Shown piece by piece: positions 1 to 62,488 of a DNA stretch of 62,488 nucleotides (positions within the stretch are counted from its first letter, which is position 1; every line of letters starts with the position of its first letter). The stretch covers positions 1 through 62,488 of the forward strand of contig JAFGHI010000005.1 of assembly GCA_016930235.1 (NCBI GenBank), in the 5' to 3' direction. This DNA is from Candidatus Omnitrophota bacterium. GTDB lineage: Bacteria > Omnitrophota > Omnitrophia > Omnitrophales > Aquincolibacteriaceae. The notes below the pieces were generated by a model. That model made no database searches. It was given only the letters and a program-made list of their open reading frames with translations, and was not told the origin of the DNA. Position numbers and translations under genes: made by a program.

Positions 1-1731
1 CGTTTGTCCGATCTGACGTCCGTATTCGACAAAACCACCATCCACCGCGCGACGGCTTGCACCCCAGTCGGCGTTGATCCCCTTTTCCTGGAGAGCCTTG
101 GCCAACTCTCTCACCAAAGCAAAGTCGTCGATCTCTCCGCAAGGGCGGCCCCCAGAAATAATAATGTCCGCCGCAAAAAGATTCGTGGCTCCGCCTTCTT
201 GACGGACGGTTTCGACGATCTCAGCGAGAAAATCCTCGGGCTTGAGTTCGGGCTGAAATTCCACCACATTCCCTTTGCGGGAAGGATCCTTCGCCAGCAT
301 ATTGAAAGTCCCGGGCCTGGCCGTCGCCATTTGCGGACACCAAAACCCGACAATGGTCGCCAGTTTGCTTTCCCCGTAAGTCGGACGAATGGCTTCAAGA
401 CACGGATACATGATCGATTTACGGATCCGGTGAACAAATTCACCGACCTTTAAACTCGTGCAATCGGCCGTGACACCGGCCCTTACGCGACTCGCCAAAC
501 GCGGGGCAAGCTCACGGCCGGAAGTCGTAGCGCCGAAAAGCGCGATTTCAGGACGATTCTTTTCGATAATTTGGGCAAAGACGGAAGCCACCGGCAAGGT
601 CGCGTATTCCGCCAACCGCGGATCCTCCACCACAACGACTTCATCCGCACCGTGAGCAATGATATCCTGGGCCGCTTCCTTGACTTGATGACCGATCATA
701 ACGGCCGTTACTTTCGTTTCCAACTGGTCCGCAAGCTCGCGAGCGGGATTCAGAATTTCAAGGGATGAACGCGTAGGAGTTTTTCCGTGCATCTCAACCC
801 ACGTCATAATGCCCCGGGCCCCATCCCTAAAATCCACGAGCGGGAAATCGGGTTTCTTTTGAACCTTTTCGGCTTCAACTTTTTTCTCAGCTGTCGCATC
901 GACCTTCCCGGAATGGGGATCCTCTTTTGATACTTTCTCGACTTCCTGTGCCAGCCCATTTGCAAAATCTGCTGGTTGCGTCCCTGAAATCATCACGACC
1001 GGCGGTCTTTCGCGTTCAATATCCACGACCTTGGCAACAATGGTCGGTGAACCGTTCAAACCCACCTGGTCCGCACGGACACCAATCTGGTCAATGTTCC
1101 AGATTCCGATCTCGGCCTTCCTCGCTTTCATGGCCCCAAGCAGCGAAGGACGCCTGGCCACCGTCGCCGTCGGTGTAATGGAAAGAAGACAAGGGATGGG
1201 AAGTTTAATGACTTGATGGCCGCCTTCGATAATTCTGCGGACAATGACGTGATCGCCTTTAAAATCCACTTTTTCTACAAAGGTGGCTTGTGGAATCCCC
1301 AAATTCTCCGCAACCTGGGAAGGGACGTGCGCGGTATCTCCGTCACTTGTTTGACGGCCGGCAAAGATAATGAAAGGTTCCTTGATATTATGGTCATAAC
1401 CCAATTTTCTCAGAAGGTAGGCGATGGAATAACCTGTCGCATAAGTATCCGAACCGCCAAGACGCCTGTCCGAAAGCAAATACGCCTTATCAAACCCCAT
1501 CGAAATCGCTTTCTTGAGGGACTGCTCAAAAGAAGGCGGTCCCATCGAAACGATCGCAAGCTCGGCATCCTTAACTTGATCCTTAATCTCAAGGGCTTGT
1601 TCAATCGCAAAGCTGCAGTCGACATTTATGATCGACTTGGCCTTGGTGCGGTCCATCAACCCGTCATCCCCCATTCGCATCTGCGAAGGGATGGGGACCT
1701 GCTTCATCAAACTAAAAATCTTTAATCCCAT
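1..1731 (-). CDS. Fused electron-transfer flavoprotein: an EtfB (beta) domain then an EtfA (alpha) domain in one polypeptide. The C-terminus runs off the left window edge.
   Basis: Absent from the ORF track because the frame is open to the edge. Manual minus-strand translation from the ATG at 1731-1729 gives 577 uninterrupted codons. The EtfB-like part reads MGLKIFSLMKQVPIPS...FAGRQTSDGDTAHVPSQVAENLGIP...GLNGSPTIVAKV. A Lys/Glu-rich linker of about 55 aa follows. The EtfA-like part reads ...LFGATTSGRELAPRLASRVRAGVTADCT...IIISGGRPCG...WGASRRAVDGGF..GRQIGQT. Confidence 0.85.
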   Translation of the reverse strand, partial: MGLKIFSLMKQVPIPSQMRMGDDGLMDRTKAKSIINVDCSFAIEQALEIKDQVKDAELAIVSMGPPSFEQSLKKAISMGFDKAYLLSDRRLGGSDTYATGYSIAYLLRKLGYDHNIKEPFIIFAGRQTSDGDTAHVPSQVAENLGIPQATFVEKVDFKGDHVIVRRIIEGGHQVIKLPIPCLLSITPTATVARRPSLLGAMKARKAEIGIWNIDQIGVRADQVGLNGSPTIVAKVVDIERERPPVVMISGTQPADFANGLAQEVEKVSKEDPHSGKVDATAEKKVEAEKVQKKPDFPLVDFRDGARGIMTWVEMHGKTPTRSSLEILNPARELADQLETKVTAVMIGHQVKEAAQDIIAHGADEVVVVEDPRLAEYATLPVASVFAQIIEKNRPEIALFGATTSGRELAPRLASRVRAGVTADCTSLKVGEFVHRIRKSIMYPCLEAIRPTYGESKLATIVGFWCPQMATARPGTFNMLAKDPSRKGNVVEFQPELKPEDFLAEIVETVRQEGGATNLFAADIIISGGRPCGEIDDFALVRELAKALQEKGINADWGASRRAVDGGFVEYGRQIGQT

Positions 1732-1762
1732 GACGAATCCTATTCTTTAATTTATAAATTCT

Positions 1763-3469
1763 TTAGAGATTCTCATATTCAGGGCCGTCCCCGCCGTAAG
1801 GCGTGACCCATGTGATATTCTTAAGCGGTTCCTTAATATCACAGGTCTTACAATGAACACAGTTAGTCGGATGAATATGAAGGTCTTTTTCACCTGTTTT
1901 CGGGTCCGTCACGATTTCATAGACCTCGGCCGGACAGAAATACTGACAAGGCCCGCCATATTTCGGAATACAGACCTTCCGGCAAATCTCCCTGTCCGGA
2001 ACCAGCAAATGACAAGGCTGATGCTCATCATGCTGAGATCCGGAATAAAAAACGTCGGTCACTTTATCGAACGTTAACTGTTTATCAAAAACGAGGAGAT
2101 CCTTGAACTTCTCCTGAAAACTTTTTCCCTTAACCTGTGCAAGCGTCTTATAACGCTTGCCGTCTTCTTCCATCCTGAGACGGCCCGTAAGAGAAAGTCC
2201 CCAGCCGCCCGTAAAAAGCTGAGCGCCAAAATGGATCATCCCAAAAATTAAATTGTGTTTAAAGCCCTGACGGAAATTACGGACACGGTAAAGATCCTTG
2301 CGGGCATCACTTGATTCAAACAATTTTTGGTAACGCTCAAGCTGACCCTCTCGAAAATCATTTTTCTTCAGGGCCTCAAAAGCCGAATCGGCCGCAAGCA
2401 TCCCGGATTCCATCCCGAGGTGTACCCCTTTCAGGCTGGGCATACTCAAGAAACCGGCACTGTCTCCGACAATCATGGCGTGGTCCAAATAAAATTTGGG
2501 CATCGCAAAATAGCCGCCTTCAGGGATCGTCTTCGCGCCGTAGCGAAGCATTTTTCCCTTTTCCAAAATCTTCTTGACGAAAGGCTGCTGCTTATAGACC
2601 TGAAAGGCATTATGGGGATCAAAAGTGGGATCCTCGTAATCCAAACCTACCACGAGACCGACCGCCACCTGAGTTTTGGAAATCGCATAGATAAACCCAC
2701 CGCCAAATTGATCCAGAGTGAGCGGATAACCCATCGTATGAATGACGGTTCCCGGCGCTAAGGTCCCTTCCGGGACTTCCCATAATTCTTTGACGCCGGT
2801 GGAATAAACCTGCGGATTACTTTCTTGATCAAGACTGAACGTTTTTATGAGTTGTTTCGTGAGATGACCGCGCGGGCCTTCAGCGAAGATGATCAGTTTT
2901 GCCCGGACCTCGGTCCCGGGCTGATAATTCGGCTGCTTCTCGCCTTGGGCATCGACCCCCGAATCCCCCGTGCGGATCCCGGCAAGTTTTCCATTCTCAA
3001 GGAGTAGTTCGTGTGCGCTGAATCCGGTGAAGATCTGCACGCCCTTTTTCTCTGCGATATCCGCAAGCCACCGGTTTACTTTTCCCAAGCAGGCAACAAA
3101 ATTACCGTGATTACCCATAAAAGGCGGGTGAAAAGGCGCTTCGAGCGAATATTTTTTGGTCAGGTAATATACACCGCCGCCTGTTACCGGCGATTCAAAG
3201 GGAAAATCTTTTTCCTCTATCTCCGGGAAAAGTTTACGGAAGGTTTTTGGATTAACGACAGCACCCGACAAGGAATGACTGCCGATCGACGAACCCTTTT
3301 CAAGGAGTAGAATATCCCCGGAGAGTTTTGTCCCTGGGGTCTGGCCCTGATCAATCTTCTGATTGTAGTCCCGGATAAGGTCCGCTAAATGGATTGAAGT
3401 CGCTAACCCTGCCGACCCGCCCCCAATAATGAGAACATCGGTATGGACCACATCTCTTTTTGTTGTCAT
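1763..3469 (-). CDS. Electron-transfer flavoprotein:quinone oxidoreductase (ETF-QO, equivalent to fused FixC+FixX)
   Basis: 568 aa. N-terminal FAD fold VLIIGGGSAGLA. C-terminal 4Fe-4S region CQYFCPAEVYE...NCVHCKTCDIKEP...ITWVTPYGGDGPEYENL, typical of ETF-QO. It lies 31 nt downstream of the fused Etf gene. Confidence 0.9.
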   Translation of the reverse strand: MTTKRDVVHTDVLIIGGGSAGLATSIHLADLIRDYNQKIDQGQTPGTKLSGDILLLEKGSSIGSHSLSGAVVNPKTFRKLFPEIEEKDFPFESPVTGGGVYYLTKKYSLEAPFHPPFMGNHGNFVACLGKVNRWLADIAEKKGVQIFTGFSAHELLLENGKLAGIRTGDSGVDAQGEKQPNYQPGTEVRAKLIIFAEGPRGHLTKQLIKTFSLDQESNPQVYSTGVKELWEVPEGTLAPGTVIHTMGYPLTLDQFGGGFIYAISKTQVAVGLVVGLDYEDPTFDPHNAFQVYKQQPFVKKILEKGKMLRYGAKTIPEGGYFAMPKFYLDHAMIVGDSAGFLSMPSLKGVHLGMESGMLAADSAFEALKKNDFREGQLERYQKLFESSDARKDLYRVRNFRQGFKHNLIFGMIHFGAQLFTGGWGLSLTGRLRMEEDGKRYKTLAQVKGKSFQEKFKDLLVFDKQLTFDKVTDVFYSGSQHDEHQPCHLLVPDREICRKVCIPKYGGPCQYFCPAEVYEIVTDPKTGEKDLHIHPTNCVHCKTCDIKEPLKNITWVTPYGGDGPEYENL

Positions 3470-3619
3470 GCCTTTTTATCTCTCGTATGGAGAATATTAT
3501 GTTTTTGGGGGTTCAACGAGGCAATCCGTTAATGTTTTGCCTTTTGGCAAATAGGCGGAGTAGGATAAACGATCCCCTTGAAAAAGTCAAGACGGGTCAT
3601 TCGAGATGAGCAAGATCTC

Positions 3620-4060
3620 CTAAAAAAGTGAGGAGAAATGTTGGGCGTATTTTTCAATCCACTGGCGGGCCGCTTCTTCTTCTGAAACATCCCGGCCGAT
3701 TTCCGAGGAAACGCGTTTGCGATACTGCTGAATTTCGTGAACCTGCACGGCCAATTTAGTCCGGAAAACACTTGTCTGATCCAGGAATTCGACACCGATA
3801 CGATAGCGATCCAGGCTTGAGACGCGGTTGCAGTAAGCAATTTGTCCGACAATCTGAAAGATCTGATCTCCCACAGGGACCTTTACTTGAACCCTGGTTC
3901 CTTTGGCAATGAAACGATTTCCAAGCACGCACATTCCGCCTTCGGAAAGGTCGACAGAAGACGAGCGCTCAAGATTCTTCGATATCAGATCTTGATACTG
4001 AATCGGCATACAAAGCGGGTGTCTATAAAATTTTCGTTTATCGGCAAATGTTGTTGTCAT
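3620..4060 (-). CDS. PilZ-domain (c-di-GMP binding) protein
   Basis: 146 aa with both PilZ signature motifs: RKFYR (RxxxR) near the N-terminus and DLSEGG (DxSxxG). Confidence 0.75.
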   Translation of the reverse strand: MTTTFADKRKFYRHPLCMPIQYQDLISKNLERSSSVDLSEGGMCVLGNRFIAKGTRVQVKVPVGDQIFQIVGQIAYCNRVSSLDRYRIGVEFLDQTSVFRTKLAVQVHEIQQYRKRVSSEIGRDVSEEEAARQWIEKYAQHFSSLF

Positions 4061-4073
4061 AAAAAGATATTAA

Positions 4074-4102
4074 ATTCTACCCGCTGTTGAGCAAAAATTC
4101 AA
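4074..4102 (-). promoter_or_regulatory. Putative sigma70-type promoter for the PilZ gene
   Basis: On the minus strand: TTGAAT, 17-nt spacer, TAGAAT. The -10 element ends 13 nt before the ATG and no Shine-Dalgarno is visible, so the transcript would have a very short leader. Confidence 0.3.
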
Positions 4103-4125
4103 TTTCTTATGAGAAAAATAACTAG

Positions 4126-4150
4126 AAAAAACTAGCGTTTGCTAGTTTTG
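4126..4150 (-). terminator. Weak hairpin plus U-run downstream of the BamE-like gene
   Basis: The arms AAAACTAGC (4128-4136) and GCTAGTTTT (4141-4149) form a 9-bp stem with a 4-nt loop. On the minus-strand RNA the stem runs into a U tract. The stem is AT-rich. Confidence 0.3.
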
Positions 4151-4250
4151 TTATGTTTCCCTGCTTAAATGCTCTGGGAATGAAAGGCGGCCCAAGCCCA
4201 GGGAAAAGCCAAGACTATCAATCCTATCATTCCTCGAAATAAGGTTCAAT

Positions 4251-4679
4251 CTAGGTTGTCTCTTTCTGTCGCGGGTAAGGAGGACATTCTGTGATCACAC
4301 ATTTCCACTCATAAAGTTTGCCATCCTCATCAAATAGGAAATAAATTTTTTCGCCGTCAAACCAGCTTTCATTGCCCCGCTTATAAATCCATTTCACACC
4401 ATAATCTTCCGGCAAAATAATCACGGGGGGACCCAAATGATCTCCGACTTGCTCACTTGTCCAGCCCGGCTCAATCTCTTCTCGAATCAGGGATTTTTTT
4501 GCCTTCTCAAACCTTTTGGTTTCGAGTTTGATCTGCTCTTCCTGCCATTTCTGATCCTTCCCCAAAGCCGCCAGCGTCTTGATCCCGTCAGCATTAACAC
4601 TCATGCAACCGCTCACCGCAAGCAACAGCGCAGCCGCAAAAAGATAAAATGGCCATTTTATTCGACTATTTTCTCGCAT
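4251..4679 (-). CDS. BamE/SmpA-OmlA-like outer-membrane lipoprotein
   Basis: I take the internal Met start, MRENSRIKWPFYLFAAALLLAVSGC, which gives a lipobox (LAVSGC). The C-terminal segment GWTSEQVGDHLGPP...WIY...YFLFDEDGKLYEW resembles the BamE fold motif. Confidence 0.5.
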   Translation of the reverse strand: MRENSRIKWPFYLFAAALLLAVSGCMSVNADGIKTLAALGKDQKWQEEQIKLETKRFEKAKKSLIREEIEPGWTSEQVGDHLGPPVIILPEDYGVKWIYKRGNESWFDGEKIYFLFDEDGKLYEWKCVITECPPYPRQKETT

Positions 4680-5214
4680 CTTGAGCCACTCCCAGATCTT
4701 CGTATTTCTTTTCCATTTTCGACCGCATATCAAGGACCCTGTTCTTAACAATTTGAGCGGTTTGAATCCGTCCTGCGGGACTGATGTCCGGAAAAAACGA
4801 TCCTCCCCCGCTTTTCGTCCTGGCTTCCTCTTTCTTACCGCCCGTTCCGGGGATCATCGTCAAAAGATTTTTCTCGGGCTCATACGTCACGAGCGATTTT
4901 CGAGGGGCCTTGAAGATCCAATCGTCATAAACACCCGATTCGATCTCTTCCGGAGTAATTTCGGAAATGCGGACAATCTCCGACTTTAAAAATTCCATTT
5001 CACTTGTCCCCATATCGAAAACAACTTTTTCAGCATCTTCACGGAGGACACGCCCCACAAAAAAATTGCCCTGGTCCAATTCCAATTTCTGATAACCTTC
5101 GGCCTTCGATTCCTGAAAAAGGGACGGGAGAACTTCCGGATGGACCCGCACGCCGGCTGCCCACGCGACCAGTATCGCAAAGAATAGAAGAAGACCCCCT
5201 AACCGCATTCTCAT
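4666..5214 (-). CDS. Secreted/periplasmic hypothetical protein
   Basis: 182 aa with an N-terminal signal-like helix, LLLFFAILVAWAAG. Its ATG overlaps the tonB stop as ATGA (5211-5214). I recognise no domain. Confidence 0.5.
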   Translation of the reverse strand: MRMRLGGLLLFFAILVAWAAGVRVHPEVLPSLFQESKAEGYQKLELDQGNFFVGRVLREDAEKVVFDMGTSEMEFLKSEIVRISEITPEEIESGVYDDWIFKAPRKSLVTYEPEKNLLTMIPGTGGKKEEARTKSGGGSFFPDISPAGRIQTAQIVKNRVLDMRSKMEKKYEDLGVAQDARK

Positions 5215-5840
5215 CGCCCCCGGTTTGACTTACTTGATTGATCGTCTTTTAATGTAAATAATACAGGAATTTTTACTTCGGACTCCAAAGAAATTCCGGC
5301 CAGGGAGGCGGGTTCAAACACCCATTTGTGGACGGCTTCCCATGCCGCCCGGTCTAAGACCTGGTGACCGGAACTTTTTGCAACCTTCACCACAATCGGT
5401 TTTCCCGTACGGTCGACCCTCACATAGAGCAAGACCTCGCCTTCCCAACCGTTCTGTCGCGCAACACGAGGATAAATCGGAGGTCGATTCACCGTTATCA
5501 TCGGCTTTGCTTCCCGGCGAATTCCGGGCTCAACCGGATTGGGCAGGATATCCTGAATTTCTTTTGCAGGAGTTGACTCTTCCGGTCGGACTTCTTCGAT
5601 CTCAATTCTTTCATCCGTCTTCTGAGTAAGGATCTCGTTGCGGTCCCGCATTGGAACAGGTTTCGTTTGGGGAATGGGTTCTGTGATGACCAGATCAATA
5701 CTTACCGGTGCGCGATTCGCATCGTAGAGGACTTCGGAAGCTCTTAGGCCGCCGAAAACAAAGATACCGGCATGCAGAAGCACGACGGATGCCAGAACCG
5801 GCCGAAAAAAATTTTGTTTATAAGAAAAAGGGATTCGCAT
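5211..5840 (-). CDS. tonB: TonB-family energy transducer
   Basis: One N-terminal TM helix, a Pro/Glu-rich spacer, and a C-terminal TonB motif PIYPRVARQNGWEGEVLLYVRVDRTGKP. The start is uncertain; Met codons lie at 5840, 5882 and 5924. Confidence 0.8.
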   Translation of the reverse strand: MRIPFSYKQNFFRPVLASVVLLHAGIFVFGGLRASEVLYDANRAPVSIDLVITEPIPQTKPVPMRDRNEILTQKTDERIEIEEVRPEESTPAKEIQDILPNPVEPGIRREAKPMITVNRPPIYPRVARQNGWEGEVLLYVRVDRTGKPIVVKVAKSSGHQVLDRAAWEAVHKWVFEPASLAGISLESEVKIPVLFTLKDDQSSKSNRGR

Positions 5841-5856
5841 AAAGGTCGATTCTTTT

Positions 5857-6264
5857 TTAAATCTTTGAGCCGTCTCTTTCATGCACAAGACGGATTTGTC
5901 CTGCGCCTGCCTGTCTTGCCTCATCCATCACTTGGACAAAATACCCGTAGGGCACGTTTTTGTCTCCGCGGATATGGACAACCCGTTCTTCCTGACTCCT
6001 GAGAATCCTTGATAGATCTCCTTGGAGAGTCTCCAACGTGCTTTCTTTCTGATTCACATAAAGCATCTTGTCGGCGTCCATGCTGATCACAATCTTTTCG
6101 GGTTTCGCAAGATCATGGGAAACCGATTTGGGCAAATTGATTTCTAGAGCGGGCATTGAAAAAGTCGAACTGAGCATGAAAAATACCAGAAGCAGAAAAA
6201 TAATGTCGATCAGCGGGGCCAAGTCCATTCCCATCTTCGATTTTCGACTGCGTATGAATTCCAT
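5857..6264 (-). CDS. exbD: ExbD/TolR biopolymer transport protein
   Basis: 135 aa with the typical N-terminus, DLAPLIDIIFLLLVFFM, and a periplasmic domain. Confidence 0.85.
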   Translation of the reverse strand: MEFIRSRKSKMGMDLAPLIDIIFLLLVFFMLSSTFSMPALEINLPKSVSHDLAKPEKIVISMDADKMLYVNQKESTLETLQGDLSRILRSQEERVVHIRGDKNVPYGYFVQVMDEARQAGAGQIRLVHERDGSKI

Positions 6265-6287
6265 CTTCGAAATACCCTGCCCGTTGA

Positions 6288-6980
6288 TCAGGAAGTCACG
6301 GCATGAAGAGACTCATCCCGTTTTTCCATGCTTTCGGTTCGGAATTCTTCGGCCGATTTCTTGCCAAAAAATTCATTGAGGTCAGAAACCATAAACTGCA
6401 TGTGCCGGGCAACTTGGTCCACATGACTTTCAAAACCGTGGTAAGCGGCCATACAAGGGATCGCGATACAAAGACCAAAGACCGTTGTGATTAAGGCTTC
6501 CCAAATCCCCCCGGCCAATCCCGAAGCTTGAACGTATCCCCCAGCCTGTTCAATTTGATGAAATGCCGTTACGAGCCCTGTCACCGTTCCCAAAAGCCCC
6601 AGAAGGGGTGCCAAATGCGTAATCGCAGCCAAGGTTCGAAGATGACTTTCAAGTTTCTCTAAGGCAAGGGATCCTTCCCGGCGAACAATTTCTTCACGCA
6701 ACCGGTCCTGGTGTAAGTTCGTTAAATATTCCCGGGCGACCCTCGGGACGGGATGGGAACTTTTCCGGCAAAGCAAAATGGCCTTTTTAACATCCTTTTC
6801 CTTGAGTAGGATGCTTTCGAGTCGGCTCTTGAACTGGCCGTAGTCAAACCGCAGACGAAGAAAATAGATGAGCCGCTCAACAATAATCGTTGCCCCCACG
6901 ATCGAACATAGAAGCAGGGGCCACATGACAAAATGCCCCTTCCCAAAAAGTTCCGGGAGGGATTGATCCCATAAAAGCAT
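6288..6980 (-). CDS. exbB: ExbB/TolQ/MotA proton-channel protein
   Basis: 230 aa with three TM helices and the conserved C-terminal block GLLGTVTGLVTAF...GIWEALITTVFGL. Confidence 0.85.
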   Translation of the reverse strand: MLLWDQSLPELFGKGHFVMWPLLLCSIVGATIIVERLIYFLRLRFDYGQFKSRLESILLKEKDVKKAILLCRKSSHPVPRVAREYLTNLHQDRLREEIVRREGSLALEKLESHLRTLAAITHLAPLLGLLGTVTGLVTAFHQIEQAGGYVQASGLAGGIWEALITTVFGLCIAIPCMAAYHGFESHVDQVARHMQFMVSDLNEFFGKKSAEEFRTESMEKRDESLHAVTS

Positions 6981-7201
6981 GATCTTGGTGTCCTTTCAGC
7001 AATCGAAATGAAGTTCGGATATTTTACGATTGAATCGCCCCAAATCCTAATAGATTTTCCATAAGCTCCATTTCCTCCTAACATCATCCCCTATGACCAC
7101 TTGCAAAAACTTCCTCTGAGGAGTCAAGGCTACCCCTAAAAAGAACGATAATAGAGTATCTAGAACCGTTTCATGAGACAAAACCAAAGAAGCTAAATTC
7201 A

Positions 7202-7996
7202 ATGCACCGAATCTTTGCATTTTTTGTTCGAGAACCTATTGAGAAAATCATCCGTTTTTTTGAGGTCTTTGGGGACATTGTCCTCTTCACCCAAACAGCG
7301 GTATTTTCGGCATTCTCCCCTCCCTTTAAACGTTCGATCACACGGCGCCAAATGGATGTGATTGGTGTCGGCTCGCTTAACATTGTCGTTTTGACCGGGC
7401 TTTTTATGGGATTGGTCTTGGCCCTTCAGGCTATTGTTGAACTAAGAAGTTTGGGTGCTACCGCCTATCTCGGACGGCCTATCGGAACCACAGTCATCCG
7501 AGAATTGGGACCGGTTCTAGCTTCGATTATGGTCGCGGCCCGTGCGGGATCCGCCATTGCAGCCGAACTGGCTTCGATGGTCATTGCCGAACAGATCGAC
7601 GCCCTACGAGCCGAGGGCAGCGATCCGGTCAAAAAACTCGTTGAACCAAGACTGATGGCCTGCACACTCATGACTCCTGTTTTAACGGCTATCTGTTGCC
7701 TCGTTGCCTTTATAGGCGGTTGGATTGTCGCCTGCCAGATTGTCCAAATCACGTCTTCTTTCTACTGGGACTCCGTCATGGAGGTCCTGACACCGGCTTT
7801 CGTCTGGGGTGGACTTCTCAAGGCTTTATGTTTTGGATTCATTATCGGGGTCGTCTCCTGTTATTGCGGAATCAAAACCGAATTCGGGTCCGAGGGCGTG
7901 GGATTGGCAACAACTCGAACAGTCGTCATCAGTTCCATCTCGATCCTTGCAGTTGATTTCATACTAACCAAAATTTATATCGTCACGTGGTGGTAA
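7202..7996 (+). CDS. mlaE: MlaE-family ABC transporter permease
   Basis: 264-aa polytopic protein with MlaE-like blocks (GVGSLNIVVLTGLFMGLVLALQ). It is followed by overlapping ATPase and MCE genes. Confidence 0.85.
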   Translation: MHRIFAFFVREPIEKIIRFFEVFGDIVLFTQTAVFSAFSPPFKRSITRRQMDVIGVGSLNIVVLTGLFMGLVLALQAIVELRSLGATAYLGRPIGTTVIRELGPVLASIMVAARAGSAIAAELASMVIAEQIDALRAEGSDPVKKLVEPRLMACTLMTPVLTAICCLVAFIGGWIVACQIVQITSSFYWDSVMEVLTPAFVWGGLLKALCFGFIIGVVSCYCGIKTEFGSEGVGLATTRTVVISSISILAVDFILTKIYIVTWW

Positions 7997-8799
7997 CCAG
8001 GATGCTTACGACATCGCAGGAAGACACGATTATTCGGCTTCAGGATTTATTCCTTGATTATGGCGAGCATGAAATTGTCAAAGACGTCAGCCTTAATATT
8101 CACCGGCATAAAACAACTGTGATCCTGGGACCCAGCGGTGTCGGGAAAAGTACGATCCTTAAGGCTATCCTCGGGATCTTAAAACCAAGGTCCGGTGAGG
8201 TCTTTATCCGCCAGGAACCCATATCGCAGCTGCCGGAAAAGGAACTCGTCAGGATCCGCATCCAAATGGCCATGGTCTTTCAAAACGGAGCCCTTTTTGA
8301 TTCCATGACCATCGCAGACAATGTGAGCTTCCGGATGCGGGAACTGGGATTGGCGGGCGCGGCCAAGATCGATGAACGCGTGGATGAGGTCCTCAAATTC
8401 GTCGGCTTAAGCGACGTCAAACACAAAATGCCGGCTCAACTCTCTGGTGGGATGCGAAAACGTGCCGCGATTGCACGCGCATTGGCCCCGGACCCCGAAA
8501 TTTTTCTGTTCGATGAACCGACGGTCGGACTGGATCCCATTAACCGGTACAACATTGAGCAGCTCATAATCAAGTTAAAAGAAAGGCGAAATGTGACGAT
8601 GGTTATTGTGACGCATGATGTCGACAGCGCCTATCGGCTTGCCGACGATATTGTCCTGCTTCACGAAGGACGTTTCATTTTCGAGGGAAAGGCCGATTAT
8701 TTAAAGAGAAGCCCGGATATCCGTGTCCGGACATTTTTAAACCCGGATCTGGCCTTCTCCATCCAGGAAAAAGAAGGAAAGGAAAAAGAGAATGGCTGA
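7987..8799 (+). CDS. mlaF: MlaF-type ABC transporter ATP-binding protein
   Basis: Walker A GPSGVGKST, ABC signature LSGGMRKRAAIARAL, Walker B IFLFDEPTVGLD. Confidence 0.9.
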   Translation: MVVTRMLTTSQEDTIIRLQDLFLDYGEHEIVKDVSLNIHRHKTTVILGPSGVGKSTILKAILGILKPRSGEVFIRQEPISQLPEKELVRIRIQMAMVFQNGALFDSMTIADNVSFRMRELGLAGAAKIDERVDEVLKFVGLSDVKHKMPAQLSGGMRKRAAIARALAPDPEIFLFDEPTVGLDPINRYNIEQLIIKLKERRNVTMVIVTHDVDSAYRLADDIVLLHEGRFIFEGKADYLKRSPDIRVRTFLNPDLAFSIQEKEGKEKENG

Positions 8800-9436
8800 A
8801 AAATCTCGCCTCATGATGTGGAGTGACTTTCGTGTAGGGATCGTGACCTTTTTCGCAATCGGAATTATTCTTAGCGGCGTTATTTTTGCGGGCGGTGACA
8901 AAGGCCTGCTTTTTCAAGAAACAGCCCTACTCAAGGCCCTCTTGACCGATGTCGGAGGTCTAAAAAGCGGAGCGGGCGTCACCATGGGCGGGATGACTAT
9001 CGGAAAAGTCGATGCGATCAACTTCTCCCCTGTGGGAATGGACAACAGGATTGAGGTAACCATGGAGATCCGAACGGATTGTCTTGAGCGTATCAAAAAG
9101 GACTCAGTCCCTTCCGTTCGAACGCAAGGGATGCTGGGTGACCGCTATGTGGACATCTCGATGGGAACGCCGGAGGCTCCCCTTCATCCTTTGCACGAGC
9201 CTCTCATCGGCAAAGGAAGCACTGATTTTGATGAGACGCTAACCCGTACTTCTGCCGTCTTGGAAGAAACCCAGGCTGTCTTAAGCGCTATCAATAACAA
9301 GGAAGGTTCCATCGGCCAGCTTTTTTATGATCCCAAGCTCTACGAAGAAATGACGTTGCTTGTGACAAAACTGAACGAACTTATTCAAGATTTCAGGGAC
9401 AACCCCAAGAAGTACGTCAAACTCGAAATTTTTTAA
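8792..9436 (+). CDS. mlaD: MlaD/MCE-domain periplasmic substrate-binding protein
   Basis: N-terminal TM anchor and an MCE-like core (LKSGAGVTMGGMTIGKVDAI). It overlaps the end of mlaF by 8 nt. Confidence 0.8.
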   Translation: MAEKSRLMMWSDFRVGIVTFFAIGIILSGVIFAGGDKGLLFQETALLKALLTDVGGLKSGAGVTMGGMTIGKVDAINFSPVGMDNRIEVTMEIRTDCLERIKKDSVPSVRTQGMLGDRYVDISMGTPEAPLHPLHEPLIGKGSTDFDETLTRTSAVLEETQAVLSAINNKEGSIGQLFYDPKLYEEMTLLVTKLNELIQDFRDNPKKYVKLEIF

Positions 9437-9529
9437 AAACCACGCCCGCGATCGACTCCATTCCCAACAAAATAAGCGAAGTTAAAAACTTGCTGGCAAA
9501 GTGTTTCCTAAACCTCTAAAATAAAGACT

Positions 9530-9733
9530 ATGAAGGCCTCCAGACGACGCATTCGCGTTTATGATCCCGATACCGGCAAACCCGTCCAGTTGGAAGCACT
9601 TATCCGGCGTCTCGGGATTCAGTCACTCGCTGATAAATTTGATGTCTCGCAATCCACCGTTCAGAAATGGCGTTTGGGCATTCACCGCCCCGCCAAACGG
9701 ACCCTCGGTCAATCCACTAAAAAACTCTTTTAA
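9530..9733 (+). CDS. Small Cro/YdaS-like helix-turn-helix protein
   Basis: 67 aa. The segment LADKFDVSQSTVQKWRLG resembles an HTH recognition region. It is a stand-alone gene. Confidence 0.4.
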   Translation: MKASRRRIRVYDPDTGKPVQLEALIRRLGIQSLADKFDVSQSTVQKWRLGIHRPAKRTLGQSTKKLF

Positions 9734-9753
9734 CCGCTCGCTCCGCGAGACCA

Positions 9754-9843
9754 CCGCTAGCGCCCACCGCGTAGGTGGCCTTTTCGACCAAAACGAACGT
9801 TAGGAATGTTGGAAAAGGCCACCTACGCGGTGGGCGCTAGCGG
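9754..9843. repeat. Perfect 32-bp inverted repeat with a 26-nt spacer
   Basis: The left arm, 9754-9785 (CCGCTAGCGCCCACCGCGTAGGTGGCCTTTTC), is the exact reverse complement of the right arm, 9812-9843. It sits between convergent genes and has no flanking T or A runs. Confidence 0.9.
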
Positions 9844-9853
9844 CGTCACCCTA

Positions 9854-10036
9854 TCAGCTTTTCTTCTTTCGACCTTCGAGGATAATTGTCACACCCACAA
9901 CAAAAAAACAAAGGAATCCGATGAACGCAAAAATAATATTCGGATGTGTCCCGGCCCAAAACCCTGTGAGGATCAATAAAATCCCCAGAATCCAGGATGC
10001 TTTCTGAGATCGACCAGCGCCTTCCTGATCTACCAT
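9854..10036 (-). CDS. Small two-TM membrane protein, hypothetical
   Basis: The internal Met start gives 60 aa: MVDQEGAGRSQKASWILGILLILTGFW...FFVVGVTIILEGRKKKS. It starts just downstream of the CBS gene stop. Confidence 0.35.
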   Translation of the reverse strand: MVDQEGAGRSQKASWILGILLILTGFWAGTHPNIIFAFIGFLCFFVVGVTIILEGRKKKS

Positions 10037-10049
10037 GTTTCTTTCCTTT

Positions 10050-10586
10050 TTATTTCTTTGGATTTTTTTCGCGGCGGAGAAGATAATCCAGGACATCCTG
10101 AATATGAATAATGCTCAAGGGTTTTCCGTCTTCAGCCAAGACAGGAACATGACGGAAGCCTCCCAGCGCCATTTTATTGACCACAAACGCAAGGGGTGCG
10201 TCGGCCTTCACAAATTCTGCCTTCGGGGTCATAATATCCCGGACCTTGAACTTTGAGAGATCTTTCGGCTTACCGGCTACTTTAAAGACAAGATCACGTT
10301 TGCTTAAAATTCCCGCGAGGCGCTTCTTCTCGTAGACCAGGATGCAGTGTTTCTTCTCCTTCTGAAATATTTCTACGACCTTGGCAATGCTGTCTTCAGG
10401 ACTCGCTACCAGCAAATCCTCACCCGTTAATAATTCTGACACCGGCGTTGACATCATGATCTGTTGAATGGGATCACTCTTCTTAGGCCTCGGCAAATCC
10501 ACCTGCATCAAGGAGTGCAAACATTGCCGGCAACGGTCTTCACCCTCGATATTTTTGGCCCCGCAGGCCAGGCATTGGATATCCAT
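10050..10586 (-). CDS. Zinc-ribbon plus CBS-pair domain protein
   Basis: N-terminal CLACGAKN...CRQC zinc ribbon (CxxC...CxxC), followed by two CBS-like repeats (VMSTPVSEL..., IMTPKAEFV...). Confidence 0.75.
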   Translation of the reverse strand: MDIQCLACGAKNIEGEDRCRQCLHSLMQVDLPRPKKSDPIQQIMMSTPVSELLTGEDLLVASPEDSIAKVVEIFQKEKKHCILVYEKKRLAGILSKRDLVFKVAGKPKDLSKFKVRDIMTPKAEFVKADAPLAFVVNKMALGGFRHVPVLAEDGKPLSIIHIQDVLDYLLRREKNPKK

Positions 10587-11633
10587 TTACTTCACCCTCC
10601 ATGGTTGGGTCCCGGCAATCAAAGCTTTTAAATCGCCCCTGCCGTCACGCTTAATCGCACGGCCAATCTGTGACTCCATGCCCCCATCATAAGTTGGTTT
10701 TTCAAGCGCCCGGAAGATTCCGAACGGAGTCGGCATTTCCGGATAAACCATCTGCGTCAGCAAATAAGCCCATGTCGGATCGGGATCTTTTTCGTGATGA
10801 ATCACAAGATCCTTGGGCGGGTTAGCGGCTTTACCCTCTTCTTGCTTCCACTCCACCCTTTCAGGTTTCAGCCCACGCAAACGGATCCCCTTTTGACGCC
10901 GTTTCCCGAAAATGAGAGGTTTCCCGTCTTCCAGATAAATCATCCTTTCTTCCCGTGTATCCCTTCCCGTAATCGGGGCAAAGGTTTTATCGTTAAAGAT
11001 CAGGCAATTCTGATAGATTTCGACAAAAGAAACCCCTTTGTGCTCCTCCGCCCGTTCGAGAATGATACTCATATGGCGAGGGTCCGAATCCAGAGTCCTT
11101 GCAATAAAAGTTGCCTCCGAAGCGATGGCCACACAAAGGGCATTGACCGGATGTTCAATGGACCCTTCCGGCGATGATTGGCTGACCTTTCCGTAGCGGG
11201 ACGTCGGCGAATACTGCCCCTTGGTCAAACCATAAATCTGGTTATTCACAAGCAAAATATTGATGTTTAAATTCCTCCTTAGACAATGAAGCAAATGATT
11301 GCCTCCGATGCTCAACCCATCTCCGTCTCCGGAAACCACCCAAATGGAAAGGGCAGGATTCACACAACGCAGGCCCGTGGCTACAGCCGGCGCCCTTCCA
11401 TGGATGGTGTGAAAACCGTAGGTATTCATGTAATAAGGAAAACGGCTGGAGCAACCTATCCCGGAGACAAAAACATATTGATGGCGGGGCCTATGAAATT
11501 TTGCGAGCGTCCTTTGGACCGTCGCCAGGATGGAATAATTACCGCAGCCCGGACACCAGCGGACCTCACGGCCTGATTCAAAATTTTCCTTGGTATAGGG
11601 CAATACACCCTTATTGTCCCCGTTCATACACAC
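10587..11633 (-). CDS. korB: 2-oxoacid:ferredoxin oxidoreductase, beta (TPP-binding) subunit
   Basis: WCPGCGNYSIL, GIGCSSRFPYY and the GDGDGLSIGGNHLLH TPP motif. Confidence 0.9.
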   Translation of the reverse strand: MCMNGDNKGVLPYTKENFESGREVRWCPGCGNYSILATVQRTLAKFHRPRHQYVFVSGIGCSSRFPYYMNTYGFHTIHGRAPAVATGLRCVNPALSIWVVSGDGDGLSIGGNHLLHCLRRNLNINILLVNNQIYGLTKGQYSPTSRYGKVSQSSPEGSIEHPVNALCVAIASEATFIARTLDSDPRHMSIILERAEEHKGVSFVEIYQNCLIFNDKTFAPITGRDTREERMIYLEDGKPLIFGKRRQKGIRLRGLKPERVEWKQEEGKAANPPKDLVIHHEKDPDPTWAYLLTQMVYPEMPTPFGIFRALEKPTYDGGMESQIGRAIKRDGRGDLKALIAGTQPWRVK

Positions 11634-13471
11634 TCCATCAATCTCTCAACGATCTCGTCAGCACGAAAAGGCTGCCCTTGGATTTTGGAATAACCGATGA
11701 GAGGGAGTCCCGGAAATTTCATTCGAAGGACCGCCTTCAACTGGCCGCGATTCATTTCGGGAATTAGAATTTTCTTATATCGCTTTAACAACCCTTCCAA
11801 GTTTTTAGGGAGCGGATGAAGATAAGCAAGGTGGATATGCGCAATTTTAACTTTCATCTCTTTTAAAATTCCTAAAGCATGATGAATTGCACCGTACGTA
11901 CTCCCCCATCCTAAAACCGCAATCTCCGCTTGGAAATCTCCTTCCACCTCCGCAGGCGGAATAAGTTCAGCCAACCTTTCGATCTTTTCCGCCCGAAACT
12001 CCACCATCTTCTCGTGATTGAAGGGATCGTAACTCACGCCGCCTGTCCCATCCTGTTTTTCCAGACCGCCGATTCGATGTTCCAGACCGGGCGTACCGGG
12101 AATGGCCCATGCCCTCGCAAGCGTCTCGGGATCCCTTTCGTAAGGAAGAAAATTTTTAGAGCCCGCTACGGGATGCTGGATGGTCATCACCGGAAGGCTC
12201 TTCAAATCCGGCAATTTCCAGGGTTCTTCAGCATTCGCCAAATAACCGTCCGATAAAAGAATCACAGGCGCCATCGCACGACAAGCCAACCGCACAGCCT
12301 CAACCGCCATCTGGAAACCCTCAGAGGGTGTTTTCACAGCTAATAGAACAACGGGAGACTCTCCGTTCCGGCCGAAAAAAGACTGAAGCAAATCACTTTG
12401 CTCGGTTTTGGTCGGCATCCCCGTACTGGGCCCCGCGCGCTGCACGTCGATGACCACAATCGGGAGTTCAGCCATGACGGCCAAATTGATCCCTTCCGAT
12501 TTCAAGCAAAGACCAGGACCGCTTGTCCCCGTAACACCGATCTGTCCTCCGTAAGAAGCCCCGATCGCGGCACATACAGCCGCAATTTCATCCTCAGCCT
12601 GAAAGGTTTTCACACCGAATTCCTTGCGGCCCGCCAGTTCATGAAGAATCGAACTGGCAGGCGTAATCGGATAAGATGCATAAAACAAGGTTTTCTTCGC
12701 CCGCTGGGCAGCAGCCATCAAGCCCAGCGCGATCGAACCATTCCCCGAAATTTTTCTGTATTCGCCCGGTTCAAAAAGGGCCTTCCCGACACGATATTGT
12801 GTCGATAAAATCAAGCTTTTTTGCGCAAAGGCATAACCGGCGGCTAAAACCCTGCTATTTGCTCTTCCAATGTCAGGTCTTGTCCTAAACTTAGCTTCGA
12901 TCCATTTCAAGGCAGCCTCTAAAGATTGCCCATAGATCCAATAAGAAAGCCCGAGCGCAAAAAAGTTTTTACACCGTTCAACCTCGAGATGACTTAGTTT
13001 TTCTCCTGTCAGGGCTTTACGTGTCAAATCCGTCATGGGAACCCGTGCCACACGAAATTTCTTTAAGGTCCCGTCCTTAAGCGGATCTTTTTTCCATGAC
13101 GCTTTTTCGAGAGCCCTCTCATGGAAAACATTTTCGTTCAGGATAATTGTGCCGCCCTTTTTGACCAAGCCAAGATTGACTTTAAGCGCGGCAGGATTCA
13201 TGGCAATCAGGACATCGACATCATCACCAGGGCTAAAGACGGGAGAATCCGAAATCTGGATTTGAAAACTGCTTACGCCCGGAAGTGTCCCGGCAGGCGC
13301 GCGGATCTCTGCAGGAAAATCGGAGAATGTGGAAAATTTATTTCCAGAAAGGGCCACGGTATCAGTGAACAATTGCCCTACAAGCTGCATGCCGTCGCCT
13401 GAATCACCCGAGAATCGCATGACAGCGCAGGAAATTTTTCCCCGGGATTTAGTTTTGTTTGGTTTCGCCAT
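11624..13471 (-). CDS. korA: 2-oxoacid:ferredoxin oxidoreductase, alpha subunit with an N-terminal gamma-like domain
   Basis: 615 aa with the KorA-like core YPITPASSILHELA and QAEDEIAAVCAAIGASYGG. It overlaps korB by 10 nt. Confidence 0.9.
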   Translation of the reverse strand: MAKPNKTKSRGKISCAVMRFSGDSGDGMQLVGQLFTDTVALSGNKFSTFSDFPAEIRAPAGTLPGVSSFQIQISDSPVFSPGDDVDVLIAMNPAALKVNLGLVKKGGTIILNENVFHERALEKASWKKDPLKDGTLKKFRVARVPMTDLTRKALTGEKLSHLEVERCKNFFALGLSYWIYGQSLEAALKWIEAKFRTRPDIGRANSRVLAAGYAFAQKSLILSTQYRVGKALFEPGEYRKISGNGSIALGLMAAAQRAKKTLFYASYPITPASSILHELAGRKEFGVKTFQAEDEIAAVCAAIGASYGGQIGVTGTSGPGLCLKSEGINLAVMAELPIVVIDVQRAGPSTGMPTKTEQSDLLQSFFGRNGESPVVLLAVKTPSEGFQMAVEAVRLACRAMAPVILLSDGYLANAEEPWKLPDLKSLPVMTIQHPVAGSKNFLPYERDPETLARAWAIPGTPGLEHRIGGLEKQDGTGGVSYDPFNHEKMVEFRAEKIERLAELIPPAEVEGDFQAEIAVLGWGSTYGAIHHALGILKEMKVKIAHIHLAYLHPLPKNLEGLLKRYKKILIPEMNRGQLKAVLRMKFPGLPLIGYSKIQGQPFRADEIVERLMECV

Positions 13472-13486
13472 TAAAATTCCGGATGG

Positions 13487-13963
13487 TTATCCCCCTTCTC
13501 GGGTTTCGTGAACCTGATGGGGGCAAGGGGGCAAGTTATAAACCTCTGTCGGGTAAAACTCCGCCAAAAAACGGATCAAACTCCGCACCGAAAGCATCCC
13601 CGTTAAATTCCCCTTTCGATCCACAAGAGGGATGTGATAGAAACGCCGCTCGGCCATGAGATCGATCGCCTTTCCGACAGAATCCTCAGGAGATAAAACA
13701 ACGGGGTCCGGCGTCATCCAATCACTCACGGGACGCTTCCAATCCGCTTTCTTACCGAGGATTTTACGGACAACATCGACCTCGGTGAAAATTCCGACAG
13801 GTTTTTGATTTTTTACGATCACGACATAGCCCGATCGGTTCTCCTGCATAAGACACACTGCCTGCTTGAGGGACGTTTCAGGAGACGTTTGGACAAGACG
13901 AGGATTAATGATATGAAATATCTTCTTCTCTTTGAGAAGTTGACTGACCGGTATCGATTTCAT
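13487..13963 (-). CDS. CBS-pair domain protein
   Basis: 158 aa made of two CBS repeats. It is immediately upstream of korA on the same strand. Confidence 0.8.
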   Translation of the reverse strand: MKSIPVSQLLKEKKIFHIINPRLVQTSPETSLKQAVCLMQENRSGYVVIVKNQKPVGIFTEVDVVRKILGKKADWKRPVSDWMTPDPVVLSPEDSVGKAIDLMAERRFYHIPLVDRKGNLTGMLSVRSLIRFLAEFYPTEVYNLPPCPHQVHETREGG

Positions 13964-13988
13964 GAATAAATTTTAGAAAGCTTTTCTC

Positions 13989-14201
13989 TTAGTGAATCTT
14001 TTTCGACGCGTACTTGCCCCGGATCTTCTCTTGAAAAAAGGTGCCTTTTGAAGGAGCACTCATAAAATCCTGATAAATTCCTTCGGTAACACCTTTGTAA
14101 TGATAAACACCTCCGCTGCGGAAGGCAATCTCCAAAATGGAAGTTCCCGGGTCAAATCCGACAATCGCAATATCGCGCGAATGAACAGCTTTTCTTTCCA
14201 T
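13989..14201 (-). CDS. KTSC-domain small protein
   Basis: The internal Met start gives 70 aa: MERKAVHSRDIAIVGFDPGTSILEIAFRSGGVYHYKGV. This pattern is typical of KTSC domains. The longer ORF in the track would overlap the lpdA 3' end. Confidence 0.55.
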   Translation of the reverse strand: MERKAVHSRDIAIVGFDPGTSILEIAFRSGGVYHYKGVTEGIYQDFMSAPSKGTFFQEKIRGKYASKKIH

Positions 14202-14227
14202 TTGTGACACTCCTTGAATTTTAATCT

Positions 14228-15652
14228 TTACCGACTCCCGAGCGATTTTCGGGGCAAGACGTGGGTCGCTGTCCCATAAAAAGATTCGGCGCATTCCATC
14301 AAGGTCTCGGAAAGCGTCGGATGCGGATGAACGCATTCCGCCAAATCCTTCGCGACAGCTCCCAGCTCCAAAGCAAGAACACCTTCCGAGATCAACTCCC
14401 CGGCTCCAACCCCCGCAATCCCCACACCCAAAATACGTTCCGTCTCAGGCTCTAAAACCAATTTGGTTAAGCCATCTGTCCTATCTAATGTCATGGCCCT
14501 CCCTGAAGCCGCCCACGGAAAACGGGCCACCTTGACGGCTATCCCTTTTTCTCTGGCTTCGGTTTCCGTCAAACCGCACCACGCAACCTCAGGATCCGTA
14601 AAAACAACCGCCGGGATGACAAAATTCTCCGCCACCTCAGCTTCTCCGACAATGGCTTCGACGGCAATACGAGCTTCTTTATGTGCCTTATGGGCTAAAA
14701 GAACACCCCCAGCAATATCGCCAATGGCATAAACAGCAGGATCAGCTGTTTGGCGTAAAGCATTGGTCTTAACAAAGCCTTTATCGTCCATCTCGATTTT
14801 GGTATTTTCAAGCCCCAAATCTTTTGAGTTGGGTACCCTGCCAACCGAAATTAAAACCCGGTCATAAAGTTCTTCGACTTTTTTCCCGCCAAATTCAGAA
14901 ATCACCTCAATTTTTTTCTTTTGGGTAGCCATTTTTAAGACCTTGGCATTCAACCGGACTTCTTTAAAATTCTTTTCGGCGAATTGAGCCACAGGACGCA
15001 CCAAATCGGGATCCGCACCCGTGAGGATATTCCCAAGCGCCTCGATTACGGTTACCTGGCTCCCGAGTTTGGCATAAATGGTCCCAAGTTCCATCCCAAT
15101 GTAACCGCCCCCTACAACTAAAAGATCTTTCGGGATCTCTTCAAGCGCCAAGGCTTCCGTCGATGTCATAATCCTCGGATTTCCTAAATCAAAAACCTGC
15201 GGCATCGCCGGCCGGGAACCCACAGCAAGAATCGCATGGTCATATTGAATGAATTGCTGTCCTTCTTCGGTTTCAACACGTAGTTTTTGAGGTCCTTCAA
15301 AATAGCCGCGTCCTTTCCAGACTTCTACTCCGCGTTTTTCGGCAAGCAATGAAATCCCACCTGATAATTTCCCGAGGATACCTTCCTTCCATTCACGAAG
15401 CTTTGGCAAATCGATTGCCGGCTCAGCAAAGGTAATCCCCCGTTTCACGGATTGACGGGATTCCGAGATCATGTGAGTAGCATGAATAAGCGCCTTGGAA
15501 GGAATACAACCGCGGTTAAGGCAAACACCGCCTAAACGTTTGTCTTGCTCAACCAAGATGACTTTTTTTCCTTTATCCGCTGCATAAAAGGCTGCGGCAT
15601 AACCTCCCGGCCCAGCCCCGATCACGACAATGTCCGTTTTAATTGATTTCAT
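14228..15652 (-). CDS. lpdA: Dihydrolipoyl dehydrogenase (E3)
   Basis: GAGPGGY FAD motif, redox-active disulfide CLNRGCIPSK, and the C-terminal HPHPTLSE interface motif. Confidence 0.95.
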   Translation of the reverse strand: MKSIKTDIVVIGAGPGGYAAAFYAADKGKKVILVEQDKRLGGVCLNRGCIPSKALIHATHMISESRQSVKRGITFAEPAIDLPKLREWKEGILGKLSGGISLLAEKRGVEVWKGRGYFEGPQKLRVETEEGQQFIQYDHAILAVGSRPAMPQVFDLGNPRIMTSTEALALEEIPKDLLVVGGGYIGMELGTIYAKLGSQVTVIEALGNILTGADPDLVRPVAQFAEKNFKEVRLNAKVLKMATQKKKIEVISEFGGKKVEELYDRVLISVGRVPNSKDLGLENTKIEMDDKGFVKTNALRQTADPAVYAIGDIAGGVLLAHKAHKEARIAVEAIVGEAEVAENFVIPAVVFTDPEVAWCGLTETEAREKGIAVKVARFPWAASGRAMTLDRTDGLTKLVLEPETERILGVGIAGVGAGELISEGVLALELGAVAKDLAECVHPHPTLSETLMECAESFYGTATHVLPRKSLGSR

Positions 15653-15685
15653 GAATATTCCCCGTCGCTTTCAATAAAACTTATT

Positions 15686-16951
15686 CTACCCCAAATCTTC
15701 TTGTTTGAGTCCCTCAATTGTTTTCTTAAGGTCCGCGATAAATCGTGCCGCATCGGCACCGTCGGCCGCCCGATGATCATACGATAAAGCAAGAGGAATC
15801 ATCATTTTGACCGCAACTTGATTGTTCACAGCAACGGGTTTTGATACTGCTTGTCCCAGGCCCAGAATTGCGACTTCGGGTTTATTGATGATCGGCGTAA
15901 AATGAGCGCCTCCGATTCCGCCCTGATTTGAAATTGTAAAGGTCCCCCCGCGCAAATCCTCAATAGCCACTTTCCTTAGCCTTGCTTTTTCGGCCAGTTC
16001 CGCCAAATCCTTTGACAATTGTTCCAAGCTTTTTTTGTCCACATCCCGGATCACCGGGACAAGGAGCCCCTGTTCGGTATCTACCGCAACTCCGATGTGA
16101 TAATATTTTTTTAAAACGATTTCTTCATGGGCCTCATCGATACTCGCATTAAATTTGGCGTGACGTTTTAAAACATGAACGATCGCCTTTAAAATCAAAA
16201 CCGTCACGGTCAATTTAACACCTTTTGTTTCGAGTTCTCCGTTGATCTTCTTGCGTAAAGCCAAAAGGGCCGTCAGATCCGCCTCCTCAAATTGGGTCAC
16301 ATGCGGGATCGACTGCCAGGATTCAATCATCTTCTCTGAGATCTTTTTACGCAAATTCGTCATCGGGATTTTCTCAACCGGACCCCATTTCGAAAAATCG
16401 ATAGAAACCGGAACAGATGTCTTAGCAGGCTGACCGCTAGAACTCGAAGCTGCTGCCATTTGCTGAAGTCTTTGGATATAGGCCCTGAGATCTTCCAATG
16501 TGATCCGGCCTCCACGCTGGCTTCCGCGCACATGAGACAAATCGATCCCCAGCTCTTTGGCCGTCCTTCTAACTGTCGGCGAAGCAGGAACACCTGCAAC
16601 ACTTTCGGGAGATTCGTTCATAAGACCTTGCCCGGTTTTATTCGTTCGAGCCGCCTCGGGGCGTATGACTTCTCCGGCTGACGGCTTTTCATCCTGCGAA
16701 GTCACCGCTTCTTTCTCACCTCCTCCGGATAAAACCGCAACCGTCTGTCCGACATTGACTTTATCCCCCGGTTTCACCAAAACCTCTGAAATGGTTCCAG
16801 CCGCAGGCGACGGTAAGGCAGCAACGGCCTTCTCGGTTTCGATCTCCATCACATCCTGGTCTTTTTGGACCTGATCGCCCGGTGAGATAAAAACATTCAC
16901 AATGGTTCCGGAAGTAATACCTTCCGCTAAATGCGGTACTTTAATTTCCAT
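15686..16951 (-). CDS. aceF: Dihydrolipoamide acyltransferase (E2) with a single lipoyl domain
   Basis: Lipoyl domain (IETEKAV), a peripheral subunit-binding domain (SPTVRRTAKELGIDLS) and a catalytic domain with DHRAADGA. Confidence 0.9.
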   Translation of the reverse strand: MEIKVPHLAEGITSGTIVNVFISPGDQVQKDQDVMEIETEKAVAALPSPAAGTISEVLVKPGDKVNVGQTVAVLSGGGEKEAVTSQDEKPSAGEVIRPEAARTNKTGQGLMNESPESVAGVPASPTVRRTAKELGIDLSHVRGSQRGGRITLEDLRAYIQRLQQMAAASSSSGQPAKTSVPVSIDFSKWGPVEKIPMTNLRKKISEKMIESWQSIPHVTQFEEADLTALLALRKKINGELETKGVKLTVTVLILKAIVHVLKRHAKFNASIDEAHEEIVLKKYYHIGVAVDTEQGLLVPVIRDVDKKSLEQLSKDLAELAEKARLRKVAIEDLRGGTFTISNQGGIGGAHFTPIINKPEVAILGLGQAVSKPVAVNNQVAVKMMIPLALSYDHRAADGADAARFIADLKKTIEGLKQEDLG

Positions 16952-17096
16952 GGTTCTAACCTCTTATTTTTTAACCACCCCATTGAAAACAATTTTGGAT
17001 TTTGGAATTGGGATATTAGATTGATCCATCAACCAAAAGCTTTTTAATCGCATTGATATTGAATCCAAATTCCGCAATCTAAAATTTAAAATTTTT

Positions 17097-19847
17097 CTAT
17101 GTTTCTAAAATAGGCCACGCTTTCTCAGGATTTATTTGAAGCGTTACGATCGCCTTTTGGACCACATCTCGGGAAATTTCTCTTCTTTGCGCTAAGGCAT
17201 AAAGACTTGCAATCACAATATTCTCGGCATCGACCTCGAAAAAACGCCTCAAGGATGTACGTGTTTCACTTCGTCCGAAACCATCCGTCCCCAAGCTCAT
17301 TAGACCGCCCGGCACCCACGGAGCAATTTGATCAGCCACTAATTTCACATGATCTGAAACAGCAAGGAAGGTGCCTTTCTCAATGCCAAGAATCCTTTCC
17401 ACATAAGATTTTTTAGGTTCTTCTTGAGGGTGAAATCGATTCCAGTGATCACAGTTTAAAGCATCGACGCGGAGCTGCTTAAAACTGGTCACGCTCCAAA
17501 TATCCGATGAGACACCATAGGCTTCAAGCATTTCTTGAGCTTTCAGCGCTTCCAGGACAATCGGCCCGCTTGCCAGCAAATGAATTTTCCTATCTAAGCC
17601 TTTTTTTCCTTCTTTGAATTTATAAAGGCCCTTCAAGATGCCTTCTTCGCACCCCTTCGGCATCTCCGGCATCCGGTAAGTTTCATTGTAAAGCGTAAGA
17701 TAATAAAATACTTCTTCGCCTTCTTGATACATTCGCCGGAGACCGTCCTGGATAATCACAGCAATCTCGTAAGCAAAAGCAGGATCATACGCAAGAAGGT
17801 TCGGAACCGCACTCGCCATGAGGTGACTATGACCATCCTGATGCTGTAATCCTTCGCCCTCTAAGGTGGTTCGACCTGCCGTCGCTCCGAGGAGAAAACC
17901 TTTTGTTTTGCTATCGCCGGCGGCCCAGATCAAATCCCCGACCCGTTGAAATCCAAACATGGAATAATAAATAAAAAAAGGGATCATCGGGATGCCTGTA
18001 TTGGCATAAGAGGTCCCCGCCGCAATGAAAGACGACATCGCCCCCGCTTCGGTAATTCCTTCCTCCAAAATTTGTCCGTCCTTGGCCTCCTGATAATAAA
18101 GCAGGCTTTCTTTGTCGACCGGCTCATAAAGTTGCCCCTTTGAGGCATAAATCCCGACCTGCCGGAAAAGGGCATCCATCCCGAATGTCCTGGCCTCATC
18201 AGGGATAATCGGAACTACCCGGCGCCCGATTTCCTTGTGACGCAAAAGATTCGTCAACATCCGCACAAAACTCATCGTGGTTGATACCTTGAGCTCGCCG
18301 GAACCTTTGAGGAATTCTTGAAACGTCTGAAGCGGCGGAATCTCCAAAGCCCGCGCCTTCACTCTTCCTCCCGGAACAAACCCACCCAACATTCTTCTTC
18401 GATTCAAAAGATATTTCGTTTCGGAACTCTTTTCACCCGGTCGGTAAAAAGGGGCTTCAGCAACATGATCATCATCGATAGGGATTTGAAACCTTGAACG
18501 GAATTCCCGCAATTCTTTTTCATTTAATTTCTTCTGTTGGTGGGTAATATTGCGCCCCTCACCCGCTTCGCCCAGCCCATATCCCTTCACTGTCTTGGCC
18601 AAGATCACGGTCGGTTGCCCCCGATGTTTTTCGGCCTTCAAATACGCCTGGTAAACCTTCTGAGGATCATGACCGCCGCGCATGAGCTTGTGAATCTGCT
18701 CATCACTCAAAGAATTCACCATCGCTAAAAGTTCAGGATATTTTCCGAAAAAGTGGCGGCGCGTATAACTTCCGGGTTCGACGGAATATTTTTGGAAATC
18801 TCCGTCCACCGCTTCTTCCATCCTTTTGACCAATAACCCTTTTCGATCCTTCGCCAAGAGAGGATCCCAATCGGATCCCCAAATCACTTTAATAACATTC
18901 CACCCGCTGCCCTTAAAAACACCTTCCAGTTCCTGGATAATCTTACCGTTGCCGCGAACCGGTCCGTCCAAACGCTGGAGATTGCAATTCACGACCCAAA
19001 TTAGGTTATCCAAGTTCTCCCTGCTGGCTAATGTCAAGGCCCCTAGGGACTCCGGCTCGTCAGACTCCCCGTCTCCGACAAAACACCAGACCTTCGGCTC
19101 TCTTCCCTTCAAAAATCCTCGGGCTTTTAAATACCGCAGATAACGCGCCTGATAAATTGACATGATGGGGGCCAATCCCATCGAGACCGAGGGAAACTGC
19201 CAAAATTCCGGCATTAAATAAGGATGCGGATAGGAGGAAAGACCACCGGATTCGGACAATTCCTGACGGAAATGATGAAGCTGATGCGGATGAAATCGTC
19301 TCTCAAGAAAAGCCCTCGCATAAATTCCCGGCGAGGCATGCCCCTGAAAATAAACGTAGTCTCCCAATTGTTTCCCGTTATTCCCGCGAAAAAAATGATT
19401 AAATCCAACTTCATAAAGCGTTGCACACGAAGCATAGGTGGAAATATGTCCGCCGAGACCTCGGTGCAAACGGTTGGCATTGACCACCATCGCCATCGCA
19501 TTCCAACGGATCAGACTTTTGATGCGACGCTCCAATTTCCGGTCTCCGGGATAAGGAATTTCCTTCTCAACCGGGATGGAATTAATATAGGGAGTCGATA
19601 TAAGTTCGGGAGTCGGAATCCCTGCTTCTCTAAGACGCGTAAGGACTTTATTCATTAAAAGGAGTGCGTGAGACCGTTTGCTTTTCTTTAGTGAGAAGGC
19701 AAGAACATGCTCCACAGACTGCAGCCAAATCTCCATCTCACGGGCAGCCCGCTCGTCAGCCGGAGATAGACTGGACTTAAGGGGCTGCACCCCCCAACCG
19801 CCTTGAATCCGCGCCGTCTTTGAGGCCTTTTTCTTTGACACTGCCAC
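17097..19847 (-). CDS. aceE: Pyruvate dehydrogenase E1 component, homodimeric type
   Basis: 916 aa. Length and conserved blocks (GGHISTYASCATLYEVGFNHFF, GDGESDEPESLGAL) match AceE-type E1. Confidence 0.95.
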   Translation of the reverse strand: MAVSKKKASKTARIQGGWGVQPLKSSLSPADERAAREMEIWLQSVEHVLAFSLKKSKRSHALLLMNKVLTRLREAGIPTPELISTPYINSIPVEKEIPYPGDRKLERRIKSLIRWNAMAMVVNANRLHRGLGGHISTYASCATLYEVGFNHFFRGNNGKQLGDYVYFQGHASPGIYARAFLERRFHPHQLHHFRQELSESGGLSSYPHPYLMPEFWQFPSVSMGLAPIMSIYQARYLRYLKARGFLKGREPKVWCFVGDGESDEPESLGALTLASRENLDNLIWVVNCNLQRLDGPVRGNGKIIQELEGVFKGSGWNVIKVIWGSDWDPLLAKDRKGLLVKRMEEAVDGDFQKYSVEPGSYTRRHFFGKYPELLAMVNSLSDEQIHKLMRGGHDPQKVYQAYLKAEKHRGQPTVILAKTVKGYGLGEAGEGRNITHQQKKLNEKELREFRSRFQIPIDDDHVAEAPFYRPGEKSSETKYLLNRRRMLGGFVPGGRVKARALEIPPLQTFQEFLKGSGELKVSTTMSFVRMLTNLLRHKEIGRRVVPIIPDEARTFGMDALFRQVGIYASKGQLYEPVDKESLLYYQEAKDGQILEEGITEAGAMSSFIAAGTSYANTGIPMIPFFIYYSMFGFQRVGDLIWAAGDSKTKGFLLGATAGRTTLEGEGLQHQDGHSHLMASAVPNLLAYDPAFAYEIAVIIQDGLRRMYQEGEEVFYYLTLYNETYRMPEMPKGCEEGILKGLYKFKEGKKGLDRKIHLLASGPIVLEALKAQEMLEAYGVSSDIWSVTSFKQLRVDALNCDHWNRFHPQEEPKKSYVERILGIEKGTFLAVSDHVKLVADQIAPWVPGGLMSLGTDGFGRSETRTSLRRFFEVDAENIVIASLYALAQRREISRDVVQKAIVTLQINPEKAWPILET

Positions 19848-19945
19848 GCTTTTTCCCCTTTATTTTAAAGAAGTTATCCTATCATAAATCCCTGAGAATC
19901 ACTACCGTTAGCGCGCGCTACTCCTTTCAGTGTATAATCAACGCG

Positions 19946-20665
19946 ATGCGATTAATTGACGTTCGCTACGAGACTCCTGCCGAAAATCTTGCTTGCGACG
20001 AAGCCCTTCTTGCAATGTGCGAAAACGGCTTCCAGGAGGAAATCCTTCGTTTCTGGACCACCGAAAAATATTTTGTCGTCCTCGGTTACTCGGCCAAGGC
20101 AAAAAGCGAAGTCAATCTTGAAGGGTGTCAAGAACTCAAGATCCCCGTCCTTCGACGCATTTCAGGCGGAGGCACCGTCCTTCAAGGTCCCGGCTGCTTG
20201 AACTATTCCCTTTTTTTGAAAATTTCCGGGTCTAATAATTACCGTAATATCACACAAACAAACCAGACCGTCATGGAAGCTCATCGCGCAACCATCGAAT
20301 CGATTCTAAATACTCGTATCCGCCAGCGCGGGATTACCGATTTAACAGTTAATGATCTCAAATTCTCAGGCAATGCCCAGAGAAGAAAAAAGAATTTTCT
20401 CCTCTTTCACGGCACCTTTTTGCTTAATATGGATCTGGCGATGATCGAGAAATGCCTGTTCCTTCCCCAAAAGCAACCTTCTTACCGGAAAAAAAGACGC
20501 CACCTCGATTTTTTGATAAATCTTCCAATTGCAGAAGTAACGATCAAACAAGCTTTACAAGAAAAGTGGGATGCCTGCAATAAACTTGAAACCATCCCCC
20601 ACGCTTTCATCCAAGAATTAGCCCGTCAAAAATATTTACAGGACGATTGGAATTTCCGTTACTAA
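19946..20665 (+). CDS. Lipoate-protein ligase / octanoyltransferase family protein (catalytic domain only)
   Basis: I take the Met at 19946 as the start (MRLIDVRYETP...). The motifs RRISGGGTVLQGPGCLNYS and KFSGNAQRR are characteristic of the LplA/LipM family. The upstream ATG at 19820 would overlap the divergent aceE start. Confidence 0.8.
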   Translation: MRLIDVRYETPAENLACDEALLAMCENGFQEEILRFWTTEKYFVVLGYSAKAKSEVNLEGCQELKIPVLRRISGGGTVLQGPGCLNYSLFLKISGSNNYRNITQTNQTVMEAHRATIESILNTRIRQRGITDLTVNDLKFSGNAQRRKKNFLLFHGTFLLNMDLAMIEKCLFLPQKQPSYRKKRRHLDFLINLPIAEVTIKQALQEKWDACNKLETIPHAFIQELARQKYLQDDWNFRY

Positions 20666-20671
20666 CCCCGA

Positions 20672-21007
20672 TCACGCTAACAATTGTTCTATTTTAGCGG
20701 CGCAAATAAAATCATTCTCCGAAAGACCGCCTAGGGCGTGGGTTGAATAAGAAACTTCGCATCGCTTATATCCGAATTTTATCTCCGGATGATGGTCCGC
20801 TTCGCGCGCAATACGGACAACCGAATTCACAAACGAAACCGTTTCGTCATAATCTTTAAATTGAAACACCTTCACGATGTTATTGCCGTTAGCCTGCCAT
20901 CCCGAAAGTTTTCTCAATCGCTCCCGAACTTCTTCCTTTTCCAACCGTTGGAGTCCGCCTTCGCAAGGCTGACAACAGCAACTCATTTTCTTTATTGGTC
21001 TATTCAT
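20672..21007 (-). CDS. Pterin-4a-carbinolamine dehydratase (PCD/DCoH) family protein
   Basis: CQPCEGG, then LSGW, then the DHHPE motif (READHHPEIKFGYKRCEV). An internal Met start is chosen. Confidence 0.75.
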   Translation of the reverse strand: MNRPIKKMSCCCQPCEGGLQRLEKEEVRERLRKLSGWQANGNNIVKVFQFKDYDETVSFVNSVVRIAREADHHPEIKFGYKRCEVSYSTHALGGLSENDFICAAKIEQLLA

Positions 21008-21108
21008 AGTGACCTCCGTAAGCTGCAACCATCCTCCCGTCCAGGAAGTTCCCCAGGGCCCGGTCACACAAGCCTAAGTTGAGGTAGCACTCAAGGTTAC
21101 GATCCTGC

Positions 21109-21136
21109 TTGCTGGAGCTTGTAAAACCAGTATAAT
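21109..21136 (+). promoter_or_regulatory. Putative sigma70-type promoter for the mrp operon
   Basis: TTGCTG (21109-21114), 16-nt spacer, TATAAT (21131-21136), 60 nt upstream of the mrpE ATG. Confidence 0.3.
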
Positions 21137-21196
21137 GCTGATTTAAATTATTCGGCATTTTTAGTCAAGGCTATTTTCATTAGCTGGGAATCCATC

Positions 21197-21700
21197 ATGA
21201 AAAATGGGTTGATCATCGCCATACGGGTAGTTGTTTTGTTTTTTTTCTGGGTCCTTTTATCCGGAAAATTGGACGCAAGTCATTTGGGGATCGGCCTCCT
21301 TTGTTCACTGGTCATTGCCCTAGTCTCATTCCCGAATCCCCAGGAGACAGAAAAGGACTTTTCACCTCGGGATATCCCTGGCTATTTCTTCCGGGGCTGC
21401 CGATATGCCTTTTGGCTTTTGACTAGAATCATCCTGGCCGCTATTCATGTCACCAAGCTTATTCTCGACCCTAAGATGCCTATTCATCCCGAGGTCATCC
21501 GTCACGAAACAATTCTTTCAAACGACAACGCCAAAGTAATCTTTGCAAATTCGATCACTCTAACGCCCGGGACCATTACAGCAGACTTTAAGGGTAAAGA
21601 CATGGCCATCCATCGTCTCGATAAGGAATCCTCCGGGGATATTGACTCAAGGCATATGGAACACCAAATACAAAGAATTTTTAAAGGACAAAAAGCATGA
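21197..21700 (+). CDS. mrpE: Mrp/Mnh cation:proton antiporter subunit E
   Basis: 167 aa with an MnhE-like N-terminal membrane region. First gene of a set of start/stop-overlapping genes. Confidence 0.75.
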   Translation: MKNGLIIAIRVVVLFFFWVLLSGKLDASHLGIGLLCSLVIALVSFPNPQETEKDFSPRDIPGYFFRGCRYAFWLLTRIILAAIHVTKLILDPKMPIHPEVIRHETILSNDNAKVIFANSITLTPGTITADFKGKDMAIHRLDKESSGDIDSRHMEHQIQRIFKGQKA

Positions 21701-21969
21701 TGCACGCTTTTTATTTGCTCGCCCTCTTTGTTATGGCCGCGGTCATCCCCCTTTTCCTTTACCGTGTGATCAAAGGACCGACTGTCTTCGACCGGTTGAT
21801 CGGCTTAAACGGAATCGCAACCAAAGCCATTCTCTTTCTCGTCATCATCGGTGCCTATCAAGCCCATCTAGATATGTTCTTGGACATTGCTCTTGGTTAC
21901 GGTCTTATTAATTTAATTGGTTCTGTCGCAGCCGCCAAATATCTGGAAGAGCGGGGGTTTAAGACATGA
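21697..21969 (+). CDS. mrpF: Mrp/Mnh antiporter subunit F
   Basis: 90 aa with RVIKGPTVFDRLIGLN, the MnhF signature. ATGA overlap with mrpE. Confidence 0.8.
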   Translation: MMHAFYLLALFVMAAVIPLFLYRVIKGPTVFDRLIGLNGIATKAILFLVIIGAYQAHLDMFLDIALGYGLINLIGSVAAAKYLEERGFKT

Positions 21970-22268
21970 CGCTTCTTTCGATCCTTTTTATCTTGGCTGG
22001 GTTGTTTTTCGCTTTTGTTGCAGGGATTGGTGCGATCCGTCTGCCCGACTTTTACTGCCGCTCTCACGCCATCGGCGTCGTCGATACTCTGGGAACCCTA
22101 GTTCTTATTCTGGGCGTCATGTTCCAGTTCGGTATTAGTATCATCACCGCTAAACTGGCTTTTATTTTAATCTTCATTTACTTGGCCAATCCGACGATTA
22201 CACACGTTCTGATGCGCGCCGCACTTCGATCCGGCCTTGAACCCTGGACAAAAAAGGTGCGCTCATGA
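21966..22268 (+). CDS. mrpG: Mrp/Mnh antiporter subunit G
   Basis: 100 aa with GIGAIRLPDFYCRSHAIG, the MnhG signature. 4-nt overlap with mrpF. Confidence 0.8.
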   Translation: MTLLSILFILAGLFFAFVAGIGAIRLPDFYCRSHAIGVVDTLGTLVLILGVMFQFGISIITAKLAFILIFIYLANPTITHVLMRAALRSGLEPWTKKVRS

Positions 22269-22795
22269 TCGTCGGAATCGCCAATATCGTTCTCGTCTTA
22301 TTCATCATCGCAACGGCCATTACTGCTGTCAGAGTCCGTGAACTTCTAAGCTCTGTTTTTATCCTGGGCGCCTTCAGCTTTTTTCTTGCTGTGTTATGGG
22401 CCCTTTTGGGCGCCGTCGATGTTTCATTCACGGAAGCAATGGTAGGGGCCGGGGCTTCTACGATTTTTCTACTTTTTGCTCTTTATGGGTGCCGGCATAC
22501 TGTCAATGAAGAAATTTGGAACAAACAAAGATGGCTGGCACTTGGCTTGATCTCAGCGTTGGGACTTCTTTTCATTTGGGGAAGCTTGGACCTTCCGTGG
22601 TTGGGGGATGCTTTTTCCCCCCCCAATGCTTATTTGTCCCCCTATTACCTCCAAAATTGTATTAAGGATATGGCAACACCGAATGCTGTAACGGCTGTCG
22701 TTGTGGATTACCGAGGTTTTGATACCCTCATCGAATCCACCGTCATTTTCACAGCCGGTGTTGCCTGCCTTCTTGTGATAAGGAACAAAAAATGA
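22265..22795 (+). CDS. MrpA-C-terminal/MbhD-like (DUF4040) membrane subunit
   Basis: 176 aa. DUF4040-like N-terminal half, and a C-terminal NAVTAVVVDYRGFDTLIESTV motif shared with MnhB-type subunits. Confidence 0.65.
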   Translation: MIVGIANIVLVLFIIATAITAVRVRELLSSVFILGAFSFFLAVLWALLGAVDVSFTEAMVGAGASTIFLLFALYGCRHTVNEEIWNKQRWLALGLISALGLLFIWGSLDLPWLGDAFSPPNAYLSPYYLQNCIKDMATPNAVTAVVVDYRGFDTLIESTVIFTAGVACLLVIRNKK

Positions 22796-23244
22796 GGCGC
22801 CGCCACGACAGCATCATTGTTCAAAAAATATCGAAGCTTCTGATTCCCTTTATTCAGCTCTTTGCTCTTTATGTCTTTTTTCACGGGCATCATTCCCCCG
22901 GCGGCGGGTTTCAAGCCGGCGTTTTGATTGGGGCCAGTTTTATTCTCATGTTTCTCGTGGGAATGAAAAAAGAAACTCAACATTTTTCAGTCCGGCGCGA
23001 ATTCCTGATTGCCGTTTTAGGGTTGGGCATCTTTTTGGGAATCGGTGCTGTTAGCCTCTTTTTCGGCGGAGAACTCTTTGATTACTCCAAGATCCCCTTT
23101 TTGGGAGAAGTAGCCCCTTACCGGAGGTACTTTGGGATCTTGATTGCTGAAGGGGGTGTCCTTTTGGTTGTCTCGATGACACTCGTCGTAATCACCCATG
23201 TCCTTGCCTTCTTACCTGTCGACAGAGAGGGTGAAACATGTTGA
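22792..23244 (+). CDS. mrpB: Mrp/Mnh antiporter subunit B
   Basis: 150 aa with HGHHSPGGGFQAGV, the MnhB signature. Confidence 0.75.
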   Translation: MRRRHDSIIVQKISKLLIPFIQLFALYVFFHGHHSPGGGFQAGVLIGASFILMFLVGMKKETQHFSVRREFLIAVLGLGIFLGIGAVSLFFGGELFDYSKIPFLGEVAPYRRYFGILIAEGGVLLVVSMTLVVITHVLAFLPVDREGETC

Positions 23245-23618
23245 ACCAAATCGTGGGACTCTTTAATTACGGTGCAACTTTCTTTTTGATTCTTTTCGGG
23301 ATCTACATCATGATTGTCCGGAACAATTATTTCCGTAAAACGATCGGTATGGTGATCCTGCAAACAGGCGTGATCCTTTTCTTTATTTCGATTGCGGCCA
23401 AATGGGGGGCAAGCATTCCGATTATTCCCCACGATCTTCACGGCACCGTGGATCCTACGCTCTATGAAAATCCTCTGCCCCATGCCCTGATGCTGACAGC
23501 GATCGTGGTCGGGGTCAGCACGTTGGGGGTCGCTTTAACCTTGCTTGTTTCCATCTTCCGTTCCTATCACACGCTCGAAGAAGATAAAATCTTAAAAGAG
23601 ATGGGAGATCGGAAATGA
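23238..23618 (+). CDS. mrpC: Mrp/Mnh antiporter subunit C (NuoK-like)
   Basis: 126 aa, three TM helices, NuoK/MnhC-like. Confidence 0.75.
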   Translation: MLNQIVGLFNYGATFFLILFGIYIMIVRNNYFRKTIGMVILQTGVILFFISIAAKWGASIPIIPHDLHGTVDPTLYENPLPHALMLTAIVVGVSTLGVALTLLVSIFRSYHTLEEDKILKEMGDRK

Positions 23619-25084
23619 ACCCTAACATGATCCCCGCTCTTATTTTCCTTTGTCCTTTTATGACAGCGCTGATGGTTCCCTTTTTCCATACGAAACGATC
23701 TGTCTCTCAAATCCTGACCTTGGCCGCATTAGCTGGATCTTTTTTCTTCAGTTTGAAGGGACTCTCGATCACCGGAAACGGCAGTGTCATTCACCATTAT
23801 ATGGGCAACTGGACGCCGCCGTACGGGATTGAATGGCGTCTTGACACTTTAAGTGCGTTCATGAGTCTTTTGGTCAGCGCCCTGGCGTTTATCGTTATTT
23901 TTGCCACAGGGGTCACCGTCGAGAAGGAGTGCACGAATGCCAAGATTCCCTACTACACGATTGTCCTTCTTCATGTCGCCAGCCTTCTTGGAATCATCTT
24001 GACCCATGACCTTTTCAATCTCTTTGTCTTTCTTGAAGTTGCCAGTTTGACAGCTTATGCCTTGGTCGCTTCGGGTAACGATACACGAGGCAACGTCGCC
24101 AGCTTCCGTTATCTTCTTATTGGAACCGCTGGCGCCTCCTTTTATTTACTGGGCGTCGGTTATCTTTATGCCGCTACAGGAACGCTCAATATGACGGATA
24201 TGGCCCTTCGGCTTCAAGAATTAGGAATCTCCAGAACGGTGTTTCTGGGCGTGACCCTTATCCTGATCGGGTTAGCAATCAAAATGGGGCTTTTCCCTTT
24301 TCACGGATGGCTTCCGGACGCTTATACTCACGCCTCGGATTCTGCTTCAGCCCTGATCGCTCCCCTGATGACCAAAGTCATGATTTATTCTTTTATCCGG
24401 ATTGTACTCTGGGTCATTGGAAGAAATACTCTGACTACTTTAGGAATCGGTCCCATTTTAACTGTCTTTGGGACCCTTGCAATTGTCGCAGGATCCATCA
24501 TGGCTTTTATGCAGCGCCGATTCAAAAGGCTGCTGGCCTATTCCAGCATCAGCCATATCGGTCTGATTATGCTCGCTTTCGGGCTTGGGAATAAAACCGC
24601 GCTGATCGGGGCTTTTCTTCATATTCTCAATCATGCCTGCATGAAAGCAGCCCTCTTCCTGGTTGCAGCCACCGCCTATCACCGTCATGGGATTGATGAT
24701 ATCTTTGATTTTTCCAAATTAAGGGGAAAAATGCCCTACACCATGGCAGCTTTTTGTGTGGCTGCTTTGTCCATGGTCGGCATACCGCCTTTAGCCGGAT
24801 TCTTCGGTAAGTGGTATATCCTTGTCGGCTCACTCCAAGCAGGTAAACCTATTTTTGCCGTACTGGTTGTCCTTTCAAGTCTTCTGACTGCACTTTATTT
24901 CTTCAAAGTAATCGAACAAACTTTCTTTCATCGGCAAAAAGAAAATGTTACTGTGCAGGAAGGGCCTCTCGCTTTGGTCATTTCAACAGGGTCCCTGGCC
25001 ATTGGATTACTTATCCTGGGTTATTTCGCGCCGGCTATTTTTCACTGGGGATTTAATCTTTTAGTCCCGGCGGGAGTCTTTTAA
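23615..25084 (+). CDS. mrpD: MrpD/NuoN-like proton-conducting antiporter subunit (D1)
   Basis: 489-aa polytopic protein with conserved blocks (HGWLPDAY, LLAYSSISHIG, HACMKAALF). Confidence 0.85.
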   Translation: MNPNMIPALIFLCPFMTALMVPFFHTKRSVSQILTLAALAGSFFFSLKGLSITGNGSVIHHYMGNWTPPYGIEWRLDTLSAFMSLLVSALAFIVIFATGVTVEKECTNAKIPYYTIVLLHVASLLGIILTHDLFNLFVFLEVASLTAYALVASGNDTRGNVASFRYLLIGTAGASFYLLGVGYLYAATGTLNMTDMALRLQELGISRTVFLGVTLILIGLAIKMGLFPFHGWLPDAYTHASDSASALIAPLMTKVMIYSFIRIVLWVIGRNTLTTLGIGPILTVFGTLAIVAGSIMAFMQRRFKRLLAYSSISHIGLIMLAFGLGNKTALIGAFLHILNHACMKAALFLVAATAYHRHGIDDIFDFSKLRGKMPYTMAAFCVAALSMVGIPPLAGFFGKWYILVGSLQAGKPIFAVLVVLSSLLTALYFFKVIEQTFFHRQKENVTVQEGPLALVISTGSLAIGLLILGYFAPAIFHWGFNLLVPAGVF

Positions 25085-25086
25085 CG

Positions 25087-26562
25087 ATGGAAATCTATTC
25101 GATTCGACCTATCCTTGCGATTCTGGTTTCCGCAATCGCGGCAGCCCTGATCCTTTTCACAAACAAGCATAAGAACCTTCGCGAATCCTGGACCCTGATT
25201 GCAGCAACCTTAAAATTTCTAATCGTCCTTTCTCTTTTCCCTCTCGTCACGGAAGGAAAAGTGGTCGTCTTTAAATTCTTTGAACTCCTACCGGGGGTGA
25301 CCTGTTCGCTTCGAGTTGATGCCCTCGGACTTTATTTTGCCTTGGTTTCTTCCGGGCTTTGGATTGTCACATCCATTTTTTCGATAGGTTATATGCGGGG
25401 ACTCCAAGAACATGAGCAGACACGTTATTTTGCTTCTTTTGCCCTAAGTCTTTCAGCCACCATTGGAATTGCCTTCGCCGGCGACCTCTTGACGATGTTT
25501 GCCTTTTACGAGCTGCTAACGATTGCAACTTATCCGCTTGTCGCACATAAGGAAACCCAGGAAGCTATTGTCGCAGGCAGAAAATATCTGGTTTATTGCC
25601 TGGGCGCTGCTTCCGTTTTTCTTTTCTGTATTGCATGGACATACAGCCAAACGGGGACGTTAACCTTTCAACCAGGCGGCTTCCTGGAAAATGCTGCGGA
25701 CCCCAAAACACTTGGTTTGCTCTTTATTCTTTTTATCTACGGGGCTGGCGTTAAATCCGCATTATTTCCCGTCCATGCGTGGCTTCCGACCGCCATGGTC
25801 GCTCCCACACCCGTCAGCGCTTTGCTTCATGCGGTAGCCGTCGTCAAAGCCGGCGTCTTCGGGATCTTAAGGATCGTGGGATTTGTCTTCGGCCCGGACC
25901 TCATTCGCGACATTGGGATGGGAAATGTCCTGGCCTTCCTGGCAGGATTTACAATTTTATTTGCCTCGATGATGGCGCTTGCGCAAGATAATTTAAAAAG
26001 ACGATTGGCTTACTCAACAATCAGTCAACTCGCTTATATCGTTCTGGGGAGTGCGCTCCTGACACCCTCCGGCTATGTTGGAAGCATGCTTCATCTTTCC
26101 AATCACGCCATGATGAAAATCACGCTCTTTTTTTGTGCCGGGGTGATTTATGTCAAAACGCATAAGGAAAATATCAGTGAGATGAGAGGCATCGGATACA
26201 AACTCCCGTGGACCATGATCGCCTTTACGGTGGGCGCGATCGGTTTATCCGGCTTCCCTGCTTTCTCGGGATTCATCAGCAAATGGTATCTTTGCAAAGG
26301 GGCGATCGAGGCCAAGCTTTGGGGTGCACTCGCCATTTATTTGGGCGGCGCACTCCTCAATGCCGCCTATTTGGTCCCAGTCGTTGTCACCGCCTTTTCC
26401 CGTAACGGACAAAATTTCAAACCCGATGAGAGTTCGTGGACTTTAACTAAGCCGCCTGTGATCACGGCCATCTTGACAATTCTTTTTGGTCTGATCCCGC
26501 TCTTGATCGGTTGGCAACTTGAACTGGCCAATATGGCGGCTCGCGGAATTTTTGGAGGCTAA
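25087..26562 (+). CDS. MrpD/NuoM-like proton-conducting antiporter subunit (D2)
   Basis: 491 aa with HAWLPTAM, RLAYSTISQLAY and HAMMKITLFF. Confidence 0.85.
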   Translation: MEIYSIRPILAILVSAIAAALILFTNKHKNLRESWTLIAATLKFLIVLSLFPLVTEGKVVVFKFFELLPGVTCSLRVDALGLYFALVSSGLWIVTSIFSIGYMRGLQEHEQTRYFASFALSLSATIGIAFAGDLLTMFAFYELLTIATYPLVAHKETQEAIVAGRKYLVYCLGAASVFLFCIAWTYSQTGTLTFQPGGFLENAADPKTLGLLFILFIYGAGVKSALFPVHAWLPTAMVAPTPVSALLHAVAVVKAGVFGILRIVGFVFGPDLIRDIGMGNVLAFLAGFTILFASMMALAQDNLKRRLAYSTISQLAYIVLGSALLTPSGYVGSMLHLSNHAMMKITLFFCAGVIYVKTHKENISEMRGIGYKLPWTMIAFTVGAIGLSGFPAFSGFISKWYLCKGAIEAKLWGALAIYLGGALLNAAYLVPVVVTAFSRNGQNFKPDESSWTLTKPPVITAILTILFGLIPLLIGWQLELANMAARGIFGG

Positions 26563-26566
26563 CGAG

Positions 26567-26791
26567 ATGAAAAGAAACATCATCATCACAACCTTACTCG
26601 CAACCTTAGCGCTTGTGGTGTCAGAATTTCTTTTCGTCCACGAACACGCCGTTTTCTGGTGGCAAAAGATTCTTGGCAATCATGCCCTGATTGGACTTTT
26701 AGGAGGTATTGCTTTGATGTTTCTAGCCAAAGGGCTCGGACAATTTTTCTTATACCGAAAGGAAGACTACTATGATCGCCATGCATCCTAG
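26567..26791 (+). CDS. Small two-TM protein embedded in the mrp operon
   Basis: Internal Met start, 74 aa: MKRNIIITTLLATLALVV...LIGLLGGIALMFLA. Its end overlaps the start of the next antiporter gene. Confidence 0.4.
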   Translation: MKRNIIITTLLATLALVVSEFLFVHEHAVFWWQKILGNHALIGLLGGIALMFLAKGLGQFFLYRKEDYYDRHAS

Positions 26792-28454
26792 TTTTCTTTT
26801 CTTCATTGCCGGACTTTTAGTGCTCTTGGTCCCTCCGATTGCACGAAAAGCGATTCAACTCGCAACACCGGTCTTTGCCTTCCTGCTTCTGCAAGGCTTT
26901 ATTGCCTATGCCGATATCGGGCCCTGGACCTGGTCCTTTTTTGGATTTGAATTCTCACTTGTTCAGATTGATCCTTTGGCGCTTTTATTTGTTTATGTAT
27001 TTCTCCTCTTCGCATTTTTATCCAATCTCTACGGCCTTCATGCCACGGACAAAAATGTCCCGGCAGCTTCCAATTTCTATGTCGGCAGTTCGATCGGCGC
27101 TGTCCTTGCCGGAGATCTCGTGACCCTTTTTATCTTCTGGGAGATTATGGCTCTTTCCTCAGCCCTCTTGATATGGAATCGCGACCGCAAATCTTCCTTA
27201 GGGGCGCTTTTTCGGTATTTACTTGTCCATTTGACAGGAGGTCTCTTCTTTTTCTCCGGGATCCTGCTAAAACTATTCACACGTTCTCCCATCGGAATGG
27301 ACGCCCTCGCGTTTGACCTGGCAGGCTGGTTGATCTTCATCAGTTTTCTTATCAATGCCGGCATTCCGCCACTTCATGCATGGCTCCCGGATGCTTATCC
27401 GGAAGGGACTCCGCATGGAAGCATCTATTTGAGTGCCTTTACCACTAAAGTTGCTGTCTACGCCTTCGCGCGGGGTTTTGCGGGTGCCGAAATCCTAATC
27501 TGGCTCGGCGCCTTGGCAGCGGTTTACGGCGTCGTTTACGCTTTGATGGAAAATGATATGAGACGCCTCCTTTCGTATCACATTGTCTGTCAGGTAGGTT
27601 ATATGATTTGCGGGATCGGGATCGGAAGCCATTTGGGTATCAATGCAGGCACAGGGCACGCCGTAGGCAATATCCTTTTCAAAGGTTTACTTTTTATGGC
27701 GACAGGGGCACTCATTCATATGACCGGTAAATACAAATTAAGCGATCTGGGAGGCATGGCCAGGAAAGACAAATGGGTCCTCCTTTTTTATATGATCGGG
27801 GCCTTAGCGATCTCCGGCATGCCTCTTCTGAATGGTTACGTCACGAAATCACTGCTGCTGGAGGCTGCTTCTCACGAACATCTCGGATGGCTTGAATTGA
27901 CTCTTCTCTGGGTCGCTGTGGGTACTTTTTTATCGATCGCTTTAAAACTTGCCTACTTCGCGTTTTGGGGAGAATCCGAAGGGCCGAAAACTATCCGAAA
28001 GGTCCCTCTCAATATGCATCTGGCCATGGCCGGAACATCACTTGTTTGTTTAGCCATCGGAATCTTCCCGGACAATTTTTTTGCATTTCTCCCCTATGAG
28101 GTCCATGCGCAATCTTATACCCTTGGTCATGTCATCCCGACACTAGAATTACTGGTTGCCACAGTCCTCGGATTTCTGCTCATCTTAAAATTCCTTCACA
28201 CAAAAGACGTGATTTCCTTGGATACCGATTGGTTCTACCGAAAAGGAGCTTACGCATTCTTGGACGGTCTTTGCTATCCGATTCGACGGCTGCAGGAATG
28301 GATCCAAGTGACTTGGACAATCAGCCTTGAAAAAACAAATGAACGGCTCCGCCGCTCTTTCCCGCATCAGGACATCACGGCCGTCGGCACACCGCTTCTT
28401 TGGATGATGCTCGCTTCTTTAATCGTGGGGATTGCGGTTTTTGCCGCATTGTAA
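26772..28454 (+). CDS. MrpA/NuoL-like proton-conducting antiporter subunit (D3) without a fused MrpB-like tail
   Basis: 560 aa with HAWLPDAYPEG, RLLSYHIVCQVGYM and FKGLLFMATG. Confidence 0.8.
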   Translation: MIAMHPSFLFFIAGLLVLLVPPIARKAIQLATPVFAFLLLQGFIAYADIGPWTWSFFGFEFSLVQIDPLALLFVYVFLLFAFLSNLYGLHATDKNVPAASNFYVGSSIGAVLAGDLVTLFIFWEIMALSSALLIWNRDRKSSLGALFRYLLVHLTGGLFFFSGILLKLFTRSPIGMDALAFDLAGWLIFISFLINAGIPPLHAWLPDAYPEGTPHGSIYLSAFTTKVAVYAFARGFAGAEILIWLGALAAVYGVVYALMENDMRRLLSYHIVCQVGYMICGIGIGSHLGINAGTGHAVGNILFKGLLFMATGALIHMTGKYKLSDLGGMARKDKWVLLFYMIGALAISGMPLLNGYVTKSLLLEAASHEHLGWLELTLLWVAVGTFLSIALKLAYFAFWGESEGPKTIRKVPLNMHLAMAGTSLVCLAIGIFPDNFFAFLPYEVHAQSYTLGHVIPTLELLVATVLGFLLILKFLHTKDVISLDTDWFYRKGAYAFLDGLCYPIRRLQEWIQVTWTISLEKTNERLRRSFPHQDITAVGTPLLWMMLASLIVGIAVFAAL

Positions 28455-28586
28455 AAAACCTGCCAGCCACTTTTTTTTAACGTCAAAAGATTTCATCCCG
28501 ACGGCACAAGCAAAAACTTTAACTTCAATAGTGAATATGCTCAGAACTGAGGCAAACCGAACAGGCAGACTTTTGACTTAAACAAA

Positions 28587-29081
28587 TCAATATTTATCCC
28601 CAAAAATCTTCCTCATTTTTTCGACAATCATCTGGTAATCTTTCTCGCTCGCGCCCCAACGCTGAAGCGCTCCATCCCGTTTCTGATGGTATTCTTTGAC
28701 ACTCGGATCCCTTAAAATTGCGCGGTCATAACCGTCGGTGACAGCTGACATATCTTGGCCATCTTTAACGAGACAATCGCCCAACATCGCGTAATATTTC
28801 GCAGGCTGAGAGTTTAACCTCATAGCCTTTCCAAGGTACTCCCTCACAATATCATAATCTCCTTTTTTCCAATAAACCTCGGCCATCGCAATGTAAACCT
28901 GGTCATTCTCCTTGTCCATGAGTCTTGCCTTATTAAACTCGGCTATGGCTGCATCATAATCTCCTTTGGCGACCATTTGGTGACCCTTCTGCAAGAAAAT
29001 TTTGGCCCACCCATGATTCGACCGGCACCCCATGACAAGACAAGGGATAAATAATCCCAAAAGGATAAGTTTCCTAATCAT
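28587..29081 (-). CDS. TPR-repeat lipoprotein
   Basis: Signal plus lipobox MIRKLILLGLFIPCLVMGC, followed by TPR-like repeats (AIAEFNKA, AMAEVYWKKGDYD). Confidence 0.6.
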   Translation of the reverse strand: MIRKLILLGLFIPCLVMGCRSNHGWAKIFLQKGHQMVAKGDYDAAIAEFNKARLMDKENDQVYIAMAEVYWKKGDYDIVREYLGKAMRLNSQPAKYYAMLGDCLVKDGQDMSAVTDGYDRAILRDPSVKEYHQKRDGALQRWGASEKDYQMIVEKMRKIFGDKY

Positions 29082-30354
29082 AACTCTTTCCCGCATGCTT
29101 TTTCATTGCCAGATTGGCAACATTACACATCAGTCCGCAAAAAAACCAGAAGAAATAAGTTTGTTTGGGTTGCCACAAATTCGATTCAAAAAAACCCGCC
29201 ACAAGAAATGCCAAGATCCCTCCGAGGAACCCCAGGAGGTTCGCTTTCAACAAACGATCATCTAATCGGCGATACGCTCGATACCATAAACACAACATCC
29301 CCATAAGCACCATCAAAAAGGAAATTAACCCCACAACCCCCGTTTCGGCCGCAATCTGAAGATATGCCTGATGGGCCGACCAACGTGTCGTGGGGTCACC
29401 CACGGCTTTAAAAACATTGTAATTGAGATCAAAGGTATTAAGACCCACCCCAAACCATGGGCTGGAACGAATCATATTCCAGGCTGTCGTATGGTAATGA
29501 GACCTACTCTCATCAACGAGAAAACCTTTCAAGGAATGAAGCCCTTGGAGCCAGCCCCAAATATCGGAAGGTAGTAATAAAAAACAAGCAACGCAAACCA
29601 ACCCCAAAGCGATCAATAATTTTAAATCCCTCTTTAAAACCATGAACAGGAACACAGCGGCCCCAAGGCCTAAGAGAGCTGTCCTGGAGTAAGTCAAACC
29701 GACACACCCCATCATCAATAGCACTAAGCCCCAACTCATCCGCCAATCTTTTCCTCCATAACGGGCAATCGAAAAAACCAGCGGCAGTAAAACACATAAA
29801 TAAATAACAAACGCATTGGAGTTGGAAAAACTTGACGTAATCCGAATTAGATTATTAAAACCGACATGAGGGGTATGTCCCCGCAAAGGATCCCACCCAA
29901 TAAGATATTGCAGCAATCCATCAAGGCTTGCAATCAACGCTCCGGCCATTAAGGCAAGCATGACATAACGCCACGATTTTTTATCCGTAATGACTTCGCG
30001 GGAAACCAGAAACAAAAGCAAATACCGGAACAGCTTATGAACCCCTTGGAGACTCATCCCCAAGTACTGGGATTTGAAAACCGATATCAAACTCACAATA
30101 AAAAACAGGGCGACGGTCGCGTCAACACAGACATCGAAAATAGTAAAATCCCGGCGGAGGATTCTTCTTAAAACCACACTTACCATCAAAAGGACAATCC
30201 CGATGTTGAAAAGGGCAAAGGAAAATGGGAAAGAAACCGCCATCACCAAAGCAGCGTAAAAACTCATCTTCGATAAGCGATCTGACCATAAGGGCAGAGA
30301 ATAATTCCCTTTGCCTTCTTTCAATCTCGCTATTATTACGGGGATATTGATCAT
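29074..30354 (-). CDS. O-antigen ligase/polymerase (Wzy_C) family membrane protein
   Basis: Polytopic protein with a large loop and the family-typical RTALLGLGAAVFLF region. Its start overlaps the upstream stop as ATGA at 30351-30354. Confidence 0.7.
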   Translation of the reverse strand: MINIPVIIARLKEGKGNYSLPLWSDRLSKMSFYAALVMAVSFPFSFALFNIGIVLLMVSVVLRRILRRDFTIFDVCVDATVALFFIVSLISVFKSQYLGMSLQGVHKLFRYLLLFLVSREVITDKKSWRYVMLALMAGALIASLDGLLQYLIGWDPLRGHTPHVGFNNLIRITSSFSNSNAFVIYLCVLLPLVFSIARYGGKDWRMSWGLVLLMMGCVGLTYSRTALLGLGAAVFLFMVLKRDLKLLIALGLVCVACFLLLPSDIWGWLQGLHSLKGFLVDESRSHYHTTAWNMIRSSPWFGVGLNTFDLNYNVFKAVGDPTTRWSAHQAYLQIAAETGVVGLISFLMVLMGMLCLWYRAYRRLDDRLLKANLLGFLGGILAFLVAGFFESNLWQPKQTYFFWFFCGLMCNVANLAMKKHAGKSYD

Positions 30355-31751
30355 GCGGTGACTCTTTGAAAACGTTTTTGAAACGACATCCCGATATCCC
30401 GAAGAAACCCTTTTAGATACTTCCATAAATAAACGGGCAGGTCCTGAAAATACGGGTGTTTGGGGATTCCTATGAGCAACTTCAAAAACCGTTCTCTTAA
30501 AAACATTTTGTGGTACTTCTTAAGTTCTTTAGCGGTTAGAACCTCCGATAGAATAACTTTCTTATCACTAAAGCTGAGATTAATCTTATCCCAGTCCATA
30601 TCTTCAGAAACCAGTCCTTTGCTAAGAGCATAATCCCATACCGGCGTTCCCGGCAAAGGAGTTAAGATATAAACATCCGTAACAGTCAGAGGCAGTTTTT
30701 TGAAGAATCGAAAAGTTTCCATCACATCTTCCCGGGTTTCTTCGGGACTTCCGATAATAAAAGACCCGCTTGTGAATATCTTGTTTTTCTTCAGAAGCTG
30801 AACGGCATTCCAATTTTGTTCCACCTTGACGCCGTCTTTGAGAAAATCCAGCGTCTTCTGACAACCTGATTCGAGCCCCATATTAACGGAAACAACCCCA
30901 ATTTCGTTAAAAAGATCACAGAGTTCCTGATCGACAAGGTTGGCTCGCGCATTTCCCGTAAAACGAACTTTGCCGACCAATCTTTTTTCTCGCATGAGCG
31001 CCGCGATTTCCTTGAGTCTTTTTCTGTTCCCGGCAAAAAGATCATCGCTGAAGCTGATTAAATTAACATGATATCGGGTCACCAAGTGTTCGATTTCTTG
31101 AACCACACGATTCGCTGGATGCCAACGGACTATTTTGTGAAGATGCGTCGAAGCACAAAAAGCACACCGGTACGGACAACCCCGGGAAGTAAACATATAG
31201 GTATGGCGTCCCACCGTGAGATATTCCCGGGCGGGTATTGGGATTGAAGTCACATCAGGCAGTTCAACATCCGGTTTATTTTGAATTTTCTGACCATTTT
31301 TCCAAAAAACGATTCCGTCAATCCTCTCAAGATCCTCTAAGGGAAAAGTCCCTTTCTCTTGGAATATCCTCATCAACTTATTGAGTTTTAACTCCCCCTC
31401 TCCGATGACCCCTATATCCATTTCCGGGGTTAAGCTTTGAGGGATCACCGTCATATGGATCCCCCCAACGATGACCGGGAGACCATATTTCTCCTTGGCA
31501 AGCTTAGCATAAGCCTTGGCTTTGTTAAAATTTTGAGTCACGGCGCTAAGACATACGATATCCGGGCAAAACCCCTTCCGAGATAGCTCTTCAGGAATTT
31601 TACGATCGACCACTTTAAACTCAAAGGCGGATTCCCCGAACTCTTGCTTAAGGGAGGCAATCAAATAGCCAAATGCCAAGGAGGGGTAACGTGTTTCTAC
31701 CTCGCGGAAGGGATCAATAGCATTAATAAAAAGTATGCGTCTAGGCTTCAT
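30351..31751 (-). CDS. Cobalamin-binding (class B) radical SAM enzyme
   Basis: N-terminal B12-binding Rossmann-like half (DIVCLSAVT...VIVGGIHMT) and radical SAM cluster motif CPYRCAFC. Confidence 0.85.
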   Translation of the reverse strand: MKPRRILFINAIDPFREVETRYPSLAFGYLIASLKQEFGESAFEFKVVDRKIPEELSRKGFCPDIVCLSAVTQNFNKAKAYAKLAKEKYGLPVIVGGIHMTVIPQSLTPEMDIGVIGEGELKLNKLMRIFQEKGTFPLEDLERIDGIVFWKNGQKIQNKPDVELPDVTSIPIPAREYLTVGRHTYMFTSRGCPYRCAFCASTHLHKIVRWHPANRVVQEIEHLVTRYHVNLISFSDDLFAGNRKRLKEIAALMREKRLVGKVRFTGNARANLVDQELCDLFNEIGVVSVNMGLESGCQKTLDFLKDGVKVEQNWNAVQLLKKNKIFTSGSFIIGSPEETREDVMETFRFFKKLPLTVTDVYILTPLPGTPVWDYALSKGLVSEDMDWDKINLSFSDKKVILSEVLTAKELKKYHKMFLRERFLKLLIGIPKHPYFQDLPVYLWKYLKGFLRDIGMSFQKRFQRVTA

Positions 31752-31868
31752 AAATCCTGAATCATAAATTGCCGTAAGTTAAGACAATGTAGTCCTTTTT
31801 GATCATTTTGTCAAACGCTTAAGCCACTCTAATAGGGGCATTGACGCTCTAAGGAATAAATGCTATAA

Positions 31869-32495
31869 ATGGCTCCTATGTTTTACCGCCTCTTACGATT
31901 TCTCTACATGGATCTGGGCATGATATTGCGCCGTCTGTTTTGGAAGACCGTGATCTCTTTAGACGGCGGCCATATCGGTAAAAACTTCTGTTGTTATAGT
32001 GGTGTGGCTCTAGCACAAACGACAAAAGGTTCGATATTTATTGGCGATGATTGTCGAATTCTCCGAAACGCAACACTAAACACCATTGAAAATGGCAAAA
32101 TCACCATCGGTGACCATGCCTATATTGGGGAATCGAATATCATCGCTGCTTACCACAAAGTCACAATTGGCAATTACGTCGTCATGGGACCGCATAATGT
32201 CATCATTGACTTGACTCATGTTACAGACCGCCGAGACATTCCCATAAGGCTTCAGCCCTGGAATGGAAAACCAATTATCATCGAAGATGATGTCTGGATT
32301 GCTTCAAGGTGTGTCATCCTGCCTGGTGTCAAAGTTGGCCGAGGAGCCGTCATTGGTGCAGGATCTGTGGTCACTAAAGATGTTCCCGAATACGCTATTG
32401 TCGCCGGCATTCCTGCTAAGATTATCAAGTGGCGAAAAGATTCGAAGCCGGAAACAGCCCAGGAATCGTTAACCACAATCGAAGCTGGCACCTAA
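31869..32495 (+). CDS. Hexapeptide-repeat (LbH) sugar acyltransferase
   Basis: Left-handed beta-helix repeats, ending [48 protein letters not shown]. It is the only plus-strand gene in the glycan cluster. Confidence 0.8.
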
Positions 32496-32497
32496 AG

Positions 32498-33997
32498 TCA
32501 CATCTCACCTGAAGCAGAAATAAACCACACGGCCATCTCGTCATTTTCAAAAACTTTTTTGAAATAAGGTATCGCCCCTAATTGCTTCACAAAAGACTGG
32601 GGATAACCTCCAAAATGATGCCGATTGGAGTCATCATAAATCCTGTCTTTCTTAACGGCTAAATAGCGAATGTTCTGGTCCATCATAAAATCAATCACTT
32701 CCTTTTTGTCGTCTCCCCAGAAAAGTTTCCTCAACTGATCTCGAAACAAATGATTCGCCCAAACATACCCTCGATTCGTCTTTTCAAGAATAATCATCTC
32801 GGAATAAATCACGAGCGTCCCTTCCGGCACCGTTTCCTGAATAAAATCAAAGCCTTCTTGAATCCCCGGGGTCACTTGTCTTTTTTGTGCGACATAAACA
32901 GCTGCTCCCCCCATTTGAAAAAGGCATAAACTCACAAGCAGGACTCTGAGTAAAAAACGCGACATCAACTTAACCGCCACCGTTGCTGCCAAAATCCCCA
33001 GAAAGGGGACCAAAACTAAGAGGTATCGAATATCCGAGGCCGGATGAAAAATGTAGCAGAACCCCAAAAGGTAAACAATGATCGGCATCCAAAGCACCGA
33101 ATGCCTTTTCTTCGGGATCTGACGCATAAGAAAATACATCACGATAAGAATCAAAAGCGGTACTCCAAAATATTTTAAAACATCCATTAAATTTAAAAGC
33201 GATGAATTTGAATAACTTTCTAAAAGCAAACCCCAGTCTTGTAAGAGAACCCTTCTTTTCAACGCTTCCCAAAAAGATAAATGATTTACCGTATGACCCG
33301 CGCCCTGCAAAAGGCGTGTGGCTCCAAGATGAGACTTTCTCCATAACATTTCTCCGCTCATGAGAACAGCCGACGGAATCACAAAAAAAACAAATTGCCG
33401 GGAACGCTCCCAGAATCCATGCCTTTTATCCCAGAGCATGATGAACATCCATGCCGGCAGGAATAAAAGCACGGTAATCTTGAACAAACACGCTAGGGCA
33501 AAAAAAACTGCTGAGAAGGCTATCTTCCTCCTTAGAAGAAATAAAAAACTTAAAATCAAAAAAGCAGCCTCGGCAATATCAACATAAAATAAAATACCGA
33601 AAGCAACCATCATAGGACATGTCGCCGTCAAGAGCACCGAATAGAAAGCCTCGTTTTCACCCAAAAGGTGCCGGGCCAGAAAGTAAACCCCCAAGAGCAG
33701 CAGCAAAGTATAACTCGCATGATAAATTTGAGCGATGAAGGGTGATATACCTCCTGCCACAAACCAAAGCACCGCAAGAAGAAAATGCCATAAGGGTTCC
33801 GTATTATAAAAATACCCCCCAAAAGTGTTCCGGTAAATAGCGTCGACCGTCGGCCGGGCATGGGACTCAAACATCCCTTGCGCAAAACGATAATGAAAAA
33901 CCTCATCTCCTAAACAAGGTTCCGATAAAACGCCCGCCAGCAATACGATAAAAAAAACACCGAGAATCAAAAAAAGCGATTTCTTATCCATGTTCAC
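32498..33997 (-). CDS. GT-C fold glycosyltransferase, PMT/ArnT-like (GT39-like), paralog 1
   Basis: 499 aa with more than 10 TM helices. The first loop carries GDEVFHYRF, a DE motif like that of PMT loop 1. The soluble C-terminal domain ends HHFGGYPQSFVKQLG...MAVWFI. Confidence 0.7.
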   Translation of the reverse strand: MNMDKKSLFLILGVFFIVLLAGVLSEPCLGDEVFHYRFAQGMFESHARPTVDAIYRNTFGGYFYNTEPLWHFLLAVLWFVAGGISPFIAQIYHASYTLLLLLGVYFLARHLLGENEAFYSVLLTATCPMMVAFGILFYVDIAEAAFLILSFLFLLRRKIAFSAVFFALACLFKITVLLFLPAWMFIMLWDKRHGFWERSRQFVFFVIPSAVLMSGEMLWRKSHLGATRLLQGAGHTVNHLSFWEALKRRVLLQDWGLLLESYSNSSLLNLMDVLKYFGVPLLILIVMYFLMRQIPKKRHSVLWMPIIVYLLGFCYIFHPASDIRYLLVLVPFLGILAATVAVKLMSRFLLRVLLVSLCLFQMGGAAVYVAQKRQVTPGIQEGFDFIQETVPEGTLVIYSEMIILEKTNRGYVWANHLFRDQLRKLFWGDDKKEVIDFMMDQNIRYLAVKKDRIYDDSNRHHFGGYPQSFVKQLGAIPYFKKVFENDEMAVWFISASGEM

Positions 33998-35360
33998 TAT
34001 ATCGAGGCTTCCTTGGGCAGCCCCATCCTTTTAAAATTTGAGCGGGCTTTAACCACGTCAAAACATTTCGAAGATAGCGGATCTTTCCCTTGAAGGGCAT
34101 CGCCCACCAACAGGTTATTAGCAATGCCAATTGCCAACGTGCCAACTGGTGTTCATCATGCTCGTTAAGATATCGAATATTATCCACATCCCGATCAAGC
34201 CACTCGGCTTCAGAACAAAATCTCTTCTTAAGAAATTCCCGGTTGAAAACCGTTCCGGGGAAAAGATAAAGAGAGCGTGAAACGCTAAAGCTGTCCGCCC
34301 GTATCTTCCGTATCAATTGCTGAGTTTCCTGAATCGTTTGCCTACTTTCTCCAGGACTGCCAACAATGAAACAAGCATGAAGTTGAATATTCAAGTCTTT
34401 CATACTCTTTGCGACTTCCTCGATCTTCTCAAGACTCACCCTCTTACCCAAATGTCCCAGAATATCTTGGCTTCCGCTCTCGATACCAACGGCAATCTCA
34501 ACACATCCTGCACTTTTCATAGCCTTGAGTATAGATTCGTTCAAAGTATTGATTCGGGCCGTCGCTCGCCATAGGAGATTCCATTTTTTCTTTTCAATCG
34601 CTTGGCATATTTCATACACCCTTGGAGGACTCTCCGTGAAGGTATCATCCATGAAATAGATGAACTCCACGCCGTGTTTCTCGACAAGGCCTGTCAATTC
34701 TTCCATGATATTCCGAGTACTTCGGAAACGCGGTTTCCCCCAGAAACTCGGTGCCGCACAAAACTTACAAGCTCCCGAACATCCCCGTGAAGTGATCACA
34801 GTCGCTGCCTTTCTCCGTTTGCCGAGTAAATCAACCTCGTGCGGAATATAATAGGGAAAAGGCAGGATATCTAAGTTTTCGATATACGGTCTCTTTTCAT
34901 TAATGCCAAGAGTGCCTTCTTTCCGAAAAACCAATCCACGGATCCCCTCAAAGCTTCGGCCGGATAAAAGACAGTCAATAAGCTCCGATAATGTTTTTTC
35001 ACCCTCGCCTCGAATGATAAAATCAATCCACGAAAAGTTTTCCATAATTTGCTCATACAGATAAGACGCATGAAATCCTCCTAGAACAATCATCGCTTCG
35101 GATGAAATTTCCTTAACGGCTCTTGCCAGATCCAAGGAGACAAATCGGCTGGTTGAAAAGGTGCTAAAACCAACAAGCCTAGGCTGTTTCTCAGCCACCT
35201 GCTGAAGCAGCATCTTTTCAGAAACAAGGCTCAAGTCGATAATGCACACTTGAATGGATGGATTTTTATCTTCCAAATATGACTTCAGATAACTAAGGCC
35301 TAAATGGGGATAAAACGTATCTCCCATCGACGCACGCGGATTGACTAGAAAAATGTGCAT
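33984..35360 (-). CDS. Cobalamin-binding (class B) radical SAM enzyme, second copy
   Basis: B12-binding half (LVGFSTFST...IVLGGFHAS) and CSGACKFC cluster motif. Confidence 0.85.
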   Translation of the reverse strand: MHIFLVNPRASMGDTFYPHLGLSYLKSYLEDKNPSIQVCIIDLSLVSEKMLLQQVAEKQPRLVGFSTFSTSRFVSLDLARAVKEISSEAMIVLGGFHASYLYEQIMENFSWIDFIIRGEGEKTLSELIDCLLSGRSFEGIRGLVFRKEGTLGINEKRPYIENLDILPFPYYIPHEVDLLGKRRKAATVITSRGCSGACKFCAAPSFWGKPRFRSTRNIMEELTGLVEKHGVEFIYFMDDTFTESPPRVYEICQAIEKKKWNLLWRATARINTLNESILKAMKSAGCVEIAVGIESGSQDILGHLGKRVSLEKIEEVAKSMKDLNIQLHACFIVGSPGESRQTIQETQQLIRKIRADSFSVSRSLYLFPGTVFNREFLKKRFCSEAEWLDRDVDNIRYLNEHDEHQLARWQLALLITCWWAMPFKGKIRYLRNVLTWLKPAQILKGWGCPRKPRYSEHG

Positions 35361-35373
35361 AGGCTTAAAAAAT

Positions 35374-35988
35374 TTACCGTTTTACTCCTAACATAAACCA
35401 TTCGGTGCAAAAAGGCTTAATTTTCAGGAATGGGAGATACTTTCGAAACAAAGGGCCAAATTCGGGTCTTTCACGAATAATACGGAATTCCTTTTCAAAA
35501 AATTCTCTAGCCGTCCCGATACTAAAACGCCAATGATGACCGAAGACCGATTCGTCGTAGCCACGAATACGACTGAAAAGCTGCGCATACAAGGAATTCA
35601 AGCTTTTATCATTCGGTAAAGAAACAAGAACGTGGCCGTCCGTTTTCAAAACCCTTTTGATCTCGCGGAGCATTTCAAGAGGATAAAGTAAATGTTCCAG
35701 GGTAGCAGAACAATTAACGGCATCAAAATATTGGTCCTCAAACGGCAATCTCCGGGCGTTTAAGTCTACCTTTTTGAATCCTTCGAATTCGTTATCCGCG
35801 TTATCGATGCCATAATATATCAAATCGGTATTTAAATATTTCTTCAGCCCGCCCTGACAACATCCCACGTCCAGAAAGTTCCCTTTCTTCTCTTTGAAAA
35901 ATTCCGCAATCAAACCATACCGCGTCTTTTCATAACCGCCCAGATTCAGGCATTCGACCATTCTCTCGTGATGATGGACCTCAGGCAT
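35374..35988 (-). CDS. Class I SAM-dependent methyltransferase
   Basis: SAM motif I FLDVGCCQGG and motif DAVNCSATLEHL. The start is uncertain (35988 or 36021). Confidence 0.8.
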   Translation of the reverse strand: MPEVHHHERMVECLNLGGYEKTRYGLIAEFFKEKKGNFLDVGCCQGGLKKYLNTDLIYYGIDNADNEFEGFKKVDLNARRLPFEDQYFDAVNCSATLEHLLYPLEMLREIKRVLKTDGHVLVSLPNDKSLNSLYAQLFSRIRGYDESVFGHHWRFSIGTAREFFEKEFRIIRERPEFGPLFRKYLPFLKIKPFCTEWFMLGVKR

Positions 35989-36496
35989 AACATCCTTCCG
36001 TCTTAACCGTTCCTGTCTCAATAAAATCTTTCAAAGCACCAACAATTGCATCCAGCCCTTCGCAATTATAATTCATCACCGGATTAAAATTCATAAATTC
36101 TTCGACCTGCTTTTTGATCTCAGAGGGCTCATAAACCACTTGAACATGTCCCATCTTTTTGTCTTCGACTGTCCTTGCAAAATCAAGCTGATGCTCATCA
36201 GCCAACTCCCCCAGGCGGTAGCGCCTGGGGCAAACAATCAGGGGCTTTCGAAATCGCTTAGCATTGACAATGGGTCCGATGGAACAGTGTGAAATAACCA
36301 AACTCGCCTTCTCATAATGTTCAAGATACTCCGCTAAAGGTGCATACCGAAAATACTGTGCATGCTTGGGCGTATAATTCGTACAAGCAATCTGCATCAA
36401 CATAGGCTCAGAAACTTCTCGCGCGATTTGGTCGCAGGCCTCAATCAACCGCTTGAAACCAAAGAGCTTGTCCGTCCCAACGGTCACGAAAATCAT
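35981..36496 (-). CDS. Glycosyltransferase 28 C-terminal domain protein (Alg13/PssE-like catalytic half)
   Basis: 171 aa starting MIFVTVGT, typical of the Alg13/EpsF/PssE family. 4-nt overlap with the Alg14-like gene. Confidence 0.7.
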   Translation of the reverse strand: MIFVTVGTDKLFGFKRLIEACDQIAREVSEPMLMQIACTNYTPKHAQYFRYAPLAEYLEHYEKASLVISHCSIGPIVNAKRFRKPLIVCPRRYRLGELADEHQLDFARTVEDKKMGHVQVVYEPSEIKKQVEEFMNFNPVMNYNCEGLDAIVGALKDFIETGTVKTEGCYA

Positions 36497-36996
36497 AAAA
36501 TACTCCCAACGAATTTTGCTTTAGGTCCAATCTTTCTGATCATATGCTTCCACTGTACCAGAAATAGGTCGGTCACAGGGTAAACGACCCTGGCTGTCAA
36601 AGTGGGCGTATGAGAGCGAACCACCGTCTCCAAAAAAATAAGTTTTGTTTTGGAAAACCATTTGGCCATATAAAACGCAGGGATGGCAATCTCAGAACCT
36701 GTCGAAAAAAGGAAATCGGGCTTTTCCTCGCGCATGATCTTTATCAATTTCGGAATGCTCAAAAGAAGATTAGCCATGATTTTTAGATTATTGGCGCCAT
36801 AAAATTTTAATCGGTAAACTTTTTCGATCGATCGAAATCGGAAATTGTTCAGGACATCTGAATCGTAGGAAATCAGAAAAACCTCATGGCCATCAAATCC
36901 CTCCAAAACGGAAAGCGCCTGCACAAGATGACCCCCGGGTGCGCAAATAATGCCAATTTTCTTAGCCCCCATCGTGCTGTTCCTTTTCTCCGACAT
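36493..36996 (-). CDS. Alg14/PssD-like membrane-anchor half of a split glycosyltransferase
   Basis: 167 aa with ICAPGGHLVQAL, a GGH motif as in Alg14-like proteins. Confidence 0.7.
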   Translation of the reverse strand: MSEKRNSTMGAKKIGIICAPGGHLVQALSVLEGFDGHEVFLISYDSDVLNNFRFRSIEKVYRLKFYGANNLKIMANLLLSIPKLIKIMREEKPDFLFSTGSEIAIPAFYMAKWFSKTKLIFLETVVRSHTPTLTARVVYPVTDLFLVQWKHMIRKIGPKAKFVGSIL

Positions 36997-36997
36997 C

Positions 36998-38056
36998 TTA
37001 TAGAATACCTCTCTTTTTTAATTCTCCCAAAAGGTAATCCGCTGCAACCTGATGCCCTCGAGAATTCCAGTGACCATCGGCCTTAAAATACAATCTTTCC
37101 CCTTTTTGTGCGACCCTAAGTAATTCAGGCAATAAATCGATATACAAAACGCCATGTTGAGCACAAATCTCGGAAAGCCTCTTTTCTAAATCATCAAAAT
37201 AACGATAAAACGAAGGCTCTTTAAACCAGCCGGGATGAACCTGCCCTCGATGCGGGATAAAAAATAAAACCAGCCGGATCCCTTTCTCGTGGCTGATCTG
37301 GCTCATGATTTGAAGGCGTTTCTCGACAAAATTCAGCGCTTCTTGGCTGCGTTTACTGGCCGATGTCTCATCTCCAGAATGAAGATATTCATACAATAAC
37401 TCAACGCCCCTCAAGATCAAATGAACGCTTTTAAAATGCCGCGAAAGGAATAAACGTTCTTTGATAAAAGGTTGCTGAACGGATTCAGCCCTCAAAAGAA
37501 AACCATCATAAGGCACATGAAACGGCTCAAGGCTGTCGACATGATCATTGACATCAAAACCGATCATCACCATATCCGGCTGATATTGAATTGCCTTTTC
37601 TTTAAAAAGCAGGGATTCCTGGAGAAACGAATAGCCGGGAATCCCCATATTGATGATCTCATAGGTGATTTTGCGATCGGTCATATCATTTAACTTTTTC
37701 TCCATCTGGACTAAATAAGTCTCCTCACCCTCCACACCGAAACCAAAGGTAAAAGAATCACCCAAGCCAAGAATTCGGTAGGTACCCTCCGGTTTTATTT
37801 GGGAGTGTTCACGATCGCGAAACCCTTGAGAATTAGTTTGGACGTCCGTATGGTATTCGGAGGTGTGTAACACCACGTGATTATTTTCCGCCAGCTTCCA
37901 ACCTAAAAGATCATCATGAATGTAAAAATACCTTGGCTCAACGTCCAAATGCGGAAACCGAAAAACACGGATTAAAACCTCTAGAAGGCACAAAGTCAAA
38001 ATAAAAATAAAAATAGCGGTTATGAAAATTTTGATCCATCTTTTGATCACTGACAT
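36998..38056 (-). CDS. Membrane-anchored SGNH/GDSL hydrolase-family protein
   Basis: N-terminal TM helix, block I LGLGDSFTFGFG, and C-terminal DGHWNSRGH (block V DxxH). Confidence 0.7.
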   Translation of the reverse strand: MSVIKRWIKIFITAIFIFILTLCLLEVLIRVFRFPHLDVEPRYFYIHDDLLGWKLAENNHVVLHTSEYHTDVQTNSQGFRDREHSQIKPEGTYRILGLGDSFTFGFGVEGEETYLVQMEKKLNDMTDRKITYEIINMGIPGYSFLQESLLFKEKAIQYQPDMVMIGFDVNDHVDSLEPFHVPYDGFLLRAESVQQPFIKERLFLSRHFKSVHLILRGVELLYEYLHSGDETSASKRSQEALNFVEKRLQIMSQISHEKGIRLVLFFIPHRGQVHPGWFKEPSFYRYFDDLEKRLSEICAQHGVLYIDLLPELLRVAQKGERLYFKADGHWNSRGHQVAADYLLGELKKRGIL

Positions 38057-39060
38057 GGATCAACCTCGTTTCCCCGAATTTCACCCGTCCTAGACTGAAC
38101 ACGGATCGAACCCCACCACATCATTCCCCAGAAAAGAACCATCATCAACTCAAAAAAACGGTTAAGCACAATGTAAGGTCCGGCCTGAGCCTGAAATCCC
38201 AGGATGCTTAAAATGAGACCAGGTGCAATATCCCCTATCCCTATACCTCCCGGAACCGGCGATAAGATCACACTCATCCACATAGCCGCCAAAATACCCA
38301 AAACAGTCAATAAAGGAAGCCTCACACCGATCGCCATCAAAATCGCCATTGCCATCACAATCACAGTAGCCCTCTTGACAAGTGTGACCCCAATCAGAAG
38401 AACTAAAACCCGCCGGGCCCTAAATATTTCCATGGTCTGATAAAAAAGAACCACATGCCTTTCAATGGCCTCTTCATATTTGAAGAGCCTGTCAATAATG
38501 GCTATGCCGTTGAATCTTTGGAGAAACCCCTTGACCCACGAACAAATGATCAAACCCGATTTTTGATGGAAACTCAAAAAAACAATGAGGGAAATGAGAA
38601 ATAAAATAACGGCCATTAAAATCCAATAGGTTGATGCCAAATAAGAAGAAAAGAAAACGCCCAGAATGAAAAGGGACAAAACAAGTGTTGTTCCCCCTTC
38701 CGTGATACGATTGAAGATGGACCACGCCAGGACTTTTCCTTGAATACGGCGCCAACCCAAAGAAACAATAATATCCCCTGAGCGGGCAGGCGACAACATC
38801 CCGCAAACGACAATACTCGAAAAAATAGGCAATAAAGGCTGACTGCCTCGATCCATCGTGGCGCTGTACATAATCTTCCATTTCAGATAAATGAGAAATT
38901 GCGACAAAACAAATAGGACAACCGCTATTAAAAACCAGGAAGGGTGAAGATCTAAAAGAATTTCCCAATGCCGGGCAAAGTCAAGCTTCCACAGCAAGAT
39001 GACAAAAATCAAAAGCCCCAGAAACCACGCCAACCATCGCTTTTTATCCATAAAGATCAA
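38047..39060 (-). CDS. Flippase-like (lysyl-PG synthase TM region / UPF0104 family) membrane protein, copy A
   Basis: 337-aa polytopic protein with SPARSGD and SPVPGGIGIGD motifs. Clear paralog of the adjacent gene. Confidence 0.65.
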   Translation of the reverse strand: MIFMDKKRWLAWFLGLLIFVILLWKLDFARHWEILLDLHPSWFLIAVVLFVLSQFLIYLKWKIMYSATMDRGSQPLLPIFSSIVVCGMLSPARSGDIIVSLGWRRIQGKVLAWSIFNRITEGGTTLVLSLFILGVFFSSYLASTYWILMAVILFLISLIVFLSFHQKSGLIICSWVKGFLQRFNGIAIIDRLFKYEEAIERHVVLFYQTMEIFRARRVLVLLIGVTLVKRATVIVMAMAILMAIGVRLPLLTVLGILAAMWMSVILSPVPGGIGIGDIAPGLILSILGFQAQAGPYIVLNRFFELMMVLFWGMMWWGSIRVQSRTGEIRGNEVDPCQ

Positions 39061-40046
39061 GCATCCTTTATCACAAAACTCTTTTCCCGGGTCCGAGTCC
39101 GTATAAAAACAAAAGACCAGAATAAAATAATCGATGCTTCAATCAAGCGGTTTAAGAGAATAAAACCTCCCGCATATTCCTTAAATCCAACGCCGCTTAA
39201 AATCAAACTCGGTGCGATATCCCCGATACCCAATCCCCCTGGCGTCGGCGCCAAAAAAACACCGATCCAGATCGAAGCCAGGATTCCCAGAATAATCATC
39301 CATGGCACAAAAACTCCGAGCGAAGCCAAGATCATGCCGTTTAAAAAAATGATGACGCCCCGGTTCAGCAGTGTAATGAAAATGAGGAGAACCAATACGT
39401 GCTTGGACTTAAATTGCGCCATTGTATCATAGTAAAATTTCATCTGACGCTTGATTCTCTCCTCATATTTAAGAATCCTGGCGACGAGGATGAGACCCCG
39501 GAATTTAAGAAGAATATCGCGGCAAGATTTCAAAAAAGACATGCCCGCTTTTCGATTCAAAGAAATAAAAATAGCCAGAACCGCCAAAAAAAGAAAAACC
39601 AAAACGTAGGGCCACCGAAAGCTCTCAAAATAAGAATTGAAAAAGAAACCAAAGATGGCAAGCGAGATAATGATGGTAACACTTCCTTCCGAAATCCGGT
39701 GAAAAATCGACCAGGCAAGGACCTTCCCCTGAATACTCCGCCACGACAAGGAGACCAGGATATCCCCCGAACGCCCCGGTGTGATCATGCTCCCCACAAG
39801 CACGCTGGCATAAACGGGTAATAGCGGCTGACGATGATTTTCGATACTGGCATGATACATAACCCGCCATTTGACATAGCCCAAATACTGCTGAACCGCC
39901 ATCAAGCAGACAACTATCAAAAAATACTTGAGATTTAAATGGGCAATCTTCCCTAAGGACTTCCCGATATCGAGATACCCCAGAAGTGCAACAAAAACAG
40001 CTAATCCCAAAAAAATCCAGACAAAATTCTTTTTGCTTAAAAACAT
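39057..40046 (-). CDS. Flippase-like (lysyl-PG synthase TM region / UPF0104 family) membrane protein, copy B
   Basis: 329 aa with TPGRSGD and APTPGGLGIGD. Collinear similarity with copy A along the whole length. 4-nt overlap. Confidence 0.65.
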   Translation of the reverse strand: MFLSKKNFVWIFLGLAVFVALLGYLDIGKSLGKIAHLNLKYFLIVVCLMAVQQYLGYVKWRVMYHASIENHRQPLLPVYASVLVGSMITPGRSGDILVSLSWRSIQGKVLAWSIFHRISEGSVTIIISLAIFGFFFNSYFESFRWPYVLVFLFLAVLAIFISLNRKAGMSFLKSCRDILLKFRGLILVARILKYEERIKRQMKFYYDTMAQFKSKHVLVLLIFITLLNRGVIIFLNGMILASLGVFVPWMIILGILASIWIGVFLAPTPGGLGIGDIAPSLILSGVGFKEYAGGFILLNRLIEASIILFWSFVFIRTRTREKSFVIKDA

Positions 40047-40096
40047 TGCTTACCTTTTTCGGTTTCCCCGAAGGAGGCCAACACAAACTACCGGCA

Positions 40097-40741
40097 TCAC
40101 TCAACCTTGTTCTCGACAAAATCGATCGGGGTCTGCTTCCCTAAAAAATAATGCGCCAAAGCCAAATATTCATAAAGAACTTGCCGCGTCATCGGGACAT
40201 CATGCCACCAGTCTTTAAGGTTCAAAGAATCAACGGGGCAGCTAACCGACCATCGAAATTTTTTCGGCATCACTCTTTCAAAGATGATTTTAACGCGCCG
40301 GCTATGAAGTGGCGATGTAACAAGAATAAAAGAGCTTAACGCTTTTTCTTCCATATATTTTTTTAAATAGATGGCATTTTCAAAGGTCGTGCGAGAATCC
40401 TTTTCCGATACAATAGCTTCATCAGGAACACCCAATTTATTGGCATAAATCCTGGCCACATCAATACCGGCAAGTTCTATAATCTCAGTCGAACCGGATA
40501 AGAATAGCACGGGAGCCAATCCCTTGTGATAAAGTTGAGCCCCATGACGGATACGTCTTTCGATATTAATGCCACTTAAAACAACGATAAGATCTGAATT
40601 CTCTACAGGTTCGCTGACAATCAGCGCCTCGGCTACAGAAGGAAGCCATCGGGCCCTCAGAGCATACATGATAAAGGGTAAGGTCAATATCATTACGACC
40701 AGCAAAATTGATATTACTTTCAACTTTTTCATCACACCCAC
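40097..40741 (-). CDS. YdcF/DUF218 (ElyC/SanA-like) envelope protein
   Basis: N-terminal TM helix. LIVVLSG...RIRHGAQLYHKGLAPVLFLSG and LVTSPLHSRR are DUF218 hallmarks. Confidence 0.75.
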   Translation of the reverse strand: MGVMKKLKVISILLVVMILTLPFIMYALRARWLPSVAEALIVSEPVENSDLIVVLSGINIERRIRHGAQLYHKGLAPVLFLSGSTEIIELAGIDVARIYANKLGVPDEAIVSEKDSRTTFENAIYLKKYMEEKALSSFILVTSPLHSRRVKIIFERVMPKKFRWSVSCPVDSLNLKDWWHDVPMTRQVLYEYLALAHYFLGKQTPIDFVENKVE

Positions 40742-40772
40742 TAAAATTGAAAAGAATTATTGAGTGAAGGGG

Positions 40773-41534
40773 TTATCCCGTCTTTTGGCCATAGACAAGG
40801 TTCCACCAGCCGAAAAGTTTAAAAAACGGTTTTCGCCTGATATTTTCCTCGCGCTGCGCAATGGCCTTTGACCAAGATAGAGGGAAACGGTTATAAACAT
40901 AGGATGCTGCTTCCACGTCAACATCCTGAAAACCGCATTTTTTAAGCTTACGCATCATATAAAAAGGAGATAAAGGCCTTTCTCCGGGGACAAGCCCCAT
41001 GATTCCCGGCTTGATCTTCTGGAGGATGAGCATCGGAAAACCATTGGGAAAAAAGAGATTCGGTTCATTCGCAACAAGCCAGCCGCCCGGTTTCAGGATG
41101 CGTTTGAATTCCAGAATAAAGTCCTCCATCCGCCCCTGGGATATCAAATGATGCAACAGACCGGAGCAGACAGCAAAATCAAAACTTTCATTTTGAAAAG
41201 GCAGTTGAAGAACGTCCCCATTGACACAAGGCATCCCAAAGCTCTGATGGAACTTGAGTAAACATTCCTGGGTAACATCGATACCGATAATGCGGTCTGT
41301 TACGGGCGTTAAGAATTTCATATCCGCCTCTCCAGTACTACAAGCCAAATTGAGAATGCGAGAAGCACGCGTTGCACCTTTCCGGCGAAGTAAACTGGTC
41401 ATGCACCGGCGAACTTGTTCATGAGCATAAAGCTGACGGGGATCGCCTTTGCCCTCATAAAAATCGATGTGTTTTTGCTCGCGGTAAAAGCGGCGTTCGT
41501 TTTCAAGAAGAACTGAGCGGGCTTGAGACATCAT
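40773..41534 (-). CDS. Class I SAM-dependent methyltransferase
   Basis: ILNLACSTGE motif I, FDFAVCSGLLHHL, LKPGGWLV. Confidence 0.8.
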   Translation of the reverse strand: MMSQARSVLLENERRFYREQKHIDFYEGKGDPRQLYAHEQVRRCMTSLLRRKGATRASRILNLACSTGEADMKFLTPVTDRIIGIDVTQECLLKFHQSFGMPCVNGDVLQLPFQNESFDFAVCSGLLHHLISQGRMEDFILEFKRILKPGGWLVANEPNLFFPNGFPMLILQKIKPGIMGLVPGERPLSPFYMMRKLKKCGFQDVDVEAASYVYNRFPLSWSKAIAQREENIRRKPFFKLFGWWNLVYGQKTG

Positions 41535-42544
41535 TCCGTCGATTGAAGCGTGCGCCTGCGGCGGCTGGTCATCCAGCGGTAGTTGTAGTAGATGGGATTA
41601 TCGAGATCCGTTAAACGCATCTCCCTTAACTTGGATGCAAGAAATCGAACCGAATCAGCCAACGGATATTGGGGAGTAAATCCCAATTTATTCTGAATCT
41701 TCTCGGTACTTGCACGATAGCTCCGAGAATGGATATCTTTCCGATCAATATCAATGCGGACAATCCTTCCGGTTAACTCCTTCAAGGTTTCTTTCACGAT
41801 ATCCGCAATTTCGATAACGCGAAGATTTTCGGTCGCTACATTAAAAATCTCAGCCTTGACTTTATCTTCGGGAGCTTCCAAACAAACAAAATAGGCTTGA
41901 ATAAGATCCCGAATATCCAGAATGGGACGCCAAGCCAAGCCCGCGTTTAAAACGCGAAACCCACCATTCATCAACCCATTTTTAACGAATGTGTTCACCA
42001 CCAAATCAAAGCGCATACGGGGACTATAACCGTGCAGTGTACCTTTCCTCAGTATGATCGGACAGAATTGAGGACTTGCTAGTTTCTTCAGAGCCATCTC
42101 GGCTTCGTGTTTGGAAATCGCATAAGGTCCTTTTGGGGCAATCGATGAGGTTTCTGTAAAAAAACCTTCATTCGCCAGGACCTCATGATCATAAACCGAG
42201 GTGCTGGAGGCAAAGATAAATCGCCGGACCCCCATCTCTTTACAGAGGAGGGCCACCCTTTCTGTCGCGTGCGTATTGATTTCATAGCAAGCCTTGGGAT
42301 TGTGATCGGCCGTAGCGTCATTAGTGACACCCGCCAAGTAGAATACTGTATCGACGCCGCGAAGGTGTTCGGCATCAAATCGCCGGACATCTCCGACAAT
42401 GAGCTCCACTTTCTTTTTGATCTCACCCAGATAAGAATCCCCGTAGACAAGCTTGTCGAAAACTCGAACCTTCTTCTGATGTTTCAGAAGTTCTTCGGTA
42501 AGAACACAGCCGACATAGCCGGCGCCGCCGATGATAAGGATCAT
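41531..42544 (-). CDS. NAD-dependent sugar-nucleotide epimerase/dehydratase (extended SDR)
   Basis: MILIIGGAGYVG Rossmann motif and catalytic YAISK (YxxxK). Its start overlaps the upstream stop as ATGA. Confidence 0.85.
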   Translation of the reverse strand: MILIIGGAGYVGCVLTEELLKHQKKVRVFDKLVYGDSYLGEIKKKVELIVGDVRRFDAEHLRGVDTVFYLAGVTNDATADHNPKACYEINTHATERVALLCKEMGVRRFIFASSTSVYDHEVLANEGFFTETSSIAPKGPYAISKHEAEMALKKLASPQFCPIILRKGTLHGYSPRMRFDLVVNTFVKNGLMNGGFRVLNAGLAWRPILDIRDLIQAYFVCLEAPEDKVKAEIFNVATENLRVIEIADIVKETLKELTGRIVRIDIDRKDIHSRSYRASTEKIQNKLGFTPQYPLADSVRFLASKLREMRLTDLDNPIYYNYRWMTSRRRRTLQSTE

Positions 42545-43035
42545 CGTCCTTTTACCTCCCACACAAAACCAAAAGAATCCGGGGGAACACGCACCTCATC
42601 GGGATTCGCGTGATTATAAACCTCACTGGCAATGCTGATCATCTGAGTATCATCCTGTAAGGACATCCAGCCGTGAAAAACTCCGGGCGGGATCACCAAC
42701 AGACCCGGTTTTCTGTCACCAATCACAAAGGTATTCATCATTTCATACGTCGGACTGTCAGGGCGATCATCCCTCAAAGCAAATTTTGCCGACCCGTGAC
42801 TGATAAAAAAATAGTCCCACAAGACCTCATGTTTATGAAAAGCCCGAATGGTCCCGCGAGTCATATTGCCGACCAAATAAACCTGACCGAATTTATTAAA
42901 GCAGGGATCTGTTTTCCTAAAGATTTCCATTAAATATCCCCGATCATCATGGTGAGCTTGGATGGGGATCAATTGAACCCCGTTAATTGTCTTTGAAACT
43001 GACTTTTGGTTTTCTTTCTTCTCAGCCGTTTTCAC
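42541..43035 (-). CDS. RmlC-like cupin (dTDP-4-dehydrorhamnose 3,5-epimerase-related)
   Basis: 164 aa with HHDDRGYLMEIF...RAFHKH...GVFHGW, as in sugar 3,5-epimerase/isomerase cupins. Confidence 0.7.
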   Translation of the reverse strand: MKTAEKKENQKSVSKTINGVQLIPIQAHHDDRGYLMEIFRKTDPCFNKFGQVYLVGNMTRGTIRAFHKHEVLWDYFFISHGSAKFALRDDRPDSPTYEMMNTFVIGDRKPGLLVIPPGVFHGWMSLQDDTQMISIASEVYNHANPDEVRVPPDSFGFVWEVKGR

Positions 43036-43060
43036 TCTTCTTACCCCCTTTTAAAAATGA

Positions 43061-44197
43061 TTAAACCGAAATGGTTTTCTTGATTTTCGCATAACCGGTC
43101 ACGGCGTCAATCACCTGTTGGATTTCGCTTTCCGTCATGGACGAGAAGAGAGGCAACAATACGATCTTTTGCCATACCGATTCGGCCACAGGCGTTCTGG
43201 GATCCTCGACCCGATAATAAGGATGCTGATAAATCGGCATATAGTGAACCCCTGAGGAAATGCCGTTGGATTTCAAATGTTCCATAAAATCATCGCGCGA
43301 AATACGTTCCGTATCGATCTTGGTTGCATAATTATGATGGGAACTTTTTGCATAGGAACGAATAACAGGCGTTTTAAGCCAGTCAAGGCCCTTAAAAGCT
43401 TCATTGTAAAGATCCGCGATTTTCCGCCGCCTTTCATTCATCGACTCTAATTTTTCAAGCTGGGCCATAGCAATCGCAGCGGTAATATCGTTCATATACC
43501 CCTTATAACCCAAACATGATATTTCGTAATACCAATCATAACCTTTTTTATCTCTCTGATAAGTATCCTTACTGGCGCCTAGCCATCTTAAACTTCCAAG
43601 CTGCCTCGCATAATTTTCGTTATGAGTGGTAACCATTCCGCCATCCCCAGCCGCAAGGGGTTTGACCGCATGAAAACTAAAACAGCCCATATCACCGAAA
43701 CTTCCTGTTTGCTTGTTTTTATAATAAGCGCCGCCGGTATGAGCGCAATCTTCAAGGACAGGGATATTCTTGGCCTTTGCAATGGCAAGAATCCGATCCA
43801 TATCACAAGGATGACCGCCATAATGGACGGGAATAATCGCCTTCGTCTTTTTGGTAATCTTTTTTTCAAGATCCGCGGGGTCCATGCAAAGGGTATCGGG
43901 ATCGACATCGACATAGACGGGAGTTGCTTGATTGTAAACCGCAGCTGTTACAGTCGAAACGAAGGTCAGCGGCGGAACACAAACTTCACCCCCCTTAACT
44001 TTGAGCACATCCAAAGCCATTTGGAGAGCAATCGTGCAACTGCTTGTGCCGACTGCATAAGGGGTTCCCACATAAGCTGCAAACCTCTCCTCAAACTCCT
44101 TGGTTTTAGGCCCTAGGGTAATGTAACCCGTGTTAAAGACTTGCTCGAGATTTGTTAATTCTTCCTTCCCTAAAGAGGGTTTAAAAAGAGGGATCAT
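43061..44197 (-). CDS. DegT/DnrJ/EryC1/StrS-family PLP sugar aminotransferase
   Basis: 378 aa. PLP lysine context CFSFHAVKPLAAGDGG, and the family-typical N-terminus. Confidence 0.9.
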   Translation of the reverse strand: MIPLFKPSLGKEELTNLEQVFNTGYITLGPKTKEFEERFAAYVGTPYAVGTSSCTIALQMALDVLKVKGGEVCVPPLTFVSTVTAAVYNQATPVYVDVDPDTLCMDPADLEKKITKKTKAIIPVHYGGHPCDMDRILAIAKAKNIPVLEDCAHTGGAYYKNKQTGSFGDMGCFSFHAVKPLAAGDGGMVTTHNENYARQLGSLRWLGASKDTYQRDKKGYDWYYEISCLGYKGYMNDITAAIAMAQLEKLESMNERRRKIADLYNEAFKGLDWLKTPVIRSYAKSSHHNYATKIDTERISRDDFMEHLKSNGISSGVHYMPIYQHPYYRVEDPRTPVAESVWQKIVLLPLFSSMTESEIQQVIDAVTGYAKIKKTISV

Positions 44198-44205
44198 GCC
44201 AACTC

Positions 44206-45285
44206 CTAATCTTTAAGCGCTAATTCGCGCGTCGTCATTCCAAATTGTTCAAAAATACGGCGAAATTGGCGATTGGAAATCTTTCGATTCGCCATGATCA
44301 CCTGGCGTTTCGTCCACATCCCAGGAATCCCCAAAACGGCCGCAAATTGAGCTTTCAGCAAAATACCTATTAACTGCCACGTTGAAAATTTCTCCGTAAA
44401 CTTTCCTGCGGACCCACGTTTAAAAAGAGCCCCGTAAGCTTGAAAAATGTAACGTTTAAAAGAGTAATAAACGCTCAAAATCAAATCCGCAAGGGGAAAA
44501 TTTTTAACGGCGGTCCAAATACGGTTTCTCTCGGTTAAAAATGCCTTTTTAGGTGAATATTCCCCCATCGTTGCCGAGTACATATGGTAAACGATTGCCG
44601 TCGGGATAAAAAGGCTTTTCCATCCCGCCCACTGGGCACGGAACCCCAAATCAAGTTCTTCATTACAATTAAAAAAATCCTCATCGTAACCGCCGATTTC
44701 ATCGATCATGGTTTTACGATAAAGACCGCCGCAGTCACTAATGAAAAAAATCTCCTCGGGATCATTAAAGCAATCCTTTGCTTTCTCCAAACGGCCTCGT
44801 CCGCGCCCTAAACCGTCGCGGTAAATCACAATCCCGCAAACATCGATAACATCGCGGGAATAATAATTGATCACCTTTGTGGCCCAGGAACCGACATCCG
44901 AAGGACTGGCTTCCGCGGCTTCCACAAGCTCTTCGATACAATTAGGGGCCACTTCGGTATCATTATTCAGCATCATGATATATTTCCCCTGGGCCACCCT
45001 CAGACCCAAATTATTCCCACCCGCAAATCCAAGATTCTTCTCGCTCCGGATAATCCTGACAGTAGGAAATTCCCGTTCGACATAAGAGACTGAATCGTCC
45101 GTGGAGCCATTATCCACGACAATCACTTCCAAAGGAGAATAGGTCTGGTTTTTTAAGGAAGACAAACTGCTTTCAAGCAGATGTTTGCCGTTCCAGTTAA
45201 GCACAATAACCGAAACCAGTGTTTTTTCGGTCCCAAGAGGGTTTTCACCCGATTCTAAGCAAGAAGTTCGTGTTTGATTTTCCAT
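44206..45285 (-). CDS. Family 2 glycosyltransferase
   Basis: VSVIVLNWNG...VIVVDNGSTDDS and a DxD-containing core. Confidence 0.85.
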   Translation of the reverse strand: MENQTRTSCLESGENPLGTEKTLVSVIVLNWNGKHLLESSLSSLKNQTYSPLEVIVVDNGSTDDSVSYVEREFPTVRIIRSEKNLGFAGGNNLGLRVAQGKYIMMLNNDTEVAPNCIEELVEAAEASPSDVGSWATKVINYYSRDVIDVCGIVIYRDGLGRGRGRLEKAKDCFNDPEEIFFISDCGGLYRKTMIDEIGGYDEDFFNCNEELDLGFRAQWAGWKSLFIPTAIVYHMYSATMGEYSPKKAFLTERNRIWTAVKNFPLADLILSVYYSFKRYIFQAYGALFKRGSAGKFTEKFSTWQLIGILLKAQFAAVLGIPGMWTKRQVIMANRKISNRQFRRIFEQFGMTTRELALKD

Positions 45286-46865
45286 ACACTCATTGCCGGG
45301 TTGTCAAATTCACATTCAAGAAAGTCATACTGCCCTAGACGCTCAACAAAAGAACGGGGATATCCTCCATGATGCATATAACCCCGTCCGTAATCTTCGT
45401 AAACCCGGTCCTTTTTAATTACAATATAATCAAGATGATTATTCTGAATGATTTCTGCGATTCGCCCTTCATCTTTTTTCCGCATTATATGAAGGACTTC
45501 ACCTAATCCCCATATCACTTTTCGGTTTGTTTCTTCCAAAATATTGCTTTCCGGATACATGATAAGCGCTTCTTCAGGCGTATGAGCCCGGATATACGCA
45601 AATCCCTCGACTAAGGCTTTCGAGGGCCTCCGCACCAAAGAAACAAACAATAAAACAGATAAAAACTGGAGAACACAAATAACATAAATCAAGTATTTAT
45701 ACCACGTTCCAGATATGCCTTCAAGGCCTTTGGCCCCCAGAATAATCAGCAAGGGTATCACAGGAAATGTATAACGGATATCTGAACCTAAACGCAGTAA
45801 AAAGGCATAAAAGAACATATAGCTTAAGATAGGCACCCACAGAAAAATATCACTTGAATGAAATCGACGACCTAGAAGATAAAGAAAAAAGCAGATGATA
45901 GTGGCCAGACCAAAATAAGTAACAATATCCTTGGGATCAAGGAGAGAAGAGTTCAAATACTCCGTCACTGTCCAAAATTTCCACTGGGCCATTGCACGAA
46001 TTCTTTTCTTCATAAAATGATAAATTTGTTCAAGAGTCCGCTGCAAAAATTTTAAGACAATCTTTATTTCCGCTCCCCGGATACCCCCAAAGGAAGTATC
46101 CCTTGCTTCGGCACCTCCACTTGCTTCACGCGTCGTCATGGACCGTTCACCTAGATCTCTCTGATAGGGTGCTGCTACAAATGACCCGAATTTATCCTGA
46201 CGCCAAATAATATCCGGGGTAACAACCATCAGGGCAATCCCAAAGCAAAAAAAGGATGCCAAGACTCTTCCCCAAAAGCCGCGTGATCGTTCGGTAAAAA
46301 TCAGGAAAAAGATTCCTGGTATAAAAAAAAGAGAGCTTCTTTTCATCAAGTAAAGCAACCCTAGAAAAAAACCACTCCATGCATACTTTTTTTCTCGGAG
46401 CAATAGAAAAAACCAAACGCATAAGGCGGCCGCCGGCATATCAACATAAAATAAGACGCCGAAGGCAATCATCATCGGCATTGTTAGCGTTAAAAGGGCT
46501 GCAAATAAACCACATTTTTCGCCATAGAGTTTTCTTGCCAATTTGAAGACTCCGACTAAAAGTAACAAAAAAAATCCAAAATGATAAACTTGCGCTTTGT
46601 AGGAAGCAATTCCTCCGGTCAATTTCCATAGGATCGCCAACCCAATGGGCCATAAAGGTTCGGTTGCATAAAAATAAGCGCCGGGTTCTTGGGGGGCGTA
46701 AAGCAAATCCATGGTGGGACGATCTCGGAGCGTATAAATATCTTTTGCGAATCGATAATGATGAATCTCATCCCCCAGGAACGGCTCTGAGGTAAGCCCT
46801 ACGAACATCATGGCTGCGAGAGCCAATAAAACGATGGTTAGCGTAATAGGATAAAAACGGTTCAT
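45255..46865 (-). CDS. GT-C fold glycosyltransferase, PMT/ArnT-like (GT39-like), paralog 2
   Basis: 536 aa with first loop GDEIHHYRF and C-terminal HHGGYPRSFVERLG...MSVWKI. Collinear with the 32498-33997 product. Confidence 0.7.
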   Translation of the reverse strand: MNRFYPITLTIVLLALAAMMFVGLTSEPFLGDEIHHYRFAKDIYTLRDRPTMDLLYAPQEPGAYFYATEPLWPIGLAILWKLTGGIASYKAQVYHFGFFLLLLVGVFKLARKLYGEKCGLFAALLTLTMPMMIAFGVLFYVDMPAAALCVWFFLLLREKKYAWSGFFLGLLYLMKRSSLFFIPGIFFLIFTERSRGFWGRVLASFFCFGIALMVVTPDIIWRQDKFGSFVAAPYQRDLGERSMTTREASGGAEARDTSFGGIRGAEIKIVLKFLQRTLEQIYHFMKKRIRAMAQWKFWTVTEYLNSSLLDPKDIVTYFGLATIICFFLYLLGRRFHSSDIFLWVPILSYMFFYAFLLRLGSDIRYTFPVIPLLIILGAKGLEGISGTWYKYLIYVICVLQFLSVLLFVSLVRRPSKALVEGFAYIRAHTPEEALIMYPESNILEETNRKVIWGLGEVLHIMRKKDEGRIAEIIQNNHLDYIVIKKDRVYEDYGRGYMHHGGYPRSFVERLGQYDFLECEFDNPAMSVWKIKHELLA

Positions 46866-47410
46866 TTTCTCTTTCTGATTATGCGGGCGGGTACACCCAC
46901 AGCAACACTATATGGCGGAATATCTTTGGTCACAACAGCACCCGCCCCAATCACGGATCCTTTCCCAATCCGGACGCCTTTGAGCACCTTCACGGAAGTC
47001 CCAAGCCAAACATCATCCTCGATGATCACCTCACCGCCCACAGTCCCTTGATCGTCGATCGAGCGCTCACAATCCCCCCATTGATGGTTAAAATCGACAA
47101 TGACACATTGGGGAGCCAGTAAAACCTTTTTCCCCAGAAGCATTTTTCCCTGGCTGTTAAGGACACAATACTCCCCGATATAAGAACCCGCTCCTATCTC
47201 AATACTTCCCCCATTGGCAGCGCTAATAATGGCCCCTTGCATCAGATGAACATCAGAACCAATATGGATGGGATTCTTTTTAGAGCTGGCGATAACCACA
47301 TGATTGTAGATTTTGACTCTTTTCCCAAGACGACCTCCGCGAAAAGATAGAACGATCTTCCAAAAAAAATAGCGGAAACGTAACAAAGCTTTTATCCCTA
47401 ATTCAATCAT
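46862..47410 (-). CDS. Hexapeptide-repeat (LbH) sugar acyltransferase, second copy
   Basis: IIEDDVWLGTSVKVLKGVRIGKGSVIGAGAVVTKDIPPYSVAVGVPAR. Paralog of the 31869-32495 product. 4-nt overlap with the downstream GT-C gene. Confidence 0.8.
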   Translation of the reverse strand: MIELGIKALLRFRYFFWKIVLSFRGGRLGKRVKIYNHVVIASSKKNPIHIGSDVHLMQGAIISAANGGSIEIGAGSYIGEYCVLNSQGKMLLGKKVLLAPQCVIVDFNHQWGDCERSIDDQGTVGGEVIIEDDVWLGTSVKVLKGVRIGKGSVIGAGAVVTKDIPPYSVAVGVPARIIRKRK

Positions 47411-47504
47411 GGATTTTTACACCTTGATCATTTTAAAAATGCTTGTCCTCAAAAACCCGGCTTTATGAATCAAGCACCCTAAGAAACATCAAAAACCCCG
47501 GAAA

Positions 47505-48566
47505 TCAGTTACCTCTTCCCAAAAGTTTCCTGATCAAAAAAATTGAAGACGTACCCAAGCGGGTATTGGCAACCCGCCACAGCCCATTCCACAAATGCCC
47601 TCTTAAACTACTGAAACTTTTTGTATAAGTGTGGAACGGATAAGCTATGGCTCCCCATTTTTCCTTAAATTTTGAAAGGGTATCTCCGAATCCGTAACCG
47701 GTCGCAAAATCAAAATAACGGCACTTTCTCTCCAAGGTGTTCACCAGAGCTTGATGCGTCAAAAGATCATTCGGCCGGAGATCAAAATATCTCTCGTCGG
47801 AAACCATCAGGTAATCCACAACACAATCCTTTGAGAAAATCAGAAATGTTGCCGCAATGGGTTTTGATCCGGCGTAAGCAAAGAGGTAATCTCCGTAACC
47901 GTTTTTAACAATCTGATGATAGATGGAAAGAAAAAAATCTTTTCGGAAAGGACCGACCGTATCATTCCTGTCCATCGTGCGGCGATAAAGCTGATAGTAG
48001 GCTTCAATTTCCTGTTCGGAGCGTATGGAGCGAATTTCGACCCCATTCTTGACGGCCTTTTTGACGGCACGTCTCGTACTCGAACCATAACTATCCCAAA
48101 GACTTTGCGGAGTCACCCCTTCAAGATCCACCAAGTGTTGGCATGTTTCCGTTATTTTATAACCGTCCCCCAACTCGAAACGATTGAGGAAATGACTTGT
48201 GATCCTAATTTGATGGATCCCCTGCTTGCGCAAATCTTCTTCGATTGCCCCCAAAAACTCCGGGAATAGATGACGCTCCCCAAGTAGTCCTCCATAAGGG
48301 ACATTGTCAAAAAATATCCGGATAAACCGAAAATCCAGGACAAGACCGATAGTCCCGCAAAGGATTTTTCCCTCCCGCTCAAAAACATAACAAATCGATT
48401 TGGCCCCGTATCGGCGATAACCTGCCTCCAAGGCTTGTGCCCAAATCGAATAGGAAAAAAGCAAGCCATTTTGCTCCCGAACAAAATCGTCCCAACGCTC
48501 ATCGAGCGCAATTCGCCTAATTCGGGATATCACGGTTGGGTTTTCAACCGGCAAAGTTACCGTCAC
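47505..48566 (-). CDS. FemAB-fold / GNAT (Acetyltransf_6, CelD-like) acyltransferase
   Basis: 353 aa. The two-lobed size and architecture, and the C-terminal YFDFATGYGFGDTLSKFKEKWG block, resemble FemAB-like GNAT proteins found in exopolysaccharide loci. This is pattern recognition only. Confidence 0.55.
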   Translation of the reverse strand: MTVTLPVENPTVISRIRRIALDERWDDFVREQNGLLFSYSIWAQALEAGYRRYGAKSICYVFEREGKILCGTIGLVLDFRFIRIFFDNVPYGGLLGERHLFPEFLGAIEEDLRKQGIHQIRITSHFLNRFELGDGYKITETCQHLVDLEGVTPQSLWDSYGSSTRRAVKKAVKNGVEIRSIRSEQEIEAYYQLYRRTMDRNDTVGPFRKDFFLSIYHQIVKNGYGDYLFAYAGSKPIAATFLIFSKDCVVDYLMVSDERYFDLRPNDLLTHQALVNTLERKCRYFDFATGYGFGDTLSKFKEKWGAIAYPFHTYTKSFSSLRGHLWNGLWRVANTRLGTSSIFLIRKLLGRGN

Positions 48567-48587
48567 GGCTCTCTATGCCTCTTCGAG

Positions 48588-50324
48588 TTAAAAAGGATAG
48601 CTTCCTTCTTCATGTCTTCTCACCTCGGCAATGGTTTCAGTCACATTGATCGGTGTCGAGTTACTAGTGTCCTGGGAAGGAACAAAGCTCTCATCGTCCA
48701 GCAACGGATAATCAGCGCCGAAATAATTGTTGAAAATCATGCGAAAGCTATTGGCCGGAGTGATCGATGGGTACATGTTGCGATCTCCTCCATCCGGCAA
48801 ATAATAGATATTCAAAATCCCCAGGGTTTCTTTGAGATATTCACGGAGCTCAGTCTCGTCTTCCCGATTGACGGCAGAAGTCCTGGCCATGCGCCACTCC
48901 AGCCGCGGTCCATGATCCCCCTGAAAAATAATGATCGGAGGAATTTCCGAATTGGCCAGTAAATAATCCACCAATTCGATGACCTTCTTATTTGCAAAGG
49001 CGACCTGAGCCGCATAAAGTTTCTTGCGGTATTCCCCTCCTTGGCTTCCGAGATTGATCAGCTGATTGAAGGAATAATTCCCACCATCTTCCTTAAAAAC
49101 ATAAGGTGGATGCGGCAAAATGATATGAGCAAAAGAAAACACGGGATCGGGATTTTTGGACATCTCTTTTAATTTTTCAAAGACATATAAAACGGATTGG
49201 CGCCGGTCCGGGACCGTCAAAACGGTCATCAGCGGATTTAAAACAGACGGTTTTAAGAGCATGGTCGCAAATTCATTGATTTTTTCGTTATTAAAGTTGA
49301 AATCCGCATCACGGCTCGCTTTGGTCGGAGGATAGGCCGTTGACGCAAAATGGGCGTAACGATAACCCATCGATTTTAAGATGCGAACCACCCGGTTATT
49401 CTTAATCGTACTGTAAAACGGTCGAAACCTCGGCCCTGTTCGGGAACTCGCTTCATAATCGCGGTAATGCATATAATTCAGATTTAACGAAGTCGGTAAA
49501 GACCACGTTGTATAGACATAATTGCTTCGGCTCTCGCGGGCGACATAAAATCCCCTTTTCTCGAGCTCTTCATAAAATCCTTCGTTTGAATACCCATAAA
49601 TATCTTTCAGCGTTTGGGCGCTTCCGTAACCATCCAAAATGATGTAATAAATATCCCGTAAAGGGGCAATCGCATGTCCTGTAAAGGCCTCCACGGCCGA
49701 GTCTTGCTCTCTTCGGACATCCGGATGCTTCCCCCACAGTTTGAGTTTAAACCCGCCGATTTGGATTAAACTCATCATCATGAGAATGATCGAAACCAGA
49801 TTTAAAAAACGGGTTAGGCCTAAAGGAGTCTTCTGAACCCGTAAAAGGGTATAAAAACAAAGGCCGACAGGAAGGATCACCAAGAGCCCCACCCAAACCA
49901 GGTAATCATGAAGAGGCCGAAGACCGAAATGAAACACTTCGAATCGGTCAAGATACATTCTGGTATGACCATACATGAAAAACAAAACCATAAAAACCGA
50001 GGTCAGAATCCCCGCTTTATGAAAATTCCTAAGCAAGATCCATGAAACCAAAACCATCACACAGGTAAATCCCAACAAGACAGCAAACGGAAGGGCAGCC
50101 TCGGAAACCTCGGCCTCGTGGGCATTGTGAGCAAAGAGAAAAAAAACGGGGTAAATCCCGAACAGGAAAGGATGGATGACCCAATTTCGCTTCACCGGCC
50201 TTTCCCCAAATCCGGGCTGTGATTTACCAGAAATGCGAAAGGATCCAGCATGCTTTTCGGACATGCTTTTTTCTTCAACATCAGTCGTTTTAGGCTTTTT
50301 CTCCAAGAAAACCGGCATCAGCAT
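48588..50324 (-). CDS. Membrane-anchored alkaline-phosphatase-superfamily (sulfatase/LtaS/EptA-like) transferase
   Basis: About 5 N-terminal TM helices, then a soluble domain with IILDGYG (metal Asp), TTWSLPTSL (nucleophile region), ILPHPPY and FQGDHGP. Confidence 0.6.
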   Translation of the reverse strand: MLMPVFLEKKPKTTDVEEKSMSEKHAGSFRISGKSQPGFGERPVKRNWVIHPFLFGIYPVFFLFAHNAHEAEVSEAALPFAVLLGFTCVMVLVSWILLRNFHKAGILTSVFMVLFFMYGHTRMYLDRFEVFHFGLRPLHDYLVWVGLLVILPVGLCFYTLLRVQKTPLGLTRFLNLVSIILMMMSLIQIGGFKLKLWGKHPDVRREQDSAVEAFTGHAIAPLRDIYYIILDGYGSAQTLKDIYGYSNEGFYEELEKRGFYVARESRSNYVYTTWSLPTSLNLNYMHYRDYEASSRTGPRFRPFYSTIKNNRVVRILKSMGYRYAHFASTAYPPTKASRDADFNFNNEKINEFATMLLKPSVLNPLMTVLTVPDRRQSVLYVFEKLKEMSKNPDPVFSFAHIILPHPPYVFKEDGGNYSFNQLINLGSQGGEYRKKLYAAQVAFANKKVIELVDYLLANSEIPPIIIFQGDHGPRLEWRMARTSAVNREDETELREYLKETLGILNIYYLPDGGDRNMYPSITPANSFRMIFNNYFGADYPLLDDESFVPSQDTSNSTPINVTETIAEVRRHEEGSYPF

Positions 50325-52478
50325 TCACTTTTTTGAAGCATACAGCGTCATTAAAGCAGACCGTTTAAAAAGACTTTCGATAAAAGCAAAAGGGGCACAC
50401 AAACAAGTCACCACGCCCCATAAAAGACTCAAATGTGCCGTCGAGAACCCCTGTTTTTGTTTATGCCATATCAGCTGGGGATCCAGAGCGGGAAAGGCAC
50501 TCACCACCAAGGTGGGCGGATGCCACCAATTATTCATGAAATCTATTTCGTTCACTGTGAACCCTGCATCATCGACAAGTTTCTTCAAGGCAGTTGGCGT
50601 AAAGTAATACAAATCCCTTGGAACGTCGAAAGCCGCCCAGTGGCTTTTAAAAAAATGACTCTGGATCGAATCAAAATTGGGAACTTCGATCACGAGTAAA
50701 CCATCCTTTTTCAAGATCCTATGGATTTCCCCAAGCACACTTCTGGAATCATGAAGATGCTCGAGAACGTTATAAAGCGTAATGATATCAAAAGAGTTTT
50801 TCGAATAATTGGCTTGGTGGAGTGTCCCTCGAAAAAGATTAGGGCCCAATCTTCTTTTGGCGTAATCGACGCTTCCGGCCGTTTCCACGCCATAAACGTC
50901 GAAACCCTTTTCTTTAAAAACTTGAAGGCGGTCACCTGTACCGCAGCCCACATCCAGCACCCGCCCCGACGTCCGGCCATAGCGTTTGATCACTTTACCG
51001 GTTTCGTACCGGAGGAGATGGAAACGGTAAAACTTCTCAAGCCGTTCCATGACGTTGAGCTTTTTCCCCTCAGAGGCTTCCTCCTCCTTCCAAGAATAGG
51101 TTTCGGGATAAAAACGACCGATTTTCTTCTCAGTCGGCCTGGGATTCACACAAGCTAGACCGCATGAAGTACACTTCACAACGCTAAATGGATTCTTCGA
51201 GATCCCGTACTTCTCCTTACGATCAAAAAGTTTCACGGTCTCGGTTTGACGGCAGAGTACACAGGATGACTGAAATTCCATCTCCGGTTCACGCCCCTGA
51301 AAATTCCGTACCAAATCAATGACAAAATCGCTTTCGTTCTCTGAAAGATCCGGAAATAAAGGAAGTGTCAAAATCCGTTTCCAAACCTTTTCGCACACGG
51401 GAGACACAAATTTGCAGGTTTTATACATGGGGTAATGATAATTCGGGCGATAGTGGACACCCGTCGAAACCCCCTTTTCTTTCAGGTATTCGCAGAGTTG
51501 ATCCCGGTTATCCACTTTGATGACATAGTTGTGACAGGCGCTTTTCGCATTTGGAACATTTGAAGGCGTTTCCACCCAATCAAGATCACGAAAAGCACGA
51601 TTATACTTCTCAGTAATCCGGCGCCTCTTTTCATTTAAGGCATCCAGTTTCTTCAGTTGGACAAGCCCCATGGAAGCCATTACATCGTTCATGCCGTAAC
51701 GGAACCCTATTTCGTCAACGTCATACCACCAGGAATACCGGCCTTCTTCATGAGAAGTCCGCGACCATGTCTCTTTGGAAATCCCCATCCACCTGAGCTT
51801 CACCAACCGCTCGTAAACTTCTTTCGAATTCGTCGTGATCATCCCCCCGTCACCTACCGAAAGGTTTTTTACCGCATGAAAACTAAAACACCCAATATCC
51901 CCCAAAGCACCGAGCTTTTTCCCTTGGTATTCTCCACCGCACCCATGTGCAGCATCTTCAATGACAAGAAGGTTATGGCGCTTCGCGATACTGAGGATCC
52001 TATCCATGGAACAAGGGGTACCGCCATAATGCACCGCGAGAATGGCTTTCGTTCTTTTTGTGACGAGACTCTCCACCGAAACAGGATCGAGATTCAGCGT
52101 CTCGGGATCAATATCCGCAAAAACGGGAATGCCAGCGTTGTATAAAATCGCGTGATTGGTCGAAACAAAGGTCAAAGGTGTTGTGATAACTTCCCGGCCC
52201 TCCACCCCCGCAACCTTCAAAGCAAGGTGCAGACTTCCCGTTCCGGAATTGGTCGCAATCGCATATTGGACCCCAACATACTTCGCAAACCTTTCCTCAA
52301 ATTCTTTGACTTTCGGGCCCGTCCCCGTCCACCCTCTTTGAAGACAGTCCCGGATAGCTTCAACCTCTTCTTCGCCATAAGAAGGCCGAAAAACGGGTAT
52401 GTTATAGTTCGTCTCTAATTTTTGATTCTGCTGAGTGGGCTTCGTAGCAACATCATTTAGCATTTTATTTCCGCTCAC
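50325..52478 (-). CDS. Fusion protein: DegT-family aminotransferase + CxxC...CxxC zinc ribbon + class I SAM methyltransferase
   Basis: 717 aa. Residues 1 to about 395 are DegT-like (CFSFHAVKNLSVGDGG). CVLCRQ...CTSCGLAC forms the ribbon. VLDVGCGTGD and FDIITLYNVLEHL are methyltransferase motifs. The tail is hydrophobic. Confidence 0.85.
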   Translation of the reverse strand: MSGNKMLNDVATKPTQQNQKLETNYNIPVFRPSYGEEEVEAIRDCLQRGWTGTGPKVKEFEERFAKYVGVQYAIATNSGTGSLHLALKVAGVEGREVITTPLTFVSTNHAILYNAGIPVFADIDPETLNLDPVSVESLVTKRTKAILAVHYGGTPCSMDRILSIAKRHNLLVIEDAAHGCGGEYQGKKLGALGDIGCFSFHAVKNLSVGDGGMITTNSKEVYERLVKLRWMGISKETWSRTSHEEGRYSWWYDVDEIGFRYGMNDVMASMGLVQLKKLDALNEKRRRITEKYNRAFRDLDWVETPSNVPNAKSACHNYVIKVDNRDQLCEYLKEKGVSTGVHYRPNYHYPMYKTCKFVSPVCEKVWKRILTLPLFPDLSENESDFVIDLVRNFQGREPEMEFQSSCVLCRQTETVKLFDRKEKYGISKNPFSVVKCTSCGLACVNPRPTEKKIGRFYPETYSWKEEEASEGKKLNVMERLEKFYRFHLLRYETGKVIKRYGRTSGRVLDVGCGTGDRLQVFKEKGFDVYGVETAGSVDYAKRRLGPNLFRGTLHQANYSKNSFDIITLYNVLEHLHDSRSVLGEIHRILKKDGLLVIEVPNFDSIQSHFFKSHWAAFDVPRDLYYFTPTALKKLVDDAGFTVNEIDFMNNWWHPPTLVVSAFPALDPQLIWHKQKQGFSTAHLSLLWGVVTCLCAPFAFIESLFKRSALMTLYASKK

Positions 52479-52526
52479 ATTTCATCATGGATATCTTGAT
52501 AGGTCTCATGATCTCAATATTTATAT

Positions 52527-52931
52527 TTAAACCGTGTTTCGGCTAACACTTTCTTGCTCTATCGGTTTGACAGCCGGTGATGGCTCCAGCATGGAGTTCA
52601 TCTCAAACCGCAAGAGCGCCAGCTCTTGAATGGATTCCCTTCGATCTTTGGAATAGCGCGTTAGGACAACTGTCAGAAAGGTTCCTGCCACAATGGCCAC
52701 AAAAGTGACGGTAAAAAGGATAACTTCATGCCGCCAGAAAAGAAAAATGCCTGAAAATGATCCCGTTTCGCTCGGATAGTAGATCACACGAAAAAGAAAG
52801 AGAGCGGTGACAACTGTCCAGCCTAACCCATACTTATCCCGCAACACTTCCTGATGGACCAATTGGGAGACAAGACCGAAAAGAAGGACGGTCGCCAGGG
52901 CTTCAAAGATATGAAAATAAATTTCGGTCAT
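52527..52931 (-). CDS. DUF2304-like small membrane protein
   Basis: Internal Met start (MTEIYFHIFEALATVLLFGL...), three to four TM helices, then a charged tail. Its start overlaps the upstream GT2 stop as ATGA. Confidence 0.55.
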   Translation of the reverse strand: MTEIYFHIFEALATVLLFGLVSQLVHQEVLRDKYGLGWTVVTALFLFRVIYYPSETGSFSGIFLFWRHEVILFTVTFVAIVAGTFLTVVLTRYSKDRRESIQELALLRFEMNSMLEPSPAVKPIEQESVSRNTV

Positions 52932-53665
52932 GTGGATTGCAGCTCTCTTTCGCGCACACTTTCCATAATGATCGCATACGTCACTTTTAACATGTAATAA
53001 ACAGCTCGAAAAAATGAAATCGAAGAAACCCCCGTTGTTCTTGGCTTCATCGAAACCGGGACTTCCTTCATCCGGTGTCCGAAACGGCAAACACTCATGA
53101 GGACTTCGGGTTCGGGATAATCCATGGGATAACGGTCCGCAAACCGATCAATCAGTGAACGATTCATCGCCCGAAATCCCGAGGTCGGATCGCTGATCCA
53201 TTGGCCGGTGAGGACATAAAGCAGGCAGGAAAAGAAGAAGATGCCTATTCTCCGAGGCAGAGTGGAAAAAAAGACACCGGCCCCTCGAAATCTTGAACCA
53301 ATCACAAGATCCGCCTCACCTTCTAGGACAGGAGTCACAAGGGTCTTTAGATCTCCCGGGTAATGCTGCCCGTCTCCATCGACTTGAATTGCGATTTCAT
53401 ATCCCTTTCGTCTTGCAAACATGAGCCCCGTCTGAACGGCTGAGCCAATACCTAAATTCCGAAGATGGCTCAGGACAAAAACGCCCTTTCGGCCGGCAAC
53501 CTCAGCCGTTTTGTCCTTCGAACCATCATTAACGACAACGATGGAGGCTTGGGGCAAATTTACGTGGATCTCATCGATCACTTGTCCTATGCTGGCTTGC
53601 TCATTAAAGGCAGGTATAATCACCAGAATGGAATGATCCGATCCCGTCCTTTTTGAGTTTTCCAT
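52928..53665 (-). CDS. GT2 polyprenol-phosphate glycosyltransferase (GtrB/Ppm1/DPM1-like)
   Basis: 245 aa with ILVIIPAFNE, VVVNDGSKDKT and QVDGDGQH, as in polyprenyl-phosphate sugar synthases. First gene of the long minus-strand run. Confidence 0.8.
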   Translation of the reverse strand: MENSKRTGSDHSILVIIPAFNEQASIGQVIDEIHVNLPQASIVVVNDGSKDKTAEVAGRKGVFVLSHLRNLGIGSAVQTGLMFARRKGYEIAIQVDGDGQHYPGDLKTLVTPVLEGEADLVIGSRFRGAGVFFSTLPRRIGIFFFSCLLYVLTGQWISDPTSGFRAMNRSLIDRFADRYPMDYPEPEVLMSVCRFGHRMKEVPVSMKPRTTGVSSISFFRAVYYMLKVTYAIIMESVRERELQST

Positions 53666-53849
53666 ATAAACCCTGTTAGTTATGTTTACGAGAAATTTTG
53701 AAAGCAGAAATCAAATTTTTCTTCCCTGTGAAGAAATAATGCAGGCAAGAAAATCCATATCCTAAAGCAAGACAATATTTTACGTGAAATTTAGTGGCAA
53801 GCAAGGAAAAAGACGGAAAACCCTGTAAATGTCGAATCAAATTGAAGCA

Positions 53850-54785
53850 TTAACTTTCTTTCGCCATCTCCTCCAATTGTTCTTCCTCCAGGATAAGGCT
53901 TTCCCCCTTTGAGCCCGGCACCAAGAAAACACTGGTTCCCGGGGCATAATAGGGACTCTCAGGCATGTGCTTGGTTAAGGCTTGGATTCTCGCCTCCATC
54001 GCTAAGGCTTCTTCCCGCTGACCATCGACTTCATAAATGTGCCGCAAGTTTCTTAAAGACTGTAAGACCTCAGGATGCAGGCCCCCTAGGATTTTCTCAC
54101 GCAAGCTAAGGGCACGGCGGGATTTCAATGCAGCCTCTTCATAACGCCCTTCAGCAATATAGAGGACACTCAAGTTATGATAGATAATCCGTAAATCAGG
54201 ATGATCCGGATCAAGCGGTTCCAAAATAGAAAGGGCCCGGTCATAGTATTGTTCGGCCTCGTCCATTTTTCCTTCTATCTTGGAAATAACGCCCAGTGAA
54301 TTCAAACTGACGGCAATCCTGGGGTCCTTGGCCGAAAAGGAGGCTTCCCGGATCTTGAGGGCTTTCTCCCAAAGGATCTTGGCTTCTGGGTAACGTTTTT
54401 CGGAAAAGTAAAGGACCCCCAAATTCTGAAGCGCCACGGTCAAATCCGAATTTCTTTCCCCCTTTGTTTTTTTCCATGTCTCAAGCGCTTTCAAATAGTA
54501 ATCCTCAGCGGTATCAAGAGATCCCGAATTCTTATGAAAAACACCCAAGGCATTCAAAGAAACCGCAACCTGGGGATGATCATGCCCTAAGCGCTCCTGT
54601 GCAGTCGCCAGCGCCTTTTCCCCCTCCCGAATTGCCTGAGTAAAATTCCCCAGCTGGTAGTAGCGGACTGCTCGCCGGTATTGTTCATCCCATACCGGAG
54701 AAACCCGGACACAACCGGCAAGAAAAAAAACACCCAAGATCCATATCCATATCGGTATCAACACCTTCTCATTTTTTTTCTTCAT
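53850..54785 (-). CDS. TPR-repeat lipoprotein
   Basis: Internal Met start MKKKNEKVLIPIWIWILGVFFLAGC (lipobox), then about six TPR units (ALNALGVFHKNSG, ALQNLGVLYF, SLNSLGVI...). Confidence 0.75.
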   Translation of the reverse strand: MKKKNEKVLIPIWIWILGVFFLAGCVRVSPVWDEQYRRAVRYYQLGNFTQAIREGEKALATAQERLGHDHPQVAVSLNALGVFHKNSGSLDTAEDYYLKALETWKKTKGERNSDLTVALQNLGVLYFSEKRYPEAKILWEKALKIREASFSAKDPRIAVSLNSLGVISKIEGKMDEAEQYYDRALSILEPLDPDHPDLRIIYHNLSVLYIAEGRYEEAALKSRRALSLREKILGGLHPEVLQSLRNLRHIYEVDGQREEALAMEARIQALTKHMPESPYYAPGTSVFLVPGSKGESLILEEEQLEEMAKES

Positions 54786-55465
54786 AGCAAACTTCCTGCG
54801 GCTTGAATACACTCCCGGGTATCATTGTTCGGGGAATTGACAAAAGATGACACGGGATACGCCTCCATCTCTTCTGCCGGATAGGGTTTGAGCAAATCGA
54901 TAAGTTCTTCGGTGTTCTCCCTTTCGGTATCCATCCATTTATCTCGATGCTCCGGCAAAAGAATCACCGGCATTCGGTTATGAATCGGCGCAATGACTGA
55001 ATTCGGTTCACCTGTAATAATCGTGCAGGTCCGAACCTCATCACCGGTCGGCCCCCTCCAGCGAGACCATAATCCGGCAAACGAAAACGGTTTCTTTGAT
55101 TGCAACCGTATGTAATAAGGGACCTTGCTCCGGCCGCCACGGTGCCACTCGTAAAAGCCATCGGATAGAATCAAGCAACGCTGGTGCCGAAAAGGCCCGC
55201 GAAAGCTGGGTTTCTCACTCAAAGTTTCTTTCCTGGCATTCATCATCCGATGTCCAATCTCCTTGTCTTTTGCCCAAGAAGGAATCAGCCCCCAAAGAAA
55301 ATAATCAAAGTTGTTTTCCTCCTCGCGTTCCCGATAAAGAACCGGAACCGGCGTCGACGGTGCAATATTATACCGGGAAACCCATCTTTTGAGCTTCCCC
55401 AAATCGATGTGAAACTCTTCGGCCAGCGTTTTTTTATCGACCGTTAGAGAATACCGTCCGCACAT
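54782..55465 (-). CDS. SOS-response-associated peptidase (SRAP/YedK family)
   Basis: N-terminal MCGRY with catalytic Cys2, plus FYEW and HNRMPVIL motifs. Confidence 0.85.
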   Translation of the reverse strand: MCGRYSLTVDKKTLAEEFHIDLGKLKRWVSRYNIAPSTPVPVLYREREEENNFDYFLWGLIPSWAKDKEIGHRMMNARKETLSEKPSFRGPFRHQRCLILSDGFYEWHRGGRSKVPYYIRLQSKKPFSFAGLWSRWRGPTGDEVRTCTIITGEPNSVIAPIHNRMPVILLPEHRDKWMDTERENTEELIDLLKPYPAEEMEAYPVSSFVNSPNNDTRECIQAAGSLL

Positions 55466-55471
55466 AAGTGT

Positions 55472-56710
55472 CTATTCGATTGAAATATCCTGTTCTAATA
55501 AATCTTCATTGAAGGTCGATTCTTCACCTTGGAAATCCATCTGAAACCGCGGGGAATGAAGAATCTGAAGTAACTCTTCCGGTGAAATGTATCCGGTGAC
55601 GCGCGCAATTTCGATTTCGCGGCCCCGGGCATCGAAGAAAAGAATCGTCGGAATCCCAAAGACGTGAAATTTTTCTAAAAGTTTTTCGTTTTCGGGTAAA
55701 TCCATGCGGGAGACGTCCGCTTGAAGCCGCTGATAGCCGCGCAAGGCCTCCATCACTGCGGAATCGGTATAAGTCGAACGCTCCAATTCATAACACGGCA
55801 TACACCAATCCGCGTAAAATTCAAGGATGACCGGCATCCCCGCCTCGCGGGCAAAGGTAAGTTTCTCCGGGGTATAATCTTCCCAAAGGAGACCTTTCTT
55901 CGGACCATAAAAGGGTAAAAGGAGCCCTATTGAGATAAGGATCACGCCCAACAACTTCTTCGCTTGAATAAACTCCTTGGAGTATTCTTTCGACTTCTCC
56001 ATAAAACCGAGATAAAGCCCGCCTGCAATCAAGATCAGAATCACGCTTCCTCGTATCCAAAGGGGATAAATCAAGGAAGCTAGATAAAAAAAGATCAAAC
56101 CGATCAGCGAAACCCCGAAGAATTTCTTTCCCCAAATAAAACATTCTGGGGCCATTTGGATCCGGGACAGCCATTGGATAAGCAGTGACAAAACAAAATA
56201 CGGCAACGCCAGTCCGATCGAGAAGAAAAGCATCATGGTAATCCGATAAAGAAGAGCTTCATCGGCAACCGCATATTGAATCATCCCCGCCATTAAAAAC
56301 CCCAGGCAAGGGACAGAGAACCCTGCCCCGATTAACCCAAAAAGAAAATAACTTCGGTATCGAGGCTGACGGTTTTTTGCGATACCCTTCATGGACCATG
56401 AGGGAAGTCTGAAAACCTTCACACCCAACAAAGCCAAGGCAAAGAAAAACCATAGACAGCCTATACCCAACCAAAAAAAGACACTTTGAAAGAGGAGTTC
56501 CAGAAAAAAACCGCCCGCTGATGCCAAAAACCCAAAAAGGGTATAAACCAAAACAATGCCGGCCGAAAAATAGAGCGAGCGTATGTAACTTCTATCCGGT
56601 GACCATTTAGGATAGAGGCCAAAAACGGCAACCATAGCGGCTGCCATGGGAAAAAATCCTAGCGAAAAATTAAAAGCAAATCCAACCTGGATAAAATCAA
56701 GATAATTCAT
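55472..56710 (-). CDS. DsbD/CcdA-like membrane domain fused to a C-terminal thioredoxin domain
   Basis: Polytopic N-terminal part with a VPCLGF motif, and a C-terminal thioredoxin fold with the WCMPC active site. Confidence 0.7.
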   Translation of the reverse strand: MNYLDFIQVGFAFNFSLGFFPMAAAMVAVFGLYPKWSPDRSYIRSLYFSAGIVLVYTLFGFLASAGGFFLELLFQSVFFWLGIGCLWFFFALALLGVKVFRLPSWSMKGIAKNRQPRYRSYFLFGLIGAGFSVPCLGFLMAGMIQYAVADEALLYRITMMLFFSIGLALPYFVLSLLIQWLSRIQMAPECFIWGKKFFGVSLIGLIFFYLASLIYPLWIRGSVILILIAGGLYLGFMEKSKEYSKEFIQAKKLLGVILISIGLLLPFYGPKKGLLWEDYTPEKLTFAREAGMPVILEFYADWCMPCYELERSTYTDSAVMEALRGYQRLQADVSRMDLPENEKLLEKFHVFGIPTILFFDARGREIEIARVTGYISPEELLQILHSPRFQMDFQGEESTFNEDLLEQDISIE

Positions 56711-56833
56711 CTTCTCCCTAAAATAAAATTAATTTCACGTTTAGCGGGGTAAATCCTTGAGAAGCTCAAGTTCGCGAAGAAAGTCATCTCTCGCAGGTTT
56801 CGTCTCGCCATCCGGGTATTTGAAATAATTGGA

Positions 56834-56926
56834 TTAATATTTGATCACCGCATAGATGACAAGGGCCACAAGAGCAAACAGAAATGTCCACATCAAAATT
56901 TTAAAAAATATCGATGCCGTTAGCAT
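56834..56926 (-). CDS. Possible 30-aa single-TM micro-protein (not in the ORF track)
   Basis: GGGAGG lies 8 nt upstream of the ATG at 56926-56924. Translation: MLTASIFFKILMWTFLFALVALVIYAVIKY, then TAA. Confidence 0.3.
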   Translation of the reverse strand: MLTASIFFKILMWTFLFALVALVIYAVIKY

Positions 56927-56960
56927 CTTTTTAGCCTCCCTAAAAATCAAAGAATGTTGA

Positions 56961-57365
56961 CTACCGGCGTAAAAATCCCCACTGTCGGAAAAGATAAAAG
57001 AACAAACTCCCGCCGGCCGCTCCTATTATATTACATTGAATATCAAAAAGATCACAAATTCTCCCGGCAGCTAAAACCTGGAGTCCTTCATTGACAACTC
57101 CGAACCCGCTCACCACCAGGAATGAAATTACCATCACATGAGGGTCTTTCATGCGCCAATTTCCCAAAGACCGGCGGAAACGCAAATAGAGACATGAAAG
57201 AAAAGCCATTACTCCATAAACCGGAATATGAGCCAAAGAAACGAGAAGACTGGATCGAACAAGAAGGCGCACCGAAGAAGCCGGCTGCAGCGACAGAAAA
57301 AGGGTCAACCCAACCCATAGTCCTATAGCGATTAAGAGTCTCTTTTTCTGAAGCCGGTAAGCCAA
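56961..57365 (-). CDS. VanZ-like family membrane protein
   Basis: 134 aa, four TM helices, with H/G-rich motifs typical of VanZ (AHIPVYGV...NEGLQ). Confidence 0.65.
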   Translation of the reverse strand: MAYRLQKKRLLIAIGLWVGLTLFLSLQPASSVRLLVRSSLLVSLAHIPVYGVMAFLSCLYLRFRRSLGNWRMKDPHVMVISFLVVSGFGVVNEGLQVLAAGRICDLFDIQCNIIGAAGGSLFFYLFRQWGFLRR

Positions 57366-57428
57366 AAGATCCGTCTCCTTTTGTAGAACAGATTTGGGTT
57401 TAAATATCGGCTATTTCCTGGGTGAAGG

Positions 57429-58040
57429 TTAATCTCCCGCCGAGATTTTTCCATGATGAAGGGCAGATTTCGCCGTTTCTTGTTTTTCTTCGGGCAACAT
57501 CTCTCCTCTTTTACTTTCTGCTTCCATGAGAGCCTTTTGCACCCTTTCTATCTTCGCCTTTTGAATCGCTTCTTCAAGATCGTCCAACTCATTGCGCAAA
57601 ACCGTTTGGAGATGATCACGGACACCCTTCTCTAAAATGATCTCATAATACCTTCCGGTTCTTTTCGAACGGTCCGCTACCCTTTCGACAAAATCTTCCC
57701 CCGTGAGTATGGGATTGTGAAAGAATTGGGGGTGCACCATTTTCCATCGAAGCCACTTGGCTGCCATTGAACCCGAACCTTCGCGCTCGTTGCGAATAAA
57801 GATAGCCTTGGATGTCCTCATCCCATCAAGCAAGTACCGGATCTTATCCATCTCTTTGAATTCGGTATGTTTCTCAATGAAATTCTGGATTCTTTCTTCG
57901 TGGACAGCCGGATCATGCAGATAAAGCCAAGGCGTTATTTCTTCGTCAGTGTTGACACCGTTCTCTTTAGGCGTCGACGCACAACCGATGAAACCGTAGA
58001 TAATAAGCCACAAAAAGATCACCCATTTCGGCATAACCAT
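57429..58040 (-). CDS. Lipoprotein with a DUF5329-like core
   Basis: Lipobox IYGFIGCAS. IRYLLDGMRTSKAIFIRNEREGSGSMAAKWLRWK...FVERVA resembles DUF5329. Confidence 0.45.
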   Translation of the reverse strand: MVMPKWVIFLWLIIYGFIGCASTPKENGVNTDEEITPWLYLHDPAVHEERIQNFIEKHTEFKEMDKIRYLLDGMRTSKAIFIRNEREGSGSMAAKWLRWKMVHPQFFHNPILTGEDFVERVADRSKRTGRYYEIILEKGVRDHLQTVLRNELDDLEEAIQKAKIERVQKALMEAESKRGEMLPEEKQETAKSALHHGKISAGD

Positions 58041-58152
58041 ACCCGGCGCATTCTTGCAGTTTCTTGATATTGTTTTTCTGATCGAGATTAAAGTCTAACT
58101 CGGAATATTTCTTTTTGCCACAGATAATCATTGCAGATCAACTAGTTCGGCT

Positions 58153-59361
58153 TTATTCATCTGAACGAATAGGATAACGATTCTTTGACGTCTCGAAAAG
58201 ATGGAAATCCACTGAATTAATCCACCCATCACCATCAAAATCAGCTGCACGCCAATATCGTTTATCCCCTTGCTTAGCATTAAAATGCTGTTGGAATTCC
58301 AAATAATCTTTCAAGTCCACCTTTTTGTCGTTGTTCAGGTCCCCCAGTAGAATGCCTTCCATCTGGCAGCGTACTTGGAGATCGTAAAGCTCGACATCTT
58401 TCTCATCCATACGGTTATTGCCGTCTTGATCCAAGGCCTCCAGAATATCGAGAGATAGATGCGGCACACTCATCGCAAGGGCGTAATGAATCACACCCTC
58501 TTGGATGTCTTTCTCATCTACTTTCGTATCGGCGTTGATGTCCCAACTTTCCAGCATCAGGAGATCAGCAAAATCCATAAGAATTTCCAGGTTTCTGACA
58601 TGGATCGATACCATGGTAATCATGAAATCGACATCCTTTTGATCCAACTCATGGTTACCATCATGATCAAGACGTGTCACAATATCTTGTGACAAAAATT
58701 GAGCCTTTTTGACCTGCGCCAAACGATTCACCATTAAATCCACGTCATCAAGGTCAACAAGACCATCCTGATTCATATCAAGCGGGTCCTTTTCCCACGC
58801 TATGGAAAAATCCCGAATCTGTTCGTTGCGCTTAACTTCTTCCCGAATCTTAAAAATTTTCAAAACGCTATCCTTCTCATCGAAACGTCCATCCTCGTTT
58901 TGATCCAATACTTCGACGATATCTCTGGGTAAATCTTTGATGGCGAGCGCCTTTTCAAATCTCAATTGAGCATATTCTTCGTCATGGCGGTCAAGGGTAC
59001 CATCACGATTAAGATCCATCGGATTTTCGGCCAAACTCTTCGCAAGCTCCTTCACAGCAAAAAGATTACGATCTGCCAAGGTTGGCTGGGTCATCGGGTA
59101 AGGTTCTATCAAGGAAGCCTCTTTAAAGGGAATCGAAACAGATGGCGTCTTTTCCTCAAACTGCTGGACACCTTCCATGGCGGGGATCTCTTTAACGGGA
59201 CGCGGCTTGCTCTGTCCGGGCCCAGTAAAGTTATCCGCAAATACAGAGGCTCCAGGATTGCTGATTATGACCGTTATCAATAAACCCGCTAAACTGCCTA
59301 AGGCCCTGGACAGGTGTTTTTTAAGACCCGATTTATTGAGGCAAGCGACATTTCTATTCAC
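58153..59361 (-). CDS. Secreted protein with eight EF-hand/dockerin-type Ca-binding loops
   Basis: Signal peptide ending SVFA-DN. The eight DxDxDG-like loops are DLNRDGTLDRHD, DQNEDGRFDEKD, DMNQDGLVDLDD, DHDGNHELDQKD, DINADTKVDEKD, DQDGNNRMDEKD, DLNNDKKVDLKD and DFDGDGWINSVD. Confidence 0.7.
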   Translation of the reverse strand: MNRNVACLNKSGLKKHLSRALGSLAGLLITVIISNPGASVFADNFTGPGQSKPRPVKEIPAMEGVQQFEEKTPSVSIPFKEASLIEPYPMTQPTLADRNLFAVKELAKSLAENPMDLNRDGTLDRHDEEYAQLRFEKALAIKDLPRDIVEVLDQNEDGRFDEKDSVLKIFKIREEVKRNEQIRDFSIAWEKDPLDMNQDGLVDLDDVDLMVNRLAQVKKAQFLSQDIVTRLDHDGNHELDQKDVDFMITMVSIHVRNLEILMDFADLLMLESWDINADTKVDEKDIQEGVIHYALAMSVPHLSLDILEALDQDGNNRMDEKDVELYDLQVRCQMEGILLGDLNNDKKVDLKDYLEFQQHFNAKQGDKRYWRAADFDGDGWINSVDFHLFETSKNRYPIRSDE

Positions 59362-59416
59362 GAGATACCCTCACGTATTTATATAAAAAAAGTACCCAAT
59401 GAATCGTAAAATGTCA

Positions 59417-59480
59417 AATTTGAGCAATAAAACTATCTAGATATAGCATAATATAGCCATTAATAGCATAGAATTTGAGC
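59417..59480. repeat. Three tandem 10-bp units flanked by a 9-bp direct repeat, upstream of the EF-hand gene
   Basis: The units ATATAGCATA / ATATAGCCAT / TAATAGCATA occupy 59441-59470. AATTTGAGC occurs at 59417-59425 and again at 59472-59480. Confidence 0.6.
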
Positions 59481-59567
59481 TAACTTGTTATGCAGCCATA
59501 AGAAGCGTTCAAAGCTGAAAATGGAGGGATAAGACAATTATCCGACTATCTCGATTGAGACAATCAA

Positions 59568-59735
59568 TTAATCTTTCTTCTCATTATCTTTATTGTCATC
59601 GTCGCGCATGGATTTTTTAAATTCCTGGATGCCTTTTCCAAGCGAACGGCCGATCTCAGGCAATCTTTTAGCTCCGAAAAGAAGCAGAACAACAAGCAAA
59701 ATAACGACAATTTCCAGCGGTCCTGGCATACTCAT
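59568..59735 (-). CDS. tatA: Twin-arginine translocase subunit TatA/E
   Basis: 55 aa, below the ORF-track length cutoff. Manual translation: MSMPGPLEIVVILLVVLLLFGAKRLPEIGRSLGKGIQEFKKSMRDDDNKDNEKKD. AAGGA lies upstream. Confidence 0.85.
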   Translation of the reverse strand: MSMPGPLEIVVILLVVLLLFGAKRLPEIGRSLGKGIQEFKKSMRDDDNKDNEKKD

Positions 59736-59827
59736 GAGTCACTATCCTTTGTTTTACAGTTGCAAAATAATGGCACTTTTTTAAAAAACTTTTTTATAAC
59801 ACTCTCACTTAGGCCCAGCCTATGTAT

Positions 59828-60081
59828 TTAAGACTCTATCATTCTCCTTTCAATCAGTGCAATCTTCTTTTTCCGTGACCATCCTTTTAATTGTCGTTCT
59901 CGCTTAAAAGCATCTGATTGATTCCGAAACGATTCTTTGAAGCTTAGGGCGACGGGTAAGCGTTTGCGAGTATAATCGCCACCTTGGCCGCTTTGATGCT
60001 TTTTAAACCGACCCTTGATATCAGGGCACAACCAACATAAAAGGTGCCATCGGAACATTCTAAAATATATACGGTCCACAT
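59828..60081 (-). pseudogene. GIY-YIG nuclease-family small protein with an apparent 1-nt frameshift
   Basis: The frame starting at the ATG at 60081 reads MWTVYILECSDGTFYVGC and then terminates. The next frame continues PDIKGRFKKHQSGQGGDYTRKRLPVALSFKESFRNQSDAFKRERQLKGWSRKKK. The span is 254 nt, one short of 85 codons. Confidence 0.65.
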
Positions 60082-60162
60082 ATTTTTTAAAACCTGGGTC
60101 CTTCGACAAGCTCAGGGCCCGATGCTGAGCGAGGCCACCTTTCAGGCGGTCGAGTCGAAGCA

Positions 60163-60237
60163 TCGGGATGGCAGGATTTGAACCTGCGACATCTTGCTCC
60201 CAAAGCAAGCGCTCTAGCCAGGCTGAGCTACATCCCG
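60163..60237 (-). tRNA. tRNA-Pro (anticodon TGG)
   Basis: Manual fold: acceptor CGGGATG/CATCCCG, D arm GCTC/GAGC, anticodon stem CTTGC/GCAAG with loop TTTGGGA, T arm GCAGG/CCTGC with loop TTCAAAT. 75 nt, with no encoded CCA. Confidence 0.95.
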
Positions 60238-60334
60238 ACGGACTCTCCCACAAAACAAGATTGCAATTCTACGGATTTCATTCTCAAAGATCAAACGTTT
60301 GTTTCAAAGCAGCCGTCTTCTTGAAAATAATTCC

Positions 60335-61435
60335 TTAAAAAATCGATCTCTCCCGGTTAATACTGAGGACCAATCCCAACGCAAACATGGTCGTCATAAA
60401 AGAAGACCCACCATAACTTACAAGCGGCAAGGTCAAACCCGTAATCGGCATCAGCCCAAAGGTCATCCCGATATTAATAAAAACCTGAGAAAACAAGATC
60501 GTCACAACACCTCCCACGAGGAGCTTCGCCCGAACATCGGTTGTATGATTCATAATTTGGAATGCTGCGCGAAACAGAAAACCGTAAAGACAAAGAAGCA
60601 ACAAAGCCCCGATAAACCCCCATTCTTCCCCTAAAACACAGAATATAAAATCCGTATGATGTTCGGGCACAAATTGAAGCTGACTTTGGGTCCCGGCCAT
60701 ATACCCTTTACCCAGAAGCCCCCCTGAACCCACGGCAATCTTGGCTTGAATAGCCGTATAACCCGCCCCTAAAGGATCCTGTGAAGGATCCATGAAAGTC
60801 AGAATGCGTTTTCGTTGGTACTCCTTCAGGAACTGCCAAAAAAAAGGAGCCGCGACTAAACCGCTCAAACCTGCCACGATGAGATACCTGTATTGAATGC
60901 CCCAGAGAAAAAGGATCGCAAGAATCATCGGCACAAAAAGCAATGCTGTCCCTAAATCGGGTTGTTTGACAATCAGTATAAGCGGCAAGAAGAATAGACC
61001 CAAAGCAATGATCACAATCCTGAAACTTTTCTCCCAGGAATGATGCGACCCGAGAAAATTGGCAATGGCCAAAACCGTTGCCAATTTTGCGAATTCCGAG
61101 GGTTGAATTGCCAGAGGTCCGATCTGAAGCCACCGTTGGGCGCCCAAATGCCTCTGGCCGGCAACGAAAACCAGAAAGAGCATCGCAACCGCAGCAACAT
61201 AAAGTAAGTAAGAAACATTCAAAAAAGTCCGGTAACCGATTAAATAAACCGCTAGTAAAGTCACTAATCCGATTAAAATCCACACCATTTGCTTGGAAAC
61301 ATAATTCCCTGAGTCATGATAGCCGGCACTCCAAATAAATAAAGTCCCAATCATGATCAAACCAAAAAGTGACCAAATAAACGGCCAATAAATATCTCTA
61401 TGCAAATTGCGCAGCATGTTCACTCCAAATCTCAA
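60335..61435 (-). CDS. rodA: SEDS-family peptidoglycan polymerase RodA
   Basis: 366-aa FtsW/RodA/SpoVE-family protein with blocks (QPSEFAKL, TDFIF, SYGGSS). It lies downstream of PBP2. Confidence 0.9.
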   Translation of the reverse strand: MRFGVNMLRNLHRDIYWPFIWSLFGLIMIGTLFIWSAGYHDSGNYVSKQMVWILIGLVTLLAVYLIGYRTFLNVSYLLYVAAVAMLFLVFVAGQRHLGAQRWLQIGPLAIQPSEFAKLATVLAIANFLGSHHSWEKSFRIVIIALGLFFLPLILIVKQPDLGTALLFVPMILAILFLWGIQYRYLIVAGLSGLVAAPFFWQFLKEYQRKRILTFMDPSQDPLGAGYTAIQAKIAVGSGGLLGKGYMAGTQSQLQFVPEHHTDFIFCVLGEEWGFIGALLLLCLYGFLFRAAFQIMNHTTDVRAKLLVGGVVTILFSQVFINIGMTFGLMPITGLTLPLVSYGGSSFMTTMFALGLVLSINRERSIF

Positions 61436-62488
61436 GCATCGATTTTACAATCCTTGCGGATGTAATGCCCCCCGACCCTCCATGTTCCACAAAAACCACG
61501 AAAGCAATCTCCGGTTTGTCGTAAGGGAAAAAACCGGTCATCCAGCTGTGCGCCTTTTTGGGAGGGGCTTGTGCCGTCCCTGTTTTTCCAGCAAGCTTAT
61601 CAAAATCCACTCTCGCTAGCTGTCCGGTTCCATATTGGGACTGCACCACCTCCAACATTGCTCGGCGAATTACCTCTAAATTTTCAGGCTTAATCGCCAC
61701 CCGTTTCGGATCTACCGATTTTTCATCGTCCAAGATTAATCGTGGGTCGACCTTGAGCCCCCCTTTGGCAATAATCGAAACCAACCTTAGAATTTGGACA
61801 GGCGAGGTCAATACATAGCTTTGTCCGATGGCAAAACTTAATGTTTCCCCCTGATACCATTTTTCATGATAACGTTCTTTCTTCCAGGCGATATCAGGAA
61901 TAAGCCCAGGGGAAATATTCGAAACTTCTAATCTCATTTCCTCTCCTAAACCCAGCATCCTCGCATAACGGGCAATTTCATCCGGCGAAAGGCGTGCCCC
62001 AAGATTATAAAAATACACGTTGCAGGAGCGTTCGATGGCCTCATAAAGGTTAATACTCCCATGCCCTGATTCGTTCCAACAATGGAATTTCCTTCCGCCT
62101 TTTTTAAGTTGAAACCAACCCGGACAATAGAAGCGCGTAAAAGGAGTTATTTTGCCTGTTTCCAAGGCCGCCAATGCTGTTACAAGCTTAAAAACGGACC
62201 CGGGAGGATACGCCGAACTGACTCCCCGGTCCAGCATGGGGTATGTTTTATCATAAAGCAAACTCAAACGTTCTTTATCCTGCCCCGGTGCGACAAAGAC
62301 GTTAGGGTCATAAGATGGAGAGCTAGCCAAAGCCAGCAACCCCTCTGTTTCAAGATCCAAAACAGCCACTGCGGCCCTCTGGCCTTTGATCAACTCCGCA
62401 ATCTTGGATTGGAATTCCAGATCGAGGGTCGTGGTGAGATCTTCACCGGGTTCGGGTACCTTCTCCTGTATCACGCGAATAAGCTGTC
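61398..62488 (-). CDS. mrdA: Penicillin-binding protein 2 (transpeptidase domain); the N-terminus runs off the right window edge
   Basis: SVFK (SxxK), SCN (SxN) and KTGTA (KTG) motifs. The reading frame stays open to the window edge. Confidence 0.9.
   Translation of the reverse strand, partial: QLIRVIQEKVPEPGEDLTTTLDLEFQSKIAELIKGQRAAVAVLDLETEGLLALASSPSYDPNVFVAPGQDKERLSLLYDKTYPMLDRGVSSAYPPGSVFKLVTALAALETGKITPFTRFYCPGWFQLKKGGRKFHCWNESGHGSINLYEAIERSCNVYFYNLGARLSPDEIARYARMLGLGEEMRLEVSNISPGLIPDIAWKKERYHEKWYQGETLSFAIGQSYVLTSPVQILRLVSIIAKGGLKVDPRLILDDEKSVDPKRVAIKPENLEVIRRAMLEVVQSQYGTGQLARVDFDKLAGKTGTAQAPPKKAHSWMTGFFPYDKPEIAFVVFVEHGGSGGITSARIVKSMLEIWSEHAAQFA

Follow-up and report, generated by a model that had tools for sequence, protein, structure and literature searches.

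A conserved but uncharacterised surface-glycan gene cassette, carrying two UPF0104 genes in place of Wzx, in a Candidatus Omnitrophota bacterium

Positions 28587-53665 of the 62-kb window (the whole stretch of DNA analysed, 62,488 nucleotides) raise the question of whether a dense block of envelope-glycan genes forms one system, and by what route such a system could export its product with no recognisable Wzx flippase beside it. The ORF listing gives 25 tightly packed genes over ~25 kb, one fewer than the approximately 26 of the preliminary description, which had correctly placed all but one on the minus strand: 24 lie there, the LbH acyltransferase gene LbH_a (31869-32495) being the sole plus-strand gene. 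The numerous 4-nt overlaps reported earlier were recovered, with ATGA start/stop overlaps at the Alg14-Alg13, SDR-MT_b, LbH_b-GTC_b and GT2_b-DUF2304 junctions, further ones at rSAM_a-Wzy_C and cupin-SDR once the starts were revised, and a TTGA between UPF0104_b and UPF0104_a. All other intergenic gaps measure at most 117 nt, and the packing is operon-like. Mla and TonB/ExbBD genes give the diderm context. The GC profile that had been suggested showed a lower value in the cluster (0.445) than in the left (0.482) and right (0.451) flanks, with GC3 at 0.472 versus 0.510 (Mann-Whitney p = 1e-4). This shift is modest, and composition does not argue strongly for a recent transfer.

Conservation of the neighbourhood had been set beforehand as the refutation test, and the block was found again as a unit in other genomes. 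A core set composed of GT2_a, DegT with a MetW-like methyltransferase, LbH, one to five GT-C enzymes, B12-radical SAM, FemAB, DUF218, Alg14/Alg13 and GT2_b with DUF2304 was recovered from at least 15 loci in metagenome-assembled genomes that belong to Omnitrophota, Planctomycetota, Elusimicrobiota, Thermodesulfobacteriota and other groups, Sedimentisphaerales, Pirellulales and Syntrophorhabdaceae being among the lineages represented. The block is therefore not a chance juxtaposition. The cassette proteins are 30-66% identical across loci and gene order is partly kept; in L021 it runs as in the window, DUF218-UPF0104-SGNH-Alg14-Alg13-GT-C-LbH (opposite strand)-TPR. Many bacteria known only from uncultured sediment populations possess versions of the cassette. 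The literature search turned up no description of such a set of genes. The 25-gene region is thus a real, uncharacterised system whose genes build and decorate a sugar chain of the cell surface.

Pfam confirmed nearly all family calls made previously, namely two GT-C (PMT_2), two LbH, two B12-radical SAM, two DegT, two UPF0104 and three methyltransferase proteins, together with Alg14/Alg13, FemAB-like, SGNH/AlgX, DUF218, AP-superfamily, Wzy_C and Ppm-like GT2 proteins. A second GT2 (44206-45285), the SDR (41531-42544), the cupin (42541-43035), DUF2304 (52527-52931) and a small TPR protein (28587-29096) had been overlooked. By their mutual similarity the five duplicated pairs are judged true paralogues, and old ones (26-49% identity): GT-C (33.5%, E 6e-95), UPF0104 (45%, E 2e-99), DegT (48.5%, E 1e-124), LbH (40%, E 1e-44) and rSAM (26%, E 1e-28). 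The earlier statement that the cluster is built from duplicated modules goes too far, as the pairs do not form repeated modules and the sole neighbourhood seen twice is that of LbH and GT-C; among related loci the number of copies is free to change for GT-C (1-5), for LbH and for FemAB. All proteins except the two UPF0104 score under the NCBIfam cut-offs, so that enzyme specificities are guesses. On balance, we favour the reading that the region is a member of the recurrent cassette, and that the cassette assembles and extensively modifies a polyprenol-linked envelope glycan, with the work divided between two compartments.

In the cytoplasm, the SDR, the cupin, both DegT, both LbH, the FemAB-fold protein, the three SAM methyltransferases and the two B12-radical SAM enzymes would furnish N-acylated or aminoacylated, methylated amino-deoxy sugars. 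The coordinates given here and below refer to the minus strand, except for LbH_a. The SDR NAD-dependent sugar epimerase/dehydratase (41531-42544; Epimerase, E 3e-35) has GalE and RmlB matches under the NCBIfam cut-off; its start at 42544 yields 337 aa, the length called in L001, and creates an ATGA overlap. The RmlC/FdtA-type cupin (42541-43035; dTDP_sugar_isom, E 3.5e-17; FdtA, E 4e-7) is a candidate NDP-ketosugar epimerase or 3,4-ketoisomerase. Its Polysacc_synt_C match was rejected as spurious, since hydrophobic segments are lacking. The PLP sugar aminotransferase DegT a (43061-44197; E 1e-117) has PseC and ArnB as its nearest NCBIfam models, both under cut-off. The second DegT is fused to a MetW-like SAM methyltransferase in a 717-aa protein (50325-52478; DegT, E 1e-116; Methyltransf_23, E 2e-26), likewise in L007 and L009, while other loci carry two adjacent genes whose products are 49-62% identical to the respective halves. 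Functions are also tied by an Alg13-methyltransferase fusion in L022 and a GT-C-methyltransferase fusion in P0041. Methyltransferase MT_a (35374-35988; Methyltransf_11/23) is coupled to Alg13, its start at 35988 being set by the 204-aa gene call in L001; a 58% identical homologue directly follows Alg13 in L006, which is the same Sedimentisphaerales contig as L003. MT_b (40773-41534) matches Methyltransf_11/25.

Among the acyltransferases, LbH_b (46862-47410; Hexapep, E 2e-16) is translationally coupled to GTC_b by ATGA, an adjacency found again in most related loci. The plus-strand LbH_a (Hexapep, E 4e-17) is WcaF/WbbJ-like under the NCBIfam cut-off and convergent with GTC_a, and its 61% identical homologue in L021 is likewise convergent after a GT-C gene. 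The FemAB-fold/Acetyltransf_6 acyl- or aminoacyl-transferase (47505-48566; Acetyltransf_6, E 5e-18; FemAB, E 4e-14), present in 1-2 copies in most related loci, shows marginal similarity to FemX (E 0.07). For rSAM_a (30351-31751; B12-binding and Radical_SAM) no NCBIfam equivalog cut-off was reached, and its homologues (49-50% identity) adjoin GT-C genes in L007, L009 and L013. The top NCBIfam matches of rSAM_b (33984-35360; B12-binding, E 8e-18; Radical_SAM, E 3.5e-24) are ApyD, HpnJ and PhpK, all far under cut-off.

The split Alg14/Alg13 transferase and GT2_a, both Leloir-type, would lengthen a polyprenyl-diphosphate primer supplied by a phosphoglycosyl transferase encoded elsewhere. Alg13, the catalytic half of the MurG-type (GT28) enzyme (35981-36496; Glyco_tran_28_C, E 4e-11), overlaps by ATGA the membrane-anchor half Alg14 (36493-36996; E 3e-11), which has 40-66% identical homologues in at least 12 loci, paired with Alg13 every time. 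GT2_a (44206-45285; Glycos_transf_2, E 3e-30), a GT-A enzyme with a C-terminal membrane-association region, is the most conserved cassette gene (45-51% identity across phyla), and JGI metagenomes contain 459 or more relatives. Its nearest profiles are chondroitin synthase (7e-27), GalT1, PglI and GlfT2, whereas ArnC and GtrB reached only 3e-5 to 6e-4.

In parallel, GT2_b and DUF2304 may form a polyprenyl-monophosphate sugar, as do GacI/GacJ and PpgS/Rv3632. GT2_b (52928-53665; Glycos_transf_2, E 4e-22), the short Ppm/GacI/PpgS-like enzyme encoded first in the long operon, has PpgS (99 bits, cut-off 370) and AglJ as best NCBIfam matches and DPMS 5mlz, ArnC and GtrB as closest solved structures. 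The small membrane protein DUF2304 (52527-52931; E 4e-5, 24.3 bits, just short of the 25.5-bit gathering threshold), of the GacJ/Rv3632 family, has its ATG at 52931 overlapping the stop codon of GT2_b, and the pair is shared with L002/L003 and L103. A DUF2304-family partner activates GacI/PpgS, and the combination of GT2_b, DUF2304 and GT-C follows the experimentally defined logic of GacI/GacJ/GacL and PpgS/Rv3632 (10.1101/180810).

The two GT-C enzymes would add the monophosphate-donor sugars in the periplasm. GTC_a (P0037; 32498-33997; PMT_2/GT39-GT83-like, PMT_2 E 6e-9, with weak ALG10 and ALG3 matches) shares a subfamily with GTC_b (45255-46865; PMT_2, E 4.5e-10). Structure prediction, as had been proposed, gave an AF2 model of GTC_b (pLDDT 83.6) that confirms the GT-C fold: its Foldseek matches, with E from 2e-9 to 2e-6, are STT3, AglB, PglB, ALG12 and ArnT. 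In the sequence, G31-D32-E33 and R38 of the first periplasmic loop are invariant. The polyprenol-phosphate-sugar chemistry proposed earlier is thus borne out by GT2_b, its DUF2304 partner and the GT-C fold; assembly mainly on the periplasmic side is not, since one Ppm-like GT2 stands against two cytoplasmic Leloir-type transferases, and the pathway therefore appears hybrid. A single Ppm-like GT2 for two GT-C enzymes counts against the two-compartment reading.

How the lipid-linked intermediates cross the membrane is the point at which the window departs from most relatives. Across all ORFs of the 62-kb window, not one matched the Bac_transf, Glycos_transf_4, Polysacc_synt (MOP), Wzz or Wzm/Wzt families, and tblastn with four Wzx proteins from related loci found none there (best E 0.19). 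The local absence of Wzx, PGT, Wzz and ABC exporter noted earlier is hereby upheld. The supposed mismatch with the Wzy-dependent layout is not: 12 related loci place a conventional Wzx beside the same genes, immediately upstream of GT2_a in most, so Wzx-independence does not hold for the system family as a whole. Glycan clusters commonly lack a PGT, as E. coli O-antigen loci use an unlinked wecA, and Wzx and PGT may lie elsewhere in the genome, outside the visible 62 kb. Over 17 loci Wzx and UPF0104 were mutually exclusive (12 with Wzx, 5 with UPF0104 including the window, none with both), in a small, partly non-independent count in which L004, L005 and L103-L105 are mutually syntenic, UPF0104 itself led to L020-L022, and truncated contigs are numerous. 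The Wzx of the relatives could also act as GacK does, flipping an Und-P-sugar instead of an oligosaccharide.

Within the window, where two MprF-type "flippase-like" genes replace the standard Wzx of most relatives, these UPF0104 proteins are the only candidates for translocation. UPF0104_a (38047-39060; E 3e-21; the gene call gives 334 aa, ending at 39051) and UPF0104_b (39057-40046; E 9e-19) belong to the LPG_synthase_TM family and exceed the 43-bit cut-off of TIGR00374, a generic "flippase-like domain" model, with 57 and 46.9 bits, respectively. The AF2 model of UPF0104_a, a prediction also proposed earlier, matched only the MprF flippase domain, with moderate confidence (pLDDT 70, Foldseek E 0.07). 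UPF0104 constitutes the MprF flippase domain; archaea have it joined in one protein with the Dol-P-sugar synthase AglD, and in GpgF it is a predicted flippase.

Under the favoured two-compartment reading, further decoration would take place in the periplasm. O-acetylation may be due to the SGNH/AlgX-like esterase or O-acetyltransferase (36998-38056; ALGX, E 9e-14; Lipase_GDSL_2, E 1e-13), which has one N-terminal hydrophobic segment (anchor or signal) and a 47% identical homologue at the equivalent position in L021. A phospho-substituent may come from the membrane-anchored alkaline-phosphatase (AP)-superfamily transferase (48588-50324; Sulfatase, E 1e-6), which displays ~5 N-terminal hydrophobic segments in an LtaS/EptA-like topology, no C/S-x-P-x-R sulfatase motif and no match in PDB or NCBIfam; none of the related loci yielded a counterpart. 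DUF218 (ElyC/SanA/YdcF family; 40097-40741; E 3e-24), with an N-terminal membrane segment, is a core cassette member with 37-45% identical homologues in L005, L008, L009, L013, L020 and L021.

Finally, the Wzy_C protein and its TPR partner would polymerise the glycan or ligate it to the final acceptor, possibly LPS core/lipid A, a protein or a free polymer. The polytopic Wzy_C protein (29074-30354; E 4e-19; ~9 hydrophobic segments) is a candidate O-antigen ligase, polymerase or O-oligosaccharyltransferase-like enzyme, far under the NCBIfam cut-offs (IctB family, 88 bits versus 366; PEP_O_lig_1, 46 versus 188). Its ATG at 30354 produces the ATGA overlap with rSAM_a, the longest ORF reaching 30426. 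The TPR gene (28587-29096; TPR_2/TPR_8/TPR_19; single hydrophobic segment, residues 5-23, at the N-terminus) closes the rSAM_a-Wzy_C-TPR unit. L022 holds the Wzy_C-TPR pair as well, with a 45% identical Wzy_C homologue, and in L021 TPR comes after LbH.

The observation of an envelope-glycan cluster at 28587-53665, made in the preliminary description, was borne out by the encoded protein families and by the conservation of the neighbourhood, and it withstood the refutation tests proposed there. The cluster consists of 25 ORFs with almost no intergenic space, 24 of which are located on the minus strand. The sole plus-strand ORF, the LbH gene LbH_a (31869-32495), is convergent with GTC_a (32498-33997), which codes for one of the two PMT_2-type GT-C enzymes. 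After revision of four start codons (Wzy_C, 30354; MT_a, 35988; SDR, 42544; DUF2304, 52931), the gaps between genes range from -31 to +117 nt, and an ATGA start/stop overlap is found at six junctions. The spacing suggests that the cluster is likely divided into two transcription units on the minus strand, one running from GT2_b (53665) to GTC_a (32498), the other comprising the rSAM_a, Wzy_C and TPR genes (31751 to 28587) and beginning at a divergent spacer of 117 nt (31752-31868) in common with LbH_a. In a consensus scan of the region 28300-32700, promoters (7 versus 7.6 in shuffled sequences) and terminators (8 versus 5.2) were not above the shuffled expectation. The operon structure was therefore deduced from the spacing only, and neither a 10/12 promoter-like site (31814-31786) nor a hairpin (28357-28341) was relied on, given the outcome of these scans. 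GC content was considered as a sign of recent horizontal transfer and set aside, since a shift of only about 3-4 points is inconclusive.

The core of the cassette was defined using Pfam-annotated contigs and tblastn of the window proteins onto the fetched loci. The closest relatives of the second GT-C enzyme, GTC_b (45255-46865), are only 39% identical, yet their neighbourhoods are strikingly similar. The core comprises GT2_a (44206-45285; 45-51% identity), DegT with a MetW-like methyltransferase (49-62%), LbH, GT-C (one to five per locus), B12-rSAM, FemAB (one or two copies), DUF218, Alg14 with Alg13, MT_a, and GT2_b (52928-53665) with DUF2304 (52527-52931). Accessory genes are the cupin, DegT_a, MT_b, Wzy_C and SGNH genes, the SDR gene, whose other occurrences are limited to a few GT2_a-centred metagenome contigs, and the AP-superfamily gene, which occurs in the window only among the loci seen. 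Locus L021 follows the gene order of the window with DUF218, UPF0104, SGNH/AlgX, Alg14 (66% identity), Alg13 (52%), GT-C (44%), LbH on the opposite strand (61%) and TPR; L022 carries Wzy_C (45%), TPR, UPF0104 and PMT genes. In the genome collection, the host MAGs were assigned to Sedimentisphaerales, Pirellulales, Elusimicrobiota, Omnitrophota, Thermodesulfobacteriota, "Deltaproteobacteria", Syntrophorhabdaceae and Peregrinibacteria, and no cultured organism was seen among them. A literature search on the gene combination retrieved no paper, and a search on Omnitrophota and glycosyltransferase gave nothing relevant. A minimal cassette flanked by unrelated genes was observed in a Syntrophorhabdaceae MAG (L016, 5128-14081). 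Its genes encode WbpA/WbpB-like enzymes (a UDP-sugar dehydrogenase and a GFO/MocA oxidoreductase), DegT, methyltransferase, GT-C, LbH, UPF0104 and FemAB, a set which hints at a sugar of the 2,3-diamino-uronic-acid type.

DegT and the MetW-like methyltransferase form one protein of 717 aa in the window (50325-52478). The same fusion is present in L007 (839-2926) and L009 (1281-3398), an Elusimicrobiota and an Omnitrophota MAG, and the two functions are encoded by adjacent genes in all remaining loci. This has the appearance of a Rosetta-stone fusion, which would imply that the amino sugar is N-methylated once it has been made. A methyltransferase was also seen fused to Alg13 (Glyco_tran_28_C) in L022 (2122-3351, 409 aa) and to a GT-C in P0041 (790 aa). 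Together, the DegT-, Alg13- and GT-C-methyltransferase fusions support a functional coupling of tailoring and transfer steps.

Nearly all family calls made earlier were upheld by Pfam, which added GT2_a, the SDR, a RmlC/FdtA-type cupin, DUF2304 and the small TPR protein to the list. The duplicated functions are real; they are nevertheless old paralogues (26-49% identity), and to speak of duplicated modules was an overstatement. As none of the cluster's enzymes reached an equivalog cut-off of NCBIfam, their specificities are not readable. The sole curated NCBIfam cut-off that was passed is that of TIGR00374 (generic "flippase-like domain"), by both UPF0104 proteins (UPF0104_a, 38047-39060; UPF0104_b, 39057-40046). 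The AP-superfamily protein displays about five N-terminal hydrophobic segments and no C/S-x-P-x-R sulfatase motif, a predicted topology that fits a phospho-transferase of the LtaS/EptA type rather than a sulfatase; its PDB sequence search returned nothing. In the FemAB-like protein, Pfam FemAB covers residues 139-202 only and Acetyltransf_6 residues 163-290, and FemX structures were matched at E 0.07. The cupin (42541-43035) gave a Pfam match to Polysacc_synt_C (E 6e-7, above the gathering score), which is also precomputed for the copy of the cupin in L001. A hidden Wzx was rejected for this protein of 164 aa devoid of any TM segment, and the match is probably an artefact of the Pfam model that could mislead automated Wzx calls. 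A hopanoid side-chain link (HpnI/J/L being a GT2, a B12-rSAM and a UPF0104 protein) was rejected as well, with HpnJ at 117-169 bits versus a cut-off of 578 bits and the window devoid of hpn genes, squalene-hopene cyclase included.

None of the ORFs of the 62-kb window matched Bac_transf, Glycos_transf_4, Polysacc_synt (MOP), Wzz or a glycan ABC exporter. Four Wzx proteins from related loci gave a best E of 0.19 when searched against the window with tblastn. By Pfam, an initiating PGT (WbaP/PglC or WecA) was also absent from L002-L005, L020-L022 and L103-L105, and it may be encoded elsewhere in the genome. A Wzy_C-domain protein is present, a domain which does not separate polymerase, WaaL ligase and PglL; Wzz had no Pfam match. 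A Wzm/Wzt exporter pair was not found in the window, the only ABC genes of which are MlaE and MlaF (7202-8799). A processive multi-TM GT2 synthase (BcsA/Alg8/PgaC type) was not found either: PgaC scores far below its cut-off, and the only above-threshold hydrophobic segment of GT2_b (residues 140-158) lies inside the catalytic domain, with no multi-TM region. The cluster corresponds to neither the ABC-dependent nor the synthase-dependent scheme. Members of the GtrA, ArnE/F and Wzx-like GacK families are likewise missing from the cluster, leaving the two UPF0104 proteins as candidate substitutes.

The independence from Wzx that had been implied was overstated, since 12 related loci (L003, L004, L005, L019, L027, L035, L036, L038, L044, L103, L104, L105) combine the cassette genes with an adjacent conventional Wzx. 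The Wzx gene (Polysacc_synt) lies directly upstream of GT2_a in most of them and at a distance of 2-3 kb in L036 and L038; L103 has two such genes. In the window and in L016, L020, L021 and L022, one or two UPF0104 genes (two in the window and in L020) lie inside the cassette with no Wzx in view. In L021, an unrelated FAD enzyme is encoded upstream of GT2_a, in the slot of Wzx in other loci. No locus carries both Wzx and UPF0104 (12 versus five loci), in a small sample where several Wzx loci are mutually syntenic and thus non-independent, where L020-L022 were retrieved via UPF0104 itself, and where many contigs are truncated. With these serious reservations, the distribution suggests that Wzx and UPF0104 are alternative translocases for the same pathway.

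In the literature, UPF0104 is described as the flippase domain of MprF ("PplT"), it is fused to a Dol-P-sugar synthase in AglD of archaea, and its flippase role in GpgF is predicted only; polyprenol-linked sugar flipping is experimentally demonstrated there for no member. Both UPF0104 proteins resemble the C-terminal domain of MprF, GpgF and AglD by TIGR00374. The model of UPF0104_a (pLDDT 70, moderate quality) gave as only meaningful Foldseek matches the flippase domains of MprF (probability 0.9-1.0, TMq 0.41-0.52, E 0.07-1.2). In contrast to MprF, the cluster's UPF0104 proteins are stand-alone and embedded in a glycan cassette, and they are not MprF, because the DUF2156 aa-PG synthase domain is absent, both as a fusion and from the cluster. 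We tentatively propose, as a reading that is in itself rather unlikely, that stand-alone UPF0104 has replaced the MOP-family Wzx as translocase of polyprenol-linked sugars or oligosaccharides in one branch of the cassette.

The closest structures to GT2_b (245 aa) were DPMS (5mlz, 1.5e-10), ArnC (1e-8) and GtrB, and the closest NCBIfam models PpgS and AglJ (PpgS at 99 bits versus a cut-off of 370 bits). GT2_b is predicted, at the level of the family and not of the equivalog, to be a polyprenyl-phosphate glycosyltransferase of the GtrB/ArnC/DPMS/GacI type. Its stop codon overlaps the start of the putative DUF2304 gene (ATGA), the 134-aa product of which scored just below the Pfam gathering score (E 4e-5, 24.3 versus 25.5 bits). 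The DUF2304 assignment is supported by the position, the size and the ATGA coupling, and by an equivalent GT2-DUF2304 pair in L002/L003 and L103, there with a clear match to PF10066. The DUF2304 family includes GacJ and Rv3632, small membrane partners of the Und-P-HexNAc synthases GacI and PpgS, to which they bind and whose activity they stimulate (10.1101/180810). In GacIJ and PpgS/Rv3632, as would be the case for GT2_b, a short polyprenyl-phosphate GT2 is translationally coupled to DUF2304.

GT2_a (359 aa) has a single C-terminal hydrophobic segment. Its profile matched chondroitin synthase at E 7e-27, ArnC and GtrB at 3e-5 to 6e-4, and GalT1, heparosan synthase, PglI and GlfT2 at intermediate values, down to 7e-4 for GlfT2. 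GT2_a was treated as a putative cytoplasmic transferase acting on a lipid-linked acceptor, because the profile fits Leloir transferases far better than ArnC/GtrB; assembly mainly on the periplasmic side, as previously suggested, was therefore too strong a claim. An ArnC-like Und-P-sugar synthase was kept as rival assignment only, the Leloir match being about 20 orders of magnitude better. GT2_a has at least 459 relatives in the JGI metagenomes, the majority of them of sediment or wetland origin, and the genes that often come next are DegT-methyltransferase or, with nothing in between, GT2_b. In nine metagenome loci (L049, L051, L052, L054, L062, L066, L067, L081, L092), a Ppm-like GT2_b comes right after the GT2_a relative and no GT-C of the GTC_b subfamily is nearby. 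Such adjoining genes suggest a module of two GT2 genes that is smaller than the cassette and more widely distributed.

Sequence comparison of the GT-C profile with the PDB gave no match, which made a fold search necessary. The AlphaFold model of GTC_b, obtained from a 25-sequence alignment of relatives (mean pLDDT 83.6), was matched in Foldseek by STT3, AglB, PglB, ALG12, ArnT and DPY19 at E 2e-9 to 3e-6 and by Pmt4 and AftA at about 1e-4, all with probability 1.0; further matches were ALG9, ALG3, ALG6 and EmbB. TM-scores amounted to 0.5-0.59 for the oligosaccharyltransferases, ALG12, ArnT and DPY19, and to 0.42 for Pmt4 and AftA. GTC_b is thus predicted to have a GT-C fold that ends in a small periplasmic domain at the C-terminus. 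Residues G31-D32-E33 and R38 are invariant among its relatives and directly follow the first transmembrane helix, in the first extracytoplasmic loop, where PMT and ArnT enzymes have their catalytic acidic motif. An exhaustive HMMER search among 1.84 billion representatives retrieved 199 clusters (50% identity, E<=1e-30), which form a small, distinct, PMT_2-like subfamily. The presence of multiple GT-C enzymes implies substantial periplasmic glycosylation.

From these elements, a polyprenol-linked glycan would be assembled in two compartments, first cytoplasmic and then periplasmic. In an ER-like order, Alg13/14 would act at the cytoplasmic face, followed by the polyprenyl-P-sugar synthase, the flip, and several GT-C enzymes outside. 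We infer the order of the steps as well as the substrates and the acceptor; beyond the families, the absence of PGT in the annotated relatives and the gene fusions support the two-compartment pathway. The same logic is found in the LLO of ER N-glycans and in mycobacterial arabinogalactan/LAM, as a likeness of architecture and not as orthology. With the ER, the cluster has in common Alg14/Alg13 at the cytoplasmic face, a Dpm1/Alg5-like donor synthase, a flip and several GT-C on the far side, whereas Alg7/WecA, an STT3-type OST and Rft1 are missing and its GT-C enzymes are from a separate, PMT_2-like subfamily. Split bacterial Alg13/14 homologues have been discussed (PMC4973528). If UPF0104 did replace Wzx, the cassette as a whole would correspond in bacteria to the ER-type scheme.

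All parts of the cluster are of known kinds, the closest systems being GacIJKL, PpgS-Rv3632-Rv3779, Gtr and Arn modifications together with Wzx/Wzy assembly. GT-C transferases are common to the cluster and to the three-component systems GacIJKL (Streptococcus pyogenes), PpgS/Rv3632/Rv3779 (Mycobacterium tuberculosis), GtrA/B/C and ArnC/ArnEF/ArnT. Unlike these, the cluster has two UPF0104 proteins in place of GtrA, ArnE/F or a Wzx-type flippase, and the cassette includes two to five GT-C enzymes per locus as well as Alg14/13, GT2_a, Wzy_C, FemAB, B12-rSAM and DUF218. In the cluster, the upstream tailoring of sugars by a DegT aminotransferase together with an acyltransferase recalls the Arn pathway. 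However, the cluster stands outside that pathway because it lacks ArnA and ArnD (no formyltransferase or polysaccharide-deacetylase domain), and its scores are below the cut-offs for ArnB (319 versus 631) and ArnC (37 versus 529). Like the cluster, the Wzx/Wzy pathway involves a glycan linked to polyprenol, transferases of the Leloir type, a Wzy_C-family protein and genes for NDP-aminosugar tailoring. Related loci carry Wzx beside GT2_a, whereas the window has no Wzx, Wzz or PGT, and substantial periplasmic glycosylation by multiple GT-C is no part of the textbook pathway. What emerges is a cassette, conserved among uncultured lineages and so far uncharacterised, of which the apparent swap of Wzx and UPF0104 is the most interesting feature.

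The cluster could also belong to an ordinary Wzx/Wzy O-antigen/EPS locus with Wzx, Wzz and PGT encoded elsewhere, where GT2_b, DUF2304 and GT-C would be Gtr-like side-branch modifiers and UPF0104 would flip, for example, a phospholipid. The 12 Wzx-bearing relatives and the Wzy_C protein argue for it, many known O-antigen systems have their PGT gene outside the locus, and UPF0104/PplT proteins have been proposed in the literature as phospholipid translocases. However, UPF0104 is embedded in the cassette in five independent loci, exactly those without Wzx, the FAD enzyme occupies the Wzx slot of L021, and the two to five GT-C genes per locus are far above the need of a side-branch modifier; this possibility is regarded as somewhat unlikely. 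Two Arn-like three-component modules decorating lipid A or the LPS core, each with an Und-P-aminosugar synthase, UPF0104, GT-C, DegT and LbH, would act on a pre-existing acceptor and therefore need neither PGT nor Wzx. Such modules would account for the matching counts (two each of GT2, UPF0104, GT-C, DegT and LbH), for DegT proteins near ArnB and PseC (below cut-off), for the ArnC- and GtrB-like size (about 340 aa) and C-terminal hydrophobic region of GT2_a, for its position directly beside GT2_b in many metagenome loci, and for the minimal L016 locus, which has no other transferase. They are considered unlikely in view of the GT2_a profile (7e-27 to Leloir oligosaccharide/polymer transferases versus 3e-5 to ArnC), of Alg14/13 and Wzy_C, which have no role in an Arn-type scheme, and of Pfam, which detected no ArnA/ArnD-type formyltransferase or deacylase in the cluster.

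General protein O-glycosylation appears quite improbable. Here PMT_2 GT-C enzymes and/or a PglL-like Wzy_C protein with TPR partners would modify envelope or S-layer proteins: PMT_2 is the family of protein O-mannosyltransferases, Wzy_C takes in PglL-type O-OTases, a TPR protein is coupled to Wzy_C, and the GT-C model aligns best with the oligosaccharyltransferases STT3, AglB and PglB. The Foldseek matches are, however, equally good for ArnT and ALG12 (TM 0.52-0.57), which use lipid or glycan acceptors, and the cluster contains no acceptor-peptide-binding signature or gene for a target protein. A chance juxtaposition of several unrelated small glycan operons has been largely refuted by the neighbourhood comparison and is highly improbable. 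The two transcription units with their divergent spacer (31752-31868) would agree with it, as would the absence of AP-superfamily, SDR, DegT_a and MT_b genes from most relatives and the restriction of Wzy_C to L022 among the relatives. Against this, 13 gene families are found together time and again in different phyla, their local order being conserved, and genes of the second unit (rSAM_a, LbH_a, TPR and Wzy_C) adjoin cassette genes in L007, L009, L021 and L022.

The flipping of lipid-linked sugars is among the least understood steps of envelope biogenesis, and the eukaryotic Man5GlcNAc2-PP-Dol flippase is still debated. To our knowledge, none of the stand-alone UPF0104 proteins has a proven function. 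One conserved cassette with a Wzx form and a UPF0104 form represents a natural swap experiment, and the question is therefore directly testable by complementation. Were the replacement of Wzx true, UPF0104 would add a new class of glycolipid flippase to bacterial glycan assembly, and the cassette would be a new glycoconjugate pathway so far confined to uncultured anaerobic lineages. The cassette marks a heavily modified surface glycan common to Omnitrophota, Planctomycetota, Elusimicrobiota and sulfate-reducer lineages. These lineages dominate anoxic sediments, and the chemistry of their surface is probably decisive for attachment, for predation or symbiosis, and for recognition by phages.

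Both flanks of the cluster consist of housekeeping genes, with ETF-QO, TonB/ExbBD, MlaEFD, 2-oxoacid:ferredoxin oxidoreductase, the PDH complex, LplA and a Mrp-type antiporter on the left, and TPR, SRAP, DsbD, VanZ, a dockerin protein, tRNA-Pro and RodA/PBP2 on the right. The host organism is a diderm. The best named matches of its PDH E1 are Candidatus Omnitrophica MAGs (69-77% identity), which tentatively makes Omnitrophota the likely phylum. Of ten flanking housekeeping proteins looked up by exact sequence, all seven present in the collection are singletons at 90% identity, and a scan of species-representative genomes did not retrieve the genome of the window, indicating that the lineage is very sparsely sampled. 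On the strand of GT2_b and 184 nt upstream of it, a TPR_12/TPR_10-rich protein of 320 aa (53850-54812) is encoded, which was not seen adjoining the cassette in relatives. Close to the VanZ-like gene and a DUF5329 gene, a 402-aa protein (58153-59361) ends with a C-terminal type I dockerin (E 3e-15), its only Pfam match. On the left side, a 2-oxoacid:ferredoxin oxidoreductase pair (POR/TPP_enzyme_C, 10050-13963) is located between two CBS-domain proteins and directly beside the complete PDH complex; anaerobic-type and aerobic-type systems for 2-oxoacid oxidation are thus encoded side by side.
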